Made by a program: the position numbers and the translations under genes
Part shown: piece after piece, positions 1-64,000 of the stretch
Position numbering within the stretch: position 1 is the first letter of the stretch
How the letters are laid out: each line of letters starts with the position of its first letter
DNA from: Escherichia phage FEC14
Sequence record: MG383452
Reading direction: 5' to 3' (one strand)
Length of the DNA: 64,000 bases
The notes under the pieces: model-generated
Told to the model about the DNA's origin: nothing
Databases searched by the model: none
The model's input: the letters and a program-made list of their open reading frames with translations, nothing else

Positions 1-300
1 TATTCATCCGTGCGATCAGGCGCGGCGTTAGGATACAGCGACTCATAAAGATCTTGGTATTTGGCGCTGGTCTCGATGGTCTTGGTATAAGTTCCACCAG
101 CGCGATCGGTAACGACTTTGCGCAGATCAACGGCTTTGATGCCTGTTTCTTTTGCCAATTCAGCCAGGGCTTCGGTAACAAAGGTCTGTTCAGACTTGAT
201 ACGGATCTGGGCGGCGCGACAATTTTCTAAAGTCTGCATCATCTTTTGACGCAGTTTTGGATCAGAAGGGAGTTGATAAAAACCAATTTGTTCAACTGAC
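1..300 (-). CDS. hypothetical protein, N-terminal 100 codons only (gene runs off window start)
   Basis: ATG at 300-298 on minus strand opens a frame with no stop before position 1 (MSVEQIGFYQLPSDPKLRQKMMQ...); absent from ORF track because truncated. Confidence 0.35.
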
Positions 301-314
301 ATAATATATCCTCA

Positions 315-647
315 TTAATGACGAGAACCGAGTGGACCGATACTGGTTCCCAAACGGCGCAGGAAGAAATAAACGATACTGTGAAAACCAAACTTAGGAA
401 TAATATCAACGCCTTCAACATTGTAATATTCCTGAGTGTTGGTCTGTACTGGCAACGGAAAAGACGGAAGATCAAGCTGAACCAATTCACCTGGTTCGCA
501 ATGTATCTTGACATTCTTACCCCAATGCCGACGATTCTTATAAAATTCTAGAGTCTGCTCTGTAGTGAGTTTGAGACTGGTTTCTCCAGACTGGCACACC
601 TGTTGTGCCGCCCGAATCAGGTCAGCTATAAATGCAACATCCGACAT
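315..647 (-). CDS. hypothetical protein (110 aa) downstream of helicase gene
   Basis: ORF track; ATG preceded by GGAG 8 nt upstream; tightly packed after gene 41. Confidence 0.45.
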   Translation of the reverse strand: MSDVAFIADLIRAAQQVCQSGETSLKLTTEQTLEFYKNRRHWGKNVKIHCEPGELVQLDLPSFPLPVQTNTQEYYNVEGVDIIPKFGFHSIVYFFLRRLGTSIGPLGSRH

Positions 648-710
648 GATGTGCTCCTGGGTTAATATTCAGATCATAGAGATTATACCCTATGATCACC
701 ATTATTGAAG

Positions 711-2141
711 TTAACCGAAATTCCAATTATTCACGGTCTCGGCTTTCTTGACATCATTTACGTCGCCTGTTTTGTTTAAGTCATGTTTGATATGAACATT
801 CTCAACATAACGGGCTTCCTCTTCTGTCAGGTCTCGCTTGACTTCATTCCAATCCAAGTCAAACAATATCTGTTTATCTTGATCCATACCGAACAAGAAC
901 GATTTGAGTTTCTGTTTATTGGCATAACGGTTTTTCAAGATAGACGCTCGGGCTTTCTTAACAGCCGCCAGTTCATCAGGGGCATAGAACGCCATGATGA
1001 AGTCTGCAACCTTCGGAATACCGATAGCATCTGCCAGGTCGCTAATATTACCATCAGTCGCCGATTGTTTTTCACGGATAAATTGCATACCTGTCCATAC
1101 AGGGCAATCAAATTCAAATCCAAGCGCACGGAATTCACGCGCCACCGACGTATAATACACGTTGGTGTTCTGCATTAAATGGGCAGGAAGGCGAGAAGAC
1201 GCTGATTCACCCAAGTAGTCTATAATAATGACGTCCGGCGTAATTCCCGTGGATGTCGCATAATCAAGGATATCGCGGCGATATAGTCCTGTATGCCCAG
1301 CGCCTGAAGGATATTCCTTGATAACAATATCACCCTTCATGGAACCGTCTTGACGAGTTCGCAACTTTTGTATCGTGGCGACATATTCATGTCGTGAGAG
1401 CTTCTCTAAGGACTCGAAGTCCCTGCGCATCATACGGGCATCAAGGCGGTGACGCCAGACGTTCTCAGCCACTTCTAGGGTGAATACGAATACGTTCAAC
1501 CCTTGCTCGGAGTAACCAGCAGCCAAATCAATCAGAGTTGTTGTCTTACCCGCATTAATTGCACCCGTCACGATGTTCAGCGTTTTCTTACCAACACCAC
1601 CACGAGTCGCTTTGTTGAATATCTCTACAGCGAAAGGAATCTTCGCTTCATTAGAGTTCATGTGGTCGTATTGTTGTTCAGCCATTTCCCAATAGATATG
1701 GCCAAGATAAGAATCAAAACTTATCGCCAACGCCTCTTGTAGGAGAGTTGGAATCGTGTTCATCTCATCTTTACGTTTCTCATCACCATAGATGTTGACG
1801 GCGTGTTTGATCGCATTATGAACAGCTTTCTGCCGCGCCCAACTTTCTGTTTCTTTTACAAGCCATTCCTGATGGAATGTGTTGTCATTGATATTCTCAA
1901 GAGCAGAAATAGCTTGTTCAAATACGTGTTCGTTGAGCGAAGTCTTTTCCAGCATAATAGACAACGCTTCAACCGAAGGACGAGCATTATATTCGCAAGT
2001 GTAATGGTCAATGAGACCGAATATAATTTTCTCGCCTTCGTTATCGAAATAATCGGCTTTCAAATACGGCTGGATCTTTCTTTGATATTCTTCGTTATAG
2101 ATTAATTGGGAAAGCACGACAGATTCGAGTAACATTGGCAA
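711..2141 (-). CDS. 41: replicative DNA helicase, T4 gp41-like (DnaB family)
   Basis: 476 aa; Walker A GAINAGKTT; motifs WLVKETE, ALAISFDSYLGH, IIIDYLGE match T4 gp41; uvsX-40-41 synteny. Confidence 0.9.
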   Translation of the reverse strand: MPMLLESVVLSQLIYNEEYQRKIQPYLKADYFDNEGEKIIFGLIDHYTCEYNARPSVEALSIMLEKTSLNEHVFEQAISALENINDNTFHQEWLVKETESWARQKAVHNAIKHAVNIYGDEKRKDEMNTIPTLLQEALAISFDSYLGHIYWEMAEQQYDHMNSNEAKIPFAVEIFNKATRGGVGKKTLNIVTGAINAGKTTTLIDLAAGYSEQGLNVFVFTLEVAENVWRHRLDARMMRRDFESLEKLSRHEYVATIQKLRTRQDGSMKGDIVIKEYPSGAGHTGLYRRDILDYATSTGITPDVIIIDYLGESASSRLPAHLMQNTNVYYTSVAREFRALGFEFDCPVWTGMQFIREKQSATDGNISDLADAIGIPKVADFIMAFYAPDELAAVKKARASILKNRYANKQKLKSFLFGMDQDKQILFDLDWNEVKRDLTEEEARYVENVHIKHDLNKTGDVNDVKKAETVNNWNFG

Positions 2142-2471
2142 CTACCCCACCAAAATTTTGTTGTAATCCTGAGCATTTTGCTGTATCAGATCAACTAAGA
2201 TATCCCCAGACACCACAGTGAACAAGTCATTTTCTTTCAAATTAACAAATAACAAACGCCATGGTTTCTTCAATATATCTGTTGTAAAGGATAACCGAGG
2301 CTCTCCATTGTCTAAATGGACACCCACTTTCCCTATACGAAATTGAACGCCACGGAATTTGCCTTCCGTTATTTCGATTATTGCTAACTGATCAGAACCA
2401 GGGTCGATGATTTTGTAATTAACGGGGGAGTCTCCTCCCCCTGCAATATTACTCGGTTGTTTTGATGACAT
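2142..2471 (-). CDS. hypothetical protein in the position of T4 gene 40
   Basis: 109-aa ORF between uvsX and 41; assignment by synteny only, no sequence motif recognised. Confidence 0.4.
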   Translation of the reverse strand: MSSKQPSNIAGGGDSPVNYKIIDPGSDQLAIIEITEGKFRGVQFRIGKVGVHLDNGEPRLSFTTDILKKPWRLLFVNLKENDLFTVVSGDILVDLIQQNAQDYNKILVG

Positions 2472-3534
2472 TATCGAGGCGCTCCAGCATATCTGCAGGC
2501 ATAACCGAACTCTGAGAGATACCGAACATGTTGTTCACATCGTCAACAAAGTCTGGGTTTTCCAGCAGCGGATACCAGAAGTCATCCCCCAGCTCTGCCT
2601 TACGATATTTCTTTTCTTTTTCTGGATCAAACCCGCCTTTGGCAGTGCGTTGATACCAAGAACCACTCACCAAATCCACATACCCCAGCATGCGCGCAAT
2701 TTCTAACATACCGGACCAACGGTCAATACCGCCTTCATACAACACAGTGACAGGGAACTTGGCTTTTTCACGGACAAAGCGGCCTTTCATAATGTTGACT
2801 GTAAACTGCCATCCCAAAAGGTCTTTGTCTTCTTTAACTTGAGAACGCGTGATGAACCACAATTGGTTAGAAGACAGGAACCCCTGTTTACCGCCTTTGA
2901 TGTTCGGCTCGGCGTATTGGTTCCCGATTTCATCATAGTACGAGTTGATCCATACCAAAACGAATTTCTTTTCAGTGACCAACGGGGTGATAACACGCCA
3001 AAAACTATTGAGAGCGCGAGCGCGGGTCATATCTTGTGTGTCTTTGCCCGCGATGGCATCATCAACTTCTTTGGTAGACGGCAACTGGCTGATTGAGTCA
3101 ATGAATACGATGATCTTGTCACCTTTCTGTGCATCGTTCAGAAGCTGTGTCAGCTTGATCTTCGTCTTTTCAACGTTTTCAATTGGCAGATACAAGACAC
3201 GGTCCATGTCAATACCCATAGATGTCCAGTAGTTTTCATTCGCACCGCCTTCTGAATCCGCGAAGATACAAATTGCATCAGGAAACTTATCCATGTAAGC
3301 CTTAACATCCACCAGCCCAAACATGGTTTTGAATGTACGAGAATCCCCCACCAACTGTTTGATGCCTGATATCAGACCACCATCAATACGACCGGACCAG
3401 GCCAAATTCAGAATAGGAATACCCGTACTGCAAATAATGTCAGGCTTCAGCGCATCGGTCTTTGACAGCACTTCGGCATTCGGGTCCAGTTTCTTTGCTG
3501 TCTTGAGCATGCGAGCCATCAATGAATCGGCCAT
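2449..3534 (-). CDS. uvsX: UvsX RecA-like recombinase
   Basis: 361 aa; P-loop variant GDSRTFKT (T4 GPSKSFKS), DMTRA and GGxQGF motifs collinear with T4 UvsX. Confidence 0.85.
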   Translation of the reverse strand: MADSLMARMLKTAKKLDPNAEVLSKTDALKPDIICSTGIPILNLAWSGRIDGGLISGIKQLVGDSRTFKTMFGLVDVKAYMDKFPDAICIFADSEGGANENYWTSMGIDMDRVLYLPIENVEKTKIKLTQLLNDAQKGDKIIVFIDSISQLPSTKEVDDAIAGKDTQDMTRARALNSFWRVITPLVTEKKFVLVWINSYYDEIGNQYAEPNIKGGKQGFLSSNQLWFITRSQVKEDKDLLGWQFTVNIMKGRFVREKAKFPVTVLYEGGIDRWSGMLEIARMLGYVDLVSGSWYQRTAKGGFDPEKEKKYRKAELGDDFWYPLLENPDFVDDVNNMFGISQSSVMPADMLERLDNVIKTTE

Positions 3535-4049
3535 TTCGTTTCCTCTTGCTTGTTGATCGTAATTAATAAATCGGTGCCCAAGACTTTCTTGGACAATATA
3601 TTGATTGCTTCGTGAATCGCCATTATTGACGGGAGTTTTTCATCGTTAATTTCGGAACCCCCGCGTTCTGTTAAATACATATTACGCAGACGATTGTGCT
3701 GTGCCCTGTTGACACAAGAAACATTCAATGCGATATTCAGGATATACATCATTTGTTCAGTTGTAACATCCTTTGGAATAGCATGAACATAATATATCGC
3801 ATCTTCAAAATAGATATGCTGTAATGACTCTGGAATTTCTTCCCCGCCAAAAGCAAAATCTTCAATGCGTTTAAATAGTGTTTCCGGCTCTGGTGTTGTA
3901 ATATGTTGTGTTACAGTAGCCGCACCATCTGGCTCTTTCTTGAAATTGGTCGCAATAACGACATGACCGCCTGGTTTAATAAACTCAGCGAAGTTCTCTG
4001 CCATGTACGGGGCATGTTCCGCATAATATGATACGACAACTGTAAACAT
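3519..4049 (-). CDS. hypothetical protein (176 aa)
   Basis: ORF track; operon context between uvsX and nucleotide-metabolism genes. Confidence 0.4.
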   Translation of the reverse strand: MFTVVVSYYAEHAPYMAENFAEFIKPGGHVVIATNFKKEPDGAATVTQHITTPEPETLFKRIEDFAFGGEEIPESLQHIYFEDAIYYVHAIPKDVTTEQMMYILNIALNVSCVNRAQHNRLRNMYLTERGGSEINDEKLPSIMAIHEAINILSKKVLGTDLLITINKQEETKWPIH

Positions 4050-4600
4050 TAGAACTCCAGAGTCAGAGGGGTTTCGGCAGACTTGTCATAGTTCGCACCG
4101 CCAGCAGCACGTAGACGATTGCGATCGTTCTTGCGCTTGTGGGCCAGCATATAGGTTTCGGTGTCCAGATCCAAATAACCACAAGCCTTTGATAAAAACC
4201 GCACAAAACGGATAACATCTGGTTGAACCATAAATGACGTAAAACATTCTGTGACCGATTCCAGATTGGCCGATTTGTCTATCACTCGTCCGTCCTTGAA
4301 GAAAAGGTCAATCTGCATTTCAACTGGGAAAGCAGAACCAAATCCAGATAAAATGGAAGACAACATAAAATGTACCACGTCCACCAATTCGTAGACAGCT
4401 GCTTCTCGGTCATATTGTATCCCACCGCCATAGATTTTCCAGTCCTGGGTTGTTTCGTCAAGAAACTCTGCCCACTCACGATAGATGGAGTTCACCACCG
4501 CCACATGAGTCCAATGTTTACGCCACTCTTCCCCAAAATAGGCCACGTTGGTGGCCTTTTGAAGTTCGAGCAGACTTTTGATATGCTCTGCTGTGATCAT
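4049..4600 (-). CDS. putative MazG-like all-alpha NTP pyrophosphatase (T4 gp56 dCTPase/dUTPase-like)
   Basis: 183 aa; acidic helix pattern REWAEFLDE ... EAAVYELVDVVHF typical of MazG/HisE fold; context with dNMP kinase and hydroxymethylase. Confidence 0.4.
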   Translation of the reverse strand: MITAEHIKSLLELQKATNVAYFGEEWRKHWTHVAVVNSIYREWAEFLDETTQDWKIYGGGIQYDREAAVYELVDVVHFMLSSILSGFGSAFPVEMQIDLFFKDGRVIDKSANLESVTECFTSFMVQPDVIRFVRFLSKACGYLDLDTETYMLAHKRKNDRNRLRAAGGANYDKSAETPLTLEF

Positions 4601-5166
4601 TTCCGTTCCCTATAAAATTTGACGAATGGTTGCCAACCTTCAAATGGGTTAACAAATTCATAATCAACTTTCATCTCATCAATGAAAGCCTCTATGTCGT
4701 CCTCTATGATACCGCCGCGATCTGCCTTTGAAATGCGGGTGATGGGACATTTAGTGCTCAGCGCCCATTCATATTCTTGAGGCGTCCGTAGATCACTCAC
4801 AATATAATGAATGTTAGGATTCTGTTCAACTAATGGGAGTTGGTAACGCTTAAAGAAAGACAAAAACAGATCCGGTTGGACATAACGAAGCCCCGTATCG
4901 CTGCCGAGATGAAGCCAGATCTGCCTTGGGGTTAATCCCTTGGGGTTATCTGGGTGAACATATGGCAAGTCCTTGATATCGTCCTCTACTTCCTCTGGCA
5001 ACCAAGGATAGATGTAATGAGCCACCCGACGCAACTCGTCCGAGAAAGATAAGCGCTGGATGTCCATATCACCCTGTAAATGGTGATAGCTGATGAGGGA
5101 CTCCAAACAGAAGTCCTTGCCGGAGCGCTTGCGCCCCGTAAAGAATTCAAGGTTCGGATACATCAT
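4597..5166 (-). CDS. 1: deoxynucleoside monophosphate kinase (T4 gene 1-like)
   Basis: 189 aa; N-terminal P-loop FFTGRKRSGKDF matches T4 gp1 FLSGVKRSGKDT. Confidence 0.55.
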   Translation of the reverse strand: MMYPNLEFFTGRKRSGKDFCLESLISYHHLQGDMDIQRLSFSDELRRVAHYIYPWLPEEVEDDIKDLPYVHPDNPKGLTPRQIWLHLGSDTGLRYVQPDLFLSFFKRYQLPLVEQNPNIHYIVSDLRTPQEYEWALSTKCPITRISKADRGGIIEDDIEAFIDEMKVDYEFVNPFEGWQPFVKFYRERK

Positions 5167-6212
5167 ACTGCACCTTCCAAGAACTTGGGATCAACGATCT
5201 TGCGGTCAATCGGAGAATGGGCGAGCGCGATGTTCAAACCATGATCCTGAATCAGGTTCATGTTGATGAGCTTGTCGTTCAGTTTGCAGTACAGGCAGTA
5301 CGCCATCTGCACGATCAGGCCGCGATCCGCGCCGTACTCCTTCAGGTGAGCGACAACAGTTTCCCACGGGCTGCCGATATCACAGTGATGAAGCACACCA
5401 GTGAACAGATTGCGGATATGGTTCTGGTTGGTCACGTTCGTGAAGTAGATCATGGAGTTGATGAAACCACCAGTGACTTTTGTGTCTTTGGTGATCTTGC
5501 CAAGCTGCTTCTGGCTGACTTCATTGTTGTAGTAATGAAGATTGTTAGAGAATAGCTTGTACTGACCGACATCAACATCTAACACCTGAGCAATCACTTC
5601 CTGAAGAATAGAGAACTCAATGAAGTTGATTGAACTCATCCCCCACAGAACATCCTGTGAGCGGTTGATGACCGTCAGGTTCAGACGACCTTCAACGATG
5701 GCGAACAACAGAGCCAGGTTACACACCATGTCCTTAGTCTTTGCTTCGCCGCTCTCGCTGAACTTCGCCAGACCAGCATCCGAATCTAGAGCCGGATCAT
5801 AGATGGTGAGGTACGCTTGACGAGTATTTGGGTTCTTGCGTAGGCGGTTGATAACGCTATCCAGCTGGCCATGGGCGTACAGACGCGGACCATAAGCGGC
5901 TCGCCATGTATGGCCATTATCAGAGAAGTTGGCGGCGCGAGGGAGGACACGGGACAAGAAGCGCACATCATCGCGCCCAGACAGAACCCAGAAGGTCTCG
6001 CCGATGGCAGCAATAGCCGATGAGTTGCGTCCTTCAACAGACAGCCAACGGTCGCGGATGTCAGAGACGGTGATCGTCACGCCATCAATAAAACGAGTGC
6101 CGTCTGTGTTGATCTCCGCGTTACCAGGGTCAGATTCAATCCCGTGCTCACGGATAGCCAAGACAGCCTGTTTCAGCATGTCGTTGTTGTTAATTGCTTT
6201 GATTTCCATCAA
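5163..6212 (-). CDS. thymidylate synthase / dCMP hydroxymethylase superfamily enzyme; putative pyrimidine deoxynucleotide hydroxymethylase
   Basis: 349 aa; nucleophile Cys in KDMVCNLALLF followed 20 residues later by RSQDVLWGMSSINF, same spacing as T4 gp42 MCTN...RSND and TS PCH...RSxD...FN; NTRQAYLTIYDP loop; no TS-type His after Cys. Confidence 0.7.
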   Translation of the reverse strand: MMEIKAINNNDMLKQAVLAIREHGIESDPGNAEINTDGTRFIDGVTITVSDIRDRWLSVEGRNSSAIAAIGETFWVLSGRDDVRFLSRVLPRAANFSDNGHTWRAAYGPRLYAHGQLDSVINRLRKNPNTRQAYLTIYDPALDSDAGLAKFSESGEAKTKDMVCNLALLFAIVEGRLNLTVINRSQDVLWGMSSINFIEFSILQEVIAQVLDVDVGQYKLFSNNLHYYNNEVSQKQLGKITKDTKVTGGFINSMIYFTNVTNQNHIRNLFTGVLHHCDIGSPWETVVAHLKEYGADRGLIVQMAYCLYCKLNDKLINMNLIQDHGLNIALAHSPIDRKIVDPKFLEGAV

Positions 6213-6883
6213 TAAATACTCCCAAAATCACGATTGAGAAACGCAAAAACAGCCTGCTCTACAGTCAGGCCATCGGACTTCATCATACCTGCGGGAACGG
6301 TAGGGAACAAGCCTTTATGCCGTTGACGATGATCATGAACTCTCTCCCACTTCTCGACCACCAGACTTTCATTGAAGTCTGCGCCACCGTTACGCGATTT
6401 GACACGGGCAATACAGGTTTCAAGAGGGGTATCCATAAAGAGGACGACCAATTCACGTGGTGGGCGTGTCAGGCGGGGAATCCAAGAACTCAATAATGTA
6501 GACGGAATGATGCCTTCGAAAATCACATCATATTTCAGGTATTCTGGTTGGTCAGCAATAGACAACGCGAACAACATCTGCTCAGTATCCTTCAGAGAAT
6601 CAACCCCTTTGGACTTAGACTTGTCATATTTACCGACACAGACAATATTGTAAGATGGACAAACCGTGAGCATGATCTTACTGTTATGGGTTACGACATA
6701 CGCCTGAGGATCATTCTCCGCCAAATAAGAGGGCACAGTAGACTTACCACTACCATTGGAGCCTTTAATGTAATACAACTCTCCTCGTGCCGAATATTCC
6801 CCTTCTACAGTAGGTGGTTTGACAAACAAATGCACAGGGCGCTTCAACAGCCCTTTGAGCGAATAAGACATGACATGCTCCAA
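6209..6883 (-). CDS. PNK-type P-loop kinase; candidate 5-hydroxymethyl-deoxyuridine DNA kinase or nucleotide kinase
   Basis: 224 aa; Walker A GSNGSGKST (polynucleotide-kinase style, unlike the RSGKD dNMP kinase), Walker B-like VIFEGII; immediately upstream of hydroxymethylase. Confidence 0.45.
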   Translation of the reverse strand: MEHVMSYSLKGLLKRPVHLFVKPPTVEGEYSARGELYYIKGSNGSGKSTVPSYLAENDPQAYVVTHNSKIMLTVCPSYNIVCVGKYDKSKSKGVDSLKDTEQMLFALSIADQPEYLKYDVIFEGIIPSTLLSSWIPRLTRPPRELVVLFMDTPLETCIARVKSRNGGADFNESLVVEKWERVHDHRQRHKGLFPTVPAGMMKSDGLTVEQAVFAFLNRDFGSIY

Positions 6884-6943
6884 TAAACAAAAGGAGCTGC
6901 TATTATAGCAGCCCCTTTATCTATTGAACGCTTCTGAATTAAA

Positions 6944-7903
6944 TTACGCAGCAGCTTTCGCTTCGGCCAACGCCTGAGGCAACCATTCATTGATTGCTTT
7001 CACCAGAGATTCGGCATCAGTTTCTTTGATTTTCTGGCGTTTGGTGAATGATTTACCATTCACATACAGACTGAACCCCCAGCCGCCGGAAACGATCGGC
7101 GCCAGATCAACATAAGTATTGGTGCGGGCGTGTGGATTGGCTTCATCTGCCAGTTCGGTAACAGGGAACTGGAACCAGCGCATATCCGGATTCACATAGC
7201 TCAAATAAACCCCAGGCACAACCCCTGATTCAACCGCAGCCAGGATAGGACCATAATTGGATGCGCGAGCCGCTTCAACCATTTCTTCACGCTTGTTATG
7301 ACGACGCTTGCGTTCTTCGGTAGAAGATGCAGGGCGCATTTCAGAAGATTTCTTGGCCAGAACCGCCTTCGCGTTCGCTAAAGCCTGATCATCCTTCGGA
7401 TTTTCAACGTCGGCGATTGCTTCAGCAACGGTTGTGCCCAGCATACGACGGCGAACTTCTTCAGCACGGGCTTGCGCTTCTTCGTCAAGAACTTCTTCGC
7501 CTTCAACTACCAGGGAAATGGAACCGTCTTTGTTGACTTCAAGAGAACCGTCTTCGACGGTCTGGGAATTTTGATCACCGACAGGTTGCCCAACCGTTTC
7601 TTCGGCGTCAATCACCGGATTTGATTCACCGTCGCCCTGTTTAACCCCCGCATCTTCGGTCGGTTTAACTTTTTCGGCTTCAGCGCGGTCAAGAGCTTCG
7701 AGAGTCTCTTCTTTCTCTTCCTGGCTCAGACCTTCGATGAGTTCAAAGCCATTGGCTGACTGGAGGACGCCTTCCATCATACGGCGTAACGTGACGTTGC
7801 CGATGATAAGGTCTGCACCTTTGATTTCTGCTTGAAGATCAGCAGCGGTTTTACCATCAATTTCAAATTTCAGGCCGGACTCGATATGAAGAATATAGGA
7901 CAT
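6944..7903 (-). CDS. hypothetical acidic protein (319 aa)
   Basis: ORF track; long acidic/coiled central region; preceded by sigma70-like promoter. Confidence 0.5.
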   Translation of the reverse strand: MSYILHIESGLKFEIDGKTAADLQAEIKGADLIIGNVTLRRMMEGVLQSANGFELIEGLSQEEKEETLEALDRAEAEKVKPTEDAGVKQGDGESNPVIDAEETVGQPVGDQNSQTVEDGSLEVNKDGSISLVVEGEEVLDEEAQARAEEVRRRMLGTTVAEAIADVENPKDDQALANAKAVLAKKSSEMRPASSTEERKRRHNKREEMVEAARASNYGPILAAVESGVVPGVYLSYVNPDMRWFQFPVTELADEANPHARTNTYVDLAPIVSGGWGFSLYVNGKSFTKRQKIKETDAESLVKAINEWLPQALAEAKAAA

Positions 7904-7970
7904 AATAAAAACCCTTTTGTGTAGTAACCTTCTTTGGCAGTTTAATGTTCAACTGTGCGTCTGGAACATT

Positions 7971-8000
7971 AATATACTGCCTTTTTAGAAGATGTAAACC
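7971..8000 (-). promoter_or_regulatory. sigma70-like early promoter (-35 GTTTAC, 17-nt spacer, -10 TATATT) reading into gene ending at 7903
   Basis: minus-strand GTTTACA at 7999-7993 and TATATT at 7976-7971; matches T4 early promoter architecture. Confidence 0.35.
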
Positions 8001-8076
8001 ACTTTTTATTGAAAAGTTGGTTAACACTTCTGTGTTAGACAACGGAACGCTGTATCAGCGCGGACTGGCGTGAATA

Positions 8077-8364
8077 TTAACTTTGTATATCAATATTGAA
8101 AACTGTTTCAGGTGGCCACATGGCAGACAACTCGATTTGTGTGAATTTGGGTTGAACATACTGGTCCAAAACTTCGTCCCAGAGAGCATGTTCTATGTTG
8201 GCAATCAACAATTCGTCGTCCACTATTTCGACGGAATGAACCACTATCCGGTGGTCATAAGTCAAAGCATCGCTCACATGATCATTTTCTGCTCTCAGGT
8301 GCTGCATTATGAAATATTCGATTACAGATTCCAGTACCGTGTTCAGGCGAACATATTTCTTCAT
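8077..8364 (-). CDS. hypothetical protein (95 aa)
   Basis: ORF track. Confidence 0.4.
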   Translation of the reverse strand: MKKYVRLNTVLESVIEYFIMQHLRAENDHVSDALTYDHRIVVHSVEIVDDELLIANIEHALWDEVLDQYVQPKFTQIELSAMWPPETVFNIDIQS

Positions 8365-8381
8365 ACAGCCCCCTGCTTGTG

Positions 8382-9128
8382 CTACAGATAGAAATTAGGG
8401 ATTTCGCCGGATTCACAACCAAACCCGTTAAAATTCTGCTCAACGTGTAAGCGAATTTTATTCACCACTACCTGACGATGCTCTTCTTCCATACAACGTT
8501 CAATCAAAGAATACGCTGTATATGACAGACTGTTGAACAATCTGGAAATAACAAGGCAATTCTCTTCATTGTAAACGACTTCAGTATGGATTGCGAAAGC
8601 GTGGTCTTCGTCGGTAAGAATTTTACAGCCTTTGACCACAAATGGTTTTTCAAAGAAATCACGAGCTGAATCAGTGCCAGATTCTGGCATTAAACGGAAA
8701 TCGCCTTCTTCGCCGAAAACCGCTTTCAGATTTTCTTTACTGAATTCCGCTTCCATCTGTATACGTTTGTCGGCAAGATATTTCGCCGCAAAGTAGAATT
8801 TACCCACTGCATCATTAGCAGCGCGGCGGTTCGTAGCGGCTTGGGTATAACCAGAAACGAAGTCTTCAATGAATTCCAATGCTTCTGGTTTGCCAAAACG
8901 AATTTCGTCGCCCAGATCCAAGCTGGCTTCGGAATCAAGTTCAATACCCATAACCTTAAGAAGATCCGTTTCATTCAGCCTGTGCTGATTAAACAATTGT
9001 TCCTTGGAATATCCCAACTGGCTACCGAGTTCATATCCGGTTTTACCACCCGAATCTTTATGGGTGCGATCATATCGAACGCAATTAGAACTGAATTCAA
9101 TACCAAAAATACGATGTAGCTGTGACAT
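8382..9128 (-). CDS. hypothetical protein (248 aa)
   Basis: ORF track; no recognisable motif. Confidence 0.5.
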   Translation of the reverse strand: MSQLHRIFGIEFSSNCVRYDRTHKDSGGKTGYELGSQLGYSKEQLFNQHRLNETDLLKVMGIELDSEASLDLGDEIRFGKPEALEFIEDFVSGYTQAATNRRAANDAVGKFYFAAKYLADKRIQMEAEFSKENLKAVFGEEGDFRLMPESGTDSARDFFEKPFVVKGCKILTDEDHAFAIHTEVVYNEENCLVISRLFNSLSYTAYSLIERCMEEEHRQVVVNKIRLHVEQNFNGFGCESGEIPNFYL

Positions 9129-9189
9129 ATCATAACCTCATGTTTATAGAAAGCCGTTCGCGAATTATCACGTAGAACGGCTTTTAGAA

Positions 9190-9894
9190 CTAACCATTTT
9201 TGTGTTTACGACGTGCGTCCTTCCAAACAGACATCTGACTCTGTTTCTGGAATCGAGCAGTACGCATAAACAAAACGACCTCCCAATATTGCGGTTCAAT
9301 TTCATAAAGTTGTGAACGAAATTGATCTGCGCGGTATAATTTGACACAATGATTGTACAAAGGGTGATTCGCAAACCGCTTTAGCGCATCCCAGGTAAGT
9401 CTCAAACGTGTTTTAGAACGATATGCCCGTTCATTTCTCAATTTAATGAGATCTTCAAATACCAACAATCTGAGTTTAGGCGGTAAATAATGGAGGTTTA
9501 GGCCATAAAGATAGGTCACACCACGTTCACCGAATTTCACCCCATCCCCCTTCACAAAATTGAAGAAGAACACCAGAGGATACATATCCCAATACGGGAG
9601 TTCATCTTTAGTCAGCGCATCATATTTGAAATAATACATGCGACCAACAATATAACGCACACCCTGAACAGGACGTTTATTTTCAGCGAATGCTTTCATC
9701 ATGTGATTCGGAGATAAGTTAGCATCTTTCGACACGCGCTCCATAAACCACACATGAGAACGACGGATATTACGCTTCGCTTCCGGCCCAAAATGTTGAC
9801 GATATTTGCGGATGTAACGCTTGACCAGTTCTGGGGCGTCCATCTCGGCGGGAAGCAACAACGGGTCTTCTTCACCCATAGCGTTCTTAGCCAT
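9190..9894 (-). CDS. hypothetical protein (234 aa)
   Basis: ORF track; AAGGAG RBS upstream of ATG; divergent from late gene at 9949. Confidence 0.5.
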   Translation of the reverse strand: MAKNAMGEEDPLLLPAEMDAPELVKRYIRKYRQHFGPEAKRNIRRSHVWFMERVSKDANLSPNHMMKAFAENKRPVQGVRYIVGRMYYFKYDALTKDELPYWDMYPLVFFFNFVKGDGVKFGERGVTYLYGLNLHYLPPKLRLLVFEDLIKLRNERAYRSKTRLRLTWDALKRFANHPLYNHCVKLYRADQFRSQLYEIEPQYWEVVLFMRTARFQKQSQMSVWKDARRKHKNG

Positions 9895-9906
9895 TTGTCA
9901 ACTCCT

Positions 9907-9914
9907 TATAAATA
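9907..9914 (+). promoter_or_regulatory. T4-type late promoter TATAAATA
   Basis: exact TATAAATA about 35 nt upstream of the plus-strand gene start. Confidence 0.5.
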
Positions 9915-9948
9915 TCAACAGATATATTATTTAAATGGAGTCCTCATC

Positions 9949-10893
9949 GTGGAAGACTATCGCAATTTTCTAACGCAACTGCTTCAACGGGGTATTTCCC
10001 GCAAGAACAGATTTCGTGTTACAATTCCGTTGCCGCCTGGGATATTTGATTCCAATGCAACACTAGCAAATGATGGGAACGCGTATCCTTCATCTTCATC
10101 ATTTGGGGATCTGTTCAAACAAAGCGCCCGTATTGTAAACGCATTCTTTGGAGGGACAAACCAAACATCTCGTTCCCTGCAAATGATGTGTATGGTCGCA
10201 TCTTTACCTGGTACAGGGATTGACACTACTCCCATGACCAACAACGGCAACCACATTAAAATGCCGAACAACAAGACGAACATTGATCTGGAGTTGTCGT
10301 TCCTCCTCGCCAACGATTATTATGAAAAGTCGGTCATGGACAAATGGAAGAATCTGATATTCGACCCATACACAACCAAGATGGGTTATTATGAAGATTT
10401 CGTGACCGATATTTGTATAGAACAAATGGATACAGAAGATCAGGTTGTTCATCGCGTTTATGTGACTGAGGCTCACCCCATCAACTTCAGTTCTATAGAT
10501 CTGGATAAAAGCGCCGCCGATCAATTTAATCAGTACAACATTTCCTTTTCTTATAACAAAGTATTATCGGAGACTGAATATGAAACGCGCAGCCTCGCCA
10601 GCGATTTTCTTCCTTTGGGTATTACTGATGCTCTTGCTTCCGGAGACTGGGAAACCGCTGCGTCAAAAGCCGGACAGCTGTATAAAAAGATCAAAGAAGG
10701 AAACTTCACAGGTGAAGCCCTGCTGGCTTATAAGCAACTCGATCAGCTTGTAAACAATCTGGCTGGTATCAGCCTGGCTGATTTCGAAAGGATCTCTATC
10801 GGCATCCAGAGGGATATCTTAGGCAATGATAACCTGACGGCGTCTGAGAAGAGTAGTCTGTTGGGATTGTTACAGGATGTTGTCAAAAACTAA
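9949..10893 (+). CDS. late-expressed protein, probable virion (baseplate/tail) component; start uncertain
   Basis: long plus-strand frame ending 10893; first in-frame ATG is far downstream, so GTG 9949 preceded by GGAG (9937-9940) is proposed; the 9754-9948 part of the tracked ORF overlaps the minus-strand gene and is rejected. Confidence 0.45.
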   Translation: MEDYRNFLTQLLQRGISRKNRFRVTIPLPPGIFDSNATLANDGNAYPSSSSFGDLFKQSARIVNAFFGGTNQTSRSLQMMCMVASLPGTGIDTTPMTNNGNHIKMPNNKTNIDLELSFLLANDYYEKSVMDKWKNLIFDPYTTKMGYYEDFVTDICIEQMDTEDQVVHRVYVTEAHPINFSSIDLDKSAADQFNQYNISFSYNKVLSETEYETRSLASDFLPLGITDALASGDWETAASKAGQLYKKIKEGNFTGEALLAYKQLDQLVNNLAGISLADFERISIGIQRDILGNDNLTASEKSSLLGLLQDVVKN

Positions 10894-10913
10894 AAAGCCC
10901 CCGAAGGGGCTTT
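10894..10913. terminator. bidirectional rho-independent terminator between convergent genes
   Basis: hairpin AAAGCCCC-CGAA-GGGGCTTT flanked by A/T runs. Confidence 0.5.
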
Positions 10914-10920
10914 AGCGAAA

Positions 10921-11952
10921 TTAGTCTTGCTTCAGGAACTGCTCGAACTCATCAATGGAAGCCGTCTGTTTCGCATCGGCACCACCATTATTGGCTGGAA
11001 CAGATTGCTGTGCATTAGAAGGCTGAGATTGTTGTTGGTTCAGACTTTCCTGCGCTGTTGGGCGCTGTGGTTCCTGAGACTGGGTAGGCGCATGTGCCAT
11101 AGTAGAAGCACCACCTTCAACCAGAGGCTGATTATCAGGGATGGCCAGAACTTTGCGCAAACGTTTTTCCAGATCTTCGTACGATTTGAAGTTGGCCGGA
11201 TTAAAGAACTCAAACAAGCTGTGCTCTTTTTCCCAGATCTCTTCAATGTATTCGTCTGTCCCCAAAGGTGCCGGAGTATCCCACTTCACATTGGTGAAGT
11301 TGGCCACCAGGCCTTTCCAGTTTCCGAACTCTTTCTCTTCGCCGTACAGATTCAGAATCAGATTCGCGCCTTCCCACATATCGAACGGGTCGAATTTCGG
11401 GTCAGTTGAGAACTTAGGATTCTGAGCCGAATCCAGGATTTTCTTGACGGCATTACCGAACTCAAGCAAGAAGACCTTGCCGTTGTTTTCCGGATTGTTG
11501 CCATCTTTGATCACCAGGATGTTGGCGTAGTATTTGGTGTCCGGCAGACGTTTTTTGAGAACTGTTTTCAGCTTTTCATCATTCGTTTCTTTCTGTTGTG
11601 CCCACAGAGGACGGTCATGGTCACGAACAGGATCATCGTTACCGAAAGTCTGAGGAGAGTTTTCGATATACCAACCACCAGCACCCTGGAATGCGTGTTT
11701 CATGATCATGGCACACGGAGTTAACACAGCATCTTCAGGGATGGTGCCTTCTTCTTTAGCCTTCATGTCCACCAAAGGGATCGACAGGAAACGAATGATG
11801 TTTTCAGAAGTACCCTTATCATTCCAGGTCCACTTCCAGATGCGTGGGTCACGACCGCCACCAACACGCTGGCCTTGCTGAGCGAGTCGCTGTTGCATAG
11901 CTTCGGCTTGTTGGCCACGAGATTGTTTAAGACGATCAAATAAATTACCCAT
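10921..11952 (-). CDS. 32: single-stranded DNA-binding protein, T4 gp32-like
   Basis: 343 aa; YYANILVIKDGNNPENNGKVF matches T4 gp32 YWANILVVKD...ENEGKVF; acidic C-terminal tail. Confidence 0.85.
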   Translation of the reverse strand: MGNLFDRLKQSRGQQAEAMQQRLAQQGQRVGGGRDPRIWKWTWNDKGTSENIIRFLSIPLVDMKAKEEGTIPEDAVLTPCAMIMKHAFQGAGGWYIENSPQTFGNDDPVRDHDRPLWAQQKETNDEKLKTVLKKRLPDTKYYANILVIKDGNNPENNGKVFLLEFGNAVKKILDSAQNPKFSTDPKFDPFDMWEGANLILNLYGEEKEFGNWKGLVANFTNVKWDTPAPLGTDEYIEEIWEKEHSLFEFFNPANFKSYEDLEKRLRKVLAIPDNQPLVEGGASTMAHAPTQSQEPQRPTAQESLNQQQSQPSNAQQSVPANNGGADAKQTASIDEFEQFLKQD

Positions 11953-12048
11953 TTTAATATTCCTCTATAATCCGCCCCTTCGGGCTATTCTGTAAATGTA
12001 TTTGTCAATTATTCCGACGGTGTAATTATACTGCGTTTTGCTATTGAG

Positions 12049-12288
12049 TTAACCCGCAATCATTTGTTTTGCTGGGTCTATTTCAATAATGTCGTACACA
12101 TCCGAGAAGGTTTTGTGTCCTTCCAAGAATGTATGGTATTCGATGACATAGGATTTACCTTCCGGCGTCGTGTAACGTACACGATCCATATCATCAGCAT
12201 GTTCATTGAGGCTACCGTGACGCCAGCGGATAGAACCTGGCAGATACTCTTGCGCCTTCAACATTTTATAGATTTGCTCTTTGCTCAT
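12049..12288 (-). CDS. hypothetical protein (79 aa)
   Basis: ORF track. Confidence 0.4.
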   Translation of the reverse strand: MSKEQIYKMLKAQEYLPGSIRWRHGSLNEHADDMDRVRYTTPEGKSYVIEYHTFLEGHKTFSDVYDIIEIDPAKQMIAG

Positions 12289-12297
12289 GTTACAACC

Positions 12298-12540
12298 TTA
12301 AATGAGTTTTTTAGATTTCAATTCACCCTTCAACAACCGAGCATCAGAACATTCAGCTGTTAGCCTTGACAGAAGAGGAGGCGTGATCAATTTTTTGACC
12401 TTTGCTTCTTCGATGTCATACTCTTCACAAACACTGGCCATCGTTTCAAGGATTGATTCCTTGCGTTGGCTTGCTCTCATCAACACCAATTCGGAAAAAG
12501 AATCTGGTGTGAGCACTTGTGCTATTTGTTGATCAGACAT
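12298..12540 (-). CDS. hypothetical protein (80 aa)
   Basis: internal ATG (MSDQQIAQ...) with AAGGGG RBS; ATGTCTGA overlap with upstream stop; longer tracked ORF overlaps neighbour. Confidence 0.4.
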   Translation of the reverse strand: MSDQQIAQVLTPDSFSELVLMRASQRKESILETMASVCEEYDIEEAKVKKLITPPLLSRLTAECSDARLLKGELKSKKLI

Positions 12541-12778
12541 CGATTGTATTCCCCTTCCCTGATTGCTTCTTAATATGACGCAAAACGTCTTTGAAGCCAT
12601 CAGGCGCGGACTGAGGACCACGAACACCAGATACGATCTTTGGTGCTCCGATAATCATTTTTATTTCGCCGCCACATTCAGAACATGGCTCTAATTCAGG
12701 CGTGTGACGTTCAGCACAAGATTTTCGAGCACTAAACGAATTTCCACAACCTGTACAGGCATAATCATAAAACGGCAT
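12533..12778 (-). CDS. FmdB-family zinc-ribbon protein
   Basis: start MPFYDYACTGCG with GGAGG RBS; two CxxC pairs (CTGC ... CSEC). Confidence 0.5.
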   Translation of the reverse strand: MPFYDYACTGCGNSFSARKSCAERHTPELEPCSECGGEIKMIIGAPKIVSGVRGPQSAPDGFKDVLRHIKKQSGKGNTIDV

Positions 12779-13061
12779 GAATCGCCTCCAATACGTGTCG
12801 TAGAAATATAATAACTGCTCCCACCAGCGTAGAAAACAGGACAATCCTGCTTGCTTTATCACGCAGCAAAACATATTCGGCCAACATATCAGATTGATTT
12901 GCAGCTCTTACATTGACGTCACTATGTGGTGAAACCGCATAGAAAGATACCATGGCACTTAATGAATGAAGGAATGTCAAGAATCCCTTAATCCAAACAA
13001 ACGCCGTCATCAACAGCAAGGCGAAAAGCAGTATATCTGCCAGCAGCCAGTAGTTAATCAT
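12765..13061 (-). CDS. small membrane protein
   Basis: 98 aa with two strongly hydrophobic segments. Confidence 0.45.
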   Translation of the reverse strand: MINYWLLADILLFALLLMTAFVWIKGFLTFLHSLSAMVSFYAVSPHSDVNVRAANQSDMLAEYVLLRDKASRIVLFSTLVGAVIIFLRHVLEAIHAVL

Positions 13062-13665
13062 TTCTTACACCTCTATTGAAATCAGGATAATTTTCTATGA
13101 AGTAAGGACCAGAAACCATATTTGCAAACGAATCCACGAGGTCATCGATTGGCTTTGGATCCTTCACATCCAACATGTCCATTATACCGCGCATCTTAAC
13201 GTTGAACAGCTTCTCAAAGTGATCTATCATGACCAATTTGTCGGCATTTCCTTTACCACAAAAATGTTTCTTAACAAAAGACGGGGTAACAATCTGAAAT
13301 TCCATATTGTTACGGCGCATCGCTTGTTTCAATAGAGATGTGTTCTCGGCGGTTTGGCATATGTTGTTGGAGTTTTTTGAATTCCCCATAGCATAGCCTT
13401 CTAGGGTGATGAAATCCGGCTTCTCTGTAAGAAGTACGGCTTCAGCCCATTTGGAAATGTTATAAAACCGTTCTTCGGGGGATTCATATTTGGGTTGACG
13501 TAAAATAAGAATATTGTGTCGCACTTGACGACAGTGCTTCTCAACGGTATGATGTGCATAGAAATGAAGATGATCAAAATCCAGAGGATCTTTGTCGTCC
13601 CAGAAGCACATGGCTGGACAGCCGTAAGAATAGTCGATTCCGCAAAATTTCATAAAAATACCCAT
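13054..13665 (-). CDS. hypothetical protein (203 aa; start uncertain)
   Basis: ORF track; alternative ATG at 13653; weak resemblance of MKFCGIDYS to RuvC-like N-termini only. Confidence 0.4.
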   Translation of the reverse strand: MGIFMKFCGIDYSYGCPAMCFWDDKDPLDFDHLHFYAHHTVEKHCRQVRHNILILRQPKYESPEERFYNISKWAEAVLLTEKPDFITLEGYAMGNSKNSNNICQTAENTSLLKQAMRRNNMEFQIVTPSFVKKHFCGKGNADKLVMIDHFEKLFNVKMRGIMDMLDVKDPKPIDDLVDSFANMVSGPYFIENYPDFNRGVRND

Positions 13666-13702
13666 AACGAAGTTTCATTGTGTTATGGGTATTTAGACCG
13701 GA

Positions 13703-14188
13703 TTATCTGGTGACGATTTTGCTTTCCGGTAAAATCAGGCGAGGTTTGGAGTCCATTTCTTCTTGCATCTGACGTATCTGTTGCAGTAATGCAGAAGTGT
13801 CCACATGACGTTTGATCCCCCGCGCTTCATCACCATATGACACATGGCCGTTGGCGTCCACATAATGCGCGGTGCAAACCATCAAAACATAACCCAACTC
13901 ACCGACGGCAACTGTCAGATCGACCACTTCGGAAGCCAAAGACTCACCATCAACACTGAGATTGGGAGAATAATGGATTTTACCATCAGCCATAAATTCG
14001 CTATTCAGCATAATCATGCCAGCGATCGTTTGTACAACGGGGTTCCCCTGATCATCAGCAACGAAACCGTCGAATGCGCCTTCAAACCCTGGCGCAATTT
14101 CTCCCTTTTCATTTGTGATCACAGCGCGAAGGCGTTGAAGGATGACGTCTTGTACCTGCTGAATATCAGCGCGTTCTACGTTTGGCAT
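13703..14188 (-). CDS. hypothetical protein (about 161 aa)
   Basis: ATG 14188 preceded by GGAG; longer tracked ORF would overlap upstream gene by 92 nt. Confidence 0.4.
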   Translation of the reverse strand: MPNVERADIQQVQDVILQRLRAVITNEKGEIAPGFEGAFDGFVADDQGNPVVQTIAGMIMLNSEFMADGKIHYSPNLSVDGESLASEVVDLTVAVGELGYVLMVCTAHYVDANGHVSYGDEARGIKRHVDTSALLQQIRQMQEEMDSKPRLILPESKIVTR

Positions 14189-14690
14189 TATTGTTCTCCA
14201 GTTCATAATCCCGTTCTTTAACATATTCATAAAGACGAGAAGTAATTCGGTCGGCATTGCCTGTGGTATTCTTCACAACCCAACCGCTCGTAAGGACATC
14301 CATTTTATATCCGTCATCGCTATCTTGAAAATAACTTTTAATTGATTCAAGCCGACGACGTTTATGAAAATATGGTATTAATTCGCCAATGATGACACAC
14401 TCGGGATAATGCTTATCCAGAGTGTTTATGTCTCGTTGTACCCAAACCGGAATAACATCATCCTCTTCAATTGGGCTGTACGTTGGATCAACGATAATCA
14501 CATTGAATCCATAATTCAATAAATCTTTAACTCCCAGCCACCCGAATTTCATATCGGACACGGTCATGGCGACATTCTTTATCCCCAATTTATTTGCAAA
14601 ATCTGTGAGTAATACAAAAAAGTCCGTGTTTGCATCCGGATAATTAATTGCGAGTTGCTCCCCCACTTTACTGAAACAGAACGCGTGCAT
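14166..14690 (-). CDS. hypothetical protein (174 aa)
   Basis: ORF track; GAGGA RBS. Confidence 0.45.
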   Translation of the reverse strand: MHAFCFSKVGEQLAINYPDANTDFFVLLTDFANKLGIKNVAMTVSDMKFGWLGVKDLLNYGFNVIIVDPTYSPIEEDDVIPVWVQRDINTLDKHYPECVIIGELIPYFHKRRRLESIKSYFQDSDDGYKMDVLTSGWVVKNTTGNADRITSRLYEYVKERDYELENNNAKRRTR

Positions 14691-14703
14691 TTTCAGTCCT
14701 CGT

Positions 14704-14711
14704 TATAAATA
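14704..14711 (+). promoter_or_regulatory. T4-type late promoter TATAAATA
   Basis: exact TATAAATA 28 nt upstream of ATG 14740, GGAG RBS between. Confidence 0.5.
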
Positions 14712-14739
14712 CAATTACAATATACCGTGGAGATACATT

Positions 14740-15546
14740 ATGAATTTACCATCATTGCCCAAAACTGAGAGAACACATAAAAGTGATTTCTGGCCGACTG
14801 TGATCAAATACCGCGCCTTTACAGCAGGGCAACAGACCATGTTACTTCAGGTTGCTGATCCGAACACTCCTATGAGTGAGCGCGTGGCAACATTGGAGCA
14901 ACTATTTGACAGTTGTGTTGATGCTGGCGTTCCCTTTAGTAAACTGCCAATCGGTGTTACTGAAGAAGTATTTTTAAAGATGCGCTGTATATCTATCGGC
15001 GAGGTCATGAAGATACGTTACAAATGTAATAACAAAGTTCAAGCCGAAACCAATGAAGGTGGTGAAGAACCAGTTTCTGGCCTTAAAGATTGTGGTCAAG
15101 AGCTTGTGTTACCGATCCCGCTCAATCAAGTAAAATGCGTGTCCCCAGAAGGCTTCAGGGAGACGTTTGATCTACCAGGTGGTTATCATATAAAGATGCG
15201 CCAGCCGTCCTTCTCGGATGCCTCAGTGCTTAATGAAGCATCCTCTGTTGAACAAATGATTGCCACCTTTATCGATTGTCTGTATGACGACGATGGTCAG
15301 GTTTGGAAGGTGGAAAATCCGGCTGAACCTGGTATCGATCCAGAAGTTGCTAAAGAACGCCAACGCATTAAGGATGAATTTGTCAAATGGGTTGGGGACA
15401 ATATTGAATCCGAGATTGTTCAGGACATTTCGAATGATTTCTTTAAAAAGATTCCGCGTATTCGTTACGCGACAAAAATTAAATGCCCTTCGTGTGGGAA
15501 AGAACACGAAGTCAAATTTAACAGTGTCACTGAGATTTTCATTTAA
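14740..15546 (+). CDS. late protein, putative baseplate component (occupies the gene-53-like slot upstream of gene 5)
   Basis: 268 aa; late promoter; C-terminal CPSCG zinc-ribbon-like pair; function by position only. Confidence 0.45.
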   Translation: MNLPSLPKTERTHKSDFWPTVIKYRAFTAGQQTMLLQVADPNTPMSERVATLEQLFDSCVDAGVPFSKLPIGVTEEVFLKMRCISIGEVMKIRYKCNNKVQAETNEGGEEPVSGLKDCGQELVLPIPLNQVKCVSPEGFRETFDLPGGYHIKMRQPSFSDASVLNEASSVEQMIATFIDCLYDDDGQVWKVENPAEPGIDPEVAKERQRIKDEFVKWVGDNIESEIVQDISNDFFKKIPRIRYATKIKCPSCGKEHEVKFNSVTEIFI

Positions 15547-15695
15547 TTTTTGAAATTGATTTACTCTCCTATTTTGTGATGTGTGACGAATTAAAGGCAC
15601 ACGGCTATAGCATATTTGAAATCAGTGAATCGATGCCGTGGCATCTTGATTTGCTTACCGAGACACTGAAAATTAGATTGTCTAAGAAATCTTCC

Positions 15696-15722
15696 AACCC
15701 CACGTAATGTGGGGTTTTCTTT
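15696..15722 (+). terminator. rho-independent terminator
   Basis: AACCCCAC-GTAAT-GTGGGGTT hairpin followed by TTTTCTTT. Confidence 0.5.
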
Positions 15723-16052
15723 GCTTACCTGTATTACCGTTTAAGAAAGGATTGTTTAACCCGAAATTGCTATAACACCATTGTTCCTGATATGAATGTT
15801 GTGTAAATCTGTTTTGAATTTGTTTTGAAACAAAAATAATGCTTTTCTACGCATGTTCTGAGGTGTACAGTATTTTCCTCGCCTTTATGCCTCCATGGCA
15901 TTGGAATGGGACTGCCTGTCAAGGCGGTGTTACGAGCTTCAGCGAGTAGGAACGAAAAGAATAAAGGTTGAACGGAAGCAGAGCTTCCTATAATATATTA
16001 TTCGACAGATTTCAAATCCCCGCCATAAATATCACATGATTCTAATTGACTA

Positions 16053-17678
16053 ATGGGTTTCAATATGTTAGACAACTTGCGTTGGTTTTACGGGCGCGTT
16101 GAAGACGTGAATGATCCCGATCAAAACGGGCGCGTCGCAGTACGCATCTATGGGGTACACACGGAGGATACCACTCTCCTGCCTACCGAATTATTGCCTT
16201 GGGGTAAAATGCTTATGCCAGCATCTAACGCCTCCTCGGCAGGTTTAGGCTGGTCTCCGACGGGTATCACTGTCGGCTCTGACGTTATGGGGTTTGCTTT
16301 GGATGAAGCATATCAGAACATCCGTATTGCATGGGTATGGCCAGCAGCAACACCAACAGATGGGTCAGATACAAACCCATTGGCGCTGGGTCAGGTCGTT
16401 CAATCTATAGAAAGGCAGAAGTATAATGCCGTCGAGAATGTTCCTGTTAAGATTGAGGATGAACCACAACCGGATCCACAACCACCAGTAGACGGATATG
16501 ATCCTGAGAAGTGGATGACCGTGGCTCGTGGGGAATTGGGTGTCAAAGAATATTCTGGTAAGTTCAATAACAACCCAAGGATATTGGAATATCATAAGAC
16601 AACTTCCCTGGGGGCTTCAGAAGATGAAGTTAGTTGGTGCGCGTCGTTTGTCGGATGGGTTCTGATACAGGCCGGATATACATCAACACGTTCTGCTTTG
16701 GCTCGTTCATATTTACAATGGGGATCTCCTCTGTCAGAACCACGTTACGGCGCTGTTGTTGTATTCCGGCGTGGGAACAACCCAACATTTGGTCACGTCG
16801 CATTCGTTCAGAAATTTGACGCCAACTACGTCTGGTGTATCGGGGGAAACCAATCCGATTCTGTGAAGGTGAGTCGCTTCAGCCGCTCATCTGTGTTGGG
16901 TTATCGTTGGCCTGGTCCTGCTACGACAGCATCGGCGGCTCCTGCGCAACAAAATGGTAAATGGTCTGAGCCAATCCCTGATCGTACACCAAAAGTTCAG
17001 GAAACTCCGCCTCCTTCTGGCCGTGTTCAGGATATTGACAACACAGGAGAGGTATCGGTTCCTTCGGCTGGAGGGTCTCGTTATCCATACAACAATGTTA
17101 TGGCTTCTCGAGCTGGGCATATTATGGAGGTCGATGACACTCCAGGCGGGGAACGTTTGCATTGGATGCACTCTTCTGGGTCTTACAAGCAAATGCTTCC
17201 TGACGGTGATGTTGTTAATAAATCAGTCAAAGATCATTATGACCTGACGATGTTCGACAAACGTTATTATGTGGGGGGTGATCATAACCTGACAATTGGT
17301 GGGACTGAAGTACAGCGCAAGAAAGGAGAAGTTTACCACTTACACTCTTCTAACTATTCCAATGTGGTCGCTGGAACAGCGTTGATGAAATTTTCCCAAT
17401 TGGCTGAGATACAGGCACAGAACGTGTTGCGTCTCATCTGTGAAATGTTGGAAGTTTCCAATACTTTGAAAGTGCCTAAAATACTGGCTAGTGAAATAGT
17501 TTGTGATAAGTTGTCGGTGGCGCAGACTATTGAAGGCAACATCAAATATGCTGAAGGCGCTGGTCGCGCCGCCTCACGTGCGGGGGCAACTCCTGTAACA
17601 ACTACAGGCCCAGGTCCAATTGATATAAAACCGGAGTTAGAGGATAACGGTGGCAATTTTGGTGGTAAAGGCGCATGA
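16053..17678 (+). CDS. 5: baseplate hub / central spike protein, gp5-like, with CHAP-like (TIGR02594-type) peptidoglycan hydrolase domain
   Basis: N-terminus LRWFYGRVEDVNDPDQNGRVAVRIYGVH matches T4 gp5 OB-fold start; middle domain EYSGKFNNNPRILEYHKTTSL...WCASFVGWVL...GHVAFV resembles phage tail peptidase; start 16053 or 16065. Confidence 0.75.
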   Translation: MGFNMLDNLRWFYGRVEDVNDPDQNGRVAVRIYGVHTEDTTLLPTELLPWGKMLMPASNASSAGLGWSPTGITVGSDVMGFALDEAYQNIRIAWVWPAATPTDGSDTNPLALGQVVQSIERQKYNAVENVPVKIEDEPQPDPQPPVDGYDPEKWMTVARGELGVKEYSGKFNNNPRILEYHKTTSLGASEDEVSWCASFVGWVLIQAGYTSTRSALARSYLQWGSPLSEPRYGAVVVFRRGNNPTFGHVAFVQKFDANYVWCIGGNQSDSVKVSRFSRSSVLGYRWPGPATTASAAPAQQNGKWSEPIPDRTPKVQETPPPSGRVQDIDNTGEVSVPSAGGSRYPYNNVMASRAGHIMEVDDTPGGERLHWMHSSGSYKQMLPDGDVVNKSVKDHYDLTMFDKRYYVGGDHNLTIGGTEVQRKKGEVYHLHSSNYSNVVAGTALMKFSQLAEIQAQNVLRLICEMLEVSNTLKVPKILASEIVCDKLSVAQTIEGNIKYAEGAGRAASRAGATPVTTTGPGPIDIKPELEDNGGNFGGKGA

Positions 17679-17742
17679 TTACGCTGGTGAGGGCAGATAA
17701 TGCCCTCTCGTGCTGGAGAGGCAATATCCAAAGGGGTTTAAC

Positions 17743-18123
17743 ATGAAAGAGTACAAGGACATTGACCTGAAGTTTGGCATGCATCCGGTCACCAAAGATG
17801 TCACTAAGAAAACAGGCATTTATGCTGTACTACAATCTGTGCGTAATATAGTGATGTCGACGGTAGGTGATTGGCCGACGTATCCGAGTATTGGGGCGGG
17901 GTTGTATACCATGCTGGGAGAAAACACAAATCCCACGATACAGGTCGACGTGAAGAACAAAGTTGAAGATGCCATTGCTCTTTTTGAGCCAAGAGCTGAA
18001 TTGCAATCTGTTGATGTATCATTGTCGGACGATTATCATTCTCTGGGCGTAACCATCACGTTCTATGTGGTCAACAACCCAGAGCCGATAACAGACACCA
18101 TATGGTTGAAACGGACAAATTGA
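17743..18123 (+). CDS. 25: baseplate wedge protein, gp25-like
   Basis: 126 aa from ATG 17743 (AAGGGG RBS); collinear with T4 gp25 (…LFEPRAE…VDVSLSDDYHSLGVTITFYVVNNPEP). Confidence 0.7.
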   Translation: MKEYKDIDLKFGMHPVTKDVTKKTGIYAVLQSVRNIVMSTVGDWPTYPSIGAGLYTMLGENTNPTIQVDVKNKVEDAIALFEPRAELQSVDVSLSDDYHSLGVTITFYVVNNPEPITDTIWLKRTN

Positions 18124-18462
18124 TTAAAGAACGTCCGTGGCAGAGCATTTTGTCACCAACTCAAAATGAGTTAATAAACGATATAATATTTTCCCACCCG
18201 TTCTGTGGACTATGGTGGTTGGTTTCAGATTAACCACCATACCGTCCAGATTACCTGTCAACACAAATGTCAGACGGATGCGTAAGACGTTGGTGCCTTC
18301 AGAACGCATTATTTGGCAGTCATGGCTATATCCTATTTGCTTTCCCTTTAGAACCAGAGGGATACGGACATTTTCCTTTAACAGAATATCCAAATTTTCA
18401 AATAATGGACCTTCCTTTTTGTGAACAGAGTACACTGTTTCTAATATCGGGAATTTGTACAT
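18124..18462 (-). CDS. hypothetical protein (112 aa)
   Basis: ORF track. Confidence 0.4.
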   Translation of the reverse strand: MYKFPILETVYSVHKKEGPLFENLDILLKENVRIPLVLKGKQIGYSHDCQIMRSEGTNVLRIRLTFVLTGNLDGMVVNLKPTTIVHRTGGKILYRLLTHFELVTKCSATDVL

Positions 18463-18463
18463 A

Positions 18464-18925
18464 TCACGGCACCAAAGTAATGACGATCATATTGAGTACT
18501 GTATCAACCGCGACACCAGAATCTTCTTCATGGATAGTTGATGCACGTAAATGAATGTCAGAAATATAATTGTCTATATGCATCGACGTCAAATAAGGAC
18601 GGTGTTGATACACAGGACGGTTGACCTGAACATATTCACGCAGAATGCTGAATGAAAAGTCTTCACATTGAGTGGTGTCAATGCGCAAAAATCTTTGAGC
18701 ATGGCAGGTCTTTAACTCGGTCACTTTCCCCAAATAATGGAGGTCTCCGGATGAACCGATGCGGAACATCACGTCTACTTCAGATTTGAAAATTTCGCGT
18801 TCAATAAGGGTCGCTGGTGCCCAACAAACTTCTTCCTTGTCTTCAGCAAACAACGTGTCTATCACTTCTGGTAATTGGATATAACCAAAGTTGTGGCGGG
18901 GGTTGGTGAGTAATTTGTTGGACAT
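18464..18925 (-). CDS. hypothetical protein (153 aa)
   Basis: ORF track. Confidence 0.45.
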   Translation of the reverse strand: MSNKLLTNPRHNFGYIQLPEVIDTLFAEDKEEVCWAPATLIEREIFKSEVDVMFRIGSSGDLHYLGKVTELKTCHAQRFLRIDTTQCEDFSFSILREYVQVNRPVYQHRPYLTSMHIDNYISDIHLRASTIHEEDSGVAVDTVLNMIVITLVP

Positions 18926-18926
18926 G

Positions 18927-19160
18927 TTATGCTCCTATTACGTGCTGTTTGGCTTGTTCATAGGCTGTGCGGAGTTCAAGATAAGAATCTGCCAACAACG
19001 GTGATTTGTCGTTTTTCCGATTCATGATTATTTGGTGGTTAACGACAGCACGGCGTAATCTGAGTTCTGCCACCCAGAATGCTTTTTGTTTTGCGTGTCC
19101 TGGACGGGCGCGTAGGTCGTGATAATGCATAGAAGCATGATATATTTCAGAGTTGGTCAT
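18927..19160 (-). CDS. hypothetical protein (77 aa)
   Basis: ATG 19160 with AGCAGGAACTATATC upstream context; tracked ORF begins at an upstream TTG. Confidence 0.4.
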   Translation of the reverse strand: MTNSEIYHASMHYHDLRARPGHAKQKAFWVAELRLRRAVVNHQIIMNRKNDKSPLLADSYLELRTAYEQAKQHVIGA

Positions 19161-19237
19161 GATATAGTTCCTGCTATTCAATTTGTGGCGTTTGCCAATA
19201 AATTACTGGGAAGTATAGGCGGAAAGGTTTCAAAAGT

Positions 19238-19260
19238 AAAGCCCCTCATTGAGGGGCTTT
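19238..19260 (-). terminator. rho-independent terminator downstream of nrdH
   Basis: AAAGCCCCTC-ATT-GAGGGGCTTT hairpin, T-run on minus strand. Confidence 0.5.
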
Positions 19261-19266
19261 GAAAGA

Positions 19267-19491
19267 TCAGCGTTTCAAACTTGCGGCGAGTCCAGTAACG
19301 TCGGTCACGGTTTGATCAGCCAGGACAATCACGGGCATAGACATGCGCTGTTTACCAGTGATTTTCTGTAATTCTTCCAGCTTGTAATCTTTGTCTAGCT
19401 TCAGAATTTGGTGTTCAATACCGCGAATGCGACAGATGTTTTCAGCTTGTAAACATTGCGCACAACCTTGTTTGGAATAAATCGTAATCAT
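19267..19491 (-). CDS. nrdH: NrdH-like glutaredoxin
   Basis: 74 aa; MITIYSKQGCAQCLQAE with CxxC redox motif typical of NrdH redoxins; adjacent to nrdB/nrdA. Confidence 0.6.
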   Translation of the reverse strand: MITIYSKQGCAQCLQAENICRIRGIEHQILKLDKDYKLEELQKITGKQRMSMPVIVLADQTVTDVTGLAASLKR

Positions 19492-19500
19492 TTCTCACCT

Positions 19501-20604
19501 TTAGGCAAATTTCAGACCGTCGGAGACTGATCCAGTAAGGACACCAGTCAGATAATCAGGGGCTTCCGCTTCCTGTAATGCATATTGCATTGTTTTATTA
19601 TCTAGCCACTCATTTATCCATGGCACCGGATTGTCTTTACGGGCTTGTCCTGGATATGGGTGGCCAATGGCTCCCATACGGTGTGTTGCCAACCAGTCCA
19701 CCATTTGATGAAGGATATTTGCATTCAGTCCCAGCATTGAGCCGTCTTTGAACAGATAATTCGCCCATTCTTTTTCTTGGTTGACAACGTCGACATACAT
19801 CTGGGTCATTTCGCCGCGCAGTTCTTCTCTAATAATGGCAAAATCAGGGTCCATCAGTGGCAGACGGTTCAGGAAAGTCTGGGTCAGGATGAGGTGATCT
19901 TGCTCATCACGAGCAATCTGACGGATGATTTTAGCGTTGCCTTCCATTTTGTTGAGGAATTGCATGAAAGCCCAAGAACACGCGAATGAAACATAGAAAC
20001 GAACGCCTTCGAGGGAGTTAGCAGCAAACAGAGCACGCCAGAATGCACGCTTGGCGTTCATGATGTCTTCACGGGTGAACGCGCGTCCAGCCATACGCAT
20101 CCCGCTGTAACGCACCATGTCGTCGTAGTATACGCTGATCTGTCCGGCGCAATCGACGATCTCCTGAACGTCCAGAACATGGTCAAAAACGATACCAGGA
20201 TCATTCACTGTGTTACGAAGGATATGCGTGTAAGATAGTGAGTGGATGGCTTCTTGGCGCGTCCACTCCAGAATAGCAAATTGCGCTTCTGGTGTTGATG
20301 CCCATGGGCCAAACGCTTCGAACGGAGCAGCACCCTGGATAGAATCCAGCATGGTCTGTCGTTTCAGGTTGCTGAAGTAGATGTGTTGTTCCGCAGCGGA
20401 TAGAGTGGCAAAGTCTGCTTTGTCTTTGGTGACATCCACTTCTTCCGGACGCCAGAATTGGCTGAGGCCTTTTTCATACCATTTTTGAACAAAAGGCCAA
20501 GCCACTTTGTCATAACGCTGGATACTTACAGGGTCGCCAAAGAATGGCAGTCCTGTATTATTTGAAGATGGATCGAATACTGAGAATTGCTTTTGTTCGT
20601 TCAT
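19501..20604 (-). CDS. nrdB: ribonucleotide reductase class Ia small (beta) subunit
   Basis: 367 aa; di-iron ligand motifs EAIHS and ARDEQDH in the conserved order. Confidence 0.85.
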   Translation of the reverse strand: MNEQKQFSVFDPSSNNTGLPFFGDPVSIQRYDKVAWPFVQKWYEKGLSQFWRPEEVDVTKDKADFATLSAAEQHIYFSNLKRQTMLDSIQGAAPFEAFGPWASTPEAQFAILEWTRQEAIHSLSYTHILRNTVNDPGIVFDHVLDVQEIVDCAGQISVYYDDMVRYSGMRMAGRAFTREDIMNAKRAFWRALFAANSLEGVRFYVSFACSWAFMQFLNKMEGNAKIIRQIARDEQDHLILTQTFLNRLPLMDPDFAIIREELRGEMTQMYVDVVNQEKEWANYLFKDGSMLGLNANILHQMVDWLATHRMGAIGHPYPGQARKDNPVPWINEWLDNKTMQYALQEAEAPDYLTGVLTGSVSDGLKFA

Positions 20605-20674
20605 GTTTCTTTCCTGATGAATAAGGGGTGACGAATCACCCCTGATATTAAACGTTTGTGTTGTATAGACCTAA

Positions 20675-22951
20675 TCAAACAACACAGGTATCACAAATTT
20701 CTTCAACTTGTTTCAACTCTTCATCTTCCTTGGAGTCTTTGTTGGTGTTGTAATACAGAGTTTTACCACCCCACATGTAGAAAGACAGAATATCCTGCAT
20801 CATAAGAGAGCGCGGGATCTTGCCTTCTGGATATTTCTCTGGGTCATACCATGTGTTGGTGCTGATAGATTGATCTACCCAACGTTGTATGACCGCAGCC
20901 GTCTTCAGGTATTCAATACAATCCAGATTCCATTTCAGGTCATATAGAGGACCAAGGGTTTCTACATCCGGAACGATCTGTTTATAGACGCCGTCCTTGC
21001 TGCCTTTGATGCTGATGAGACCTTTTGGTGGCTCTATACCGTTCGTTGCGTTCAGCACCTGAGAGGAGCTTTCAGTTGGTGCTACGGCTAACAACGTGGC
21101 GTTACGGATCCCATACTCGGATAGGTTCTGCTTAAGACCTTCCCAGTCAAGACCATAGGCTTGCCCAACAGGCTTTTTGCCATTGGGTAGGATGTCCAGC
21201 GGGAGAGGCTGAAGGTCGGCTGTTACAAATCCGGAATCATGGATAGTTGATTTCTTACAAGATCCGAAACGCATGGCCAGACGGTTGGACGCTTTGACCA
21301 AGTAGAAATGAAGATGCGCCATCCACTTGTCTAGAAGTTCTAATCCGATAGGCGATCCATAACCCGTGAAATTCTTGGCCAGGAAATGTGCGACGTTGAC
21401 GATACCGATACCCAGAGGACGATATTCTTCTACGGCCAAACGGGCTTGGCGAGCTGGGTAGTCCTGATATTCCAACAACATATCCAAAGCTGAAACCAGA
21501 ACGAAAGCAACATCTTCCATTTCTGTTGGATCTTCAAATGCCGTCAGGTTAAATGATGCGAGTGTACACAGGGCAATGCGACCATCTTCATCATCATACT
21601 GTTGGAACTCACGAGTCGGGAGCGCGATTTCTAAACACAGATTAGAGCTATAAATCGTGTCCAAATTGAACGGACTATACTCGTTCATGTGATCAACGAA
21701 TGCGATGTAGATCCGTCCAGTGTCAGAACGCTGGTCTAGTAGCATTTGGAACACTTCTTCAGCTTGCAGCTTTTTGGAACGACATAACCCGGCGTCGGCG
21801 GCCTTGATCATATTGTCGTACATTTCGCGGAATTTATTGACGTCTGCGAAAAATGCTTCATACATTTCGCGGTTGTCTTTTGGATCAAACAGGTATAGAG
21901 GCTGTTTGTTCACCAGGCGCTCGAACATGACGCGGTTAATCTGAATCCCATAGTCGATACGGCGTTCACGGTTCTCTTCCAATCCACGGTTGTTTTTGAG
22001 AACAACGACATCATCAAATTGATAATGCCAGATGGGAACATAGCATGTTGCCGATCCACCACGGATACCGCCTTGAGAGCAAGACTTCAGGGCACCAGTC
22101 AAATACTTGATGAATGGAACCAGACCTGTATGGACCATTTCCCCTTTACGGATAGGGCTACCGATGCCACGAATTGCTCCAACATCGAATCCGATGCCAG
22201 CACGTTTGGAAACATAATCCACGATGCTTTTCGCAGTGGCATTAATTGAGTCCAATGTATCACCAGTTTTGATCAATACACAAGAGCTGAACTGTCGGGT
22301 CGGGGTGCGGACGCCGGACATAATAGGTGTTGGAAGACTGAATTTGCCTGTACTGGCGTATTCATAGAACTTCTTCACCATTGTCAGTCTGCTTTCTTTA
22401 TCCCACGCTGAGAATAATGCCATAGCGATTGCCATGTACATGACTTGAGGGGTTTCATAATACACTTTGCTGTCAGAAGAACGATCACGCAAAAGATATT
22501 TTTGAGTCAGCTGGCCCATTGCTGCCCAAGTGAAATTCTTGTCGCGTTTGTGGTTGATGACTGTGTTAAGTTCTTCGAATTCTTCTTTAGAGTAAAGTTC
22601 GAGGAATTCGCGGTCATAAACACCCAGCTTGGTGTTCTTTGCAAAGATATCCAGCAAATGAGGTGGCTTGTACTGACCATAGACAACCTTGCGCAGGTCA
22701 TACGACTTCAGGCGGGCAGCAACATATTGATAATTGGGTTTATCAACAGAAATTAAGGTGGCCGCAGCTTGGATAATGATATCCTGAATGCGTTCGGTTT
22801 TCATGTTATCGGTGAATTGAATCTTCGATGCAGCTTCCACCTCAGACACTGATACTCCTTCAAGGCCGTCACATGCTCGTTCAATAACGGTATGGAGTTT
22901 TTCAATGTCAAAGGGGACAGAAGATCCGTCCCGCTTTATGATGTTAATCAT
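20675..22951 (-). CDS. nrdA: ribonucleotide reductase class Ia large (alpha) subunit
   Basis: 758 aa from MINIIKRDGS (ATP-cone) with GAGGA RBS; C-terminal CDTCVV-type tail; tracked ORF extends 17 codons upstream. Confidence 0.9.
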   Translation of the reverse strand: MINIIKRDGSSVPFDIEKLHTVIERACDGLEGVSVSEVEAASKIQFTDNMKTERIQDIIIQAAATLISVDKPNYQYVAARLKSYDLRKVVYGQYKPPHLLDIFAKNTKLGVYDREFLELYSKEEFEELNTVINHKRDKNFTWAAMGQLTQKYLLRDRSSDSKVYYETPQVMYMAIAMALFSAWDKESRLTMVKKFYEYASTGKFSLPTPIMSGVRTPTRQFSSCVLIKTGDTLDSINATAKSIVDYVSKRAGIGFDVGAIRGIGSPIRKGEMVHTGLVPFIKYLTGALKSCSQGGIRGGSATCYVPIWHYQFDDVVVLKNNRGLEENRERRIDYGIQINRVMFERLVNKQPLYLFDPKDNREMYEAFFADVNKFREMYDNMIKAADAGLCRSKKLQAEEVFQMLLDQRSDTGRIYIAFVDHMNEYSPFNLDTIYSSNLCLEIALPTREFQQYDDEDGRIALCTLASFNLTAFEDPTEMEDVAFVLVSALDMLLEYQDYPARQARLAVEEYRPLGIGIVNVAHFLAKNFTGYGSPIGLELLDKWMAHLHFYLVKASNRLAMRFGSCKKSTIHDSGFVTADLQPLPLDILPNGKKPVGQAYGLDWEGLKQNLSEYGIRNATLLAVAPTESSSQVLNATNGIEPPKGLISIKGSKDGVYKQIVPDVETLGPLYDLKWNLDCIEYLKTAAVIQRWVDQSISTNTWYDPEKYPEGKIPRSLMMQDILSFYMWGGKTLYYNTNKDSKEDEELKQVEEICDTCVV

Positions 22952-23035
22952 AGCGATCCTCGGTTTGTGTTTATGCAGGCTGTTATTATACACCGCCTCC
23001 ATGGATTGAAGGCGGTGGGGAAGTTCGTGTGGTAT

Positions 23036-23875
23036 TTAAATGTTGTACAGGTCGTTAATTTCTAACATTAGGCGGGTGAAGTTGCCGCGACCATTACGAT
23101 CAGACTTATCGAATTCGATGATGCTGAATGGTTGAACCCACTCTGGATATTCATCTCCGATTTCTACGCCGTCAATTTGCAAGGAACCTGTTTCCAGCTT
23201 GTTGTTGAAGTCTTTAAAGGAATCCACATACGTCTGTAACGCACTATCACGCAGTCTCTTGTTAGACTGTTTGATATCTCCATTCACGAAGATGTACGAA
23301 GAATCTGAAGCACGGGTCAGTAAGTTCTTCAGCTGCTCCATATCGCATTCCTGCGCCTCTTCGATAATCAGGAAACAATCATCGAAAGTCATCCCTTTTA
23401 CAGTTTCAAGGTCTTGAATTTCTATGATGCGTTTCTCCCACAGATAGTTGAAGAAACCGTCGGAACCCGTATCTGTTTTGAGAACCTTTTTAAATGTCTG
23501 TATGAGCGGCATCAAATAAGGCATCAGCTTTTCATATGTGTCACCAGGCCGGAACCCTGCTGTGGTGCCAGTTGGAAGGGGAGAACGTGTGATGATGATC
23601 TTGTTGATTGTTTTGTCTATCAGATGTTTTGCTGCAGCAGATGCACCACAATAGGATTTGCCTGTACCTGCCGGACCGATAGCGATAGTGAGGTGTTCGT
23701 TTAATGCGGATTGATATGCGAGGTTCTGATTTTCTGAGAGGCCATTGAACGGAGCAATTTTGAAATCACCTTTAGAAAATTTCATCCAGTCTTCTTCCTT
23801 CTGGATGGTGTCTTTCTTACGAGCAGATTTTGTCTTCGCTGGCTTCATGGATACAACTTTAGACGCAGATTGCAT
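23036..23875 (-). CDS. phoH: PhoH-like ATPase
   Basis: Walker A GPAGTGKS, Walker B-like CFLIIEEAQ; ATG 23875 with AGGAAGG RBS (tracked ORF starts at upstream GTG). Confidence 0.75.
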   Translation of the reverse strand: MQSASKVVSMKPAKTKSARKKDTIQKEEDWMKFSKGDFKIAPFNGLSENQNLAYQSALNEHLTIAIGPAGTGKSYCGASAAAKHLIDKTINKIIITRSPLPTGTTAGFRPGDTYEKLMPYLMPLIQTFKKVLKTDTGSDGFFNYLWEKRIIEIQDLETVKGMTFDDCFLIIEEAQECDMEQLKNLLTRASDSSYIFVNGDIKQSNKRLRDSALQTYVDSFKDFNNKLETGSLQIDGVEIGDEYPEWVQPFSIIEFDKSDRNGRGNFTRLMLEINDLYNI

Positions 23876-23954
23876 GTTGAACCTTCCTATATCTACAGGG
23901 GTTGTCGACACCTTTAATTAAGCGACACGCCCAGCATACCTGTATATCAGATAA

Positions 23955-23977
23955 AGAAAAAGGCCGTTTCCGGCCTT
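23955..23977 (-). terminator. rho-independent terminator downstream of endolysin gene
   Basis: AGGCCG-TTTC-CGGCCT hairpin followed by T-run on minus strand. Confidence 0.45.
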
Positions 23978-23982
23978 GAGGA

Positions 23983-24777
23983 TTAGCAGAAACTCTTGTA
24001 TGCTGCCGCCAGTTTAGTATCATACTGGTTTTTCGCATATGCCGGACCATTGTACCGACGAGCAAACTCGGCCCAATTCTTGTTCTTCAGGGCTTTCCAC
24101 ATATTGGCATCAGCCTTGATGAACTTGACAAATGCCAGAAGATGAGCGCGTTCACCAGTCAGGAAATCAGTGAACATCTCTTTGGCATTTGAATAGCCAC
24201 AGATTTGGCAGTTGAACCCCATGATCTGGAATAGGCCGTAGGAAGCACTCTCGTAAGCGCAGTCCTCGTCAAGGGCGATTGCACCCTGAAGGCGTTCCAA
24301 CTCCGCGTCTCCGCCGATATACCCGCCAGAATTGGGGTTAACCAATGTTGGGTAGAGTTGGTACAGAGCATTGGCTCTTGCTTGCCCGAATTTGGCCGTC
24401 ACCTTTTTGTACATGATGTGGCGCTCAAACAGAGTTTTGATCTTGCCAGTTTTGGTAAAACCCGTGCCACGGGATTCTACCTGGTTCACCGCTTTCATAC
24501 TGGCCAGCTCAACACCAAGTTCACGTGCTGCGTCAACCAAGTCCGCTTCGGTCAGATGTTCCTGGTGAGCGTCTCCAGCGTTGCGGATAGCATAGAAGGT
24601 CTTTGGCCCAGCAATACCATCAATAACCAATCCAGCACCTGCCTGAACGGATTTGACGGCATTCTCTGTTGCCTTACCAAATATGCCATCGGCTGTAAGA
24701 GAGAAACCGATTTTGTTGAGGCTTTGTTGAAGTGCTTTGACTTCAGAACCTCGGTTGCCAAGTTTTAGAATGGCCAT
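23983..24777 (-). CDS. endolysin: N-terminal peptidoglycan-binding domain plus C-terminal N-acetylmuramidase-like domain
   Basis: GSEVKALQQSLNKIGFSLTADGIFGKATENAVKSVQ (PG_binding_1-like) and YGLFQIMGFN catalytic region; ATG 24777 with GGAGG RBS. Confidence 0.7.
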   Translation of the reverse strand: MAILKLGNRGSEVKALQQSLNKIGFSLTADGIFGKATENAVKSVQAGAGLVIDGIAGPKTFYAIRNAGDAHQEHLTEADLVDAARELGVELASMKAVNQVESRGTGFTKTGKIKTLFERHIMYKKVTAKFGQARANALYQLYPTLVNPNSGGYIGGDAELERLQGAIALDEDCAYESASYGLFQIMGFNCQICGYSNAKEMFTDFLTGERAHLLAFVKFIKADANMWKALKNKNWAEFARRYNGPAYAKNQYDTKLAAAYKSFC

Positions 24778-24846
24778 AAGAAAATACCTCCGCAATGTAT
24801 GCGAAGGTATTTAAAGTGAAAGTCGAACTTGAGGATTTAGTGTCGA

Positions 24847-25035
24847 TTATCTGACTACGACGATAGGCATGATTTCTTTGAAGGAAGTCCTAACTTCGGA
24901 ATCATACCCATATTTTTCAAATATTTTCAACATCGCTTGTTCCAGTTCCTCTTGGAACTGAGGAAAGTGCGCGTTGGGAATTCGGTCGGCAACCCATAGA
25001 GCGCCAGGAGAGGCTTGGATAATTGCTCTACTCAT
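24847..25035 (-). CDS. hypothetical protein (62 aa)
   Basis: strong AGGAGA RBS upstream of ATG. Confidence 0.45.
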   Translation of the reverse strand: MSRAIIQASPGALWVADRIPNAHFPQFQEELEQAMLKIFEKYGYDSEVRTSFKEIMPIVVVR

Positions 25036-25060
25036 GTCTCATTCTCCTACCAAAACTTTG

Positions 25061-25082
25061 AAAGGGGGAGGTTTCCCCCTTG
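25061..25082 (-). terminator. rho-independent terminator
   Basis: GGGGGA-GGTT-TCCCCC hairpin with flanking T-run on minus strand. Confidence 0.5.
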
Positions 25083-25085
25083 CGG

Positions 25086-25574
25086 TTAAGCCAGTTTGTT
25101 CACCAGAGTTTCTACTGCGTCGGCGCTCAGTTTACCCATTTTGACATACTGGGATTTCGCTTCACCGCCAGCGGCTTTCACGATATCGCTGTTGTCATAA
25201 CCCTTTTTCGGGAATACCATCACGGAGAAGGTTCCGTTGTTCAGCGGGTTCAGCTGAATGCGACCTTTACCGACTACGATGGTGCCGTAAGTTTCGGTGT
25301 TCGCTTCGACAACGTGGATGTCATGGCCCAGGTCTTTCAGCATGCCAACCTTGTCAGCAGTCTTGGCAACCACGGCTTTGTCTACGACAACCTGCTCTAC
25401 CAGGGTGAAGCCGTTGGTCGCTTTCACTTTGCCGTTCAGCAGATTCATGAAGGAAGTTTTGCCACCAGTGAAGCCAGCTGCCTGAGCGATGCGGAACATT
25501 TCAACTTTTGCAACTTCGGTGTTCAGTTCAAAAGAGATGGTGCCGTTGGTGATCAGAGTTTTGGTAGTAGCCAT
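25086..25574 (-). CDS. hypothetical protein (163 aa), probably abundantly expressed
   Basis: ATG 25574 with GAGGA RBS; high-expression-like codon usage; own terminator; tracked ORF begins at upstream GTG. Confidence 0.5.
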   Translation of the reverse strand: MATTKTLITNGTISFELNTEVAKVEMFRIAQAAGFTGGKTSFMNLLNGKVKATNGFTLVEQVVVDKAVVAKTADKVGMLKDLGHDIHVVEANTETYGTIVVGKGRIQLNPLNNGTFSVMVFPKKGYDNSDIVKAAGGEAKSQYVKMGKLSADAVETLVNKLA

Positions 25575-25711
25575 GATGTAATTCCTCATAATGTAGTTGG
25601 GTCGTTTCACTTTTCATTCGGCGGGGTGTTGTGTACCGCCCTATGTGAACTATAATAGTGCATGATTATTGAAGAGTAAAGTCTTTTTCAATAAATTTTT
25701 AAATTATTTTT

Positions 25712-25745
25712 GAAGTATTTTAAAAGGCCTCGTAGAATGAGGCCT
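25712..25745 (-). terminator. rho-independent terminator
   Basis: AGGCCTC-GTAGAAT-GAGGCCT hairpin followed by TTTTAAAAT on minus strand. Confidence 0.45.
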
Positions 25746-25773
25746 AGAGAGAAGGTTTTTGAGTTAAAAAGTT

Positions 25774-25983
25774 TTAGGTCGGCTTCTTTTTCAAATACTG
25801 GCGAGCCAAATTCATTTGTTCTTCAGTGATAGGACAACCGCCGAAGTCCACCATTCCGTTCCTCCAACCATGGATGAAACTCTTAGATTCTAAACCAGAT
25901 AGGACATATCCTTCACGGGCTTGCATATACCCGCGAAGAATCTCTTCATCGTCCATACTATTCAGTTCTTTCAAATCCATCAT
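25774..25983 (-). CDS. hypothetical protein (69 aa)
   Basis: ATGATG start overlapping primase stop (ATGA coupling); GAGGA RBS. Confidence 0.45.
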   Translation of the reverse strand: MMDLKELNSMDDEEILRGYMQAREGYVLSGLESKSFIHGWRNGMVDFGGCPITEEQMNLARQYLKKKPT

Positions 25984-27044
25984 ATCTTCCTCAAGTCAGA
26001 AAATCGTAAGGACGCCGACAGTCCCTGATATACGTTCTTGGCTATGATCTGAAGCAGATCCCGTATCGGGATATTTCCCTTGTCGGGGCGAACCATATCA
26101 TTGATATCCTTCCACGGTATTTCCGGTGGAAACAGAACGACTTTGACTCCGCTGTCTATCATCTTCTGTATACCGTCACAAACTTGTTTGTTCCTGTATT
26201 GGTTATCGGGGATATAGATGTCTCCCTTAGCACTTAATAAGTCGGCATCGGCAGTCGCAAGACAATTAGGTAGAAACAAGCTATCAATTGGACCTTCTAC
26301 TACCAACTTTGTTTTGTTCCAAATGATGCGCTCTTCCCCGTAGATTTTAGTGTCTTCGTTCTTAGGCTTGACAGTGGCATACCGTAATACCCCATCAGGA
26401 AGGTTATCGCCGAATGCGCGCCCCTGAACTATCTTCATGCGCCCGTCTTGGGTCCAGAATGGGATTACCAGCCGCTCATCTTCGGGTATCTTCTTTTGCT
26501 TCTCAACATCCGTTTCGAAACTCAGAAGATCTTGACGAAAATTCCTGCTGTAATACAACAAAGATAACGTGCTCTCCGGCATTCCCCTGCCTTCAACGTA
26601 ACGACGGGCGATATGATCACGGTCAAGAAGATCAAGGCGTATCATATTCCCAAGGTGCTCTTCATCTCGTTTGGCGACCTGAGAACCGATACGCGCTGTC
26701 TGGGTCAGGCGCTGTAGTGGTTTGAGTTTTTGTAACGGGCGGGAACTGGTATCCCCCATGATCCTGAATTTTTCAAGGTTGTATTCATTATACAGACGCT
26801 CGTCAAACTTCTTCAACCAGAATTCAAACGCCCAACCGCTCATTTCATTACAGTTGTGGCACTTGAAACGAAACACATCGTCATCACGATCATAAAAGAA
26901 GTGACCACGACGCTTGTTGGCACTCTTCTTAGAATCCCCGCATAATGGGCAACGAAATTTGGCGACAGCGCCAACACGTTCCCAGCTGAATTTATCAAGT
27001 CGGGGGGCGAGAAAATTGATGTATTGTTCGTCCAAGAATTTCAT
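25980..27044 (-). CDS. 61: DNA primase, T4 gp61-like
   Basis: 354 aa; zinc ribbon FRCPLCGDSKKS...FKCHNC; RLVIPF, VVEGPIDSLF, WKDINDM motifs collinear with T4 gp61. Confidence 0.8.
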   Translation of the reverse strand: MKFLDEQYINFLAPRLDKFSWERVGAVAKFRCPLCGDSKKSANKRRGHFFYDRDDDVFRFKCHNCNEMSGWAFEFWLKKFDERLYNEYNLEKFRIMGDTSSRPLQKLKPLQRLTQTARIGSQVAKRDEEHLGNMIRLDLLDRDHIARRYVEGRGMPESTLSLLYYSRNFRQDLLSFETDVEKQKKIPEDERLVIPFWTQDGRMKIVQGRAFGDNLPDGVLRYATVKPKNEDTKIYGEERIIWNKTKLVVEGPIDSLFLPNCLATADADLLSAKGDIYIPDNQYRNKQVCDGIQKMIDSGVKVVLFPPEIPWKDINDMVRPDKGNIPIRDLLQIIAKNVYQGLSASLRFSDLRKI

Positions 27045-27661
27045 TAGATATTTGGCCTCTGGAACACTTCTGTCACATTATAATCCACCCCGCGACTTTG
27101 AGCTATGCAAAGCTGTCGCCAAGCCCCATACAGAATATTTTGTTCCGCAACCTGATTGCGTTCAAAGTGGGCGAATTCTTCCAGCATCTGTTTGTACCCT
27201 AATAGATAATGAGGGATATCTGTAGGACTTCTTTTGCCCAAAGATTTAGACAAATATGATGCATAATGTTCCGGTGAAGACAAAGAGGAATATTGCATAT
27301 TTGGAACGTGAACGGGCTTCAAAGATTTTCTAGGGGTGAAGTACAACAAACCCCATTTGGGAGGGAGGTCTTCAATTTTAATAACATCTGCTGGGCAAAC
27401 ATAGAAACGATATGCTCCCATGCCTATGGAAGGATTCATGCGATGAGGTTTCTTTTTGTCTGTCAGGAAGTCGGCGCGGGAGACTTTAACTTCCATTAAT
27501 ATAGAACAACCCCCAGGTCTGAACCCGATGGCGTCAGGGGATTCACGATTATCGAATGAATTTGGTTCTACGAACACAGCACCACAATTCATTTGTTTGT
27601 GTAGAAATTTTGCAGCGATTTGACAACCTTCTGAGTGAGAAGGTATAAAGATTTTGCCCAT
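27044..27661 (-). CDS. putative PD-(D/E)XK-type nuclease-like protein
   Basis: 205 aa; PDAIGF ... ILMEVKV arrangement resembles the D...ExK core; weak. Confidence 0.35.
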   Translation of the reverse strand: MGKIFIPSHSEGCQIAAKFLHKQMNCGAVFVEPNSFDNRESPDAIGFRPGGCSILMEVKVSRADFLTDKKKPHRMNPSIGMGAYRFYVCPADVIKIEDLPPKWGLLYFTPRKSLKPVHVPNMQYSSLSSPEHYASYLSKSLGKRSPTDIPHYLLGYKQMLEEFAHFERNQVAEQNILYGAWRQLCIAQSRGVDYNVTEVFQRPNI

Positions 27662-27724
27662 TGTTATCTGTATCCTATTGATGACGAATGGGCAAAATTA
27701 TAACCTGACGATGATCCTATTGAG

Positions 27725-28078
27725 TTAGGACAATTGCTTCAGTTTGTAAATCGTTTGATAGCACAAAGTTTTGATTTCGTCAAGCGTGTTTTGTAAATGG
27801 CTATCACACTGATTGTAGATCCCATTAACGTCGATGACCACGCTGTTGATATACGATATCGGTTCAGGATTGTATAATTTGATGTTCTCGAATCCTGGAA
27901 TGTATATACCACCCGCACCAATATACGCTTCCGTAAAGGTGTCTAGCAAGTCCTCCAGTTCCCCGTAGAACTCCCCGAGTGCCTTGTGCTTGGCGTAGGA
28001 CGTTGTAACGAAGTGCAGGGCATGAGAGTGGGCTATAGCAAGCAGTCCACGGTTGATGAAAATACTCGCGTTAACCAT
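27725..28078 (-). CDS. hypothetical protein (117 aa)
   Basis: ORF track. Confidence 0.4.
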   Translation of the reverse strand: MVNASIFINRGLLAIAHSHALHFVTTSYAKHKALGEFYGELEDLLDTFTEAYIGAGGIYIPGFENIKLYNPEPISYINSVVIDVNGIYNQCDSHLQNTLDEIKTLCYQTIYKLKQLS

Positions 28079-28167
28079 GATTTGTTTCCTGTATTGTGAA
28101 CCATCTAGTATTTAGTGTTAATGGGTTCATGAGGTACTATATAGAATAATATAACTGGAGAAAGAAA

Positions 28168-28773
28168 ATGAAAACTTTTCAAGACTTTTTGACCGAAGCC
28201 GCGCCGCCGATGTCTGTTCATATCAAGGCAGACAAGATCGGCAAATCCACCGAAGACAATATCGGTACTTTCTTGCGAGTTAGTGTTAGTGGCGACAAAG
28301 CCACCTTTGAAACCCCTGATGGTCGTAAGATAATCCTGACGGGTGCCAGAGACATCATTTCCGCATCTGGTCTGAAAGATGGACAGTTTGCCAGTGCCCA
28401 GATGATTGACAAGGTTGATACTGACACCGCTGTCAAGTACAACAAATCAGGCAAATATATTGACTTGTTGGATGTCAAATCAGGTATGGGCAATTCCTTT
28501 ATCTCCATTGACGGCAACAAGCAATGGAAAGAAATGACTGAAGGTGGTTGGTATGCGTATAAAGGCGGTCGCCCCGGCTTGGCTCGTTATAAGATCGCCA
28601 TGGTTATGGGACCTCATGCGGGTATGCCATCTCCTGGGGAAGATATTGAATACGAGTTACCGAATGGCGGCAAAGAACGCGGAACCGTCATGAAACTGAA
28701 TGGTGCATCCAAGCTGATGGACGTCAAAAACGAAAAAGGTAAGAAAGTACAAGTCAGTATGTATGTGAAATAA
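28168..28773 (+). CDS. putative capsid internal protein with T4-type capsid-targeting sequence
   Basis: N-terminus MKTFQDFLTE-A closely matches T4 IP leader MKTYQEFIAE-A; own terminator. Confidence 0.45.
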   Translation: MKTFQDFLTEAAPPMSVHIKADKIGKSTEDNIGTFLRVSVSGDKATFETPDGRKIILTGARDIISASGLKDGQFASAQMIDKVDTDTAVKYNKSGKYIDLLDVKSGMGNSFISIDGNKQWKEMTEGGWYAYKGGRPGLARYKIAMVMGPHAGMPSPGEDIEYELPNGGKERGTVMKLNGASKLMDVKNEKGKKVQVSMYVK

Positions 28774-28775
28774 CA

Positions 28776-28802
28776 AAACCCCGCGAAAGCGGGGTTTCTT
28801 TT
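28776..28802. terminator. bidirectional rho-independent terminator
   Basis: CCCCGC-GAAA-GCGGGG hairpin followed by TTTCTTTT. Confidence 0.55.
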
Positions 28803-29040
28803 ATGGCTTGACCAGAGTCATCTTGACGGTTTCACCCGTGTCGGTGTCTGTCAGGGTCATGACGTCTTGTGCGTTCACAGACTTCACTTTCCCCTGCCGC
28901 TTGTCGCCGTTGCGGTTGTAGTAGTCGATCAGTTCGCCTTTGGTTGGGCGGCCAACATCGGTGATGTCATACTGACCGCGCTTCCCCAGCGCCCGATGGT
29001 CTGTTGCTTCCTTCAGCAGGAAGTCCTGGAACCCTTTCAT
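28801..29040 (-). CDS. small protein with capsid-targeting-like N-terminus (79 aa)
   Basis: MKGFQDFLLKE-A leader; GGGGGA RBS. Confidence 0.4.
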   Translation of the reverse strand: MKGFQDFLLKEATDHRALGKRGQYDITDVGRPTKGELIDYYNRNGDKRQGKVKSVNAQDVMTLTDTDTGETVKMTLVKP

Positions 29041-29048
29041 ACATCCCC

Positions 29049-29618
29049 CTAGACAGGCTTAACGCCGAGGAACTTGGCGATATCAGCAGCCAGGTTTTTA
29101 CCCTTGCTGATGTCCTGCTCTTTGCCGTTGCAGGTGACGATCACATATGGGTCGTCTTCGCCGCCGAAGTTCACGGTGATCGCCTTGCCGATGCCTGGGA
29201 TACCAGAGTATTCGAACTCAGTGCGACCACTTTTGCGGGACTTGCCAACACCCAGTGCTTTACCGATCATCTTGTCCATGTTCGCCAGTTCCTGAGCATA
29301 GGCTTCGGTCACCTGGCCTTTGTCAGCAGACTTGCCAAAGAAGAATTCGAAACCGTCATGGACAGCAACGACTTCCTGACCTTGGGAGATACCGTGAGTC
29401 TGGTCTGGGGTTAGTTTGACTTTTGCTGTGTTACCGTCAGTGAGTTCCAGGTTGTAGACATCCGCCTGATTGTCAGGGGTGATCTGGGTGATGACAGCTC
29501 CAGAGCACCACAATGTTCCATCAGCTTGGCTTTTGATGGATATACTCTTGCCCTGGATGCCAGCATGGGTCTGAGGCTGAGCGGCTTGTTCTTTGAAATA
29601 TTGAAGGAACGGTTTCAT
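29049..29618 (-). CDS. putative capsid internal protein (189 aa), late gene
   Basis: MKPFLQYFKE-Q leader; GAGGAG RBS; exact late promoter 24 nt upstream. Confidence 0.5.
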   Translation of the reverse strand: MKPFLQYFKEQAAQPQTHAGIQGKSISIKSQADGTLWCSGAVITQITPDNQADVYNLELTDGNTAKVKLTPDQTHGISQGQEVVAVHDGFEFFFGKSADKGQVTEAYAQELANMDKMIGKALGVGKSRKSGRTEFEYSGIPGIGKAITVNFGGEDDPYVIVTCNGKEQDISKGKNLAADIAKFLGVKPV

Positions 29619-29642
29619 CTTAATCTCCTCGGGGATTTCAGT

Positions 29643-29650
29643 TATTTATA
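29643..29650 (-). promoter_or_regulatory. T4-type late promoter TATAAATA (minus strand)
   Basis: plus-strand TATTTATA = minus TATAAATA, 24 nt upstream of ATG 29618. Confidence 0.5.
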
Positions 29651-29651
29651 A

Positions 29652-29665
29652 GCCCCCGAAGGGGC
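29652..29665 (-). terminator. stem-loop downstream of the 638-aa gene (possible terminator/RNA stability element)
   Basis: GCCCC-CGAA-GGGGC hairpin immediately after stop codon; weak T-run. Confidence 0.35.
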
Positions 29666-29674
29666 TTTCGATGA

Positions 29675-31591
29675 TCAGATCTTAATCTGCATATTGCCGC
29701 CCAGGGACTGCTCGTACTCGCTGTACGCGCTTTCCCCGTTGCTTGCAGCCCATTCGTCAGACTGCTGAGCGCGAGACAGAGTCATCAGGTTTGGTTCAGT
29801 CGGGTTGTATCCCTTGGACTTAGCATCCTGGTACAGAGTCTGCAGGTACTGGTTAGCGCGATCGATTTGAGCCTTGAACTCGCGATATGCACCTTCGGTT
29901 GTGTTACGACGGAAGGTGATATCCCAGTCCACGTTCAGAGTCTGACCATCACGGCTTGCATAGATCTGCCAATCCAGGTCGCGACCTTTTGGAGCGTTGT
30001 CGCGGATGGAGCCTGCATATGTTGCCAGGTCTACACCAGTCTTTTTAGCGGTCGCTAAAACCAAGGGTGCCAAGCGATCAATAGCGGTTTGCACTATTGC
30101 GGTCAGTTTGGACGGTTTGGTGATGTCGATGTCTCGGATGACGATAGGCTGGCCGATGGTCTTCCCATTCGGTCCATATTCGGTAATTGCTTTGACAGTC
30201 AGCACAATAGGATCACTTCCTTTGGTGATACCACGGTTGATCGTCGCTGTTACAGCCCCTTTCGCGCCAAAAGAGACACTACCGGAGGCCATCGTAGAAG
30301 AAGACACACCACGAAGTTCATTTACTTTGTAGAATGCGTTCACCAGAGCACGCCAGCGGTCTGTTGTGAGTTCGGCTGCCGTGGTTTGAGCAGGAGCCAC
30401 AGCCCCAACGCCAAATTCAACATAAGCCACAATCTTGCCACCCGACTTCAGTTCCCAACCCATACCCTGACGGTCAGAAGCCGCCATGAGTTTACGATCC
30501 ACTTCCCCACGACCAACATATTCTTTGTTGAATACGGTCACCTGAGCGATAGATTGGGAGCGGGCAATCTTCGCCATTGCGCCATCTTTGACCATGATGG
30601 CCAGATCATTGGAACTCAGAGTCACGTCGTTGGCACCGACTACCTTCACAACAGAACTGAAGATGCCGTTGGATTTCGCCATGACGGAAATGTTCCAGTC
30701 AGGGTTGGCATCACTGGTCGGGAAGTTAATTTCACGCCAGTCTTTGACGCGTTGGTTGAAATTATTGAGCAGATCCGAAGGAGGAACAGGAACACCAAAT
30801 TCACGACAAATATCTTCTACGGTCGGTTCTACCACCTGCTTTCTACCGTTCTGACCAACGAGGACATCGGCCTCACTCAGGCTTGGGGTAATGTCCAAGT
30901 CAAATGTGCCACGCTGATAATAGTTGATGCGAGGAGGCTGACCGATCTTACCACGCCATGACCAGGTTGCGGGATTGTTGGTAGTAGCGCCAACATTAGT
31001 GTCTTGAGTATCGTTCTGAACCGGAACGTCGCCGACCTTGTCTGGATCATCCCATGTGACACCTTTCATTTTCGGACCATCGAATACCTGAGCAGGATCC
31101 TTACCTTTACGCACAACCCATACGAATGCACGATCAGGGATAGGGGTATACGTCAGGTCCATGACATTGAGCTTCTGCTTCAGGCCGGACTGACGGATGA
31201 TCTTCGGCAGGAGGGTAACACCACGTTCCAATGCTTTCTTGGAGAAGTTAATTGCAAAGCCGTCAATGGTTTTCCCCAAAGGCGTCGCCATGAATTGCTT
31301 TGTTGCTTCGATCATGGATGCGATGACACGCATTGGGTTTTTGAAACGACCGATTGCGTCTGGATAGGTCGAACCACGTTTCTGGCCTATGAAGACCTGA
31401 CGAACGTTCTTGCCCAGCCCCTGCGGGGTATAAAATTGGATGCGGAATTCTTTTTCGTCTTCATCAACAAATGTGAAGAAAATGTCACCAGCGTTCTTCT
31501 TACCGAATGTCAATTCATACGGGGATGAGTTAAACGCTTCGTCTAATTGTTTAGACTCTTCAAGAAAGTTCAAGAAAGATGGGATGGCCAT
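29675..31591 (-). CDS. large protein (638 aa) with capsid-targeting-like N-terminus; candidate packaged/injected protein
   Basis: MAIPSFLNFLEE-S leader resembling L-x-E cleavage context; AGGAGA RBS. Confidence 0.5.
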   Translation of the reverse strand: MAIPSFLNFLEESKQLDEAFNSSPYELTFGKKNAGDIFFTFVDEDEKEFRIQFYTPQGLGKNVRQVFIGQKRGSTYPDAIGRFKNPMRVIASMIEATKQFMATPLGKTIDGFAINFSKKALERGVTLLPKIIRQSGLKQKLNVMDLTYTPIPDRAFVWVVRKGKDPAQVFDGPKMKGVTWDDPDKVGDVPVQNDTQDTNVGATTNNPATWSWRGKIGQPPRINYYQRGTFDLDITPSLSEADVLVGQNGRKQVVEPTVEDICREFGVPVPPSDLLNNFNQRVKDWREINFPTSDANPDWNISVMAKSNGIFSSVVKVVGANDVTLSSNDLAIMVKDGAMAKIARSQSIAQVTVFNKEYVGRGEVDRKLMAASDRQGMGWELKSGGKIVAYVEFGVGAVAPAQTTAAELTTDRWRALVNAFYKVNELRGVSSSTMASGSVSFGAKGAVTATINRGITKGSDPIVLTVKAITEYGPNGKTIGQPIVIRDIDITKPSKLTAIVQTAIDRLAPLVLATAKKTGVDLATYAGSIRDNAPKGRDLDWQIYASRDGQTLNVDWDITFRRNTTEGAYREFKAQIDRANQYLQTLYQDAKSKGYNPTEPNLMTLSRAQQSDEWAASNGESAYSEYEQSLGGNMQIKI

Positions 31592-31669
31592 TGTAATTCT
31601 CCTGATTATAAAATCGGTGCGGTTTCCCTTAATTAGCGAAAAGAAAGGGATGCTAACACCCCTTTATTC

Positions 31670-31945
31670 TTAACGACGGAACGGGCGAGACGCGTTTTGG
31701 CGATTGTTGTAATTCTTATCAAATTGTGCCAACGCCGCCGGACTCCATTCGCGTTCCCATTCTTTGTCAACTTCGGTTTGGTTGGCAGGTTCAATCATTT
31801 CAGCAGTAGGAAAATCGCGTTTCATAATTTCACGCAATTGTTCAGAAGGGGCGGTTTGGGCGTGGACTAATTCTTCACCGTCGTAAACTTTGGCCATCAA
31901 CCATTTGCTGCCGTAACGGATATATGCGTCGAGGATGATTTTCAT
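31670..31945 (-). CDS. hypothetical protein (91 aa)
   Basis: ATG 31945 with GCAGGAACTACATT context; tracked ORF begins 7 codons upstream. Confidence 0.4.
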   Translation of the reverse strand: MKIILDAYIRYGSKWLMAKVYDGEELVHAQTAPSEQLREIMKRDFPTAEMIEPANQTEVDKEWEREWSPAALAQFDKNYNNRQNASRPFRR

Positions 31946-32017
31946 AATGTAGTTCCTGCTTTTCAAGTTGGTGTCGTACTGCTTATGTTTAGAATTATAC
32001 GTGGGTTATTGAAGAAG

Positions 32018-32040
32018 TAAAGGGGCTTTTGCCCCTTTTA
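32018..32040. terminator. bidirectional rho-independent terminator
   Basis: AAAGGGGC-TTTT-GCCCCTTTT. Confidence 0.5.
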
Positions 32041-32049
32041 TTGAATATT

Positions 32050-32688
32050 TTAAGGTGTTGGATTGACAACGGGAATATGGAACCTGATTCCAGAGACAAT
32101 GTCCTTCAGCTGAGGCTTCCAGCCGTCCACCAGGCGGGACAACGCGTTAGAACCAGGATAGACAATAATGATGTCGCTTCCGGTTACATTATGTTGAGGG
32201 AATTGTGACATGTATTGCTCCATCGTCACCCCTGGGTCTATCAACACAGGACCGACATCCGAAGATGCATATGTTGCCCCCAAACCGTCGACGCCCCATG
32301 CTAGTATTCCATAATCAGGAATATTGGCTTCAGAAGTTATGGTGAATCCGAAGATACGATTCAGCGCAGAAAAATCATACACGCCGTGAGCACTGTCATA
32401 TGTCAGATAACCCTTTGACAGCATATCAGCGAATATCGCGTCTGTGTCACCAGTTGCCGGAGTCGGTATGGTAAACAATAACTCACCAGCAGGAGGGGAT
32501 GGATACGTGCCGAGCGCATAAAGGCACCAAGCGTCAATGCATTTCTTGATGAATGCTTCAGGCGCGACATAATCCGCAAGGCGCATTGTACCGGAATATT
32601 CTGAAGTAATGATCCCTTCCTTCGCGCCCTGAATGGCCAGAAATACCATTATGTGTTCATATCCGGTCTGAGATGGAGTGATATTCAT
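32050..32688 (-). CDS. hypothetical protein (212 aa)
   Basis: ORF track. Confidence 0.45.
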   Translation of the reverse strand: MNITPSQTGYEHIMVFLAIQGAKEGIITSEYSGTMRLADYVAPEAFIKKCIDAWCLYALGTYPSPPAGELLFTIPTPATGDTDAIFADMLSKGYLTYDSAHGVYDFSALNRIFGFTITSEANIPDYGILAWGVDGLGATYASSDVGPVLIDPGVTMEQYMSQFPQHNVTGSDIIIVYPGSNALSRLVDGWKPQLKDIVSGIRFHIPVVNPTP

Positions 32689-33305
32689 TATCTGGTCCTC
32701 TTGAGTTTCTCAATCGTGCGCTTATTCATGGCGATCACTCCTGGGTCGACCTTTGGGTTTATTGCCATGCCTTTGAAAGACACACATCGTTGAAGATATT
32801 TAGCCTTCTTCACGACGTCGGCTGCATAAGAATTGGATTTCTGGTTACGATTGAACCCAGCATTGTAAGAGGAAAGGGATTTGCGGATGTTTTGGTTATG
32901 ATATTCTAGCCAGAAATTCATTTCATCAAGGGCAGCATTGGCAGCATATTCTTGATTGACCAGTAATTTGATCGCCACGTTGGCGTAACACTTCTGTGTT
33001 TTGCATCCCTCCCGTTTCCCGACGGTTTGGACGCGATTTTGAAATGCCCCCATATTAGCCGATTTGAGGTTATTCCGCATGGATACAACATCTTCTCCAG
33101 CGCGGCTTTCCCTCCATGATATTGCGGCGAGAGTGAAACCAAGGTCTTGTTGTTTTCCCACGTGATAGGCTGTGGCCATGGTTGAAAGTTGTTGATCAGA
33201 AAACTCATAATCACATTGGGTGGTACTTTGGGAAGCGTGCACACTCCCGCTGGCAATGGTAAAGGTCACGGACAAGGCCATGGCCTTCAACGTTGTCATC
33301 GTCAT
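32688..33305 (-). CDS. secreted protein with lytic-transglycosylase (SLT)-like domain
   Basis: signal-peptide-like N-terminus (…ASGSVHA); ESRAG, GAFQN and SYNAG motifs in SLT order. Confidence 0.45.
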   Translation of the reverse strand: MTMTTLKAMALSVTFTIASGSVHASQSTTQCDYEFSDQQLSTMATAYHVGKQQDLGFTLAAISWRESRAGEDVVSMRNNLKSANMGAFQNRVQTVGKREGCKTQKCYANVAIKLLVNQEYAANAALDEMNFWLEYHNQNIRKSLSSYNAGFNRNQKSNSYAADVVKKAKYLQRCVSFKGMAINPKVDPGVIAMNKRTIEKLKRTR

Positions 33306-33401
33306 GATGGCGTTCCTTATGTGTTTGTCGACTTGCAGCTCGCTGGAGCCTCCTGACAGGGTTAAAAGATAAAGGGCACTTGATATTTAGTGCCCTTCAC
33401 C

Positions 33402-33686
33402 TTATTCGTAGATCAGATGGTATGATTCCTCGATGCATTCCAACCAACCGTAGACAAATTCCATAGGATCATCCCAAGCTGTATTGGAAGCAATAGTGAA
33501 ATCCCCGTCCAAGATTTGCATGTCAGTATATTTGTTGAAACCTAACACGGCATCAACGACTATTAAGCCACCTTGCTCTAGATAACGCTTTGGGGTCAAC
33601 GTCACCTGATAATGTTTGTTTCGCTGATTCCATAACTCGACAGCGATATCACAAGCAATCTGAATTTCATCTTTCTCTTCTGACAT
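33402..33686 (-). CDS. hypothetical protein (94 aa)
   Basis: ORF track. Confidence 0.4.
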   Translation of the reverse strand: MSEEKDEIQIACDIAVELWNQRNKHYQVTLTPKRYLEQGGLIVVDAVLGFNKYTDMQILDGDFTIASNTAWDDPMEFVYGWLECIEESYHLIYE

Positions 33687-33996
33687 ATGTTTGTCTCAAA
33701 TATTCAGTAAAAGATTTACCCAACTTACGGAATAGTTTAATACGACCGATCACTTTGACATAAACATCTCCATGACATGGGCGCGGCTTACACCAGCATC
33801 CCAAGGTCTTTCCATCTAATTCAAGGAGTTCATCTTCGGTGATATCCCCTTCAATCAGGCGCACATACAAGTCGTCTTCAAACAACTCAATACAGTTTCC
33901 CCGCCCGTGGTCTTTGACCTCGAACGGGTTTCCCCATTTGCCAGGACGGCCAATGTAGACGTCGTGTGGTTCCTTCTTGAAGTGGACGACTTTCAT
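33667..33996 (-). CDS. conserved hypothetical protein (DUF4326-like pattern)
   Basis: 109 aa; HDVYIGRPGKWGNPF ... LGCWCKPRPCHGDV pattern. Confidence 0.4.
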   Translation of the reverse strand: MKVVHFKKEPHDVYIGRPGKWGNPFEVKDHGRGNCIELFEDDLYVRLIEGDITEDELLELDGKTLGCWCKPRPCHGDVYVKVIGRIKLFRKLGKSFTEYLRQTYVRRER

Positions 33997-34148
33997 ATGA
34001 TTGTATCAGCTAACCAGTATGCTGCCCAAACGCTTACACCACCGTACATAAAACCATAGATAATTTCTCCAGAGTTTATGTGGCGTAAACACATATTCAC
34101 AGAACAAATTGTGATTAAAATCAAAAATACCAAACAAATAGTAGCCAT
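33993..34148 (-). CDS. small hydrophobic protein (about 51 aa), translationally coupled
   Basis: unlisted ORF MATICLVFLILITICSV...; ATGA overlaps at both ends with flanking genes. Confidence 0.3.
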   Translation of the reverse strand: MATICLVFLILITICSVNMCLRHINSGEIIYGFMYGGVSVWAAYWLADTII

Positions 34149-34462
34149 CATGACATATCCTCATAATTAGATAGATTGATCAAGAAGGGCAGGTTCCGGT
34201 CATATATGAGGTCAATGGCCTTGCGGCTACCCACAGCCTCACATGTCCAATAACTGTAATTCCCTGCGATCTTCAATGCTAGTCGGACGACATGACGCCT
34301 CATATTGTACTGAGCCAACTGATATCGGGCGCGTGTCTTCTTGCGCCAGCATTGATTCTCCGCTTTGTACTTGTAGAGGATCATCAGGCGAACGGCTTTG
34401 TACAGGCGCTTTTCAGCGCCCTTGGATTTCTTTGATACACGAATCAGGCTACCCATGATCAA
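34148..34462 (-). CDS. hypothetical basic protein (104 aa)
   Basis: ORF track; Lys/Arg-rich. Confidence 0.4.
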   Translation of the reverse strand: MIMGSLIRVSKKSKGAEKRLYKAVRLMILYKYKAENQCWRKKTRARYQLAQYNMRRHVVRLALKIAGNYSYWTCEAVGSRKAIDLIYDRNLPFLINLSNYEDMS

Positions 34463-36792
34463 TCCTTCTTAATCACTTCGGTCATGCCATTACGCAGACC
34501 ATAACGAATGTTATGTTGGAAATATTCTTGGAACTCCTGTTCACGCTGACTGATGACAAACAGATTGTTCCCACCAAATTTATGTTTCAGCATCTCAACC
34601 GATTCTTGTACGCCACGCTCGCTCATGTTCTCAAGGATTTCATCTAACACAAACAGGTTACATTGCACCGACGCCTTGAGGTTGGCCACGTCCCGTAGGG
34701 CTAATGTCACAGCCAGATTGAGTCGGCTGCGTTGTCCTGTAGACAGGGAGAATATGCTTTGCCCTTTACGACCTGCAGCGCTCATGGTGATTTCAAATGT
34801 ATCATCAACAGCAATATCCAAGAACATATTGAGTGCTTCAAGATACTCGTTTATTTTACTATTGAGGAAAGGCAAATACAGGCTGATAATTCGAGCCTTG
34901 GTCTGATCATCTTTTAGGAAGAACAGAAGATGGTTCAGGTCTTGCAATTTCTCATCCAACTCTACGCGCCGCGCATTCAGATCTTCCATTAATGCCGTGA
35001 TGCGAGCGATCTCTCCTTCCAGGGCTTCAGTTGGTGTCGGCTTAACCGCCAATTTACGCTCTAAATCGGCAATGGATGCCTCTAGAGGGGCACGGCGTGA
35101 TTTCAGGCTGGTGAGTTTATCAGCCGTGTCGTTGATACTCTTAGAGAGCTGCTCACGCGCTTGACGGATTGACGTCGTGATATCTTCGTAACGGGTGTCT
35201 ACGGCCTTGAGGACGTCGTTAATTTTGGACTGTTGTTCCCGCTGTAAAGATGTTTTCTCAACAGCAGCGACATCATAGAATCCTTGGATGTCGCGTTTTA
35301 ATGTAGCGATCGCCGATTCCGCTTCTCGGATTTCATTGCGCAAAGCATCCAGTTCTTTGTCAATAACCGAAATCTGAGAAGATAATTCTGAATCTCTGAC
35401 ATTGTAATTCTCAATCAGGGAATTCACTTCTTCTAGGGCTGTATCAACCTGAAGAATCTTGTCAGTCAGTTCACTGATTTGTGGATAATATTGACTTTCA
35501 ATGCGTGATTTGGTATCGTCCGACACTAATTGCGTACACGTAGGGCAAGTGCCCATATCGTGGAAACGTTTGATGGCAGATTCATGTCCTTCCATTTCTG
35601 TTACGAATTTGATACGGAAGTTCTCACCCTGCTGACGCCGCGCTAATGCTTTGTTCAGTTCATCCAGGTTAGCATTCCGTTGGCTGACCAGATCATTTTT
35701 ACGTTCCGCGACTACCGCCATTCTCTCCCGAATTTCTTGTAATGAACGTTCGCCATCAGACACCTCGATACGTTCATAGTCTTCAGCCTTGGTATCAGCA
35801 TCATCCTGAACTGCTTGGATTTTGGCCGCATACTCTTCATTGATGGAATCGATATCCACCTTCATTTCAGCGTTCAGGCGATTACGGACTTCTGATAATT
35901 CAGTTTCTAATTTAGAATCTTGGGCACGGAATTCCGTCAGTTCGTCTTGAGAAGCACCAATATCTGAATTCAAACTATTCAGACGTTCCTTCTCTTGGAC
36001 AAGGATATCAGCAGATTGTTGCTGGATCATCGCATTGGAATTATTGATCTGTTCCAACTGCGCTTGCTGGCCTTTTAAATTTACATCATGAAAGGCGTAA
36101 TCATTGGTGACCGTCGTGAGTTCATTCGTTACTGTCTTGATAGATGCTTTTACATCTTCATTCATCAGACTGAAGAACCCCAAATCCCAGATTGTCTCTA
36201 CCATAGCGCGACGGTCGGCAGTGTACATTTCCGTGAATGGGATGAACTTCTCTTTGCCCAGAACCAGGGAGTTCTCAAACATCTTCTGGTCCACGCCAAT
36301 CAGGTTCACAATATATTTGTTCATGTCGGCTTTGGCCGCATCATTCACGACCTTCTTCCACTCACCGTCTACCATCTGATAGACTTCTACGAAATCAGGT
36401 TTGATACCACGACGGACTTTCCATTCACTTCCTCGAGTGGAGAACTCAACTTCACCCACGCATTCCTTTTTGTTTTGGGAATTGACTAATCCGGCTTTCT
36501 TTTCTTTCTTGCTGTATGTGTCATTATACAGAACGAAGAACAGCAGCCAGACAAGCATGGTGGATTTACCAGCGCCATTGTCATCGGATGTAACCAAGGT
36601 TGCCGAATTGCGTTGGTAATCAATTTCCATGAATTCATTACCGATAGAACGGAAGTTTTTAGCGCGACCGCGATGGAAAGTCAGTTTGTGGGTAATTTCC
36701 CCACGAATTTCAAATGGTACTTCAACAGAAACAGGAGTGTCCGCTTCTTTCAACAGCGAACCAAATTTTGATAATAGGTCTACATTGTTCAT
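34459..36792 (-). CDS. 46: Rad50/SbcC-like recombination ATPase, T4 gp46-like
   Basis: 777 aa; N-terminal Walker A NGAGKSTM, long coiled coil with CPTC zinc hook, C-terminal signature/Walker B (LFVLDEILENM). Confidence 0.85.
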   Translation of the reverse strand: MNNVDLLSKFGSLLKEADTPVSVEVPFEIRGEITHKLTFHRGRAKNFRSIGNEFMEIDYQRNSATLVTSDDNGAGKSTMLVWLLFFVLYNDTYSKKEKKAGLVNSQNKKECVGEVEFSTRGSEWKVRRGIKPDFVEVYQMVDGEWKKVVNDAAKADMNKYIVNLIGVDQKMFENSLVLGKEKFIPFTEMYTADRRAMVETIWDLGFFSLMNEDVKASIKTVTNELTTVTNDYAFHDVNLKGQQAQLEQINNSNAMIQQQSADILVQEKERLNSLNSDIGASQDELTEFRAQDSKLETELSEVRNRLNAEMKVDIDSINEEYAAKIQAVQDDADTKAEDYERIEVSDGERSLQEIRERMAVVAERKNDLVSQRNANLDELNKALARRQQGENFRIKFVTEMEGHESAIKRFHDMGTCPTCTQLVSDDTKSRIESQYYPQISELTDKILQVDTALEEVNSLIENYNVRDSELSSQISVIDKELDALRNEIREAESAIATLKRDIQGFYDVAAVEKTSLQREQQSKINDVLKAVDTRYEDITTSIRQAREQLSKSINDTADKLTSLKSRRAPLEASIADLERKLAVKPTPTEALEGEIARITALMEDLNARRVELDEKLQDLNHLLFFLKDDQTKARIISLYLPFLNSKINEYLEALNMFLDIAVDDTFEITMSAAGRKGQSIFSLSTGQRSRLNLAVTLALRDVANLKASVQCNLFVLDEILENMSERGVQESVEMLKHKFGGNNLFVISQREQEFQEYFQHNIRYGLRNGMTEVIKKD

Positions 36793-36794
36793 TA

Positions 36795-37910
36795 TTATGC
36801 ATCCAATGTGTTCAAACGTTGTTGGGCAGCATTATAAAATTGTTCTGCAAGTTTGCAAACATTTTCAGGGCGCTGGATATTGTTGGCTGCGCGGATATCA
36901 TTTTTCAAGACTTCTACAGCATCAGTAGCCACCATCTCTTCAGTGACTTCTACCTTCTCGGAAGCAACAGTAATCGTCCGATCGATGAAGTTGTAATCGA
37001 TGCATTTACAGCGCTTCAATGCGTCACAGAACTTTTCATAATGCTTGGCATTGTCACGGTTCTGTACAATCACCTTAACGATTTGCCCTTCAATACCCAA
37101 AACATTGTTTAACCAATCGGGGTCGATCCAATTACCTTCAGTATCAGAAGACATTTGTGTGTAGTCGTATTCCACGAACCGGAACAACGTTTGTTGTTCG
37201 TTGTTGGGGATAAACAATTCCCCGCCATTCATGTCGTCTACATAGAATCCTCGGTTCGTCCCGTCTTTGTGGTCTTCCCAGGTAAGATGATAAGGAGTCC
37301 CAATATACTGAATGTTACCTTCCATCGAACGGGTATGGAAATGTCCGGTATCCACGCGCTCGAATTTCGAAAGGAGCGCCAAGTCGATCTGACCTTTATC
37401 ACATACAGAGGACTGGTACATTTTGAACCCTGCCAACTCCAGATGCGCAAAACAGTACTTGGCGTCTGTATCTTGTATCGCTTTAATGGACGCATCATAG
37501 TTCTCTTTGTTAATCCACGGCAGTAGGAGGGTCTTGACACCTTCAATCATTACTTCAGTTGGTTCGCTGTAATAATGATAAACATCCGGTGCCAATTCAT
37601 TAAGATAAGAAGGCCAGTTAATGCGATTGGACTCTTCTAACGTGATATCATGGTTTCCAACGATGCCATTCCATTTGATACCCGCCTTTCTCAGGGCTGG
37701 CGTTAATTCATCTTTCAACCAATCTTTATCGCGACCATACATGAATTTGCGAACATCAAACGTATCACCAAATTGCCACACTTCTTTAATATCGGCGTCA
37801 ACCAATTCTGGAATAAAATAATTGATGAGATAATTCTTTATGAATTCTCGAACGTAACGGGAACCATTACGGCTCCCGATATGTAAATCGCCAATTTTAG
37901 CAATCGCCAT
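36795..37910 (-). CDS. 47: Mre11/SbcD-like nuclease, T4 gp47-like
   Basis: 371 aa; calcineurin-like phosphoesterase motifs GDLHIG, GDTFD, GNHD; directly upstream of 46 as in T4. Confidence 0.85.
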   Translation of the reverse strand: MAIAKIGDLHIGSRNGSRYVREFIKNYLINYFIPELVDADIKEVWQFGDTFDVRKFMYGRDKDWLKDELTPALRKAGIKWNGIVGNHDITLEESNRINWPSYLNELAPDVYHYYSEPTEVMIEGVKTLLLPWINKENYDASIKAIQDTDAKYCFAHLELAGFKMYQSSVCDKGQIDLALLSKFERVDTGHFHTRSMEGNIQYIGTPYHLTWEDHKDGTNRGFYVDDMNGGELFIPNNEQQTLFRFVEYDYTQMSSDTEGNWIDPDWLNNVLGIEGQIVKVIVQNRDNAKHYEKFCDALKRCKCIDYNFIDRTITVASEKVEVTEEMVATDAVEVLKNDIRAANNIQRPENVCKLAEQFYNAAQQRLNTLDA

Positions 37911-38703
37911 TATTTTGTTGCTCCCGTTCTAATGCTCGTTTCTTTGCTTCTTCCCAATCTGGTTCCATAGAACATATTTCGTCTTCCAGATTGAATTGAG
38001 TAGAGCCGAAGTCATAGTCTGAATTATCTTCGGCGTCGGCGGTAATGGTATTTTCACTCTTTGTGAGACATTGAAGTATACCGCGAGGAATTTTCTTATT
38101 CTTTTCCTCTTCTTTGATGGCGATTTGCTTTTGGCGTTCCTTTTCGCGCTGTGCTTCTTTCTTAGTTTCAAAATTTCCGATACGCTCACGGAAGTCCATT
38201 GTTATACCAGTGCTGTCTACGAATGTCTGTTGCTGGAAGTCTGGGTCATCTGATAATGCAGCGAAACCACCTGCTTCTTCAAATGAACGCAACTTGATAT
38301 AATTGTGTTCTTCTTCACTGGTGAGTTTCTTGGCGAATGAACGATCGGCGCACATCGTTACCCAAGAGAAGAAATTGATTTTTCCTTTCTTGCCGATATG
38401 ACTGACGTCAAATGTATGGAGGTAACGAAGAATGTTAACAACGGCCTCACTGACCATGTCTTCGCGGTATGGATAATCACGATAGTTGTAGCGCATACTC
38501 ATGTTCTTAATAATCATCTGAACATTCATGGCCACATAATTGGGGATTCTTGGTAGGGGTGTTCCTTCGGCCAAAGCCTTTTTGCGAGCCGGAATCCAAT
38601 CTCTCAATATTCCAACAACACGGTCATTATCTTCGTCTGTGAAATATTTGGTGACGTTATCACCCCTGTCTACAAAATTCATACCCATCGTGATAATCCT
38701 CAA
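37897..38703 (-). CDS. 55: putative late-transcription sigma factor, gp55-like
   Basis: 268 aa; region ...NVQMIIKNMSMRYNYRDYPYREDMVSEAVVNILRYLHTFD... resembles T4 gp55 core; 55-47-46 synteny; long acidic C-terminal extension. Confidence 0.45.
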   Translation of the reverse strand: MRIITMGMNFVDRGDNVTKYFTDEDNDRVVGILRDWIPARKKALAEGTPLPRIPNYVAMNVQMIIKNMSMRYNYRDYPYREDMVSEAVVNILRYLHTFDVSHIGKKGKINFFSWVTMCADRSFAKKLTSEEEHNYIKLRSFEEAGGFAALSDDPDFQQQTFVDSTGITMDFRERIGNFETKKEAQREKERQKQIAIKEEEKNKKIPRGILQCLTKSENTITADAEDNSDYDFGSTQFNLEDEICSMEPDWEEAKKRALEREQQNNGDC

Positions 38704-39242
38704 ATACCAATGAATTCATTGAAAGAACCAACGACTTTCTTGACCGAGAAACGGTTATTTTCAAGAACCATTGAACTATCTTCTTTGGCTCTAACGCTCC
38801 ACTGATCCGCAATTTCGTTGCCCATCGTTCCTGCATGACCTTTCACCCATTTTAATTCAAGTTCACAAATTGAACAAACTTTGTCATAATAATCGAACAA
38901 CTCGAGCAGAAGTTCTGTGTTCTTAGGCGGCATTCCTTCATATTCCCATTTACGACGCCACTCCAAAACGCTATTGATAACATATTGGCTGTCGGATATG
39001 ATGCGGGCTGGGGGAATGCAGCGTTCACCGCAATTAGAGAATTTCCATAGGATCTTCATTGCGTTTATAACCCCGAGTAACTCAGCTATATTGTTCGTTG
39101 ACGGCGGGGGTAAATACCCATAAAACACTTTCCATTGCTCTCCAGTGATTGGACTGATGGCAAATGCCCAACCAGCGGCTCGTGTCTTCTGAGGGGATGA
39201 TGCCCCGTCAGTGTATATTTCAATCATGTATAAGTATCCCAA
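38700..39242 (-). CDS. rnhA: ribonuclease HI (cellular type)
   Basis: 180 aa; IYTDGAS, NNIAEL, DSQYV, KGHAG...GNEIAD catalytic motifs in order. Confidence 0.7.
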   Translation of the reverse strand: MGYLYMIEIYTDGASSPQKTRAAGWAFAISPITGEQWKVFYGYLPPPSTNNIAELLGVINAMKILWKFSNCGERCIPPARIISDSQYVINSVLEWRRKWEYEGMPPKNTELLLELFDYYDKVCSICELELKWVKGHAGTMGNEIADQWSVRAKEDSSMVLENNRFSVKKVVGSFNEFIGI

Positions 39243-39269
39243 ACTGGTTTTATCGATGAGGAACGAATC

Positions 39270-40037
39270 ATGTCAGAACGCGCATATCGTTTCAGTCTGA
39301 CCGCCCCAGAAATTGAGCGTTTGCTCTTGTCTATAAATGATTCCATACAAAAGCTGGACATCATTTATGACTACACGGCGGGTGGGACTGAAGGTCAAGT
39401 CGCAGCTGCGTCAGCTGTCAAAAACATGTGGCTAAAACTTAATGAGATGGTCACAGGTGAAGGTCTTAAAGACGCAATCAATGCAGCTAACGACAGCAAC
39501 GTATTCACCGATTATTATAAGTCTATTTTAGATCGCGAAACTTGGAAATTTATTGGTTCTCCGGCAGATTTATTAGCAAGGGACGATATAGACACTTCCA
39601 ATTTTGAAGGCGGTGAAGTAATCCTCCTACAAAAGAACGCTTCGGGCAACCCAGAATTCCAATACTGGAAAAGAACTCCTGTGGCAGGAGGTGATCCAAT
39701 ATTTGGTTGGGAATCTGTTTATGAAGGAAACTCCAACGACTCTTCTATTGATATTCCGGTTGTTGGGACCAGCATACTGAAGACAATCCCAAAAGCATTG
39801 TTTCATATGGTCGAATTCAGAGTACACGCTCGAGAGTCTACCCTCGGTCATTGGCAGGACACTGATGGCAAAATCGGTTATCGTGGTGAAGATCTGATTT
39901 ATAGCCTGTATAATCATGTTCAAACCAAACCGATCGCAAATATATCTTTCAGCCAAGATGTGGACAATATGATTATCACGATAACGACACTTGAACCAAA
40001 TATCAAGTGCCATTTATCGTTTATTGCGGGTTATTAA
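39270..40037 (+). CDS. hypothetical protein (255 aa), lone plus-strand gene
   Basis: ORF track; GAGGAA RBS; convergent 4-nt overlap with helicase gene. Confidence 0.45.
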   Translation: MSERAYRFSLTAPEIERLLLSINDSIQKLDIIYDYTAGGTEGQVAAASAVKNMWLKLNEMVTGEGLKDAINAANDSNVFTDYYKSILDRETWKFIGSPADLLARDDIDTSNFEGGEVILLQKNASGNPEFQYWKRTPVAGGDPIFGWESVYEGNSNDSSIDIPVVGTSILKTIPKALFHMVEFRVHARESTLGHWQDTDGKIGYRGEDLIYSLYNHVQTKPIANISFSQDVDNMIITITTLEPNIKCHLSFIAGY

Positions 40038-41755
40038 ACCTCAAACACTGCATCGGTGAACCAGGTTGGGAAGAATTCTGGGTTGCGCATCATAAGAGAT
40101 TCAAAGGATGAATCAATGATGTATGTCGCAGCCCAGTCATCAACACCCCTGACCGAACGCCCACACATTTGAACAATGCGCAGTACTGCATTGCGGAAAT
40201 ATGCCGACGGATCCACTGAATTGATATGTGCTATCAGTGGATCGCCCAGATAATCATAAGGGACTTTGATCAGTATTTGGAAACGGCTGTAATCCCCTTT
40301 GAAATCATAACCTTCTTCCATAGCCGGACTGGCAATGACGCATGGGGACTTTGTTCTAAAAGCATTTTCCATAATATCCATCAACGCCTTTCGGGTGCGC
40401 GGAACATGGATAAAATTCTGATATTTACTGAATTTTTGTATTGCCAAGGCGCGATCATAACTCACTGTATGGATAATGCCGGACTGACCTGGGTGGAACG
40501 CGATTATTTCATCAATATATTCCGTCAACCTTTTCATTTCATAGTCGCCCATATTGTTAGTCATCTTCACTATGGGCATATAGTTGACTTTTCTGTTTTC
40601 AATTGGGATAGGGTTGCCGATCTGAATGGAATGATAATCCCCCTGTCGAATACCCAATGAACGAGCATAAGAATCTATGCCGCAGATCGTTGCTGACATA
40701 TGAACGTGATAATCGGCTTTTCGGAATAACCCGAATTCGCTTACATCAGAAGGCATAACAGGTTTAAACCGGATAAAATCTTCCCCCTTTTCTTGCACAA
40801 TAAATGTACTTGCTTGGGTTTGTGACATAATACCGCAATAATCACTCAAGTTATGCAAGACATCTATAATGTCTGCGAGTTTCATCACTTGGCTTTCACT
40901 CAAGCGATCATCTTCGACCAATTCTTCAAGAACTTCCAACAAATTTTCTACTTTGAGATGGAGGTCTTCAAACATTGAATGTAGTTCACCAGACAAAGAA
41001 TATAACTTGCCCAGGACATAGTCCTTGGTGCGTTCTACGATATCACCAATGGTAGAGACGATCTCCTTGCCCTCAGGGATAGAACGCAGCCCCTCCACGG
41101 CCTTTGTATTGTATTCCATGATCGTGTGCTCTAGGAGCGTAGAGGGCATTTTATGGCACTCGTCAAGGATCAGCATATCGGAACGGTTTTCGGGCTTCAT
41201 GCAGATGGTTGTACACATTTCGATCATCATGGCAGCATTAGTACAACGCAATGATGAAATATCCGTCCACAAATTACGCGCCTGTACATAAGGACAGCGG
41301 CGTTTGCTACAATGCCCGTCACGGCATGCTATACGGCATTGGACAGCATTGTAATACACATCTGGATGTACGTGGCAACGATAGTTCTTCTTGCCTTTTA
41401 GGATGTCTATCGCCACCGCCTTTTCAGCAGCATACTGATCTTGCAGACCTTTGGTCGGGGTGCTGATAGAAGTGCGAAATTGCCCATAAGGATCAGCCTG
41501 TAAAACTAGATGGCGAATCACTTTATGAATGGTAGTGCCAATCAAAGATTTACCGACACCTGTCGGAGCTTCAATGATGACATGTTTAACCTTTTTGTTG
41601 ATAAGCGCATCTATGGCTTCGACGATGCATTCCATCTGGCCTGGGTTCGCTTTGTCATATGGGAATTCATCTTTGGTAAGGCGTTGTATTTCTTCCACAG
41701 GAACCTTACGGCCTATGGCGTCAATCGCCTTTCGGTGTTGATTAAATGCTGTCAC
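40034..41755 (-). CDS. DinG/XPD-family (Rad3-like) Fe-S DNA helicase
   Basis: 573 aa; Walker A EAPTGVGKS, DECH box, four-Cys cluster (C..C..C..C) between motifs I and II. Confidence 0.7.
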   Translation of the reverse strand: MTAFNQHRKAIDAIGRKVPVEEIQRLTKDEFPYDKANPGQMECIVEAIDALINKKVKHVIIEAPTGVGKSLIGTTIHKVIRHLVLQADPYGQFRTSISTPTKGLQDQYAAEKAVAIDILKGKKNYRCHVHPDVYYNAVQCRIACRDGHCSKRRCPYVQARNLWTDISSLRCTNAAMMIEMCTTICMKPENRSDMLILDECHKMPSTLLEHTIMEYNTKAVEGLRSIPEGKEIVSTIGDIVERTKDYVLGKLYSLSGELHSMFEDLHLKVENLLEVLEELVEDDRLSESQVMKLADIIDVLHNLSDYCGIMSQTQASTFIVQEKGEDFIRFKPVMPSDVSEFGLFRKADYHVHMSATICGIDSYARSLGIRQGDYHSIQIGNPIPIENRKVNYMPIVKMTNNMGDYEMKRLTEYIDEIIAFHPGQSGIIHTVSYDRALAIQKFSKYQNFIHVPRTRKALMDIMENAFRTKSPCVIASPAMEEGYDFKGDYSRFQILIKVPYDYLGDPLIAHINSVDPSAYFRNAVLRIVQMCGRSVRGVDDWAATYIIDSSFESLMMRNPEFFPTWFTDAVFEV

Positions 41756-41803
41756 GTTGTTCCTCCTTTGGATTCTGTTATAGTTTACCCGAATCCCAAC
41801 AAC

Positions 41804-41830
41804 GAAAAAGCCGAGGCATTAACCTCGGCT
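41804..41830 (-). terminator. rho-independent terminator downstream of HU-like gene
   Basis: AGCCGAGG-CATTAA-CCTCGGCT hairpin, T-run on minus strand. Confidence 0.5.
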
Positions 41831-41890
41831 TCTCCTTTTAGCCTTGCGCCGCTGCACTGCAGACATGCGCTGGGCCGACGCCTGGTGTGA

Positions 41891-42169
41891 TTACTGGCCG
41901 TTGGCAGCAGCTTTCAGACCTTCACCGACTTTGAATTTAACTACATTTTTCGCTTCGATCTGGATCTGTTGTCCGTTCAGCGGGTTGCGGCCAGTGCGCG
42001 CTTCCTGATGTTTAACTTCGAACGCGCCGAAGCCTACGAATTGGACAGATTGGCCAGCCGCGACTGCAGTTTTCACGCCATTGATAAAAGATGCAACGAT
42101 TTTCTCAGCTTCGCCTTTGGTCATACCCTGGGTTTGAGCGATGTGAGCGATAAAATCAGTACGGTTCAT
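41891..42169 (-). CDS. HU/IHF-family DNA-binding protein
   Basis: 92 aa from MNRTDFIAHIA; GFGAFEVKHQEARTGRNPLNGQQIQIEAKNVVKFKVG is a canonical HU arm. Confidence 0.7.
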   Translation of the reverse strand: MNRTDFIAHIAQTQGMTKGEAEKIVASFINGVKTAVAAGQSVQFVGFGAFEVKHQEARTGRNPLNGQQIQIEAKNVVKFKVGEGLKAAANGQ

Positions 42170-42252
42170 TCGGATTACTCCAGTTAGTTGTTTACGATGT
42201 TTCACTACAAGAGGACTACAGCTTACCTAACAAATACTATTGAATAAAGCGT

Positions 42253-43047
42253 TTATTTGCCGACGTTTAGCATTTTACTTGAGCCTGAACCATCAACAAT
42301 CAGAGTACATTTCCCGCTGTTGGCGCAAGATTGCAACACCATGTTATATTCGTGTTGTAAATATTCAGGTGTCAGAGATGTCGTCAGTTTCTGATTCGCC
42401 CTGGCTTCTTGGTCTCGAATTTCAACGTTCTTTCTTGCTGTATCCAAACGTTTGTCGGCCATGACATTATCACGGATAGATTGCTCAATCGAAGGATCTG
42501 TCAGCGCCTTTTTGACCAACACGCGTGTGATTGTGAACATGCCAGGTGCAGCTGTTTCTAATTGCTGCTGGGTGCGTTCCTTGATCATCTTTTCTAACTC
42601 AGCCCGTTGGGTGTGAATTGTCATAGAATCCAAAGAGGAAACGGCGTCCATCGTTGAGGATGCTGCGGCGGTTTTAACCAGGTTGAATCCCACCGCTATC
42701 GTGCCGTCACCGAGTTCAGCGCTCTGACCTGCAAATTTGGTATGGAACCAAGGAACCTTCGCGACGTTCGGTGTGTAATAAACGTCCACATCCAGATCTT
42801 CCAAGGTCAGGTTGTCTTTGGCCTTTGGCGTCATTTTCGTCAGACTCACAACGGCTTCTTTGGTCGTGTAAACATCCACGCTTGAAACAAAGCTGGTGTA
42901 GATCCCCGCTGTTACAGGGTTCATGTCTACTTCACCCCATTGGGTGCGAACGCCGACATTACCTTCATCGATAACGCCACCACAACCAGAAAGTAGACTT
43001 GCAGCCAGAACCATAATTGCACCAAACACCAATTTCTTGAACATCAA
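42253..43047 (-). CDS. lipoprotein with SPFH (band-7/HflC)-like domain
   Basis: signal peptide plus lipobox LLSGC; VIDEGNVGVRTQWGEV...AGIY resembles SPFH N-terminus. Confidence 0.45.
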   Translation of the reverse strand: MMFKKLVFGAIMVLAASLLSGCGGVIDEGNVGVRTQWGEVDMNPVTAGIYTSFVSSVDVYTTKEAVVSLTKMTPKAKDNLTLEDLDVDVYYTPNVAKVPWFHTKFAGQSAELGDGTIAVGFNLVKTAAASSTMDAVSSLDSMTIHTQRAELEKMIKERTQQQLETAAPGMFTITRVLVKKALTDPSIEQSIRDNVMADKRLDTARKNVEIRDQEARANQKLTTSLTPEYLQHEYNMVLQSCANSGKCTLIVDGSGSSKMLNVGK

Positions 43048-43262
43048 TGTACCCCTTCAAAAATGTAGATATATGCACCCAATGTGAGTGCAGTTATTGT
43101 AACCGAAGAAATCAGCAGTAGGAAAGTTACTCTCACCCGTTTGCGCCAACGTTTACTTCGGTAGATTTTAGTCTCTTTCAAGTATTTGAAAAAGAAAAAT
43201 AAAATGAATGTTGAAATTACGAATATGAACAGATAACGGATTAACCCGATCATATTTCCCAC
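43044..43262 (-). CDS. small membrane protein (72 aa, two predicted TM segments)
   Basis: hydrophobic segments separated by KYLKETKIYRSKRWRKR. Confidence 0.45.
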   Translation of the reverse strand: MGNMIGLIRYLFIFVISTFILFFFFKYLKETKIYRSKRWRKRVRVTFLLLISSVTITALTLGAYIYIFEGVH

Positions 43263-43570
43263 CCTGTGCTACGCAGATGATCAAAATAATCGTTGAGTTC
43301 GTCAATATCTTCGATATCAACCCAACGATCATCCAGACCCATATCATTTAGATCTTCTTCAGTCAGATCATGTTGGTATATTTGAACGCCGGAAGCATTA
43401 CAATAATCCGGCTTGATGTTATTGTTATACTGAAACAGGTCGTAATCAGCCAGAGTATTCTTCAGGCGCTGCGCTTCTTCAAATGTTGGAACCTCAACAT
43501 GAAAAGCGATCCCAGGAACCTGGGGAATATGCCAAACGCGAAATTTAAGTTCAAACGGTTTATTCGACAT
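43250..43570 (-). CDS. hypothetical acidic protein (106 aa)
   Basis: ORF track. Confidence 0.4.
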   Translation of the reverse strand: MSNKPFELKFRVWHIPQVPGIAFHVEVPTFEEAQRLKNTLADYDLFQYNNNIKPDYCNASGVQIYQHDLTEEDLNDMGLDDRWVDIEDIDELNDYFDHLRSTGWEI

Positions 43571-43889
43571 GGGGTTCTCCCTGAGACAGTATGGTTTTCA
43601 TCTGTTCACGCGTGATAATTGTTTCAACAAGATTCTCGTCAATCATCATTTCGTTTAACAGTTCACAACCCAGCACGTGTGGTCGCGCCATATACGGCAT
43701 CGTGTTGAGTTTTTCTTCTATGTCAAGAACGCGCTTGACAGTCAGACCCATAGAAGAAAAGGGAACAGGATAAAAGAATGAAATGATCTGATTATCCATC
43801 CCGTTTGAAAATCTTACCAACAATACATCACACCATACGCCGGACATATTACACCTCCAGACGGTTACAATGAGAAAGCGCGTTATCAA
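43560..43889 (-). CDS. hypothetical protein (109 aa)
   Basis: ORF track. Confidence 0.4.
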   Translation of the reverse strand: MITRFLIVTVWRCNMSGVWCDVLLVRFSNGMDNQIISFFYPVPFSSMGLTVKRVLDIEEKLNTMPYMARPHVLGCELLNEMMIDENLVETIITREQMKTILSQGEPHVE

Positions 43890-44538
43890 TCTGTTCCCGA
43901 GACAGATATTCCAACGGGTTGCGAGAATACGCGTCTAACAGCAGCAGTTGGAGCACAGCGCGATTACGAGTTTCACTCTCCATCATGATACCGTTCATAT
44001 GTGGTGAACGGGCTGTCCATACAACATACTGACCTAAATCGTCGTTGGCAGTCAGGCTAATGCGAAACTGATTACACAATTTGTCGATTAACGCATAATC
44101 ATATGTGAACGTCCCTTCAGTTTTCCAGCTTGATTTCTTCACCTGAAGAGCTTCACCACGAGTTCTGAATTCTAACGTCACTCCATGAGTTTCATTGTCG
44201 AAATGAACAACTCTCTGAGTTTCATTTTTCAGAGTCCGGTTCATATTATGTACGAAGAAACGGGCGTCGATCTCCCTATTGCTCATGGAATTAAAATCGA
44301 TCGGCCAAAAACGAGCGCGCATAATCGCGCCTTCTGGCAATACAATTAGTCCATTTTCACGGGAGACATAGCAAAGACGTTTAACTGCAGGGTCAGGATG
44401 TTCCACACAATAAACGGAAATTCCAGTGGGAAGGATAGCGTGGGCGACAACACCAGATCTTTCAAAATATAAATTACCCTGGTCAGCCCCGATGATAATA
44501 CGGCTCTTGTTGTTCATAATACGGCTCTTGTTGTTCAT
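43849..44538 (-). CDS. hypothetical protein (229 aa) with duplicated start region
   Basis: ORF track; N-terminus MNNKSRI-MNNKSRI encoded by a perfect tandem 21-bp duplication. Confidence 0.45.
   Translation of the reverse strand: MNNKSRIMNNKSRIIIGADQGNLYFERSGVVAHAILPTGISVYCVEHPDPAVKRLCYVSRENGLIVLPEGAIMRARFWPIDFNSMSNREIDARFFVHNMNRTLKNETQRVVHFDNETHGVTLEFRTRGEALQVKKSSWKTEGTFTYDYALIDKLCNQFRISLTANDDLGQYVVWTARSPHMNGIMMESETRNRAVLQLLLLDAYSRNPLEYLSREQIDNALSHCNRLEV
44497..44538 (-). repeat. perfect tandem duplication, 21 bp x 2 (AATACGGCTCTTGTTGTTCAT), spanning a start codon
   Basis: seen directly at 44497-44517 and 44518-44538. Confidence 0.8.
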
Positions 44539-44595
44539 AATATAGATCTCTCAAATAAAAGGCGGTTTAATAATAACCGCCCTAATGTTATTGAA

Positions 44596-45390
44596 TTATT
44601 TTATATCACCGACATACATGTTCAAACTTTCATCCCATTCTAAACGAACACGAATAGTGCCAGAATCGTTTGGGAAAGACAATTTGTCGCACATATGACG
44701 ATTTGCATATGTTCCGCTCTTATTAACAGGATAATCTTTACCTTCACCGATTGCGAATCGTTTGAAGTTCCGACTCACCATCATATTGATGTTAGGCCAC
44801 TGCAATTGTTCCCGTAGGGTTTTGCACAATATAATCTTCCCATTAGACCGGAAAGACACGAATAAATCATTTGGTGAAGAAAATCGCCTTTCTTGCGGGC
44901 ATAATTGCCTGATTGAAATAAATTCAGATTCTTCTTTATTCTCAACTGGAGACTTCACGGGTTCTTCTTTTCGTTTTTCTGCATATTGCTCAACAGCCTT
45001 TTGGCTGACAGGCGGCAGATCAATAGAAGGGGAGATGACTGCGGGCTTAACGACTGGTGAAGTACGAGCAGCAACAAGTTTTTCCTGAGCTTCCAGAATT
45101 CTCTCTTGGCGAGATTTTGGTCGAGTATCAACCTTGGAGCTGAAATCACAAACCGTAACCCAATCACCCTGATCATTGCGCTTGGCAACCAGAGTCAGTT
45201 TATAGATGATGCCCTGCAGCTTGCTTTCGCGCATAGTGTCTGCGAACCAGAAAGCACAACCCTGCTCGAACTTTTCAGCGAAGATGACGCGTCCGTCTTC
45301 GTGAATCAGAATGACCTTTGCTTTGTTGGGCGCGAACATCTTATTCTTTTCAATGATCGATTCGGCGATCTTTTTGGTAATAATCATCAC
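44596..45390 (-). CDS. hypothetical protein (264 aa)
   Basis: ORF track. Confidence 0.45.
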   Translation of the reverse strand: MMIITKKIAESIIEKNKMFAPNKAKVILIHEDGRVIFAEKFEQGCAFWFADTMRESKLQGIIYKLTLVAKRNDQGDWVTVCDFSSKVDTRPKSRQERILEAQEKLVAARTSPVVKPAVISPSIDLPPVSQKAVEQYAEKRKEEPVKSPVENKEESEFISIRQLCPQERRFSSPNDLFVSFRSNGKIILCKTLREQLQWPNINMMVSRNFKRFAIGEGKDYPVNKSGTYANRHMCDKLSFPNDSGTIRVRLEWDESLNMYVGDIK

Positions 45391-45437
45391 GAAGTATTTC
45401 CTTTCAGTTCAATGGAAGTTAAATTTTAACCTGAAAA

Positions 45438-45758
45438 TTATCTTTGATTTCCAACGAAATTAGTCGCTATTTCCCGACACATAGTCAGATCTTTGATCGT
45501 CTGTTTGCTATTGTCGGCAGCGGACTCCATCATTGGCAAATCCAAAGCATTCTCTATTTGATCCACGCTGTAGAGATCAAGGCGTTTCAACTCACCTTCA
45601 TAATCTGATAAAAGGATGGATGTATCTTTATCATCAGGGTGAAATTGTTGATAAGTAGACAACCAGGCCGCACACATATTCAATTTGCTAGCCGGAGTTG
45701 CCACAACTTGGAATGATGCCAACATAGAAAAGAATAACAAGAATATTATGTTTCTCAT
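45438..45758 (-). CDS. small secreted protein (signal peptide)
   Basis: N-terminus MRNIIFLLFFSMLASFQVVA typical cleavable signal. Confidence 0.45.
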   Translation of the reverse strand: MRNIIFLLFFSMLASFQVVATPASKLNMCAAWLSTYQQFHPDDKDTSILLSDYEGELKRLDLYSVDQIENALDLPMMESAADNSKQTIKDLTMCREIATNFVGNQR

Positions 45759-46444
45759 CTTTCGTTCTCCTTCATCATATTATCACAGTCAATTCTTGTT
45801 TGCTTGAGTTCACGGGCAAGCCTGGGATCATCAAGATTGACAGACAAATTAGTGGAAAGATCTTTCAAACCATTCTGAACACGGTCTTCATAATAATGAT
45901 CATTTTCCACCAGCCATGCTCTCAGGCCAAGGGCGCGAGTCCGCCATTCCTTTTTCAAACGTCGATCTGATTCTTGATCAGCACTGTATTCAAATACTCG
46001 GATACATTGGTTGCCATCATTGATGAGATCCAGCTGACGTCGGCCAACCTGCACACCTTTTTGTAATGCTGGAGAAGGAAGAGAACGGCACTGTCTTACG
46101 GTCATTCGTCCTTGTGTGCCCATACGACCAGTCATGATGAGATCGCCAGCCTCCATGCCTCCTCGATTAAATTCTTTGTCGTTCATATATCCTTTCAGGT
46201 TGAACGCGCCTTGCTTATATCGATTAAACTCAATACCAGCATTTACAACGGCATCTGTGACATTACCTGTGGCCCAGAGTTCAGCAAAGTTCTCTATGGA
46301 ACCAGTTTTGTCTATAGCGACGGCTTGGGAGAACCCAGCACAGTAGGAAAGATCAGACCACAGTTTTTCACCTGTGGAGTTCAGCTTGGCGGTGGCAGGA
46401 AGTGCCAGACCAGCCAGCACAACCCCGATGATTAAACGTTTCAT
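45755..46444 (-). CDS. secreted protein (229 aa) with signal peptide
   Basis: ATG 46444 with AAGGAG RBS; MKRLIIGVVLAGLALPATA signal; tracked ORF extends upstream. Confidence 0.45.
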   Translation of the reverse strand: MKRLIIGVVLAGLALPATAKLNSTGEKLWSDLSYCAGFSQAVAIDKTGSIENFAELWATGNVTDAVVNAGIEFNRYKQGAFNLKGYMNDKEFNRGGMEAGDLIMTGRMGTQGRMTVRQCRSLPSPALQKGVQVGRRQLDLINDGNQCIRVFEYSADQESDRRLKKEWRTRALGLRAWLVENDHYYEDRVQNGLKDLSTNLSVNLDDPRLARELKQTRIDCDNMMKENER

Positions 46445-46523
46445 GGTGATTCTCCTTATTTCATTGGATAAAATGATAGGGCTGTCACCATGTTGAGTAA
46501 AGGGTTTCAATAAACTATCGTAT

Positions 46524-46973
46524 TCAGAAACGGGTATCGCTGACCGTTCTGTATCGCACACCCTGAAACTGTTTAGCGAGTTTAACAAATTCCATCGCTG
46601 GCAAATCAACTTTGTAGACCTTCATGCGCTGTTTGCCGTCCATGTTCAACGCAGCGACAAATCGGTGAGACCCGTCAACAACGTAATTGTCAGAAGACAC
46701 CCAAACTCGACCCATGGGCTTCTTATTTCTGATCTGCTTCATAATCTTCCAGACCTTCATTTTATTGATTTCGTTCTGGGTAAGACGAAGCATTTTGATG
46801 GGCACTTGCGCAGCATCTATGGACACGCCGTTGTCTTCAAGATATTTGTGAAAATCTTCTTGTTTGTCGGCATCGATTTGCGGCATAGAAGAACGAGAAA
46901 GCCCGAGGTTCCCAACAGGAATCCTCAGGCCATTTATGATATTCATCCAGTCAATAAAGGATGTAAGGAACAT
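46524..46973 (-). CDS. ParB/Srx-fold nuclease-like domain protein
   Basis: 149 aa; YVVDGSHRFVAA resembles the DGxxR core of ParB-like/DUF262 nucleases. Confidence 0.4.
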   Translation of the reverse strand: MFLTSFIDWMNIINGLRIPVGNLGLSRSSMPQIDADKQEDFHKYLEDNGVSIDAAQVPIKMLRLTQNEINKMKVWKIMKQIRNKKPMGRVWVSSDNYVVDGSHRFVAALNMDGKQRMKVYKVDLPAMEFVKLAKQFQGVRYRTVSDTRF

Positions 46974-47010
46974 GACACACCTCGGGATATAGGGTTATCC
47001 CTTAGTTAGT

Positions 47011-47289
47011 TCATTCGGACTTAAACAGCAATTCGCGAACAGAAGTCCCAACGATATTTTGGGCGTTCAACAAACGAGTTAAATCATCCATGTCGTATGC
47101 TGAATTGGTGACATGGCCCAAGATAATCGCCAACATTCCCTCCAGCGCTCTCCGATTGTTATTCTCTTCAATGTCAAACTTAATTTCAACAAATCGAGAT
47201 AGCATTCTGGATTGAGCATGAGTTTCGTTGGTTTTGCTCTGTATAATATCTTTGATTTCCGAACGAGCAATACTTCTTTGATCTGTCAT
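47011..47289 (-). CDS. hypothetical protein (92 aa)
   Basis: ORF track; conserved upstream cassette. Confidence 0.45.
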   Translation of the reverse strand: MTDQRSIARSEIKDIIQSKTNETHAQSRMLSRFVEIKFDIEENNNRRALEGMLAIILGHVTNSAYDMDDLTRLLNAQNIVGTSVRELLFKSE

Positions 47290-47335
47290 GATATAGTTCC
47301 TTCATTTCAAATGGGCGGGGCAAAGATACCCCGCC
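47284..47335 (-). repeat. 5-prime cassette copy A: GGCGGGG stem-loop plus CATTTGAAATGAAGGAA RBS context
   Basis: near-identical to 47843-47894; hairpin GGCGGGG-CAAAGATA-CCCCGCC. Confidence 0.5.
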
Positions 47336-47341
47336 GTGGGT

Positions 47342-47848
47342 TTATAGGGTAACAAGTGATACGGTAAAAACCATCGTCCCATCTGTTGCCATTTTTCTTG
47401 AAACTGGGAAGACGCGAGGCTGACAGAATATCCATTCTTTCTCCATGGACGCCAAGTCCAGCATATCCATTTCTGATTCATCGCCTTTGTTCACAAATTT
47501 TTCTAGAGAACCAAAGACATTAAGCCCCTCTGGGAGTCCGTTTCGATGTTTATAACAAATGCGGGCAACAGCTTTGGTTCCATACGATTTAGAAAATTGT
47601 TTGGCCACATGCTTCAGTTCGCTGAAACTAAGACAAGAATCCCATGTCTGAAACATGTCTCCTCGTTCAAACATCATCTCCAAACGCGCAACGTCCTCTT
47701 TAGGCAACCCGCGATAAAGTGTGGTCATCTGCGGTTCGCGTAATTCTTGCACCAGACCACGGATGGCAGGGGAAACAGTGCCAGGGCGCATGATGTGGGA
47801 CTTATCATGGACGAGGTAAAATAAATCTTGAATTTGTTGATCGGTCAT
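47342..47848 (-). CDS. hypothetical protein (168 aa)
   Basis: ORF track; starts MTDQ like the downstream 92-aa gene. Confidence 0.45.
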   Translation of the reverse strand: MTDQQIQDLFYLVHDKSHIMRPGTVSPAIRGLVQELREPQMTTLYRGLPKEDVARLEMMFERGDMFQTWDSCLSFSELKHVAKQFSKSYGTKAVARICYKHRNGLPEGLNVFGSLEKFVNKGDESEMDMLDLASMEKEWIFCQPRVFPVSRKMATDGTMVFTVSLVTL

Positions 47849-47894
47849 GATGTATTTCCTTCATTTCAAATAGGCGGGGTAATCATACCCCACC
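47843..47894 (-). repeat. 5-prime cassette copy B: stem-loop plus TATTTGAAATGAAGGAA RBS context
   Basis: about 36-nt near-identity with copy A including first codons ATGAC(A/C)GATCAA. Confidence 0.5.
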
Positions 47895-47907
47895 CTAAGT
47901 TATAGAA

Positions 47908-48147
47908 TTAACTGATGTGCTTCAGAAGAGCGAAGAGGATCGCGGCCTTGGCTTTCACCTTTCCGACGACGCCTGTTTCGACGTCGACTTCTTCGGCAAC
48001 CCAATCTTTTCCCTTCTTGCTGATGATAACATCGCGGCGCTGGGCATATACTTCTTTGGTCGCATACACACGACGGAACCCTTTAGCGCGGAGCAAGCCC
48101 CAATTACGATCAATCTCCACTGAAGTTTCTACCATTTTGTTCTTCAT
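47908..48147 (-). CDS. hypothetical protein (79 aa)
   Basis: ORF track. Confidence 0.4.
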   Translation of the reverse strand: MKNKMVETSVEIDRNWGLLRAKGFRRVYATKEVYAQRRDVIISKKGKDWVAEEVDVETGVVGKVKAKAAILFALLKHIS

Positions 48148-48231
48148 GATATAATCTTACCTTTCAACCTGGTGAACCCATCGTTCGCCAGTTATTGAAT
48201 AATACGCATTTGCCTTATAGAAGTAAACCCC

Positions 48232-48264
48232 TAAAAGTAAAAATCCCCAACGTTTGTTGGGGAT
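48232..48264 (-). terminator. rho-independent terminator downstream of ACP-like gene
   Basis: ATCCCCAAC-GTTT-GTTGGGGAT hairpin followed by TTTTACTTTT on minus strand. Confidence 0.5.
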
Positions 48265-48270
48265 CTTCAG

Positions 48271-48603
48271 TTACTTGCGCAGGGCAACCACGTATTCGGC
48301 AAGTTCACCCATGGTCGGGTCGTCGCCTTTACCGCCCAGCCAGCCATCAGAGATCTCGACATTGAACTCTTCTTCTAGTTCCATGACGATTTCGATGGCA
48401 TCAAGATCGTCGCCGCCGAGGTCTTTCTTGGTGCGGAGGCCAGCCAGTTTATCCAGGGCGTCATTCATAATCACTTCCGCGTCGACGATGCCTTTGATGC
48501 TGCTCTTGTCTTCGTCACTGACTTCCAGGTTCAGATTGTCAGTGGCGTACTGAGCCAGGTGACGCATTACTTCAACATAAGTTGGTTTGTTTGACATAAG
48601 CAT
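48271..48603 (-). CDS. acyl carrier protein-like protein lacking the phosphopantetheine serine
   Basis: 110 aa; DLGGDDLDAIEIVMELEEEF aligns with E. coli ACP [20 protein letters not shown], Ser replaced by Asp; C-terminal extension. Confidence 0.55.
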   Translation of the reverse strand: MLMSNKPTYVEVMRHLAQYATDNLNLEVSDEDKSSIKGIVDAEVIMNDALDKLAGLRTKKDLGGDDLDAIEIVMELEEEFNVEISDGWLGGKGDDPTMGELAEYVVALRK

Positions 48604-48632
48604 ATCTCAAAATGAAGGCGGGTTTCCCCGCC
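48604..48632 (-). terminator. stem-loop/terminator (GGCGGG-TTTC-CCCGCC) of cassette family
   Basis: hairpin followed by TTCATTTTGAGAT and ATG of ACP-like gene. Confidence 0.45.
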
Positions 48633-48640
48633 AGTTGAAT

Positions 48641-50857
48641 TTAGATTTTGACTTCTTTTTCAGCCAGTTCGGCAGTGACAGTGTATTTCACCCCATCAAC
48701 TTCCACATCCATAGTGGATTCTTCCAAATCCAGGTCGGTAAACCAACCATGGCCTGCAACAATCCCATAAACTACCTTGGACAGCGTTTTGTTCAGAGAT
48801 CGAACTTCGTTGATAGCTGCTTTTGCTGCATCACCAATCCAACTTTCGATCAGCTTTTTCTGAGTCTCTTCCGGTACGCTGGTGATCATCGGCGATTTAA
48901 CAAACGCATTGTATTCGGCCAGGGCATTAGCGATCAGCTGATCAGCGACATTCAGTTTTTTACCGTCCGTCTGTTTTTTGATAACAGACGCGATGCTCGG
49001 CAGTGAAGATGCGCCTTTGATTTTCACATTCAATTCACGACTCATATAGACATCGGTTGATTCTACAGAAGAAGTCTTCGGTGAAAATCCATAGTCGCGA
49101 ATGCCGTTTGCTGACAGGAAATCAGCCGCTTCTTTGCCATATTTTGAAGCCAGACCAGTAGCGTTGCCTTTGCCAACCAGTTCATCACGGTAGAATTTCA
49201 GAACTTTTTGCTTTGCCTTCAATGCTTCACGGCGCACATTGTCTGCAAAGAATTCAGCAGCACTGATATTCTTTGTCATGGCGCGGTTAACCATTGGGAC
49301 ACTTTCCAGATTTACAATGAAGACTTCCGGCCCACCAAACACATGAACACCCATGGCAGTCAAATCCTGTGCCACCTTAGCCCGAATAATCGGAGAATCT
49401 GCAGTGATAGGCATTGTTTTCAGGTTGATGATACCATCCTTGACAATGGTGTAATTGCGATAACGCCAGGTTCCCAGCTCTTCAGGAAGTTCATATTTCT
49501 TCTGTACAAACTCAGGCACAACAACCGTTCCGTGTTGAACTGTCTGCACACTGATGTTAGGACGTTCTGAATTGTAGACCAAATTGCTGATCGGGACAAT
49601 CCCTTTATCATCTGCTGGATTGAATTCGGGGGTCCAATCTTCGTGCTCGGCCAGTTTGAGCGCCAGGGCTTTACGCTCTTCTTTAGAAGTCGCATTCGCA
49701 ATCTCTTCGGCCAACTTGTCTTCGGTGTCATCAACTTTCTGTACAGTACCGCGCCCAATGCTCTTGTAAGAGAATAGCGGATGCTTAGTGACAATAGAGA
49801 CATCTGCTTCAGCCAGATACGTCAGAACATCAACAATGGTGGTGGCGTCTTCAGCCGGAACCATATTATAATCGATGCCATCAACTCCTCGCAGAGATTC
49901 GTCTACGATAGCCTGGGTCAGATCGACTTTGATGTTGGAATAGTCCTGCTTGGTGAAACAGTTGCTGTATTGTTTGATGAAGCGGACGTCACCCGTTTTC
50001 TTCAGCGCAGCCCAAACCAAATCTGCGTCCATGGTATACACGCCGTAAAATGCCAGCACGTATGCCGCTTGGATGTCTGCCAGATTATCCAGCTGGTCGA
50101 TCATGTTGGGGTTTACAACCCACAGCTGAGAAACGCTTTCAGGGATGCTGACGTGGCCAATAGGGTGCTCTTCATCAGGATGCACAGCTAAAACAGTCGC
50201 CACGCCATTTTCAACATAAATGGCATGGGTGTAAACCAGGGGAACATCGACCACCACTTTCGGTGAAGAAGTTTTTAGCACGTTTTCCAATTCGGTCTGA
50301 TATTCATTCTGGCCTTCGGCGAATACGTGGGTCGCACCAGAACGTTCTGCCATTAGCGCCAGCAGTTCGCGATTACAATACCAACCGTATTCGATGAAGG
50401 TAATGTTATCAAACGCTTTGGGCAGTACTTCAGCGGCATCCAGGATTTCATTAGAACGCCAGCAGTTGTCATATCCGTCAGTCATGAATGCCAGGTTATT
50501 AACATAACCAGGTTTATTCAGGCTAATGGCAGTTTCCGCAGCCAATTTCAGCGGCTCAACAAAACCAGTACAACCAGAAGGCTTCAGGAAACGGTCAATT
50601 AGATTATTGATCTCAGTGAGATCAGTTGCACTGTTAATCTGACGTCCGGCAAATACCGTTCCGAAATCACCGCGAGATGAAAAGTAAAGGATGCTCACAG
50701 TATCTTCCGGTTTCACCAGGGAAGGCAGGTTCTCCTTCAGATGCTTACGGACTTCTGGAAGTGAACGATACATGGAACCGGAGATATCCACAACGATTAC
50801 ATGGTTAGACGGCGCGACGGTCGCAACCGCATTCTTAAATGTTAATGATTCAATCAT
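48641..50857 (-). CDS. von Willebrand factor A (VWA) domain protein (738 aa)
   Basis: N-terminal MIDAS-like VIVVDISGSMYRS; ATG 50857 with GAAGG RBS (tracked ORF starts at upstream GTG). Confidence 0.55.
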   Translation of the reverse strand: MIESLTFKNAVATVAPSNHVIVVDISGSMYRSLPEVRKHLKENLPSLVKPEDTVSILYFSSRGDFGTVFAGRQINSATDLTEINNLIDRFLKPSGCTGFVEPLKLAAETAISLNKPGYVNNLAFMTDGYDNCWRSNEILDAAEVLPKAFDNITFIEYGWYCNRELLALMAERSGATHVFAEGQNEYQTELENVLKTSSPKVVVDVPLVYTHAIYVENGVATVLAVHPDEEHPIGHVSIPESVSQLWVVNPNMIDQLDNLADIQAAYVLAFYGVYTMDADLVWAALKKTGDVRFIKQYSNCFTKQDYSNIKVDLTQAIVDESLRGVDGIDYNMVPAEDATTIVDVLTYLAEADVSIVTKHPLFSYKSIGRGTVQKVDDTEDKLAEEIANATSKEERKALALKLAEHEDWTPEFNPADDKGIVPISNLVYNSERPNISVQTVQHGTVVVPEFVQKKYELPEELGTWRYRNYTIVKDGIINLKTMPITADSPIIRAKVAQDLTAMGVHVFGGPEVFIVNLESVPMVNRAMTKNISAAEFFADNVRREALKAKQKVLKFYRDELVGKGNATGLASKYGKEAADFLSANGIRDYGFSPKTSSVESTDVYMSRELNVKIKGASSLPSIASVIKKQTDGKKLNVADQLIANALAEYNAFVKSPMITSVPEETQKKLIESWIGDAAKAAINEVRSLNKTLSKVVYGIVAGHGWFTDLDLEESTMDVEVDGVKYTVTAELAEKEVKI

Positions 50858-51020
50858 CGTTATTACCTTCTTTAGTGGTATGGACGGCTTCACCTTCCGG
50901 CTTCGCCAGCATGTGTTCTATGAATTCGCGATTAGTTTCAATCTGTTGGATTAAAACTTCGCTGGGTTTAAACTGTGAGTCAAGAGAGTCAACTCCTGAA
51001 CGCAAAAATGGTTTGGTCAT
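50850..51020 (-). CDS. small ORF (56 aa), translationally coupled
   Basis: unlisted frame MTKPFLRSGVDSLDSQFKPSEVLIQQ...; start 1 nt after upstream stop, stop overlaps VWA start (ATGA). Confidence 0.3.
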   Translation of the reverse strand: MTKPFLRSGVDSLDSQFKPSEVLIQQIETNREFIEHMLAKPEGEAVHTTKEGNNDD

Positions 51021-51021
51021 A

Positions 51022-51381
51022 TCAATTCCCTTTCACTTCCATGACACCAGAAATATTCTTCAGGGCTTCACGGACTTCCGACGCCTTATCTTTCTTTACA
51101 ATCACAACAATGAAAGAAAAGTTCTTTTTCTTACGCCAATTCTTGAAATGAGTGACCAACTGGATATCTTTCTCTTCAGCACCACTTTCTCCAGCTACAG
51201 GGATATAAACTGTGCCTGACTCAATTACGACATCAGCATCGTCTGGAATATTTTCATCGAGTTCTTCACGGTATTCTCCATTAACTTTGACGCAATGATC
51301 ATCGTGCCAAGCACCCTTTTCCCAATATTCGTCATCGTTATAGTAGGCGTTGAATTCAACACCTTTCATTTTTACGGACAT
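51022..51381 (-). CDS. hypothetical protein (119 aa)
   Basis: ORF track. Confidence 0.45.
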   Translation of the reverse strand: MSVKMKGVEFNAYYNDDEYWEKGAWHDDHCVKVNGEYREELDENIPDDADVVIESGTVYIPVAGESGAEEKDIQLVTHFKNWRKKKNFSFIVVIVKKDKASEVREALKNISGVMEVKGN

Positions 51382-51481
51382 GATTTCCTCGCTTTACAAT
51401 TGGACCATTATACCTTGGCTTGTTAATTGAAACGCCCAGCAATTTGCCGGACGTTATTGATTTTGAAAGACTTTTGAAGAA

Positions 51482-52207
51482 TTACAAGTAGGACACCACG
51501 ATGGCTCTATACAGCGCCCCCACGGAATCATCAGGTTCGGCTTTCGGATCTAACAAGAATTTCTTAACACGATCACAAGCTGCTTGGCGTTTGTCTTCTG
51601 ATAGGTCACACCACGGATAATCCCCTGAAGCAGCATTACACGTTTTCGCCAAACGCAAGACAAGTTCAGAATTTAGTTCTTCAGAAGTCATGAACGAGCG
51701 AAGATACGCTTCCACCAAAGATCTTGCTTCACCATTACGTCGTTCGTTATAACGTTCATTATCGGTGCGAACAAATTCAACTCGAAATCCCCGACTTGGA
51801 TCCTTGGGATGACGAAACACGACGGATTGTCCTTTACCCTTAAGGAATTCAGAACCACCCATCTCATGTATCGCTTCCCTTTCTGACACATATTCATCAA
51901 TGTTGATCTTAGCATCTTTGACGGACACATCGATGATCTGCTTTTCTACCATCGCGCGATATGCTTCTAGTTCCCACAGCTGGGAGAAGGTCTTTTCATA
52001 GGCCAGTTTCTTACCCAACTCTTCATCAAAGTTGGCTGGGTCGATAGAAGTTGAACTATTCTTACCCCACACAACGAACCCATTGTCCATCTTGAAATGG
52101 CATGTAATGACGCGGTGACCACCAACTTCACGGTCTTCATAAATCACTTCAGCAATATGTGACTTCAGAAGTTCTGGTGTGAGTTTAATCCCTTCACGAT
52201 TACCCAT
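51482..52207 (-). CDS. hypothetical protein (241 aa)
   Basis: ORF track. Confidence 0.45.
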   Translation of the reverse strand: MGNREGIKLTPELLKSHIAEVIYEDREVGGHRVITCHFKMDNGFVVWGKNSSTSIDPANFDEELGKKLAYEKTFSQLWELEAYRAMVEKQIIDVSVKDAKINIDEYVSEREAIHEMGGSEFLKGKGQSVVFRHPKDPSRGFRVEFVRTDNERYNERRNGEARSLVEAYLRSFMTSEELNSELVLRLAKTCNAASGDYPWCDLSEDKRQAACDRVKKFLLDPKAEPDDSVGALYRAIVVSYL

Positions 52208-52451
52208 TATTCACCCCCACTTTCACCAAACGATCCAGTAATTGGTAAATCTTGCGGGGACAACGCCTTAAATCTTCATCCGACAGATATAGCACTTCGG
52301 TCTGAATATCTTTAAAAGTTGAAAGGTTATTCAACTCAGATTCGACGACGGTTTTCAATTGCGTATACGCTTCATCGCAATAATTTCGGCGGTTGCAATC
52401 GGTCATTACCTGAGATAACTTTTCAAAAGATTCTTGTATTTCCTTTGACAT
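52200..52451 (-). CDS. hypothetical protein (83 aa)
   Basis: ORF track. Confidence 0.4.
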   Translation of the reverse strand: MSKEIQESFEKLSQVMTDCNRRNYCDEAYTQLKTVVESELNNLSTFKDIQTEVLYLSDEDLRRCPRKIYQLLDRLVKVGVNNG

Positions 52452-52833
52452 CGTTTGACACCTCTAGTTGGTCACACACAGATATTACTTTACGGCACGT
52501 GTCGATATCGAATAAACCGATATGGCAGTCGCGTTTCTTGATCCCCAGATTATGAGCCAGCCAGCTGTAAGCATCACTCCTGCTCCTCTGCCCACTTTTC
52601 CAGATAGGGTCAAACGACCTATGAGCTTCCTGCTTAGCAGCACGGAGAGCGGCATTCGCCATCCTTCCCAGAGGTTGTCTACCATCCCCATGGGTATGGC
52701 AACCCACACGAGCGTCGCATGGCGAGCATACCCAAAACTTCAGTTTGTGTAGATCTGGGCGATGAGGGTAGAGTACATCACCCCCGACGTATTTGGCAGG
52801 AAGGCCGCAGTAATCACAGATGACAGGTTTCAT
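52423..52833 (-). CDS. zinc-finger (CxxC...CxxC) protein
   Basis: start MKPVICDYCG; second pair CSPCD; upstream GTG start would lie inside terminator hairpin. Confidence 0.4.
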   Translation of the reverse strand: MKPVICDYCGLPAKYVGGDVLYPHRPDLHKLKFWVCSPCDARVGCHTHGDGRQPLGRMANAALRAAKQEAHRSFDPIWKSGQRSRSDAYSWLAHNLGIKKRDCHIGLFDIDTCRKVISVCDQLEVSNDVKGNTRIF

Positions 52834-52841
52834 ATTCTTTG

Positions 52842-52870
52842 TCCAAAAGAAACCCCGCACACGGCGGGGT
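52842..52870 (-). terminator. rho-independent terminator
   Basis: CCCCGC-ACACG-GCGGGG hairpin followed by TTTCTTTTGG on minus strand. Confidence 0.45.
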
Positions 52871-52892
52871 TGCTCAGGCCGGAGCCGACAGA

Positions 52893-53264
52893 TTATTTCA
52901 ACAGAGCTTCCAGTTCTTCAAGAGATTTACCTTCAAGCTCCTGCTGTTTCTTACGCTGGATCAGTTCCAGAATAACCTGGTTGTTCGCTTTACGTTCGGC
53001 GGCGGTTGCGCTTTCGTCACGTTCTTTCAGTTTAACACCGATGATCGCTTTCACGATATCGAAACGCAGTTGTAACTGAGAGTCGACTGCGCTTTTCACG
53101 CCGATGAAATCTTCTTCATCGCTGGCGGCTTCCTTCACCTGACGGCTGAGGTCTTTCGCCAGTTCGTTTAGGGCATTCAGGTTCAGATCCCAAACCTGCT
53201 CAACAGATAGCAGACCTTTGTTAGAGTTGAAACGCAGTTTTAAACGGGTTGCTTGATCAAACAT
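52893..53264 (-). CDS. hypothetical protein (123 aa)
   Basis: ORF track. Confidence 0.4.
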   Translation of the reverse strand: MFDQATRLKLRFNSNKGLLSVEQVWDLNLNALNELAKDLSRQVKEAASDEEDFIGVKSAVDSQLQLRFDIVKAIIGVKLKERDESATAAERKANNQVILELIQRKKQQELEGKSLEELEALLK

Positions 53265-53301
53265 TTCATTGTTCCTTATTACGAATTTGTGGTCAAATCA
53301 A

Positions 53302-55320
53302 TTAGAAGATGACTTTTACAGTACGGTTAAACGCGCCGGACACTTTGACGAACACGTGGTTGCGTTGCGTCGTTGAGAATCCCAGACCGGACAGTTGGTT
53401 TTCATTCGGCTGGACTTTCATTTTACTACCCAACATTTCAAAAACCTTACGATGTTTATCCAGTTCCGGCTTCAGATATTCGTTGTAGAAACCACGAGTA
53501 CCTTCAGGATTAGCACAGCCTTCAAGAATGAAGAACACATGCTTGTTACCAGTTTGCTCCCCATCCCAATGGTTTGGTGAATTCAGAACCAGCTGTACTT
53601 TCTGGAAGGTCGCAGTCTTGATACCCCAAACTTCTTTAGACTTATCAACATTAGCCAGTTCGGACTTAATGCTAACGACTTGTTTGTCTTTAACAGTCAG
53701 GATGACTGCAGTGATACGCCCCTGATCTTTCAGGCCAGGATGGCTGAAACGATGCGTTGCGCCTTTGTATTCTACTTCGACTTCAAACCCTTCGTCGATC
53801 TTTTCACGTTGATTGTAGTTGTGGATTTCGAAACGGTATTCACCATCGCGCAGCTTGCTTTCATCTGTAAAGATGATATTTTCCACCGGAGCGCGGTTTG
53901 GATCAATACCATCCATACCGTTCATATCGATATCCAGATGGGCACCTGTCATAGAGCGACGATCACGGAAGTACACGTGCTCCATATTGTTAAAGAACAT
54001 ATGAAGATCGAGGTCGTCGTTATTGTGCCACGCCAAGGAAACGCGCAGATACCCGTCAACTTTACCACCAGCAGCCTTTACACGTTCTTTAATGGAATCG
54101 GTCACTTCACCGTTGTAAGACCAGGAGAACCCGTTGTTCCACTTGAACAGGTTAGGCGCATCTGGGTTCGCCGGAGCAACCAGGGACATCAGGTTGCTAG
54201 TATGAGAATTCTCTACAAGCACTTCCATTGAATGCGCTTTTGGCAGAACATTGCTCAGGAAATCATCAACGCTGATCTCTTCAACTTTTTCCAGGGACTT
54301 GGTCGGAGTTTTCACTTCGGCGGCCAGCTGTGCAAACGGATCCATCGCTTTCTGAGCAGCCAGATCTGCGAACAGAACGTTGTTGATTGTCAGATCATCG
54401 TAAACCGCATAACGACGCGCCAGTGAGTCTTCCAAACCCAGAGCAATAACTTCTTTCTGAGCGTTTTCGATCATGGATTTTGAAACCAGCGCTGTCGGAC
54501 GTTTGTAGTTCGCCGGAGCAACTTTGGATTCAAACGATTTAACAGCCTTTTCCAGTTCCACGCCTTCGCTGATATCTGTCAGCAGAGTGCCGATAACTGT
54601 GTTACGGATGCCGTGTGGAACATGATTGTTTGAACGGTATCCAGTATGCCATGCCCACAGAGAACGGGCTGATTCGGGGATTTGTTCATACGCTTTTTTG
54701 GTTTCAACAAATCCCTTCACTGCTGCTTTGTGTTCTGCGCCGCGATACAGAGAATTCTGGTCAATCAGTTCCAGAACGATTTCAGCTGATTCCAGAGTAA
54801 TTTCACGCAGACCGCGTTCAAACAATTCAATAGCCTGGCGGATTTCACCTTTTTTCGAAGCGATTGCGTCCGGACGCAGAACATAGCTACCCAGCAGGTC
54901 GGTGTGGAAGTGGTTGTAGGTGCGGACATTGCCGTCTTTCATTTCGTGATTCGACTCAACACCGACTTTCTTGGTATCGTTGAAGTACACGTCGACGATT
55001 ACGTGTTGCTTGACATACGCAGACAGCGCCGCAGCCACCACGTCATATTCATTACCCAGATCAATGTTGTCCCAGATAGAAATTACGTTCAGGTCGGAGT
55101 CGATGGTGATCACACCGCCGATGTTACGGATGAATTGTTTACAGCAGGTGCAGTCGTGCTCAGTACGCTCACGGTAGAGCGGGTTGGTACCAGCAGGGAA
55201 AGATGCCAGATACAGATCCCAAAGAGCATCTTTATCGATATTGGTCATGAACAGACCAGTTGCGGACATCGCCAGCACGTTGTTATTAACTGCCGTTGCG
55301 AAGGGTTTGAATTCTGCCAT
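53302..55320 (-). CDS. large hypothetical protein (672 aa)
   Basis: ORF track; no motif recognised by eye; lies in the operon downstream of regA. Confidence 0.55.
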   Translation of the reverse strand: MAEFKPFATAVNNNVLAMSATGLFMTNIDKDALWDLYLASFPAGTNPLYRERTEHDCTCCKQFIRNIGGVITIDSDLNVISIWDNIDLGNEYDVVAAALSAYVKQHVIVDVYFNDTKKVGVESNHEMKDGNVRTYNHFHTDLLGSYVLRPDAIASKKGEIRQAIELFERGLREITLESAEIVLELIDQNSLYRGAEHKAAVKGFVETKKAYEQIPESARSLWAWHTGYRSNNHVPHGIRNTVIGTLLTDISEGVELEKAVKSFESKVAPANYKRPTALVSKSMIENAQKEVIALGLEDSLARRYAVYDDLTINNVLFADLAAQKAMDPFAQLAAEVKTPTKSLEKVEEISVDDFLSNVLPKAHSMEVLVENSHTSNLMSLVAPANPDAPNLFKWNNGFSWSYNGEVTDSIKERVKAAGGKVDGYLRVSLAWHNNDDLDLHMFFNNMEHVYFRDRRSMTGAHLDIDMNGMDGIDPNRAPVENIIFTDESKLRDGEYRFEIHNYNQREKIDEGFEVEVEYKGATHRFSHPGLKDQGRITAVILTVKDKQVVSIKSELANVDKSKEVWGIKTATFQKVQLVLNSPNHWDGEQTGNKHVFFILEGCANPEGTRGFYNEYLKPELDKHRKVFEMLGSKMKVQPNENQLSGLGFSTTQRNHVFVKVSGAFNRTVKVIF

Positions 55321-55433
55321 GGTATAGTCTTCCTGTTTCAGTTCAAAGTGAGCGCCCTTATCGGGGCGCGTCGTTAAAGTGAGGTCAATATATACGTTGA
55401 AAAAGTTATTGAAGAACGAAGTAACGCGATTCT

Positions 55434-56690
55434 TTATTCAGGTTTCTTCAAACGATCTAATAAATTGACCGATCCGCGATTGAGGACAATTTCATCGCAT
55501 CGATTTTTGTATCTCCCGCCTCCATCATAACCGACCTTGCCGCGTGGCTTTTCCCCTCTCTCGATAGCCTCAACACAGCGGGTGTACTTGCTCAATTCAC
55601 AGAACATGTTCTCCAGCTGCATGACGTTCATGCACTGATCTTCCGGCGCTTCGGCTGACCAGAACTGCTCTTGGACATAACCATACTGAGCAAACAATTG
55701 ATACTGATGATCACGAACCCAGAATATGCATTCTTCATGAGTCATGCCGTCCTTATCCAGGAACATCAGGTCAATACCCGCACGGCAACCTGGACCAGCA
55801 ATAGTGAAATGATTCTCACTGAATGGATATTCATCGATGTATGTAAAATCAACCCAAATCTGGTATGCCAAGAATGGTCCAAGCCCCTCAATGTCGTCAT
55901 ACATCGCCTGGTAAACAGAGTCGGGACGGCTAAATTCCCTGAGGCGATCAAAGTAATGAGGGTGTTTGTTGACGAATGCCTTCAAAGAGCGAATGACTCG
56001 CATCGGCATGTATGGTTCCCAGCCTTCTATTTTGTATTCACCAGGATTATCTTCGGCCAGCTTCTTGGCAACCTTGTAATCCATTTCATCTATAACACCA
56101 CCCACCCGATGGACTTTTACCTTCATGCCGCCAAAGCGTTGCTCCTTATGGTTGACAACCAGTTCAGGGAAAGCTAGGCATTGTTTCAGACCGCCTGTAT
56201 TAAACGCATTGGTGAAAACTTTGCCACCTTTAGATTCGAATTCCTGAAGAACATCTCGACACCATTCAAGATTTATGTTTCCGAATTCTTCGATCGTCCA
56301 TGGACCACCCAAAGCCTGTATAGGTTCCCACATGTTGTACATGCGGAACAATACACAGTTAAACATTTTGTCAGATAGCGTGAGATCCTGATCGAGGATG
56401 ATATTATTGATCAAATTTCGAGACTGCCTATCGTGCTCTCTCCGGACGTTACAGAACTTGACCTGCCGTAGTATGGGATTATCCGTCCAAGGAGCAGGAA
56501 GACGCTGGACGTCCTTTCTCACGTGGATCTTATAACGCTCGCTCATCCATTCGTATGCGAGTTGTTTATGGAATGGGCTTAACATGGGATGTGCAGATTT
56601 AATTTTAACTTCCCGAACACCGCAATAAGGAATGTCACACGGTTTATCTTTCATGGTATCCTCTCTAGAATACAAAAAAACAGAGGCCAT
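55434..56690 (-). CDS. hypothetical protein (406-418 aa); candidate DNA-modification enzyme by context
   Basis: ORF track; alternative ATG at 56654 with GAGG RBS; first ATG sits in terminator loop. Confidence 0.5.
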   Translation of the reverse strand: MASVFLYSREDTMKDKPCDIPYCGVREVKIKSAHPMLSPFHKQLAYEWMSERYKIHVRKDVQRLPAPWTDNPILRQVKFCNVRREHDRQSRNLINNIILDQDLTLSDKMFNCVLFRMYNMWEPIQALGGPWTIEEFGNINLEWCRDVLQEFESKGGKVFTNAFNTGGLKQCLAFPELVVNHKEQRFGGMKVKVHRVGGVIDEMDYKVAKKLAEDNPGEYKIEGWEPYMPMRVIRSLKAFVNKHPHYFDRLREFSRPDSVYQAMYDDIEGLGPFLAYQIWVDFTYIDEYPFSENHFTIAGPGCRAGIDLMFLDKDGMTHEECIFWVRDHQYQLFAQYGYVQEQFWSAEAPEDQCMNVMQLENMFCELSKYTRCVEAIERGEKPRGKVGYDGGGRYKNRCDEIVLNRGSVNLLDRLKKPE

Positions 56691-56703
56691 TATAGCCTCT
56701 GTT
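56673..56703 (-). terminator. rho-independent terminator
   Basis: CAGAGGC-CATTATA-GCCTCTG hairpin followed by TTTTTTTG on minus strand. Confidence 0.5.
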
Positions 56704-56725
56704 GTTTAGTGAATAACGGATTATA

Positions 56726-57595
56726 TTAATCGAAGCGAGAGAGGTGTGTCACAGTGTTTTGAACAGGTGCGCACGCGTATACACGAACATTAGCACCCCA
56801 CACCCCACACAGCTTAGGCATATTGGTATCGTTAATGATATACGCTGGCACATAACTTTCAATTTGGCCGTTAACATCTACGGGTCGAGAAGATTTTTCA
56901 ACTGCCATAGAAAGAATTATTTCCAACGTTTTTGGAGATACCAACGCCACGCCGTTCAAATCATCAACAAATACCTGACCTTCTTCAATTGCCATGCTGG
57001 CAACGATGTCATTGATCTGACGGGAAGGGGTATTCGTCAGCATATCAGAGAAATCAGGCTCTTTGAACACAGCCATGTTTTTCAGGAATTTTCCTTTCGG
57101 ATATTCTTTGCCATTCCACATCACAGTCTCATTCACTTTGATGCATGCCTGAGGGAATTCACCTTCAACACGTAACTGGCCATCTGGGAAACCGCGTGAA
57201 TAATAATATTCCAGTGCCGGACCGACTTCATCTTCTGAGCGAATAAATTTGCTCATGTTGGAGGCATAAACACGCTGCAAGCACTCATCGCCGTTGAAAC
57301 CAGCAATGTGTGCCACGCCGTCATTGACTGTTGTGATGTCGCCCTGAGCGTCCAAAATCTGGCGCATAATGTCTTTGATGTCGACAACAGCAGGTTCTTT
57401 CAGGACTCGCGGAGATGCAGTGAACTCAATTTTCACCTCGTGGTCGAAATAAGCCGCTTCCAGTAATTCGCGGGTCTCTTCCAGAACCAGTTTGGCCTGA
57501 TTGCGAATTTTACCGAAGTCAGGGGCTGTAATATCTCCAGCCGCATTACCAAAAGCCAAATTCAATCTCACGTTTTTATTAAATGTAGTTGTCAT
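56726..57595 (-). CDS. hypothetical protein (289 aa)
   Basis: ATG 57595 (MTTTFNKN...) with GGAG upstream; longer tracked ORF would overlap regA by 71 nt. Confidence 0.45.
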   Translation of the reverse strand: MTTTFNKNVRLNLAFGNAAGDITAPDFGKIRNQAKLVLEETRELLEAAYFDHEVKIEFTASPRVLKEPAVVDIKDIMRQILDAQGDITTVNDGVAHIAGFNGDECLQRVYASNMSKFIRSEDEVGPALEYYYSRGFPDGQLRVEGEFPQACIKVNETVMWNGKEYPKGKFLKNMAVFKEPDFSDMLTNTPSRQINDIVASMAIEEGQVFVDDLNGVALVSPKTLEIILSMAVEKSSRPVDVNGQIESYVPAYIINDTNMPKLCGVWGANVRVYACAPVQNTVTHLSRFD

Positions 57596-57611
57596 AATAT
57601 AGCGACTCCAG

Positions 57612-58007
57612 TTATTCGCTTTTTGCCCGACTTGGGCGAATAGTGTATTTTGGAACCAATTTCCACTCAGAAACTTGGTCATGTTTTACAACTTTGATCC
57701 GAGACATGTCAGCCACTTCGGTTATTTGTTCCGGATGCAAGATCTTAACCATATTCCATTGCTCCAGAAGCCGTATAATCCGATTCATACGCAGGACATC
57801 TTCACGCGTAAAGCCGTTGTAGTGCCCATCTAGCATGAACAAATGCTTGAAATGCACGATGTGATATCTGCCAAATTTATGCAGGATATGGCACGTTTGA
57901 TACAAGGTGTTAGGCTCTTGACGAGTGTTAACCCCTATCCGACTCAGCGTTTCCTTGATACCCAGGAAAATCCCTGGTTTGTCTTGGTTCAATTGAACTT
58001 CAACCAT
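57612..58007 (-). CDS. regA: RegA translational repressor
   Basis: LYQTCHILHKFGRYHIVHFKHLFMLDG and EWKLVPKYTI match T4 RegA; start at MVEVQLNQ aligns with T4 MIEITLKK (tracked ORF has 23 extra codons). Confidence 0.7.
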   Translation of the reverse strand: MVEVQLNQDKPGIFLGIKETLSRIGVNTRQEPNTLYQTCHILHKFGRYHIVHFKHLFMLDGHYNGFTREDVLRMNRIIRLLEQWNMVKILHPEQITEVADMSRIKVVKHDQVSEWKLVPKYTIRPSRAKSE

Positions 58008-58105
58008 ACAGTCAACAATGCTGGCCTCATCGTTGACAGCTGAAAGTTTTAAGATGTCCAGCGTATTACGCGCCATGACTCATACCCCTTTAACAATTAT
58101 TTGAA

Positions 58106-58528
58106 TTACTTAGCCTTGCGCGGTTTGGCTTTTTCGTTGCTGTTGGAACGTTCGACCTTCGCCTTGATTTCAGCCAGGACTTCTTTCGGCAGGAATCGAA
58201 CATATTCTGAAGCCTTTTCAGGACTGATGTAATAATACTCAGAAATCAATTTCACATCAGGATCCATAGCTCCCTTCTTAGACCACTTGTCATAGCGACG
58301 TTTTGCCGGAATGCTATGAAACGCCAGGTTCCATTGCATCCAAGGAGTAATGGCATGGAAGCGGTTCATTTGTTCGGCAACCACAAGCGTGTCTTTACTC
58401 TGAGCAAGGCCGCGCCGAGTCATGAAAGGATCAAATGCCTTTCTGATTTCGGGGTCTTCGGTCATCAACAGATTCTCTTTGGTGCTATTCAACGCACCGA
58501 GGTAATCGAACAGTGACGGAGCGGCCAT
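58106..58528 (-). CDS. 62: clamp-loader small subunit, gp62-like
   Basis: 140 aa; position between 44 and regA; PAKRRYDKWSKK resembles T4 gp62 PRGKRYGKWAK. Confidence 0.6.
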   Translation of the reverse strand: MAAPSLFDYLGALNSTKENLLMTEDPEIRKAFDPFMTRRGLAQSKDTLVVAEQMNRFHAITPWMQWNLAFHSIPAKRRYDKWSKKGAMDPDVKLISEYYYISPEKASEYVRFLPKEVLAEIKAKVERSNSNEKAKPRKAK

Positions 58529-58532
58529 AATA

Positions 58533-59522
58533 TTACTTCCATTTGATGTTGAGCATGACGTTAGTCAAGAAGTAAACGCCGTGTAACCAGACGTCGCCGA
58601 CGGAACGATGTTCAATCTGAGACTGACCACAGACGCATACCAGATCAGGGATTGACTCGTTTTGAATCAAAGGAGTCTTTTCCTTGTTCTGGGGAACGCA
58701 GAAATGGAAGAAACGGGAATAAAAATCTTCAGTGATGTAGTTTTGGTTGTCGGTCACCCACTGCTTCATCCCAGCCCAATCATTGGTTTTCAGGAAATCA
58801 ACCAACGCTTGGAATTCCCCTGCTTTAACCTGTGCCAGAGCGCGTTCATCGATTTTACCAAACGTGGTGGCATTATCCTGAAGAGTTCCCATAATTTTGC
58901 GATTATCTGGGAAATATGATTTCACAATGGAAGCAATTACACCAGCTTCATACGGAATGCCTTCCTCTGTCAGGATAGTTGCGCAACGACGCATGAATTG
59001 GAGTTTAACTTCATCTGCTTCCTTTTCAGACCAGATAAAATCAATTTCACGACAGCGGGAACGCAGAGGTTCATTAACGCGCTGTTTCGCATTAGTCGTC
59101 AGGATGAAGGAGCAGTTTTTGGAGACTTTCTCTACGATGCCTTTCAGGGATTCCTGTGCCGCCATGGAAAGTCGCTCAACTTCATCAAGGATAACGACTT
59201 TGCGGCCACCGAAAACACTGACGCCAGTTGCGTATTGAATAACGCGGTCACGAATGACATCAATGCTGTTATCCAGTGACGCATTGATCATCAACGGTTT
59301 GATACAACCGATTTCGTTACACACAGCCAGAGCAGAAGTAGTCTTGCCCGTACCAGGCTGAGGGGAATAGAACAGCATTGAGGGGATGTTTCCATTGCCT
59401 GATGTAACATAGCCATGGATTTTTGCACGGACGTCTGAAGGGAGGACGATCTCATCCAGATTGTCAGGGCGATATTTGTTTTCCCACGCATATTGATCTG
59501 TGACGATAGTGATGTTAGACAT
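58533..59522 (-). CDS. 44: clamp-loader AAA+ ATPase, gp44-like
   Basis: 329 aa; WENKYRPDNLDEIV, P-loop PQPGTGKTT, DEVERL, SRCREI match T4 gp44/RFC. Confidence 0.85.
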   Translation of the reverse strand: MSNITIVTDQYAWENKYRPDNLDEIVLPSDVRAKIHGYVTSGNGNIPSMLFYSPQPGTGKTTSALAVCNEIGCIKPLMINASLDNSIDVIRDRVIQYATGVSVFGGRKVVILDEVERLSMAAQESLKGIVEKVSKNCSFILTTNAKQRVNEPLRSRCREIDFIWSEKEADEVKLQFMRRCATILTEEGIPYEAGVIASIVKSYFPDNRKIMGTLQDNATTFGKIDERALAQVKAGEFQALVDFLKTNDWAGMKQWVTDNQNYITEDFYSRFFHFCVPQNKEKTPLIQNESIPDLVCVCGQSQIEHRSVGDVWLHGVYFLTNVMLNIKWK

Positions 59523-59540
59523 TGCAGCCTCTTTAGATAA

Positions 59541-59569
59541 AACGTTTCAAAGGGCGGGGAAACCCCGCC
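59541..59569 (-). terminator. stem-loop/terminator GGCGGGG-AAA-CCCCGCC downstream of gene 45
   Basis: perfect 7-bp GC-rich stem then CTTTGAAACGTTTT on minus strand. Confidence 0.5.
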
Positions 59570-59599
59570 ACCGATAATAAAGCACCGAATCGTTATTGA

Positions 59600-60268
59600 T
59601 TAATCCAGCTGCATGCCGACGTAATAGTTGATGGTGCCGTCTGCGGATTGGAAGTTAACCAGTTGCATTTCGGCACAGGCGCGGATCACATAGTTGCCTT
59701 CGATCATTTTCAGGTTGACCACATCAACAGGCATAGCAAAATCACCCAGAGTTGTTTCACCCAACTCAACAGTGTAATCGTTGGAATTGTCGATAGTAGT
59801 AGTCGTGCCCACCAGACGAGTTTTACCGCCGCTGGCAACCAGACGTACAGTTTTGTGGCCCAGAGTAGAACAGGCGCGGGTCAGCTCTTTCATTTTTTCA
59901 GGAGTGACTGTTGCTTCAAATTCTACAGACGGGAGATCGATGCTGTCTGCCGGAACGACAGTCAGTTCTTTAGCGGAACGCCAGAATTGCAGTTGGGAGT
60001 TTTCACCTTTCAGCAAAATGTGGTCTTCCGACATTTCAATTTTACCGCCTTTAAAACTCGGCAGACGCTGGATTGCCAGCAATTTGGTCAGATCCAGAAT
60101 CGGGAATTCGAACGGGAAGTCTTCGTCAATGTCGGCAATAGCGATAACTGTACTGGAATCGTTAACAGTGCGCAACTTTTTACCAGGTGCCAGAACGATA
60201 GAGGGGCAGATGGTTTCAAAGTTAGCCAGCAGTTGTAAAGTGCGTTCGGAGAGAGTGATCTCTTGCAT
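59600..60268 (-). CDS. 45: sliding clamp, gp45-like
   Basis: 222 aa from MQEITLSERTLQLLANF (T4 MKLSKDTTALLKNF) with GAGGA RBS; tracked ORF begins at upstream TTG. Confidence 0.85.
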   Translation of the reverse strand: MQEITLSERTLQLLANFETICPSIVLAPGKKLRTVNDSSTVIAIADIDEDFPFEFPILDLTKLLAIQRLPSFKGGKIEMSEDHILLKGENSQLQFWRSAKELTVVPADSIDLPSVEFEATVTPEKMKELTRACSTLGHKTVRLVASGGKTRLVGTTTTIDNSNDYTVELGETTLGDFAMPVDVVNLKMIEGNYVIRACAEMQLVNFQSADGTINYYVGMQLD

Positions 60269-60283
60269 TAGTTGTATCCTCAA

Positions 60284-60607
60284 AATATAGTGGGGTTCAA
60301 GTCATATTTGACGCAAATTAGTATCGCGTGTTTGTAGTTATAGAACAAGTGATAAATTGCCCTACGCGCGATAAATAAATGCCTGACGGCATTTATAATA
60401 TTCTGTTTTAATAAAACCTTTCTTTATCAGTCTACTCGCTTCGCTCGTGATAATACTCGTTGCTCGCAAAGCTCACAACTCGTATATTACGCACGGATTG
60501 TTCAACAAGAAAGCGATTTTTATTCAACAAGTAAAATATTTTATTTGGTCTAAACAGAGCATGACATTATTATGTAGCCAAGTTTGCTAACACGTGAGAA
60601 ATAATAT
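60284..60607. promoter_or_regulatory. AT-rich divergent control region upstream of gene 45 with palindrome over a TATAAT and CTCG-repeat array
   Basis: TAAATGCC-TGAC-GGCATTTA palindrome at 60376-60395 overlapping TATAAT 60394-60399; repeated (T/A)ACTCG(C/T)T motifs 60430-60490. Confidence 0.3.
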
Positions 60608-60973
60608 ATGAAGCAATTTGTTGGTTTATACGCAGTAGGGGAAGACCAAGAAGCAATTCTTTCCATATCAGAACAACGTTCGTCATTAAAAGGCGTTTAT
60701 TTACAAAGCCTTTTCTGTACATCGGGGTTTATTGTGTCACCGATGTTGGTGATACCATTACTCCCAAATAACAAAGGTCTGTATGTTGGCATTATTCAAC
60801 AAGGCCAGGCGCGGGAAGTGAAAGTTGTTCCACTGCTGGCATCTAATGAAGAATTGTTTTCTCAGATTCTTGAGCCGAAAGTGCTACAACAATGTATTGG
60901 CACGATCGACTGTTTATTTGGTTCCAACAAAGAAGGCGAGGCAACCCCCGCCTATGTGAATCAAGATATTTGA
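60608..60973 (+). CDS. hypothetical protein (121 aa)
   Basis: ORF track; weak RBS; only plus-strand ORF in this neighbourhood. Confidence 0.3.
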   Translation: MKQFVGLYAVGEDQEAILSISEQRSSLKGVYLQSLFCTSGFIVSPMLVIPLLPNNKGLYVGIIQQGQAREVKVVPLLASNEELFSQILEPKVLQQCIGTIDCLFGSNKEGEATPAYVNQDI

Positions 60974-60978
60974 AATGG

Positions 60979-62481
60979 TTAGAGCGCCACTTTTTTCATT
61001 TTAACAGGGTGGCGCTCCATAAGATAAAATTTATATCTCTCATGAGAATGCCTGAGAGCATGGTTGTAGGAACCGTTGTAACGCAGGTTGTCTACCAGGT
61101 CCCAGATTCGCGCAACATCCTTAGAGGAATGCTGACGCATCAAACGCCCCAATGTCTGTATAACACGGATATAAGATTTGCTGGGATGGGCCAATATCAG
61201 ATGATGGAGTTTTTTGATAGATACGCCCTGTTGCATAGTACCATATGATGCTAACAGTGTTATATCTTCCCCTTCTTCCATAGCAGCCTGAATCTGTTTA
61301 CGAACTTCTGTCTTGACTTCCCCGTTGATGACGAATACGTTTTTCTTGACTGCCGATAGCATTTCATAAACCAACATCATGTGTGCATCGATACGTTCGA
61401 ACATGACTGCGACGTTCCCTTTCAAAGATAGAGCCATTCGGGCTATCAATTCATTGCGGCGTTCGTTAGCAATGAGGAATTCTATTTCCTTTTGATACTC
61501 AGCACCGTGCATTTCAATACAGTCTGCCATAGGATGTATGACTTCAATCATATTAACATTGATGTCTGCCGCATATCCTAGATCGATTAAATCGCGCGCT
61601 GTAATAATTTTATGATATGCGCCAAAGTGAGCAACGACTTGTAACCCTGCGACCTTTGTATTCGCCAGGGTTCCGGTTACTCCCAAACGTTGATCAGCGT
61701 TAATACAGTTGTTCAAGATGTAAGACAATTTATCTGATTTTGATGTATGTACTTCGTCAACGACGATATCTCCAAATTGATGGAACCACTCTTTGGGTTG
61801 GTTCTGGATACCTTGCCAAGTTGAAATAACTATGGGTTTGAAAATCTCTTTCGTTGCCCCTTCGTATATTGTCTGGACGTTCATCAATGGCTTCCATTCT
61901 GTCCCGTGGCTATATTCTTCGAAGTTGTCATACAACTGAGTCACCAAATGAATGGATGGTACAACAATTAACGTCCTCAGATTACTTTCGAGGGCATCTC
62001 TGCGTTGCCTGTAGTAACGCGCCATGATGTACAAAATAAAGGATTTGCCAGCACTCGTGGCAGCTTCGAGGACACATCTGCTTTGGCGTATTGCTGTGGC
62101 AACAGAATCAAATTGATAATCGCGGACAATCGCTTTTTGATATTGTTTGTTTTCGTCTCGGTACACCGCATTCAATGTATCGATGAACGCATGAATTTCT
62201 TCATCCGGAATGTCTTGAATATATTTTAAGGCCGGATCTAATTTGATGGTGTAACCGTTCATCTTACAGAATTTGAACACCTCAAATAACAGGCCGATGT
62301 CGATAAGCCCAGAACTCTTTGTGAACAACCGCACTACGCCGTCCCATTTACTGAACGGATTCGGTTGGAAATTAGGATCTTCAAATTTGAAGTAATCGTT
62401 GAGTTCTTCACGGATATAATCCTCGGCAAGGATCCGCATTCTAACTTCGTTCACTTTGACTATTTGGATCTCAGACATCAC
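60979..62481 (-). CDS. uvsW: UvsW SF2 DNA/RNA-DNA helicase
   Basis: 500 aa; PTSAGKS-like motif I (EAATSAGKS), DEVH box, WQGIQNQPKEWFHQFG matches T4 UvsW WQTVVKQPKEWFSQFG. Confidence 0.8.
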   Translation of the reverse strand: MMSEIQIVKVNEVRMRILAEDYIREELNDYFKFEDPNFQPNPFSKWDGVVRLFTKSSGLIDIGLLFEVFKFCKMNGYTIKLDPALKYIQDIPDEEIHAFIDTLNAVYRDENKQYQKAIVRDYQFDSVATAIRQSRCVLEAATSAGKSFILYIMARYYRQRRDALESNLRTLIVVPSIHLVTQLYDNFEEYSHGTEWKPLMNVQTIYEGATKEIFKPIVISTWQGIQNQPKEWFHQFGDIVVDEVHTSKSDKLSYILNNCINADQRLGVTGTLANTKVAGLQVVAHFGAYHKIITARDLIDLGYAADINVNMIEVIHPMADCIEMHGAEYQKEIEFLIANERRNELIARMALSLKGNVAVMFERIDAHMMLVYEMLSAVKKNVFVINGEVKTEVRKQIQAAMEEGEDITLLASYGTMQQGVSIKKLHHLILAHPSKSYIRVIQTLGRLMRQHSSKDVARIWDLVDNLRYNGSYNHALRHSHERYKFYLMERHPVKMKKVAL

Positions 62482-62507
62482 TAATTTCCCCCAATATTAT
62501 GGAGTAT

Positions 62508-63254
62508 TTAGCGATCCGCCCAGATTCCTTTCTGTTCTTTACCCATTTTGTGATACAGACGGACACGATCAAACATTTTAGAAATAACGTCTTTGCGATC
62601 GAATTCGATTATGGTGGGAACAAGGGCATTTTCGTTGGATATAATATTGATTAAACGCTCTATCTTGACATTAAACATTTGTTGAAACATGACTGAGTAT
62701 AGACACAATTGAATACTATAATCTTCTATCATGCTTCGAGTTTTTAGGGTGTTGGATGTTTTGAAATCGATTATGCTTGGAATTCCTTCGTAAACCCCGA
62801 TGAGGTCAACACGACCAGCAAGACCCAGGACTTCGCTATATAATGGAATCTCTTGTGCATATATCTTGCTCATTTTGTTAAGGTAGGGGAAAACCTGTTT
62901 GAACATAAACACGTATTCCCCTGCAGCTTCCAGAACTTCCTTCATTGGTCTGTTTTTGAGATACAACTCACAAGCCAAATGAAGTTTTTCCCCACGGTCT
63001 GCGCAACGATGTGTTTCTATATCAGCAGCTTCATGTCCCAACTTGTCCCGCCAGGCTTCTAACCATGTGTGGTCACCAGTACGCCCTAACATGGTCGTCA
63101 CTGAAGTTAGTTTGACTCCAGTGGGGGAAACATAGTGACGACCATTTTCGGTAGTTACGCAAGTCAGTTCCTTAAACGGCAAGGAATATTGCTGAAATGT
63201 GTGATGACGATTTTCAAAGTCATTAAGTTTGCGCAAAGCCTGTAGAGAAACCAT
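62508..63254 (-). CDS. putative PD-(D/E)XK nuclease-like protein
   Basis: ATG 63254 overlapping upstream stop (TAATG); GRVDLIGV ... IIDFKTS D...D-x-K arrangement; tracked ORF begins at upstream TTG. Confidence 0.35.
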   Translation of the reverse strand: MVSLQALRKLNDFENRHHTFQQYSLPFKELTCVTTENGRHYVSPTGVKLTSVTTMLGRTGDHTWLEAWRDKLGHEAADIETHRCADRGEKLHLACELYLKNRPMKEVLEAAGEYVFMFKQVFPYLNKMSKIYAQEIPLYSEVLGLAGRVDLIGVYEGIPSIIDFKTSNTLKTRSMIEDYSIQLCLYSVMFQQMFNVKIERLINIISNENALVPTIIEFDRKDVISKMFDRVRLYHKMGKEQKGIWADR

Positions 63255-63709
63255 TACATCCCATCCAAATATTTTCGCCAATCAATAGCATTCTTCACTT
63301 CATATCCGAGTTTGTTCAAACGATCTAAGCAACTTTCGATGAACTTGACTTTGGCTTTCTGCTCTTGAAGCATGCTAGACAATTCGATATAATCATCATC
63401 TGCTTTTACCCATACGTCTATATCAGATTTCAGGGGGCGAACTTTTAATGGACGTTCAACATAAACGTTGGGTGGCAATTCCCCTGCATAAAATCGGCGT
63501 AAATAGAGATCTATTTGGCGGAATTTGCCAGTTAGATACTCCAGATATCTTCCTTCACGAATATAATGGCGTTGCACAGTCATCCACGAACGACCAATTT
63601 TCAATGACATTTGGTCTAAGTTCATGTCTTCAGGATTTACCGAAATAAGAGGCTCCAATTCTGCCATTATATCTTCGGTTTTCATCGTTTCAAGTTTTGT
63701 TTCGCTCAT
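63254..63709 (-). CDS. hypothetical protein (151 aa)
   Basis: ORF track; preceded by tandem TATAAT-containing repeat. Confidence 0.45.
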   Translation of the reverse strand: MSETKLETMKTEDIMAELEPLISVNPEDMNLDQMSLKIGRSWMTVQRHYIREGRYLEYLTGKFRQIDLYLRRFYAGELPPNVYVERPLKVRPLKSDIDVWVKADDDYIELSSMLQEQKAKVKFIESCLDRLNKLGYEVKNAIDWRKYLDGM

Positions 63710-63731
63710 GATTTATTCCCTGCTGTTTCAA

Positions 63732-63761
63732 CTCTCTGTATTATAACTCTCTGTATTATAA
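63732..63761 (-). repeat. perfect tandem repeat 15 bp x 2 (minus strand TATAATACAGAGAGT), each unit carrying TATAAT
   Basis: plus-strand ACTCTCTGTATTATA at 63732-63746 and 63747-63761, between two minus-strand genes. Confidence 0.7.
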
Positions 63762-63763
63762 CT

Positions 63764-64000
63764 TATTGTTTATCAATTTCGCGGGTGACGCGAGTCGGAG
63801 TCAGTTTCAAATATTTGAACGTGACAGTCGTGACCAGTTGGGGAACCGCAGCATCCACATCCACCAATACGTTGTCCAAAGCTGTGGGACGGGCTTCTTC
63901 CAACAACAATTGTAGACCAACAGGGCGATTCATGTTATTAAGAAGGTCGATGGTGATGTCACGGCTAACAGCTAAATCAGATCCAGCATTGGACGCAATC
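63764..64000 (-). CDS. hypothetical protein, C-terminal fragment (gene start lies beyond window end)
   Basis: open minus-strand frame from window end to TAA at 63766-63764 (...VTFKYLKLTPTRVTREIDKQ). Confidence 0.3.

Follow-up and report, generated by a model that had tools for sequence, protein, structure and literature searches.

The window, as the whole 64-kb stretch of Escherichia phage FEC14 DNA analysed here is called, is almost certainly an ordinary segment of a Kuttervirus (Ackermannviridae) genome, in which, judging from comparison of sequences, clusters of T4-type replication genes appear in a family-specific order that is not the order of phage T4. Identity and gene order were judged on this part of a genome of ~157 kb. 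These phages were earlier named 'ViI-like' phages or Viunalikevirus. Positions 711–24000 share 98.8–99.2% nucleotide identity with Kuttervirus genomes over 23.3 kb, at 99–100% coverage (98.8% for Escherichia phage CBA120 and Salmonella phage SFP10, 99.2% for Salmonella phages S8 and BPS5, vB_SenAc_BPS5), and 159 records match at least 80% of this query in one place. In ICTV practice, a genus corresponds to about 70% genome-wide identity and a species to 95%, and the identity found here agrees with membership of Kuttervirus. The whole window is collinear with bases 30568–94224 of CBA120 (NC_016570), with 60.8 kb aligned, and the CBA120 annotation agrees with the gene calls made in the window. 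In gene content, strand layout and hmdU modification genes the window is identical to CBA120, SFP10, S8 and BPS5, and its 99%-identical relatives are placed in Ackermannviridae by the NCBI taxonomy. Nothing was found that contradicts the identification. The genes of the branched tailspike (TSP1-4) adsorption apparatus are located at 118.9–129.2 kb in CBA120, a region beyond the limits of the window.

Kuttervirus phages are grouped with the classic phage ViI/Vi01 (PMC3184105, PMC10892097). The preliminary description, which placed the phage away from the T-even phages proper, on a distant T4-superfamily branch with gene content and inferred DNA modification recalling ViI-like phages, is thus borne out, the window being ViI-like itself. 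The gene-order result was already known, since the same conclusion was published in 2011 for CBA120, ViI and AG3, whose T4 core genes were reported to be present in a "very different" order (Kutter et al. 2011, PMC3184105).

Genes were identified by tblastn against T4, PHROGs and Pfam, and all calls were confirmed except that of "gene 40". The first cluster and the region around the primase comprise the following:

711–2135, minus strand: gp41 replicative (DnaB-like) helicase; 32.5% to T4 gene 41, E 1e-79 (tblastn); phrog_19, E 2e-101; DnaB_C
2142–2471, minus strand: 109-aa ORF at the T4 gene 40 position; phrog_3998 (unknown function)
2449–3534, minus strand: UvsX recombinase; 35.5% to T4 uvsX; phrog_97; Pfam RecA and T4_UVSX_C
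19267–19491, minus strand: glutaredoxin
19501–20604, minus strand: NrdB; 37% to T4 nrdB
20675–23002, minus strand: NrdA; 43.5% to T4 nrdA
23036–23875, minus strand: PhoH-like ATPase; Pfam PhoH, PHROGs
23983–24777, minus strand: muramidase endolysin with a peptidoglycan-binding domain; Pfam Muramidase and PG_binding_1, PHROGs
25980–27044, minus strand: gp61 primase; 33.9% to T4 gene 61, E 5e-44; phrog_47
34459–38703, minus strand: gp46-gp47-gp55 cluster; tblastn to T4, phrog_234 (gp55), CBA120 annotation
57612–60283, minus strand: regA-62-44-45 cluster; tblastn to T4, phrog_242, phrog_225, phrog_223
60979–63709, minus strand: uvsW helicase (32.4% to T4), exonuclease and uvsY; phrog_298, phrog_231

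The glutaredoxin, NrdB and NrdA genes (19267–23002) make up a class Ia ribonucleotide reductase, phrog_22 being among the grounds for this assignment. Of the T4 core genes for replication, recombination and late transcription, the window contains 41, 61, 32, 44, 62, 45, 46, 47, 55, 33, uvsX, uvsY, uvsW, regA, nrdA and nrdB, accompanied by homologs of the structural genes 2, 5, 25, 26 and 54/48, as in members of the T4 superfamily. The core genes 43, 59 and 30, together with head and tail genes, are found elsewhere in CBA120.

The arrangement of these genes differs from that of T4 (Tequatrovirus, Straboviridae) and the T-even phages proper (Tevenvirinae), where 61 lies next to 41, and 43-regA-62-44-45-46-47 and 32-59-33 are contiguous. 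The distance between the end of 41 and the start of 61 is 23,838 bp in the window versus 1,648 bp in T4, in line with the 24 kb given in the preliminary description; 46-47-55 are located at 34–39 kb and regA-62-44-45 at 57–60 kb, apart from both 43 and 46-47. In CBA120, the DNA polymerase gene (43) at 145–148 kb is remote from regA-62-44-45 at 88–90 kb, and gene 59 is found at 25 kb. With T4 the window shares 24 genes and keeps 10 of 23 adjacencies, leaving 13 breakpoints, and the genome-wide comparison of CBA120 with T4 gave 16 kept adjacencies and 21 breakpoints among 37 anchors. Local synteny with T4 is well above chance: in 20,000 random shuffles, 2.0 adjacencies were kept on average and never more than 9. 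T4 and the window have in common the micro-operons 41-(x)-uvsX, nrdB-nrdA, 46-47-55 and regA-62-44-45. The operons 55-47-46 and 45-44-62-regA had been named in the preliminary description and were confirmed at the positions listed above, which are outside the range 711–27044 that it addressed; the placement of nrdAB, phoH and the endolysin between gene 25 and the primase was likewise correct (17743–27044). The remaining operon named there, uvsX-40-41, stands in part: uvsX and 41 are present with an ORF between them, but this ORF does not appear to be gene 40. BLASTP gave no alignment of the 109-aa ORF with T4 gp40, the head vertex assembly chaperone, which belongs to another protein group (phrog_999), and an hhalign comparison of two shallow profiles (three and five sequences), with which very remote homology is compatible, returned a probability of 3.4%. 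Homology to gp40 is not supported, and on these comparisons the ORF seems to correspond to T4 gene 40 in position only. Limestonevirus, Taipeivirus and Vibrio phage D506 have this ORF in the same place.

The T4 core genes, the enterobacterial hosts and the several T4 micro-operons that were kept could also suggest a scrambled phage of the T-even type (Straboviridae), with T4-like coliphages as the closest relatives. This is extremely improbable. The proteins shared with T4 are only 24–45% identical to it, and gp41 is no nearer to T-even phages (~32–33%) than to cyanophages (~34–35%). At least 80% identity to gp41 was found in 271 records, of which the examples listed are Ackermannviridae phages; beyond them come two Vibrio phages at 46.6%, and cyanophages, T-even phages and other Straboviridae only at 31–35%. 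The closest relatives are Kuttervirus phages, classified in Ackermannviridae, and not T-even phages with the T4 gene order.

The modification genes also argue against a T-even origin. Neither in the window nor across the complete CBA120 genome did tblastn give a match to gene 42 (dCMP hydroxymethylase) or to the alpha- and beta-glucosyltransferase genes a-gt and b-gt of T4 (E 1e-3 or 1e-4). T4 carries glucosyl-hmC modification; genes of an hmdU-based pathway are present in the window instead:

3519–6883, minus strand: nucleotide/DNA-modification block with an ACT-like protein, a dUTPase_2/MazG-like NTP pyrophosphohydrolase, dNMP kinase, a thymidylate-synthase homolog and 5-hmdU DNA kinase; Pfam ACT_phage, dUTPase_2, Thymidylat_synt and HMUDK_HMUD1, PHROGs
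5163–6212, minus strand: divergent thymidylate-synthase homolog, a probable dUMP hydroxymethylase; Pfam Thymidylat_synt
6209–6883, minus strand: 5-hmdU DNA kinase; Pfam PF18748 HMUDK_HMUD1, E 3.7e-113
55434–56690: HMUDK_hel protein

Two components of hmdU-type thymidine hypermodification, a TS-like putative hydroxymethylase and a 5-hmdU DNA kinase, are thus encoded. The route of ViI to 5-(2-aminoethoxy)methyl-dU has been experimentally characterised (PMC5889632, PMC8989533), and the similarity of the thymidylate-synthase homolog, the 5-hmdU kinase and HMUDK_hel supports their correspondence to enzymes of this pathway, as well as the ViI-reminiscent DNA modification suggested in the preliminary description. 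The aGPT-Pplase and PLP decarboxylase genes are located outside the window.

From gp41 to PhoH, Limestonevirus (Dickeya phage Kamild) and Taipeivirus (Klebsiella phage KpS110) have their genes in the same order as the window, and in Limestonevirus this order was followed further, to the endolysin and primase. The shared order includes two plus-strand baseplate islands and an intergenic element between gp26 and gp5. Agtrevirus (Shigella phage Gloob and Enterobacter phage EspM4VN) was compared over the 23-kb match and the gp26-gp5 interval. The match extends over 23–26 kb in the records of Agtrevirus, Taipeivirus and Limestonevirus, which are ~76–78% identical to the window in nucleotide sequence; Limestonevirus differs in having additional homing endonucleases and a larger NrdA gene. 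As genes of the replication and baseplate region follow one another alike in the window, CBA120, Kamild and KpS110, their order is a family trait.

This conservation also bears on the possibility that the arrangement occurs in this one sequence alone, as the product of a recent rearrangement or of chimeric assembly. Some segments do depart from the relatives: between 28.0 and 31.1 kb, the window is ~85% identical to other Kuttervirus phages and nearer to Agtrevirus (93–95%), and there are segments unlike CBA120 at 28082–31022, 33799–34141 and 51031–51383, with a further short divergent stretch at 4187–4348. In the divergent segments sequence has been replaced in situ, with the order unchanged, and they lend a chimera no support. 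Since 159 independently sequenced phage records are collinear over 23 kb, and other genera and another subfamily have the same gene order, such an origin is scarcely credible.

The next-closest gp41 (46.6%) belongs to Vibrio phage D506 (OZ195882; unclassified, ~157 kb), which shares seven genes with the window: 41, the small ORF, uvsX, x, the NTP pyrophosphohydrolase, dNMP kinase and the thymidylate-synthase homolog. Past the last of these the order of D506 is different, its DNA polymerase gene being 12 kb away, and the series of gp2, gp32, baseplate, nrd and primase genes is absent from the next 30 kb beyond the shared block.

Functionally coupled genes are kept in short clusters of one orientation (41-x-uvsX, 32-x-33, nrdB-nrdA, 46-47-55, regA-62-44-45 and uvsW...uvsY), a further such cluster being the 13–23 head and tail block elsewhere in the genome. 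These clusters were permuted relative to T4 during long divergence, presumably by recombination and module shuffling, and then fixed, as the same order in several genera suggests. Because replisome proteins assemble in trans, linkage of their genes is not needed. Expression timing would be set by promoter class and not by map position, with minus-strand genes probably lying in the direction of early or middle transcription. An arrangement so strictly conserved over several genera is also compatible with selection, and the distance between the primase and helicase genes and the position of gene 32 among late genes, with gene 33 and the resolvase staying near it, might reflect a different replication strategy, for example in primase/SSB coupling or timing, and not neutral shuffling. 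This seems unlikely: common descent alone predicts a shared order at nucleotide identity of at least 77%, D506 has another order after the first block, and the KVP40-like Vibrio phage K566 of the T4 superfamily has no adjacent primase. Permutation of clusters followed by fixation is the preferred reading.

The surroundings of gene 32 are as follows:

9190–9894, minus strand: gp2 DNA end protector; 33% to T4 gene 2; phrog_429
9907–10893, plus strand: first late island, with the TATAAATA motif at 9907–9914 followed by the gp54/48-like gene
9949–10893, plus strand: gp54/48-like tail-tube/baseplate protein; phrog_3629, phrog_45
10921–11952, minus strand: gp32 single-stranded DNA-binding protein; 30% to T4 gene 32; Pfam gp32, E 8.5e-66; phrog_224
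12049–12778, minus strand: small-ORF block of a 79-aa ORF, gp33 and an FmdB zinc ribbon; phrog_254, phrog_385, phrog_1076
12298–12540, minus strand: gp33 late-transcription co-activator
12533–12778, minus strand: FmdB-type zinc ribbon
13054–13665, minus strand: RuvC-like Holliday junction resolvase; phrog_159; Pfam RuvC
13054–14690, minus strand: resolvase and two conserved hypothetical genes
14704–18123, plus strand: second late island, with gp26, the RNA element, gp5 and gp25
14704–14711, plus strand: TATAAATA motif before gp26
14740–15546, plus strand: gp26 hub
15696–15716: terminator in the second late island
16024–16031, plus strand: CATAAATA motif before gp5
16053–17678, plus strand: gp5 with a CHAP domain
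17743–18123, plus strand: gp25

Gene 32 was described as lying between baseplate-type late genes and a zinc-ribbon/small-ORF block, and this position is correct; it can be added that the gene is not isolated, but retains a T4-like neighbourhood with gene 33 close by, in a minus-strand block with a plus-strand baseplate module on each side. Unlike in T4, gp5 separates 26 from 25 and carries a CHAP domain in place of the lysozyme, and a RuvC-like resolvase is encoded; no homolog of T4 endonuclease VII (gene 49) was found by tblastn.

In both plus-strand baseplate islands a (T/C)ATAAATA motif precedes the first start codon by 21–34 nt, and the TATAAATA-type late promoter motif is common to T4 and the window. 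Kamild, too, has the motif in front of both gp26 and gp5, and the copy upstream of gp5 is invariant in six genomes of four genera. Three TATAAATA sites occur in the window versus 1.6 expected, a count that is not significant by itself, so that only their positions are informative. As putative promoters, the (T/C)ATAAATA sites would be read by gp55, gp33 and gp45, all encoded in the window. According to the CBA120 paper (PMC3184105), the late promoter still awaited identification. Upstream of gene 5, an RNA element of ~65 nt (15880–15944) is predicted to fold into an H-type pseudoknot and, after it, a hairpin; it matched no Rfam family, is conserved in four genera and has a second copy equally far upstream of the gp6 baseplate operon. 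Taken together, and tentatively, with rather less than even confidence in the combination, the late promoter of Ackermannviridae appears to be of the T4 type, (T/C)ATAAATA, and the RNA element may control baseplate genes as a new leader acting in cis or as a new small RNA. Both the motifs and the pseudoknot element were unannotated until now. Third-position substitutions, read by eye, also point to a possible short unannotated coding stretch at ~15581–15709, and the annotations of Kamild and Gloob show a 150-nt ORF at the equivalent place.

A megablast search with window positions 711-24000 matched 282 of 50,697 phage records, and in 159 of these at least 80% of the query is covered in one collinear place. 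The top matches are Kuttervirus phages with 99-100% coverage; Salmonella phages vB_SenAc_BPS5 and S8 demonstrate 99.2% identity, and SFP10 and Escherichia phage CBA120 (NC_016570) 98.8%. Positions 27000-51000 produced a like pattern, with 86-92% coverage and 93.5-98% identity. As revealed by local blastn, the entire window is collinear with bases 30568-94224 of CBA120, 60.8 of the 64 kb being aligned, and the differences are in-place replacements that leave the order unchanged. The NCBI lineage of CBA120 is Ackermannviridae; Cvivirinae; Kuttervirus. The helicase gp41 is at least 80% identical to homologs in 271 records, the examples listed being all Ackermannviridae phages, 46.6% identical to those of two Vibrio phages, and 31-35% identical to those of cyanophages, T-even phages and other Straboviridae alike. 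These results assign the window to a ViI-like (Kuttervirus) phage and support the preliminary description, which had placed it on a distant branch of the T4 superfamily, reminiscent of ViI-like phages, and had thus reached the correct family from raw sequence. The GC content varies between 41% and 50% along the window, and a search of the whole window found no tRNA genes. Phages of the Kuttervirus (ViI-like) group are used in Salmonella and E. coli O157 biocontrol.

The stretch 28000-31100 (28.0-31.1 kb) is an Agtrevirus-like mosaic patch, 93-95% identical to Agtrevirus phages (Shigella phages MK-13 and Gloob, Enterobacter phage EspM4VN) whereas its identity to other Kuttervirus genomes is only about 85%, and no record reaches 80% coverage of it. 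The 201-aa plus-strand ORF 28168-28773 inside the patch has no PHROG or Pfam family.

The gene calls were checked independently of the public annotation by a tblastn comparison of all ORFs of 50 aa or more with the complete T4 genome, and by PHROGs and Pfam. The genes, named after their T4 homologs where these exist, are located as follows:

711-2135, gp41 (helicase)
2449-3534, UvsX
9949-10893, plus strand, gp54/48-like gene of a late module
10921-11952, gp32
12049-12778, zinc ribbon and small-ORF block
14740-18123, plus strand, baseplate genes gp26, gp5 and gp25
19501-23002, NrdB and NrdA
23036-23875, PhoH
23983-24777, endolysin
25980-27044, primase
34459-38703, 46-47-55 cluster
57612-60283, regA-62-44-45 cluster

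The last two clusters lie beyond the range 711-27044 covered by the preliminary description, whose gene identifications all withstood the comparison save 'gene 40'. The minus-strand block with gene 32 (10921-14690) sits between two plus-strand late modules, 9949-10893 and 14740-18123, so that gene 32 does lie among late genes, with the refinement that gene 33 stays near. According to PHROGs, gene 32, a 79-aa ORF and gene 33 follow in succession, and the T4 32-(59)-33 neighbourhood is therefore partly kept. The nrdAB-phoH-endolysin group was correctly placed between gene 25 (17743-18123) and the primase gene (25980-27044). In the gp5 homolog (16053-17678, plus strand), Pfam detects the retained N-terminal gp5 OB domain and a CHAP peptidase domain (residues 191-266) that replaces the T4 lysozyme domain.

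The proposed uvsX-40-41 operon stands only in part. UvsX and gp41 genes do flank one small ORF (2142-2471, minus strand, 109 aa), which has the position of T4 gene 40 and a similar size, but no similarity to gp40 is detectable. The ORF belongs to phrog_3998 and T4 gp40 to phrog_999, BLASTP gives no alignment between them, and a small profile-profile comparison with hhalign yields a probability of 3.4%. All three lines being negative, the identification as gp40 was rejected, and 'gene 40' should not be assigned from position alone. An ORF of this kind between uvsX and gp41 is common to Kuttervirus, Limestonevirus, Taipeivirus and one distant Vibrio phage.

The primase gene is separated from the helicase gene by 23,838 bp, compared with 1,648 bp in T4, as the 24 kb of the preliminary description implied, while the Straboviridae 44RR2.8t, Aeh1 and Pm5461 keep the T4 40-41-61 arrangement. 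Among 24 genes common to the window and T4 (19 found via tblastn and five via a shared PHROG family), 10 of 23 neighbour relations are conserved, leaving 13 breakpoints; random permutations keep 2.0 relations on average, and 10 was never reached in 20,000 trials. Genome-wide, with 37 tblastn anchors between CBA120 and T4, 16 circular adjacencies are conserved and there are 21 breakpoints. Collinearity holds for the 13-14-17-18-19-20-21-23 morphogenesis block, whereas the replication genes are scattered along the CBA120 map:

25-27 kb, 59 and 30
31-34 kb, 41 and uvsX
41-42 kb, 32
56-57 kb, 61
64-67 kb, 46 and 47
88-90 kb, regA-62-44-45
145-148 kb, 43

Protein identity to T4 is 24-45% (tblastn). 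Taken with the adjacency and breakpoint counts, this makes the earlier statement that local T4 operons are conserved and the global order is scrambled quantitatively true.

The same arrangement recurs in other genera. The annotated order in Dickeya phage Kamild (Limestonevirus, a different subfamily) is the same as in the window from gp41 to primase, and in Klebsiella phage KpS110 (Taipeivirus) from gp41 to PhoH. With 76-78% identity, the 23-kb query occupies one collinear place of 23-26 kb in records of Agtrevirus, Taipeivirus and Limestonevirus. An assembly artefact or an isolate-specific rearrangement is ruled out by the collinear records and by the order kept in other genera. Vibrio phage D506 (gp41 46.6% identical) shares only the first seven genes (41, the small ORF, uvsX, x, NTP pyrophosphohydrolase, dNMP kinase and thymidylate-synthase homolog), after which the order diverges. 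The arrangement is therefore a trait of enterobacterial Ackermannviridae, eroding with distance, and is not peculiar to the FEC14 sequence. The replisome, recombination and late-transcription proteins would act in trans, so selection would hold together only those genes that are tightly coupled in translation or transcription, leaving the larger map open to permutation by recombination over a long divergence; the expression class is probably set by promoters.

Kutter et al. reported that proteins of these phages generally resemble those of T4-like phages from Vibrio, Aeromonas and cyanobacteria more closely than those of enterobacterial ones (PMC3184105). The ViI-like group later became the genus Viunalikevirus and, in 2017, the family Ackermannviridae (PMC11721090). 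The gene-order finding is therefore already known. It matters little, re-deriving the published fact that the T4 core genes survive in small modules, the order of which varies between T4-related phage families, and its practical value is annotation hygiene.

The preliminary description also deduced DNA modification. Related genes were found as follows:

5163-6212, divergent thymidylate-synthase homolog
6209-6883, minus strand, 5-hmdU DNA kinase (Pfam PF18748, E 3.7e-113)
55434-56690, minus strand, 418-aa protein with an HMUDK helical domain (PF18723, E 2.7e-84), hypothetical in the CBA120 annotation
elsewhere in the window, a dNMP kinase and a dUTPase_2-type pyrophosphohydrolase

In phage ViI, the 5-hmdU DNA kinases gp67 and gp243, the serine:DNA transferase gp247 and the PLP-dependent decarboxylase gp226 act in one pathway toward 5-(2-aminoethoxy)methyl-dU (PMC8989533; PMC5889632). 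Labelled thymidine is not incorporated by CBA120, and its thymidylate-synthase homolog groups with those of hmdU phages (PMC3184105). The deduction is therefore sound. The kinase gene 6209-6883 is named 'terminase small subunit' in RefSeq, after phrog_800, and this label is erroneous; the real small terminase of CBA120 is encoded at 110282-110962.

Three exact copies of the T4 late promoter octamer TATAAATA are present in the window, and a variant lies ahead of gp5:

9907-9914, plus strand, TATAAATA, 34 nt ahead of the first start codon of the first plus-strand baseplate island
14704-14711, plus strand, TATAAATA, 28 nt ahead of the first start codon of the second island
16024-16031, plus strand, CATAAATA, 21 nt ahead of the gp5 start
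29643-29650, minus strand, TATAAATA, 24 nt ahead of the minus-strand ORF 29049-29618

Each plus-strand baseplate unit, like ORF 29049-29618, thus has (T/C)ATAAATA 21-34 nt ahead of its first start codon. Otherwise the heptamer ATAAATA is depleted (six occurrences in all compared with 9.7 expected), and four of the six fall in upstream 40-nt windows, which by rough estimate make up about 3% of both strands (P then about 1e-5). In Kamild the motif is again found ahead of gp26, gp5, the resolvase gene and a minus-strand hypothetical ORF beyond primase, and the copy ahead of gp5 is invariant in six genomes of four genera. The window encodes gp55, gp33 and gp45. Judged by sequence, the sites are candidate T4-type late promoters. 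According to the 2011 CBA120 paper, the late promoter of the ViI-like group was not yet identified (PMC3184105); this remark is the sole statement on the matter found, and literature searches for transcriptome, promoter and small-RNA work on Ackermannviridae returned nothing relevant.

The gap between gp26 and gp5 (15547-16052, about 507 bp) is 83% identical between the window and Kamild in an alignment including the gp5 start codon, compared with 77% where the 23-kb stretch could be aligned. Third-position substitutions, judged by eye, suggest a coding stretch of about 43 codons in the gap, and Kamild and Shigella phage Gloob have a 150-nt ORF annotated at the corresponding place. A multi-genome alignment reveals, in addition, a strongly conserved core. 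The features are:

15696-15716, intrinsic terminator with compensatory stem changes
15880-15944, plus strand, copy 1 of a structured element, an H-type pseudoknot followed by a 7-bp hairpin
15887-15891 with 15897-15901, stem 1, AUGCC/GGCAU
15893-15896 with 15906-15909, stem 2, loop CCAU with downstream AUGG, making the pseudoknot
CBA120 about 133214-133278, minus strand, second copy

A 49-nt part of the core has a second occurrence in CBA120, at 133221-133269 (minus strand), 118-166 nt upstream of the start of the baseplate-wedge gene gp6, in the same orientation and at a similar distance (about 120-165 nt upstream) as copy 1 at gp5. Two elements per genome were found in CBA120 and in several Kuttervirus-, Agtrevirus-/Limestonevirus- and Taipeivirus-like viral contigs.

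Counting both types, the collection scan and fetched loci provided 15 distinct copies; the genera represented are Kuttervirus, Limestonevirus, Agtrevirus and Taipeivirus. In the 14 aligned for the pair count, all 224 of 224 cells (100%) of the three-helix structure are standard pairs, with changes on both sides in five pairs; sliding the partners by 1-3 columns lowers pairing to 22-54% of cells. The covariation score is 0.317 compared with 0.137 for shuffles, none of 500 reaching it, for a structure derived from the same sequences and with few covarying events, most of which separate the two paralogous types of copy or set the Taipeivirus lineage apart. Conservation of G·U pairs points to the sense strand of the genes downstream, and hence to an RNA. 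Searches with a covariance model made from the alignment matched the window exactly once (15880-15944), the whole CBA120 genome twice and the fetched Kamild and KpS110 stretches once each, with no match in T4 or the Vibrio fragment.

The whole-collection scan for the RNA core gave 43 loci, about 13 of which, in unrelated GC-rich contigs, were discarded by eye because the downstream hairpin and an ACGAGC motif are absent; by rough estimate, a pattern with 16 fixed bases could match about that often by chance. Single-sequence folding gives a z-score of just -1.3, and the long closing stem of that fold, which by inspection of the alignment is not conserved in other genera, was therefore not adopted. 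Promoter candidates for the element (TTGAAT as a -35-like box, TGCTTT resembling a MotA box, and a shared CTTTTC-N18-TAnnnT arrangement) were not consistent enough across genera and were set aside. Rfam has no match for the element, a permissive Rfam search of the gap gave chance-level snoRNA matches only, no known RNA family was found in the window, and literature searches found no description of the pseudoknot. The element is probably a cis-regulatory leader or a small RNA tied to the gp5 and gp6 baseplate operons. A discrete small RNA would be about 110-120 nt long and end at the hairpin at 15971-15985; alternatively, the element may belong to a gp26 read-through or a gp5 leader transcript.

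The region 60284-60978 (about 700 bp) between gene 45 and uvsW has no gene annotated in CBA120; it contains only unsupported plus-strand ORFs without a Pfam family, and one ATAAATA at 60371. The minus-strand gene 48641-50893, hypothetical in the CBA120 annotation, encodes a conserved 750-aa protein with a von Willebrand A domain at its N-terminus.

Follow-up and report, generated by a model that had tools for sequence, protein, structure and literature searches.

The window (the whole stretch of DNA analyzed, 64,000 nucleotides) carries between positions 4049 and 6883 a set of genes for nucleotide metabolism, and the locus raises the question of which pyrimidine this phage modifies and how far the modification is taken. 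The segment is 99.9% identical at the nucleotide level to Salmonella phage SFP10 (NC_016073; Kuttervirus, Ackermannviridae), where SFP_0053 to SFP_0056 are the counterpart genes, with essentially no difference and with 100% identity of the hydroxymethylase at the protein level, and it was matched by 265 related phage records. Four overlapping or tightly packed minus-strand genes were recognized, encoding a 5-hmdU DNA kinase, an enzyme of the thymidylate synthase (TS) fold, a dNMP kinase and a pyrophosphatase. The gene order is gp41, a 109-aa ORF, UvsX, an ACT_phage gene and then the four-gene module, to be compared with 41-40-uvsX-segA-beta-gt-42 in T4, and a map position near uvsX equivalent to that of T4 beta-gt and gene 42, as first proposed from the sequence, was thus borne out. 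The locus very probably encodes the enzymes that open the ViI-type pathway of thymidine hypermodification in Ackermannviridae: those acting at the nucleotide level and the first that acts on DNA.

Every gene from 6883 down to 711 abuts or overlaps its neighbor, which suggests that the run is co-expressed. A scan for terminator-like structures returned a hairpin of 13 bp with a T-rich tail (6890..6918, minus strand) in the 60-nt interval that precedes the kinase gene; it probably terminates the upstream 319-aa gene and delimits the run at its 5' end. The same run contains the gene for the ACT_phage-domain protein (3519..4049, minus strand; PF24021 at 6e-88), which overlaps both its neighbors and was assigned no function. 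A tblastn search found it in 272 phage records, nearly all of which bear the names of enterobacterial hosts that are typical for Ackermannviridae; among the matches listed, its gene almost always has uvsX on one side and the dUTPase gene on the other. The protein appears to be restricted to Ackermannviridae and would be a candidate member of the pathway at most.

The first gene of the module (6209..6883, minus strand) is a 224-aa ORF whose true start is probably the ATG at 6871 (MSYSLKG...), in line with the ViI annotation. A second P-loop kinase with a PNK-style Walker A motif had been described directly upstream of the TS-fold gene, and the GSNGSGKST P-loop was indeed located at residues 41-49. 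A profile search matched the protein to PF18748, '5-hmdU DNA kinase', across profile positions 1-196 of 196 (E 3.7e-113; 376.2 bits against a cut-off of 27), and an identity as a dNMP or thymidylate kinase was rejected. The protein is also 94% identical over 219 aa to gp67 of ViI (Vi01_061c, YP_004327432), which is encoded at the syntenic position and has been shown in vitro to phosphorylate 5-hmdU within DNA (PMC8989533, section 15, Table 1). It is predicted to be an ATP-dependent 5-hmdU DNA kinase, the orthologue of the validated ViI enzyme.

Further genes of the pathway lie at a distance from the module. The orthologue of ViI gp160 (aG/PT-PPlase1, Pfam 'HMUDK_hel') is encoded at 55434..56690 on the minus strand, with a likely start at ORF residue 13; it matched PF18723 at 2.7e-84 and is 86% identical to Vi01_130c (orf00160). 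No function is assigned to gp160 in PMC8989533. Adjoining it is the gene for a MazG-like pyrophosphatase (56726..57682, minus strand; PHROG_2144 at 1.7e-135), whose ViI counterpart, the neighbor Vi01_131c, is annotated as MazG-like. Pfam and PDB searches with this protein gave no match, and it is put forward as a second candidate NTP pyrophosphatase. Orthologues of ViI gp247 (92% identity), gp243 (85%) and gp226 (94%) are encoded by SFP10, in which the gp247 and gp226 orthologue genes, located beyond the window, were found.

ViI carries two 5-hmdU kinases, gp67 and gp243, and the genes for gp243 (HMUD2) and for gp247, the serine:DNA transferase, cluster in the genome. In the Bacillus phage protein SP10 gp186 the PF18748 and PF18723 domains occur together, as a 5-HMUDK fused to aG/PT-PPlase1, whereas in the window they are separate genes ~ 49 kb apart (6209-6883 and 55434-56690). 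One rather doubtful interpretation is that the gp67-type kinase (HMUD1) and the gp160-type protein would form a second functional unit, distinct from the clustered gp243 and gp247, that would turn the remaining 5-hmdU into T or set the TG/TC context of modification. How 5-hmdU becomes thymidine is not known according to Lee et al. (PMC5889632).

The distal enzymes bear on whether the virion DNA might be of the SPO1 kind, containing plain 5-hmdU that is not derivatized any further. This was the first proposal made for CBA120, in 2011, and a hydroxymethylase, a dNMP kinase and a dUTPase alone would suffice for it; Kutter et al. moreover judged from the restriction patterns that a further modification was unlikely (PMC3184105). 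However, the window has genes for a 5-hmdU DNA kinase and for the gp160 orthologue, and a serine:DNA transferase and a PLP decarboxylase are encoded by SFP10. ViI virion DNA is reported to be free of 5-hmdU (PMC8989533), and in ViI-like phages 5-(2-aminoethoxy)methyl-dU (5-NeOmdU) occupies ~ 40% of T positions (PMC5889632); in ViI the other positions end up as T. Plain 5-hmdU DNA is accordingly very unlikely, and ViI-type hypermodification remains the preferred reading.

The second gene of the module encodes a predicted dUMP hydroxymethylase of the TS superfamily (5163..6209, minus strand), an assignment supported by PF00303, an alignment with TS-fold homologues (alignment A1) and homology to ViI. 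The ORF at 5163-6212 comprises 349 aa from a TTG start, or 348 aa if it begins, as in the SFP10 annotation, with the ATG at 6209. The Pfam family Thymidylat_synt (PF00303) was matched with an E value of 4.3e-16 (59.3 bits against a cut-off of 24.3). Both the catalytic Cys and the R-S-x-D substrate-binding motif of the TS fold are present: KDMVCNLALLF contains the catalytic Cys, residue 163 in the 348-aa numbering, and RSQDVLWG begins 20 residues further on at residue 183, with SSINF next. The spacing from Cys to RS is gap-free and the same in E. coli ThyA and T4 gp42, and Cys163, Glu71, Tyr106, Arg183-Ser184 and Asp186 are invariant in alignment A1. The core described in the original prediction was recovered, as was the length of the protein relative to gp42 (348 against 246 aa, a difference of 102 aa).

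The TS-type His had been described as missing, and in this enzyme the position of TS His147 is occupied by Asn in both the HMMER alignment and A1; the residue following the catalytic Cys is thus Asn (CN), compared with CH in TS and CT in gp42. The base acted upon, cytosine or uracil, had been left open at first. Asn versus Asp at the position of TS Asn177 and gp42 Asp179 is tied to specificity for uracil versus cytosine by mutagenesis of TS and gp42. In the HMMER alignments Asn195 occupies this position, which is also Asn in the homologues from ViI, SP82G, SP10 and LKO4 (A1); in the MAFFT alignment gp42 is displaced by one residue here, because the loop of the TS-fold enzyme has one extra residue. 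The presence of Asn195 points to uracil, not cytosine, as the substrate base, and the sequence predicts an enzyme specific for uracil.

This residue weighs against a T4-like modification of cytosine, in which a dCMP hydroxymethylase and a gp56-like dCTPase pyrophosphatase would give rise to hmC DNA. The locus is syntenic with T4 beta-gt/42, downstream of 41-40-uvsX, and the top match of a PDB search with the TS-fold enzyme was the CMP hydroxymethylase MilA, with TS next. However, gp42 and MilA have Asp where this enzyme has Asn, as do TS and all of the hmdU-phage homologues, and the substrate of the adjacent kinase family is 5-hmdU. Pairwise similarity to T4 gp42 was not detected by BLASTP (E = 25), so that the likeness is one of motif spacing only; with Asn195 in place of Asp, a gp42-type dCMP hydroxymethylase was rejected. 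In CBA120 there is no substitution of hmC for C (PMC3184105). Cytosine modification is most improbable, and the analogy drawn originally with gp42 and gp56 of T4 holds for map position but fails for the chemistry.

Also extremely improbable is ordinary thymidylate metabolism, in which a canonical TS, a thymidylate or dNMP kinase and a dUTPase would serve virion DNA made only of A, C, G and T. Most GenBank records annotate the locus in this way, the ORF being named 'thymidylate synthase' or 'thyA' in many and its neighbor 'putative thymidylate kinase' in one, and the Pfam family of the ORF is Thymidylat_synt; but the enzyme scored only 19-57 bits against the NCBIfam TS equivalogs, whose cut-offs are 108-427 (highest 56.5 bits against 327), TS His147 is replaced by Asn, the gene upstream is a full-length 5-hmdU DNA kinase, relatives contain 5-NeOmdU (PMC5889632) and CBA120 takes up no 3H-thymidine (PMC3184105). 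With its sub-cut-off scores and Cys-Asn in place of Cys-His, a canonical ThyA was rejected. By tblastn the closest relations were instead with SP10 (3e-27), LKO4 (1e-26) and SP82G (1e-24), compared with 9e-7 for the T4-like td of JS10. The enzyme groups, by sequence, with homologues of phages with hmdU or hypermodified thymidine (SPO1-like, SP10 and M6-like) and not with canonical TS, an affinity also seen in the phylogeny of Kutter et al. (PMC3184105). Clustering of the TS-fold ORF with canonical TS and of the kinase with thymidylate or dNMP kinases, the outcome that would have contradicted the original prediction, was not what the profile searches showed.

Two smaller genes complete the module and agree with the RSGKD-type dNMP kinase and MazG-like pyrophosphatase read from the sequence at the outset. 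The dNMP kinase (4597..5163, minus strand) is distantly T4 gp1-like: it matched PHROG_139 at 5.7e-48 and has near its N terminus the P-loop GRKRSGKD, compared with GVKRSGKD in T4 gp1, to which similarity is weak, with a collinear weak second HSP pairing YIVSDLR with YIVPDTR. Pfam, NCBIfam and PDB searches with this ORF gave no match, while it is 91% identical to 'dnk' of ViI. The last gene (4049..4600, minus strand) encodes an all-alpha NTP pyrophosphohydrolase of the dUTPase_2 / MazG-like type, with matches to PF08761 (31.6 bits against a cut-off of 22.9) and PHROG_173 (NTP pyrophosphohydrolase; 6.9e-38) and to the Campylobacter dimeric dUTPase 1w2y (E 0.012). It is presumed to be a dUTPase and is possibly also a dTTPase.

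Taken together, these assignments suggest the following route for thymidine hypermodification. The dUTPase_2-type pyrophosphatase would make dUMP and possibly destroy dTTP. The TS-fold enzyme, using Cys163 and methylene-tetrahydrofolate and with Asn195 selecting uracil, is predicted to convert dUMP to 5-hydroxymethyl-dUMP (5-hmdUMP); in the literature this activity of the Ackermannviridae enzyme is inferred from homology and from absent thymidine incorporation. The dNMP kinase presumably turns 5-hmdUMP into 5-hmdUDP, from which a host NDP kinase would produce the triphosphate, and the phage polymerase would then put 5-hmdU in place of T. The remaining steps have been demonstrated experimentally for the ViI orthologues and would be the same here: the P-loop kinase would phosphorylate the hydroxymethyl group of 5-hmdU within DNA to give 5-phosphomethyl-dU, the gp247 orthologue, a serine:DNA transferase, would form O-serinyl-T, and the gp226 orthologue, a PLP-dependent decarboxylase, would yield 5-NeOmdU. 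The published route for ViI, CBA120 and relatives is the same, running from dUMP through 5-hmdUMP, 5-hmdU in DNA, 5-phosphomethyl-dU and O-serinyl-T to 5-NeOmdU.

This modified base stands at ~ 40% of T in the virion DNA of ViI, CBA120, CBA6 and 1.255.O (PMC5889632), and replaces 16.4% of T in phiHS2 (bioRxiv 10.64898/2026.05.19.726188). ViI DNA is resistant to 71% of the > 200 type II enzymes tested (PMC6449724). By analogy, these data support the view that the virion DNA of the present phage would carry a bulky amino-ether base for part of its T and so resist host restriction. The original prediction agrees with the ViI group in both of its parts, in that thymidine hypermodification starts with a hydroxymethylase and a 5-hmdU DNA kinase and that a derivatized pyrimidine serves to evade restriction.

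The system is already known, and the locus adds nothing new to it. Kutter et al. drew the same inference from the same gene set in CBA120 in 2011 (PMC3184105). A bioinformatic prediction of the kinase family by Aravind and coworkers is cited in PMC5889632, the identity of the modified base has been known since 2018, and a reconstitution of the enzymology dates from 2021. The practical value lies in annotation. In most database records, in RefSeq and in PHROG_800 the 5-hmdU DNA kinase is called 'terminase small subunit' and the hydroxymethylase 'thymidylate synthase', and the SFP10 module goes by outdated RefSeq names (thymidylate synthase, terminase small subunit, hypothetical protein). Such names hide the hypermodified DNA of therapeutic and biocontrol phages of Salmonella and E. 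coli, and the modification affects restriction mapping, cloning, sensitivity to host defenses and probably sequencing.

The closest well-studied system is that of ViI (Vi01), which has the same order of genes (gp41, orf, uvsX, ACT, dUTPase, dnk, thyA-like, kinase) and the same Pfam families, and whose 5-NeOmdU pathway genes are dU-hmt (Vi01_060c), the gp67 and gp243 kinases, gp160, gp226 and gp247. The hydroxymethylase is 77% identical to Vi01_060c, with only 36-57% identity over the last ~ 110 aa, and UvsX is 72% identical. The phage has the SFP10/Det7/Dickeya-type allele and not the ViI/Klebsiella-type, and there may be a functional difference between the two, since divergence from ViI is far greater in the hydroxymethylase (77% identity) and in the dUTPase_2 protein (69%) than in the kinase (94%). 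The Bacillus phages SPO1/SP82G and SP10 and the M6-like Pseudomonas phages share the TS fold, a 'PCNL' Cys motif, the specificity Asn and a long C-terminal extension. The SP82G, SP10 and LKO4 homologues are 30-33% identical to the window enzyme, and this similarity is confined to residues 1-240; the sequence of the extension is not conserved among hmdU-phage hydroxymethylases, and the C-terminal ~ 110 aa of the present enzyme are variable. With lengths of 383 aa (SP82G), 382 aa (SP10) and 351 aa (LKO4), the ~ 100 aa in excess of gp42 is typical of hmdU-phage dUMP hydroxymethylases and not peculiar to this locus. T4, with gp42, gp56 and gp1, shares the logic of a TS-fold hydroxymethylase, an NTP pyrophosphatase and a dNMP kinase as well as the map position near 41-40-uvsX; however, T4 acts on cytosine (Asp) and then glucosylates, whereas the present system would act on uracil (Asn), with phosphorylation, serine transfer and decarboxylation to follow.

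Eight minus-strand ORFs, each overlapping or abutting its neighbour, run from 6883 to 711. In order, they encode a P-loop protein of 224 amino acids (6209-6883), a thymidylate synthase (TS)-fold protein of 348 amino acids (5163-6209), a further P-loop protein of 188 amino acids (4597-5163), an all-alpha pyrophosphatase of 183 amino acids (4049-4600), a 176-amino-acid protein with an ACT_phage domain (3519-4049), UvsX (2449-3534), the product of a 109-amino-acid ORF (2142-2471) and a gp41-type helicase (711-2141). A scan for terminator-like elements returned a minus-strand hairpin at 6890-6918, with a 13-bp perfect stem and a T-rich tail; the plus strand carries a palindromic counterpart. The hairpin is placed in the only gap, of 60 nt, between a 319-amino-acid ORF (6944-7903) and the first gene of the run, and is likely to be an intrinsic terminator or a processing site. 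A promoter scan remained at background level, with 22 matches against 16.4 +/- 4.5 expected. The original prediction had put this module at the place that beta-gt and gene 42 occupy in T4, and since the T4 record gives the order 41-40-uvsX-segA-beta-gt-42, the positional analogy holds. The observation as first described is confirmed.

The 224-amino-acid protein (6209-6883) matched the Pfam family PF18748, '5-hmdU DNA kinase', from end to end (376 bits, E = 3.7e-113), and the motif GSNGSGKST, from which a second P-loop kinase had been proposed upstream of the TS-like ORF, was found as quoted. The protein was 94% identical to Vi01_061c of Salmonella phage ViI (Vi01), which is orf00067, or YP_004327432, and the gp67 of the literature. 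YP_004327432 is listed as a 5-hmdU DNA kinase by Lee et al., and on 5-hmdU DNA ViI gp67, ViI gp243 and M6 gp54 yield an identical phosphorylated nucleotide of 418 u (PMC8989533, section 15 and Table 1). Because the window protein is near-identical to this biochemically tested protein, it was assigned as a 5-hmdU DNA kinase. The paralogous ViI kinase, gp243, belongs to another Pfam family, PF18747 (HMUD2), and shares only 23% identity with the window kinase, around the P-loop.

The label carried by this validated kinase family in RefSeq and PHROG_800 is 'terminase small subunit'. The mislabelled genes are the window ORF at 6209-6883, ViI Vi01_061c, SFP_0056 and SP10 gp186, and one record names the kinase 'baseplate hub'. 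The real small terminase of ViI is a separate gene, Vi01_162c, and the terminase name on the kinase is a propagating misannotation.

The Pfam Thymidylat_synt match was limited to residues 65-235 of the TS-fold protein (5163-6209), and a PDB sequence search returned the CMP hydroxymethylase MilA as the best match (5.5e-17), followed by thymidylate synthases (3e-9 to 1e-3). Identity as a canonical ThyA was ruled out, as all seven NCBIfam TS equivalog models scored 19-57 bits against cut-offs of 108-427. The core motifs KDMVCNLALLF (containing Cys163), RSQDVLWG, starting exactly 20 residues past the Cys, and SSINF were all present, as was every other motif quoted in the original prediction. HMMER alignments to E. 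coli TS set the Asn of SSINF against TS Asn177 and showed the place of TS His147 to be held by an Asn directly after the Cys, in agreement with the reported absence of the TS-type His.

In a multiple alignment of the window protein with its ViI, SP82G, SP10 and LKO4 homologues, E. coli ThyA and T4 gp42, the residues Cys163, Glu71, Tyr106, Arg183-Ser184 and Asp186 were invariant, and 'CNL' from the Cys, together with Asn at the specificity position, occurred in all five phage homologues of the clade. BLASTP detected no similarity between the TS-fold protein and T4 gp42 (E = 25), so gp42 was placed through the multiple alignment only, where MAFFT set gp42 Asp179 one column off Asn195 because of one extra loop residue in the clade of the window protein. 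For the specificity residue, the HMMER alignment with E. coli TS was used in place of the MAFFT column. Mutagenesis of TS and gp42 has established that Asn at the specificity position selects uracil and Asp cytosine and, because Asn stands at the TS Asn177/gp42 Asp179 position, the substrate of the TS-fold enzyme is predicted to be dUMP.

A tblastn search with the TS-fold protein matched Vibrio 1.255.O (2e-33), SP10 (3e-27), LKO4 (1e-26) and SP82G (1e-24), with T4-like td at 9e-7, and by this measure the enzyme is closer to the proteins of phages making hmdU or hypermodified thymidine than to T4-like td. The homologues of SP82G (SPO1-like), SP10 and LKO4 (M6-like) have 383, 382 and 351 amino acids, respectively, and the excess of ~100 amino acids over gp42 is a family trait. 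The idea that the C-terminal ~110 amino acids form a special novel domain was rejected, as these three homologues have extensions of similar length.

The RSGKD-type dNMP kinase expected downstream of the TS-like ORF was recovered as ORF 4597-5163, which contains GRKRSGKD, matched PHROG_139 (dNMP kinase) at 5.7e-48 and has in common with T4 gp1 a KRSGKD P-loop, as well as a collinear segment of weak similarity; a PDB sequence search with this protein gave no useful match. The MazG-like pyrophosphatase noted near the kinases corresponds to ORF 4049-4600, which scored above the Pfam dUTPase_2 threshold and also matched PHROG_173 (NTP pyrophosphohydrolase), with only a marginal PDB sequence match, to a Campylobacter dimeric dUTPase. 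The substrates of both enzymes are presumptive. NCBIfam held no model for the 5-hmdU DNA kinase, the dNMP kinase, the ACT_phage protein or gp160.

The 176-amino-acid protein (3519-4049) matched Pfam PF24021, 'Phage ACT-like domain', at 6e-88, a match that does not assign a function. It occurred in 272 phage records, practically all of which bear the names of enterobacterial hosts usual for Ackermannviridae, and in almost all matches listed its gene overlaps both of its neighbours, uvsX on one side and the dUTPase gene on the other. Binding of small ligands is usual for ACT domains, so the protein could conceivably regulate the nucleotide module.

Megablast with 4049-6883 returned 265 phage records, with Salmonella phage SFP10 at the top (99.9% identity), and the matched phages had Salmonella, Klebsiella, Escherichia, Dickeya and Shigella as hosts. 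Both SFP10 and ViI belong to Kuttervirus, family Ackermannviridae, and collinearity with the window begins at about 31,979 in SFP10 and at about 32 kb in ViI. Divergence from ViI was mosaic across 2449-9128. Lower identity was seen for UvsX (72%), dUTPase_2 (69%), the hydroxymethylase (77%, and only 36-57% over its last ~110 amino acids) and a 248-amino-acid ORF at 8382-9128 (79%), interleaved with genes at 91-100%, namely gp41 (97%), the ACT_phage gene (95%), the dNMP kinase (91%), the 5-hmdU DNA kinase (94%), the 319-amino-acid ORF (99%) and a gp2-like gene (100%). Two hydroxymethylase allele classes were present across Ackermannviridae, at identities of at least 92% and ~76%. The mosaic pattern and the allele classes suggest that nucleotide-metabolism genes have undergone recombination or diversifying selection.

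ORF 55434-56690 matched PF18723 (HMUDK_hel) at 2.7e-84, was 86% identical to ViI gp160 and adjoins the gene for a 318-amino-acid MazG-like protein (PHROG_2144), for which neither a Pfam match nor a PDB sequence match was obtained. The stretch 55434-57682 is a second hypermodification piece, about 49 kb from 4049-6883, and the pathway genes in the window lie in these two separate clusters. The counterparts of gp67 and gp160 are separate genes in the window and fused in SP10, where gp186 combines the kinase with aG/PT-PPlase1 (PMC5889632). The conversion of 5-hmdU to thymine was called unknown by Lee et al. (PMC5889632); the split pair might, though this is improbable, provide the activity that turns the remaining 5-hmdU into thymine.

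Beyond the window, SFP10 has orthologues of gp247 (92%), gp243 (85%) and gp226 (94%), so that no gene of the published set is missing from this near-identical reference phage. The SFP10 gp226 orthologue, a PLP decarboxylase (SFP10 15911-16954), has 347 amino acids against 424 in ViI. Its annotated N terminus is 77 amino acids shorter, the aligned part is 94% identical, and the gap in length probably reflects different start codons chosen in the two annotations. Elsewhere in the window, an 'acyl carrier protein' gene (47701-48018, by the SFP10 annotation) adjoins a large ORF (48641-50893, 750 amino acids in the window) with an N-terminal von Willebrand A domain, a pairing (47701-50893) that is unusual in phage.

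The equivalent genes of CBA120 were studied by Kutter et al. in 2011: its 'thymidylate synthase' groups with the dUMP hydroxymethylases of phiW-14, SPO1 and YuA, a dNMP kinase is encoded next to it, the dUTPase may double as a dTTPase, and 3H-thymidine was not incorporated (PMC3184105). In 2018, Lee et al. reported 5-(2-aminoethoxy)methyl-dU (5-NeOmdU) in place of about 40% of T, covering ViI, CBA120, CBA6 and 1.255.O, reconstituted it from lysates expressing gp67, gp160, gp226, gp243 and gp247, and described 5-HMUDK as co-associated with dUMP hydroxymethyltransferase (PMC5889632). The order of steps followed in 2021: the kinase generates 5-PmdU, gp247 with serine generates O-serinyl-T, and the PLP-dependent gp226 decarboxylates the latter to 5-NeOmdU (PMC8989533). 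Flodman et al. reported in 2019 that ViI DNA is modified in TG/TC contexts and resists 71% of the type II enzymes tried, which numbered more than 200 (PMC6449724). A 2024 review describes the hypermodification genes as conserved across Ackermannviridae (PMC11721090), and a 2026 preprint added a further member in which 5-NeOmdU was confirmed, there at 16.4% of T (10.64898/2026.05.19.726188).

The reading of a hypermodified pyrimidine in the virion DNA is thus supported, with modest residual uncertainty for the window phage, but the accompanying comparison with gp42/gp56 and hmC is only positional, since the base is uracil-derived. For the Ackermannviridae proteins, we infer hydroxymethylase, dNMP kinase and pyrophosphatase activity. 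The system is already known in detail, and the locus represents its orthologous version in a phage that has been sequenced and named.

Follow-up and report, generated by a model that had tools for sequence, protein, structure and literature searches.

A conserved, covarying structured element ahead of the baseplate gene gp5 in Ackermannviridae phages, with paralogs ahead of gp6 and gp45

The window, a 64,000-nucleotide stretch of Escherichia phage FEC14 (MG383452), is part of an Ackermannviridae genome of the genus Kuttervirus (Det7/ViI-like). Here, the 506 bases between the baseplate genes gp26 and gp5 (15547-16052) were analysed, which a first-pass annotation had described as a gene-free region serving as a regulatory hub or encoding an unannotated small RNA. 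Direct reading and scans agreed with it that no ORF of at least 60 codons lies wholly within these bases, and no tRNA or tmRNA was detected. The layout is best explained as a small gene, a terminator, a structured element, a small hairpin followed by TATAAT and the late promoter of gp5, in this order. The genes and the features flanking the structured element are the following:

14704-14711, + strand: late-promoter motif TATAAATA ahead of gp26 (motif scan)
14740-15546, + strand: gp26 baseplate hub gene (Pfam T4_baseplate, PF12322, E 1e-51; annotation of relatives)
15546-15707, + strand: small conserved gene (53 codons from the ATT at 15546; 42 codons from the ATG at 15579)
15696-15722, + strand: intrinsic terminator of the operon of gp26 and the small gene (scan: nine pairs, five of them G-C, a 3-nt loop and a T-run)
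15974-15996, + strand: hairpin GGAAGC-AGA-GCTTCC (15974-15988), then invariant TATA(A/G)TAT (alignment of relatives)
16024-16031, + strand: T4-type late promoter CATAAATA for gp5 (ATAAATA invariant in eight genera)
16053-17678, + strand: gp5 baseplate hub/lysozyme gene (the ATG of relatives is equivalent to 16065)

The description as gene-free proved wrong, as a conserved small gene occupies 15546/15579-15707. Its product matched phrog_9633 over the full length of the profile (positions 1-49 of 49, E 5.6e-37), and the homolog from Vibrio phage D503 matched the same profile with E 7.5e-6, while a Pfam profile search of the small protein returned no match. The records of Det7 (gene 92), LIMEstone1 (ORF060) and SKML-39 include the gene and call its product a hypothetical protein. 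Its start overlaps the stop codon of gp26 (TAATT), with ATT as the start codon here and ATG in relatives; the start contexts of homologs are TAATG in Aglimvirinae and Vibrio phage D503, TGATC in phiMAM1 and TAATA in phiEa2809, and in the alignment of relatives the variation at third codon positions extends upstream of the first ATG/GTG. The small gene is best explained as translationally coupled to gp26. A fusion of gp26 and the small ORF by -1 frameshifting is unlikely: upstream, the -1 frame stays free of stops over no more than 3-8 codons, and a slippery site of the form X XXY YYZ is missing. In T4, gene 51 directly follows gene 26; the small gene likewise lies directly 3' of gp26, and its protein gave a weak match to phrog_634, ‘baseplate hub assembly catalyst’ (E 0.0016, profile positions 60-107 of 121), which together with a second match (E 0.1) spans only positions 60-113 of 121. 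The small protein differs from this family in its length, having 42-58 residues compared to 121 profile positions. From gene order and profile match, it may possibly be a hub assembly factor similar to gp51 of T4. The ‘intergenic gap’ of many deposited genomes conceals a real small gene with a non-ATG start.

The direct repeats and the palindrome which the first-pass annotation had relied on are present and are not the functional features of the region; what had been overlooked is the small gene, together with the pseudoknot element and its paralogs. The two copies of TTTGCTTACC are exactly 70 bp apart (15650-15659 and 15720-15729, one base from where they had been placed), and the direct repeat TGTTTTGAA lies at 15810-15818 and 15821-15829. 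In an alignment of relatives both pairs were lost outside Kuttervirus, and they are most likely due to chance or specific to this lineage. The GATGCC-GT-GGCATC palindrome (15632-15645) is produced by the codons of a conserved peptide, M-P-W-H, in which only the third position of the Pro codon varies, and was therefore ruled out as an operator. The direct repeats were also rejected as iterons or MotA boxes, because they are neither conserved nor accompanied by a properly spaced -10. MotA boxes read (a/t)(a/t)TGCTT(t/c)A and have a TAnnnT -10 element 11-13 bp downstream; 12 bases beyond the TTTGCTTA repeats we found AAATTA or TTTAAG instead, and these boxes, the first of which is inside coding sequence, are not kept outside Kuttervirus.

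We confirmed both the strong terminator and the near-consensus late promoter that had been proposed. The terminator hairpin, AACCCCACG-TAA-TGTGGGGTT at 15696-15716 followed by TTCTTTGCTT, holds the stop codon of the small gene in its loop, and it combines a G+C-rich stem-loop, an immediate T-run and a position at a gene end, as intrinsic (Rho-independent) terminators do. Its stem is kept in eight genera with compensatory changes (AACCCC/GGGGTT versus AATCCC/GGGATT and others), and the LIMEstone1, Mutine and Magnus records list it as a terminator. The late promoter CATAAATA is conserved across genera and has the appearance of a T4-type late promoter, with a -10 similar to TATAAATA, no -35 and a position a few tens of bases upstream of a virion gene; it lies 22-34 nt before the start of gp5, and only four matches to the motif were found in the window, two of which lie 29-42 nt before the starts of gp26 and gp5. 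Just these two signals, the terminator and the gp5 promoter, are already present in the annotation of LIMEstone1, the latter as ‘putative late promoter’. Scans for sigma-70 promoters and terminators gave counts no higher than those of shuffled sequences, and only the terminator was convincing. The term regulatory hub is fair to the extent that a conserved terminator closes the late operon of gp26 and the small gene and a conserved late promoter restarts before gp5. The hairpin at 15974 has a stem that differs by genus yet remains complementary (GGAUGC/GCAUCC, GGCUGC/GCAGCC, GGCGGC/GCCGCC) around a loop of 3 to 4 nt. In Vi01, CRW-SP2 and phiMAM1, the bases immediately 3' of ATAAATA are predicted to form a hairpin with the ribosome-binding region; masking of the ribosome-binding site by a hairpin across the late promoter was rejected as not conserved, such a hairpin being absent in the window, Taipeivirus and Aglimvirinae.

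Between the terminator and the late promoter lies an element of about 120 nt (15831-15951, + strand) with a core of 69 nt (15883-15951). In order, it comprises an A/T box and a first hairpin, then an H-type pseudoknot, and finally two more hairpins, one of 7 bp and one carrying tandem G.A pairs. The parts, together with a candidate promoter upstream, are the following:

15768-15776, + strand: extended -10-like TGCTATAAC, candidate host-type promoter for the element (AAATTG(C/T)TATAA(C/T) in six of eight genera)
15831-15850, + strand: M1 box CAAAAA-TAATG-CTTTTCTAC (A-run, 3-5 nt, T-run; A and T runs invariant in the gp5, gp6 and gp45 copies)
15851-15874, + strand: H0, weak hairpin with the conserved loop (G/C)UGUA (RNAalifold)
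15887-15909, + strand: H-type pseudoknot (covariation, all cells paired)
15887-15891 with 15897-15901, + strand: pseudoknot stem S1, AUGCC with GGCAU, 5 bp
15893-15896 with 15906-15909, + strand: pseudoknot stem S2, loop CCAU with AUGG, 4 bp
15911-15928, + strand: H2, 7-bp hairpin ACUGCCU-GUCA-AGGCGGU with a U.G pair (100% paired)
15932-15947, + strand: H3, hairpin ACGAGC-UUCA-GCGAGU with tandem G.A/A.G mismatches (module common to all copies)

No -35 was found for the candidate upstream promoters, which a simple sigma-70 scan did not report. H0 has one compensatory pair (UA/CG) between Limestonevirus and Taipeivirus and is poorly paired in Kuttervirus itself, and its CUGUA is kept across all three paralog classes.

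The core is more conserved than its neighbours, with 82-91% identity across genera compared to 68-78% for the coding DNA of gp26 and gp5. Over the 20 pairs of its five helices, 99.6% of the base-pair cells are paired in 24 distinct sequences, as opposed to 24-50% when the partners are slid. Compensatory double changes occur in six pairs, with at least one in each multi-pair helix including the pseudoknot stem, and the observed covariation score was reached by none of 500 shuffles. RNAalifold recovered S1, H2 and H3 on its own, indels of 1 nt are confined to loops, and the folding energy of the region does not stand out (MFE z-score -0.7). The pseudoknot is of the H-type, with the loop of S1 paired to downstream bases, loops of 1, 0 and 4 nt, and support for both stems. 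In S1, both partners of two pairs differ between the gp5 and gp6 copies (AU to CG and UA to AU), and the support for S2 comes from one variable pair, an A-U that is replaced by C-G in eight of the 24 distinct sequences (16 AU and 8 CG, no exceptions). H2 has two double-changed pairs (CG to UA and UA to CG) and two wobble changes. In H3, the outer C-G becomes U-A in Aglimvirinae, and the gp6 copies have a variable hairpin inserted within the loop. The structure is strand-specific: the U.G pairs and tandem G.A pairs exist on the + strand only.

Using a covariance model, we found the full core exactly twice per genome, once upstream of gp5 and once upstream of gp6, across 26 genomes or contigs, and no further full core elsewhere in a complete Det7-type genome. 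A third match was a partial copy:

60425-60540, - strand: partial paralog upstream of the gp45 sliding clamp gene (covariance model, sequence and annotation)

The gp45 copy lacks the pseudoknot and H2 but contains the M1 box and H3 (CACGAGCGAAGCGAGUAG, 60449-60432), along with a long hairpin (60482-60456) in which the tandem G.A motif occurs twice. It is conserved in three genera, with compensatory changes in both hairpins. No copies were found in the genome beyond the gp5, gp6 and gp45 loci, and a regular-expression search for M1 over the whole genome showed the extended box and its flanks to be common to only three loci. In all genera, the copies are oriented toward the downstream gene. The H3 module upstream of gp5 is also present in the more distant relatives phiMAM1, phiEa2809 and Vibrio phage D503, in the last of which a TATAAT immediately precedes it and the ribosome-binding site follows some 20 nt later. 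A pattern scan of viral contigs returned only genomes of about 155-160 kb plus three high-GC chance matches, and a scan of metagenomes returned two true matches, both of them gp6-type copies; by these scans, the element is restricted to Ackermannviridae. A match in an ‘Enterococcus phage’ was rejected as a sign of spread to other phage families, the record being a mislabelled Kuttervirus contig. None of the 4227 models of Rfam 15 matched the whole window at gathering threshold, only chance snoRNA matches (E 0.5-7) were seen below threshold in 15400-16200 with E up to 10, and the gp6 copies, gp45 copies and distant gp5 loci were likewise matchless. A literature search found no Ackermannviridae transcript data and no description of the element.

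The reading that we tentatively prefer, at a little less than an even chance, is that the element is a member of a family of protein-binding 5'-leader RNAs that are structured and strand-specific; its function we infer, as we do its transcription, the start and end of the RNA, the protein partner and the regulatory outcome. Each genome would produce three such paralogous RNAs, ahead of gp5, gp6 and gp45, from weak host-type promoters located 50-75 nt upstream of the A/T box, which would fire earlier than the late promoters. The common module, a tandem-G.A hairpin closed by GC-GNA-GC, is most likely the putative docking site for a phage or host protein, to which the gp5 and gp6 copies would add a pseudoknot-plus-hairpin domain. 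Whether pre-late transcription continues into the downstream gene, or whether that gene is translated from the pre-late transcripts, would depend on binding, and the late transcripts of gp5 and gp6, which would initiate 3' of the element, would escape this control. Several observations argue for a leader over a stand-alone small RNA: the hairpins 3' of the element have no good U-tracts, downstream of the gp45 copy about 170 nt, up to the start codon, are near-invariant, and in LIMEstone1 a TATTAT upstream of the gp45 copy, on the strand of the element, is annotated as ‘putative promoter’. Against a leader, besides the missing -35 of the candidate promoters and the unremarkable folding energy, gp5 and gp6 have a conserved late promoter downstream of the element, so that the main late mRNA would not contain it, and two baseplate genes and a sliding clamp share no obvious regulatory logic.

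The same late promoters make the element separable from the late mRNA and thereby fit an alternative, somewhat unlikely in our view, in which the three paralogs are stand-alone small RNA genes acting in trans by protein sequestration or mRNA pairing, each transcribed from a promoter of its own close to the A/T box and ending at the small hairpin downstream. The compact core is indeed followed by a hairpin at 15974-15988 (gp5), as AAATGCC-GTCA-GGCATTT (gp45) and as AACGC..GCGTT+TTTGATT (Kuttervirus gp6). In addition, the gp5 and gp6 cores evolve in concert, with the same S2 change in both copies in Taipeivirus and CRW-SP2, a pattern that a shared trans partner would produce. However, besides the poor U-tracts, the gp6 ‘hairpin’ is lost outside Kuttervirus, where only the CGCGCGAG box is kept, the hairpin is replaced in the gp45 copies of Taipeivirus, and no promoter consensus can be assigned beside the A/T box. 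The earlier suggestion of an unannotated small RNA is borne out only partly, by a conserved, strand-specific and covarying structure between terminator and promoter that may be either a stand-alone small RNA or a leader. The conserved junction and loop bases would also be compatible with the binding pocket of a riboswitch; no known class matched in Rfam, and no expression platform could be defined.

It is improbable that the copies are replication origins or priming sites, at which a promoter-driven structured RNA would form an R-loop at a downstream purine-rich stretch, as at T4 oriF/oriG and with ColE1 RNA II, or hairpins would form in single-stranded DNA. There are a few copies per genome, located where gene orientation diverges, the A/T box resembles an unwinding element, A-rich linkers follow H3, and T4 has its oriE near gene 5. 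Moreover, DNA too can form stable tandem G.A pairs in a Y-GA-R context, and GCGAAGC is a very stable DNA mini-hairpin. However, every copy is oriented like the gene downstream of it, an origin would not be expected to have a pseudoknot whose loops are conserved, iterons are absent (such short direct repeats as occur are not conserved), and the turn in GC skew at 14-16 kb is uninformative because it merely tracks gene orientation. Conservation of sites in double-stranded DNA, such as promoters and transcription-factor operators, in place of a folded strand is highly improbable. The promoter-like hexamers TGCTATAAC, TATAATAT and CATAAATA and the recurrence of the CGCGCGAG box upstream of late promoters in several copies would fit such sites, but both arms of five helices co-vary while their loops differ by 1-15 nt, a pattern that fits hairpins better than dimer-binding sites; H3 is no DNA palindrome (CGAGC/GCGAG), and U.G and G.A pairs are meaningless in duplex DNA. 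Hardly credible is a coding function of the core for the small peptide MPPWHWNGTACQGGVTSFSE (15887-15949, + strand) or other annotated short ORFs: an ORF in this frame beginning with MPPWHW(N/K)G(T/A)AC was recovered in several genera and two GenBank records annotate short ORFs here, but frame, start and stop are not preserved among relatives, no Shine-Dalgarno precedes the ATG, which is CAG in all gp6 copies by changes exactly compensatory in S1, and the C-terminal halves are unrelated, diverging after residue 11 (QGGVTSFSE, IGRFDERSE, VRRSSRA and others) because of frame shifts caused by 1-nt indels in the loops of H2 and H3.

Returning to the structured leader, among its closest parallels are the nutL/nutR boxB of lambda and putL/putR of HK022, in which a small hairpin is the docking site for a protein or RNA polymerase. 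As in these systems, a few paralogous short structured RNAs point toward the downstream gene and lie downstream of a promoter (a candidate one here) and upstream of terminator-like hairpins. However, as judged by the Rfam searches, the element has no sequence or covariance-model similarity to them; it has no boxA and no GNRA-like pentaloop, and T4-like phages are not known to use N- or put-type antitermination. The leader pseudoknot of T4 gene 32 is similar in being a compact H-type pseudoknot well upstream of the start codon in a T4-related phage, and the hairpins that mask ribosome sites of late genes in early T4 transcripts (for example of gene e) are paralleled by the long pre-late and short late transcripts that we infer; the element differs in having no homology to these T4 operators and leader pseudoknots and in carrying two more hairpins after its pseudoknot, and the hairpin masking the ribosome-binding site is not conserved. 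With the ‘motif’ candidates of Rfam from phage and metagenome intergenic regions, the element shares conservation above that of neighbouring genes, compensatory changes, variable hairpin insertions and a fixed gene position, but it matches no Rfam model and occurs in Ackermannviridae only. Tandem G.A/A.G pairs flanked by Watson-Crick pairs are a common protein-recognition feature, and H3 and the long hairpins present 5'-(C/U)GAG-3' opposite 5'-CGA(G/A)-3' with such flanks, similar to the tandem sheared G.A pairs of kink-turns. H3 is not a kink-turn itself, because its ACGAGC/GCGAGU helix is continuous and no 3-nt bulge adjoins the G.A pairs.

Ackermannviridae such as ViI, CBA120, Det7 and LIMEstone are widely used for biocontrol of Salmonella, E. 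coli O157 and Dickeya, and to our knowledge nothing is known of their post-transcriptional control. Spurious ORFs are annotated over the RNA element in several records. In T4-type phages, the sliding clamp is an activator of late transcription. The core and the tandem-G.A hairpins could represent a new class of phage regulatory RNA that binds a phage protein or RNA polymerase and couples expression of the sliding clamp to gp5 and gp6, a proposal which we consider distinctly unlikely as it stands. If true, the genes that start baseplate hub and wedge assembly would be coupled to the clamp by a post-initiation timing device undescribed in the T4-related family. A noncoding element in three copies, more conserved than the adjacent structural genes and with a pseudoknot supported by covariation, provides a testable handle on the timing of baseplate and clamp expression.

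Over the 1.9 kb surrounding the intergenic region between gp26 and gp5 (15547-16052), the window shares 99% identity with many genomes of the genus Kuttervirus (Det7, ViI and CBA120 group; family Ackermannviridae). Between genera (Kuttervirus, Taipeivirus, Agtrevirus and Limestonevirus), the whole intergenic region aligned at ~74% identity. All sequence features listed by the first-pass annotation were found, with coordinates right to within one base, and no ORF of at least 60 codons lies inside the region. The observation was only partly confirmed because, although the features are real, the region it had described as gene-free contains a gene: its first third is a conserved small protein gene.

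Features of the gp26-gp5 locus
14740-15546, gp26 baseplate hub gene (Pfam T4_baseplate, E 1e-51)
15546-15707, plus strand, small gene (phrog_9633)
15632-15645, GATGCC-GT-GGCATC palindrome
15650-15659 and 15720-15729, TTTGCTTACC repeat
15696-15716, terminator hairpin followed by a T-run
15810-15818 and 15821-15829, TGTTTTGAA repeat
16024-16031, CATAAATA late-promoter motif
16053-17678, gp5 hub/lysozyme gene

A hypothetical protein of 42-49 residues is annotated right after gp26 in relatives (Det7 gene 92, LIMEstone1 ORF060, SKML-39 gp099), and the small protein of the window matched PHROG family 9633 over its full length (E 5.6e-37). It also weakly matched phrog_634, 'baseplate hub assembly catalyst' (E 0.0016), the family of T4 gp51, whose gene adjoins gene 26 in T4. 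In Vibrio phage D503, an MPWHL-bearing homolog also follows gp26, though D503 gp26 is only 31% identical. The palindrome represents codons ATG-CCN-TGG-CAT of the MPWHL motif, and its centre varies as the proline third position. In the window's ORF, the first ATG/GTG comes only after the codons for the N-terminal residues of the family, FEIDLLSYF, and the codon at the family start position overlaps the gp26 stop in a lineage-dependent manner, being ATG (TAATG) in Aglimvirinae and Vibrio phage D503, ATT (TAATT) in Kuttervirus and Taipeivirus, ATC (TGATC) in phiMAM1 and ATA (TAATA) in phiEa2809. Among the non-ATG genomes, changes in the first ten codons fell mostly at third positions, and no Shine-Dalgarno sequence could be read before the internal ATG 15579. 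We infer that the small gene is probably started by termination-reinitiation at the near-cognate AUU. With the -1 frame open for just 3-8 codons upstream and no slippery heptamer present, a -1 frameshift from gp26 is unlikely. Most deposited Kuttervirus records omit the small gene or begin it at ATG 15579 (window 15544-15579).

Eight genera preserve the terminator stem, with compensatory substitutions between them (AACCCC/GGGGTT, AATCCC/GGGATT, others), and the late-promoter ATAAATA is invariant in the same alignment; exactly these two features were annotated at this locus by the LIMEstone1 authors (PMC3296691). YATAAATA has four matches in 64 kb, which is a chance number, and two of the four are followed at a distance of 29-42 nt by the start codons of gp26 and gp5. 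A perfect TATAAATA at 14704-14711 precedes the gp26 start by 29 nt and agrees with the late promoter annotated there in LIMEstone1. The gap that holds it is 50 nt long and divergent, the minus-strand genes on its other side ending at 14690. For gp5 itself, ATG 16053 (MGFNMLDN...) and ATG 16065 (MLDN...) are both available; the latter appears the likelier start because the remaining genera all have the second ATG alone (ATGTTAGA). The direct repeats, by comparison, did not hold up as meaningful signals: neither pair is kept outside Kuttervirus in the alignment of relatives, the first TTTGCTTACC copy is coding sequence, and both TTTGCTTACC copies read without a -10 element at MotA-promoter spacing after them. 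Both the TTTGCTTACC and the TGTTTTGAA pair are treated here as chance or lineage-specific.

Conservation was unexpectedly high further downstream, where a 69-nt core (15883-15951) showed 82-91% identity across genera, compared to 68-70% for the coding DNA of gp26 and 74-78% for that of gp5, with one-nt indels confined to loops. BLAST placed this sequence twice per record, the second time in front of gp6, the baseplate wedge gene of the same genomes, and a structure was derived for the plus strand from the alignment of the gp5-upstream and gp6-upstream copies.

Helices of the core
15887-15891 with 15897-15901, plus strand, S1 (AUGCC with GGCAU)
15893-15896 with 15906-15909, plus strand, S2 (loop CCAU with AUGG), forming an H-type pseudoknot with S1
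15911-15928, plus strand, H2 (ACUGCCU with AGGCGGU)
15932-15947, plus strand, H3 (ACGAGC with GCGAGU), with tandem G.A/A.G mismatches inside

Standard pairs occupied 99.6% of pair cells (24 distinct sequences) versus 24-50% after sliding the partners by 1-3 columns. Double (compensatory) changes occurred at six pairs, each multi-pair helix containing one or more of them, and the observed covariation score was reached by none of 500 shuffles. RNAalifold, run without a supplied structure, recovered S1, H2 and H3 and also gave a weaker 5' hairpin, H0, with a conserved (C/G)UGUA loop. The single-sequence minimum free energy was ordinary (z = -0.7); the case for the predicted fold is comparative, not thermodynamic. 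The S1 arms (ATGCC...GGCAT, 15887-15901) repeat words of the small-gene palindrome (ATGCC-GT-GGCAT, 15633-15644), which is probably a coincidence because the gp6 copies have CAGCC...GGCTG. Downstream of the core, an A-rich linker is followed by a hairpin, GGAAGC-AGA-GCTTCC (15974-15988), and an invariant TATA(A/G)TAT. The stem of this hairpin is genus-specific yet complementary (GGAUGC, GGCUGC, GGCGGC) with a variable loop length, and is thus also a folded-strand feature; no U-tract follows it, and transcription should traverse it.

In all genomes and contigs examined, a covariance model built from the core (R1) found two full copies and no more, one before gp5 and one before gp6, and it gave no further full copies in a complete Det7-type genome (window plus records L060-L062). 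The S2 pair changed in concert in both paralogs of Taipeivirus and CRW-SP2, which may be due to gene conversion or to a trans partner common to the two copies. The third-best match in the window was an isolated H3 (60430-60455, minus strand), belonging to a third paralog, only partial, that precedes the gp45 sliding-clamp gene (60425-60540, minus strand). This copy has an A-run/T-run box (AATAAAAATCGCTTTCT; gp5-copy counterpart CAAAAATAATGCTTTTCT at 15831-15848), then a long hairpin carrying two tandem G.A motifs, and H3 (CACGAGCGAAGCGAGUAG), and lacks the pseudoknot and H2. Three genera conserve it, and both of its hairpins show compensatory changes. Genome-wide pattern scans found no element modules outside the three loci, and scans of IMG/VR and JGI metagenomes recovered the core from Ackermannviridae-like contigs only. 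Upstream of gp5, the more distantly related family members phiMAM1 and phiEa2809 retain the A/T box, tandem-G.A hairpins and H3, the pseudoknot being missing, while Vibrio phage D503 has an H3-like hairpin, GGGGU-GAGC-GAA-GCGA-ACCCC, directly 3' of TATAAT. The single hit that looked foreign, 'Enterococcus phage Efm 3-10', was rejected as a foreign carrier: OR844942.1 and OR844944.1 (UNVERIFIED_ORG) are identical to the Kuttervirus gp6 upstream region and gp6 gene, and are mislabelled or contaminated Kuttervirus contigs.

Several side observations concern these loci and other parts of the genomes. In the gp6 copies of all genera, the gp45 copies and the gp5 copies of phiEa2809, phiMAM1 and CRW-SP2, the late-promoter motif is preceded at 10-29 nt by a recurrent box, CGCGCGAG(A/G) or CGCGCGTAGGG (records L012 1680-1740, L084 2630-2670 and L010 1940-1965; window 60345-60365, minus strand), which is missing from the Kuttervirus gp5 copy. 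Beside the gp45 element, LIMEstone1 has a UvsW helicase gene interrupted by I-LimI, annotated as an intron/homing-endonuclease insertion (record L105 1110-3001; LIMEstone1 87109-89703); the Det7 annotation shows one uninterrupted gene. Det7 also has ~1.4 kb without annotated feature between genes 200 and 201 (133625-135058; record L062 826-2259), just downstream of a tRNA cluster.

Overall, each genome carries three structures that are strand-specific and kept by selection; all share a tandem-G.A hairpin module, and two also have the pseudoknot domain. The proposal of a regulatory hub or an unannotated small RNA survives in part, as a regulatory junction with an unannotated structured RNA candidate, the evidence cited for it being mostly incidental. 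Our preferred reading, held tentatively and at somewhat under an even chance, is that the elements are protein-binding 5' leaders of pre-late transcripts. A trans-acting sRNA family is a distinctly weaker prospect because the hairpins downstream of the element are poor terminators, ~170 nt of near-invariant sequence joins the gp45 copy to its start codon, and the H3-like hairpin of D503 is followed after ~20 nt by the gp5 ribosome site. It is improbable that the elements serve as an origin, a primer RNA or a single-stranded DNA element. Duplex-DNA protein sites are a little less credible still, as the gp6 copies contain additional hairpins of 15 nt (within the H3 loop) and 30 nt (before S1, with two tandem G.A motifs) and loop lengths vary, which argues for folded strands. 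A peptide encoded over the core is barely conceivable: several genera have a plus-frame ORF beginning MPPWHW(N/K)G(T/A)AC, and short ORFs are annotated here in some records, but loop indels shift the frame after residue 11, so that the remainder bears no relation from one genus to another, and the stop codon is not fixed. All gp6 copies have CAG in place of the ATG, with changes precisely compensatory in S1, and a ribosome-binding site is lacking.

For the leader reading, the folding strand is the sense strand, since U.G and G.A pairs are possible on the plus strand only and every copy is oriented toward its downstream gene. The closest systems by analogy are paralogous phage antitermination sites (lambda nut, HK022 put) and T4 leader structures (the gene 32 pseudoknot; early-transcript hairpins masking late-gene ribosome sites), with no homology to any of them. 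In the gp5 leaders of Vi01, CRW-SP2 and phiMAM1 (records L011 ~1675-1705, L009, L010), a predicted hairpin pairs post-ATAAATA bases with the ribosome-binding region (ACCCAU or ACCCUGA with AUGGGU or UCAGGGU), a T4 lysozyme-type arrangement that would mask translation only in transcripts begun upstream of the late promoter; it is not kept in the window, Taipeivirus or Aglimvirinae. No K-turn bulge or boxA/boxB was found in the element, no copy matched Rfam 15 (E up to 10), and the literature search found no paper describing the element and no Ackermannviridae transcriptome. The element would form a new RNA family, though one of a known type (phage leaders or ncRNA motifs with conserved structure), and its predicted structure and paralogy are solid and previously undescribed. 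Weak host-type promoters lying 50-75 nt before the A/T box would give rise to the RNAs, candidates being the extended -10-like TGCTATAAC at 15768-15776 for the gp5 copy (kept in 6/8 genera) and TATTAT, an annotated promoter on the same strand in LIMEstone1, for the gp45 copy. Tandem G.A helices are typical protein-docking sites, and we therefore propose that each element may act as a protein-binding operator controlling extension or translation of the pre-late transcripts that it leads, while late gp5 and gp6 mRNAs, beginning at the downstream late promoter, would bypass it.
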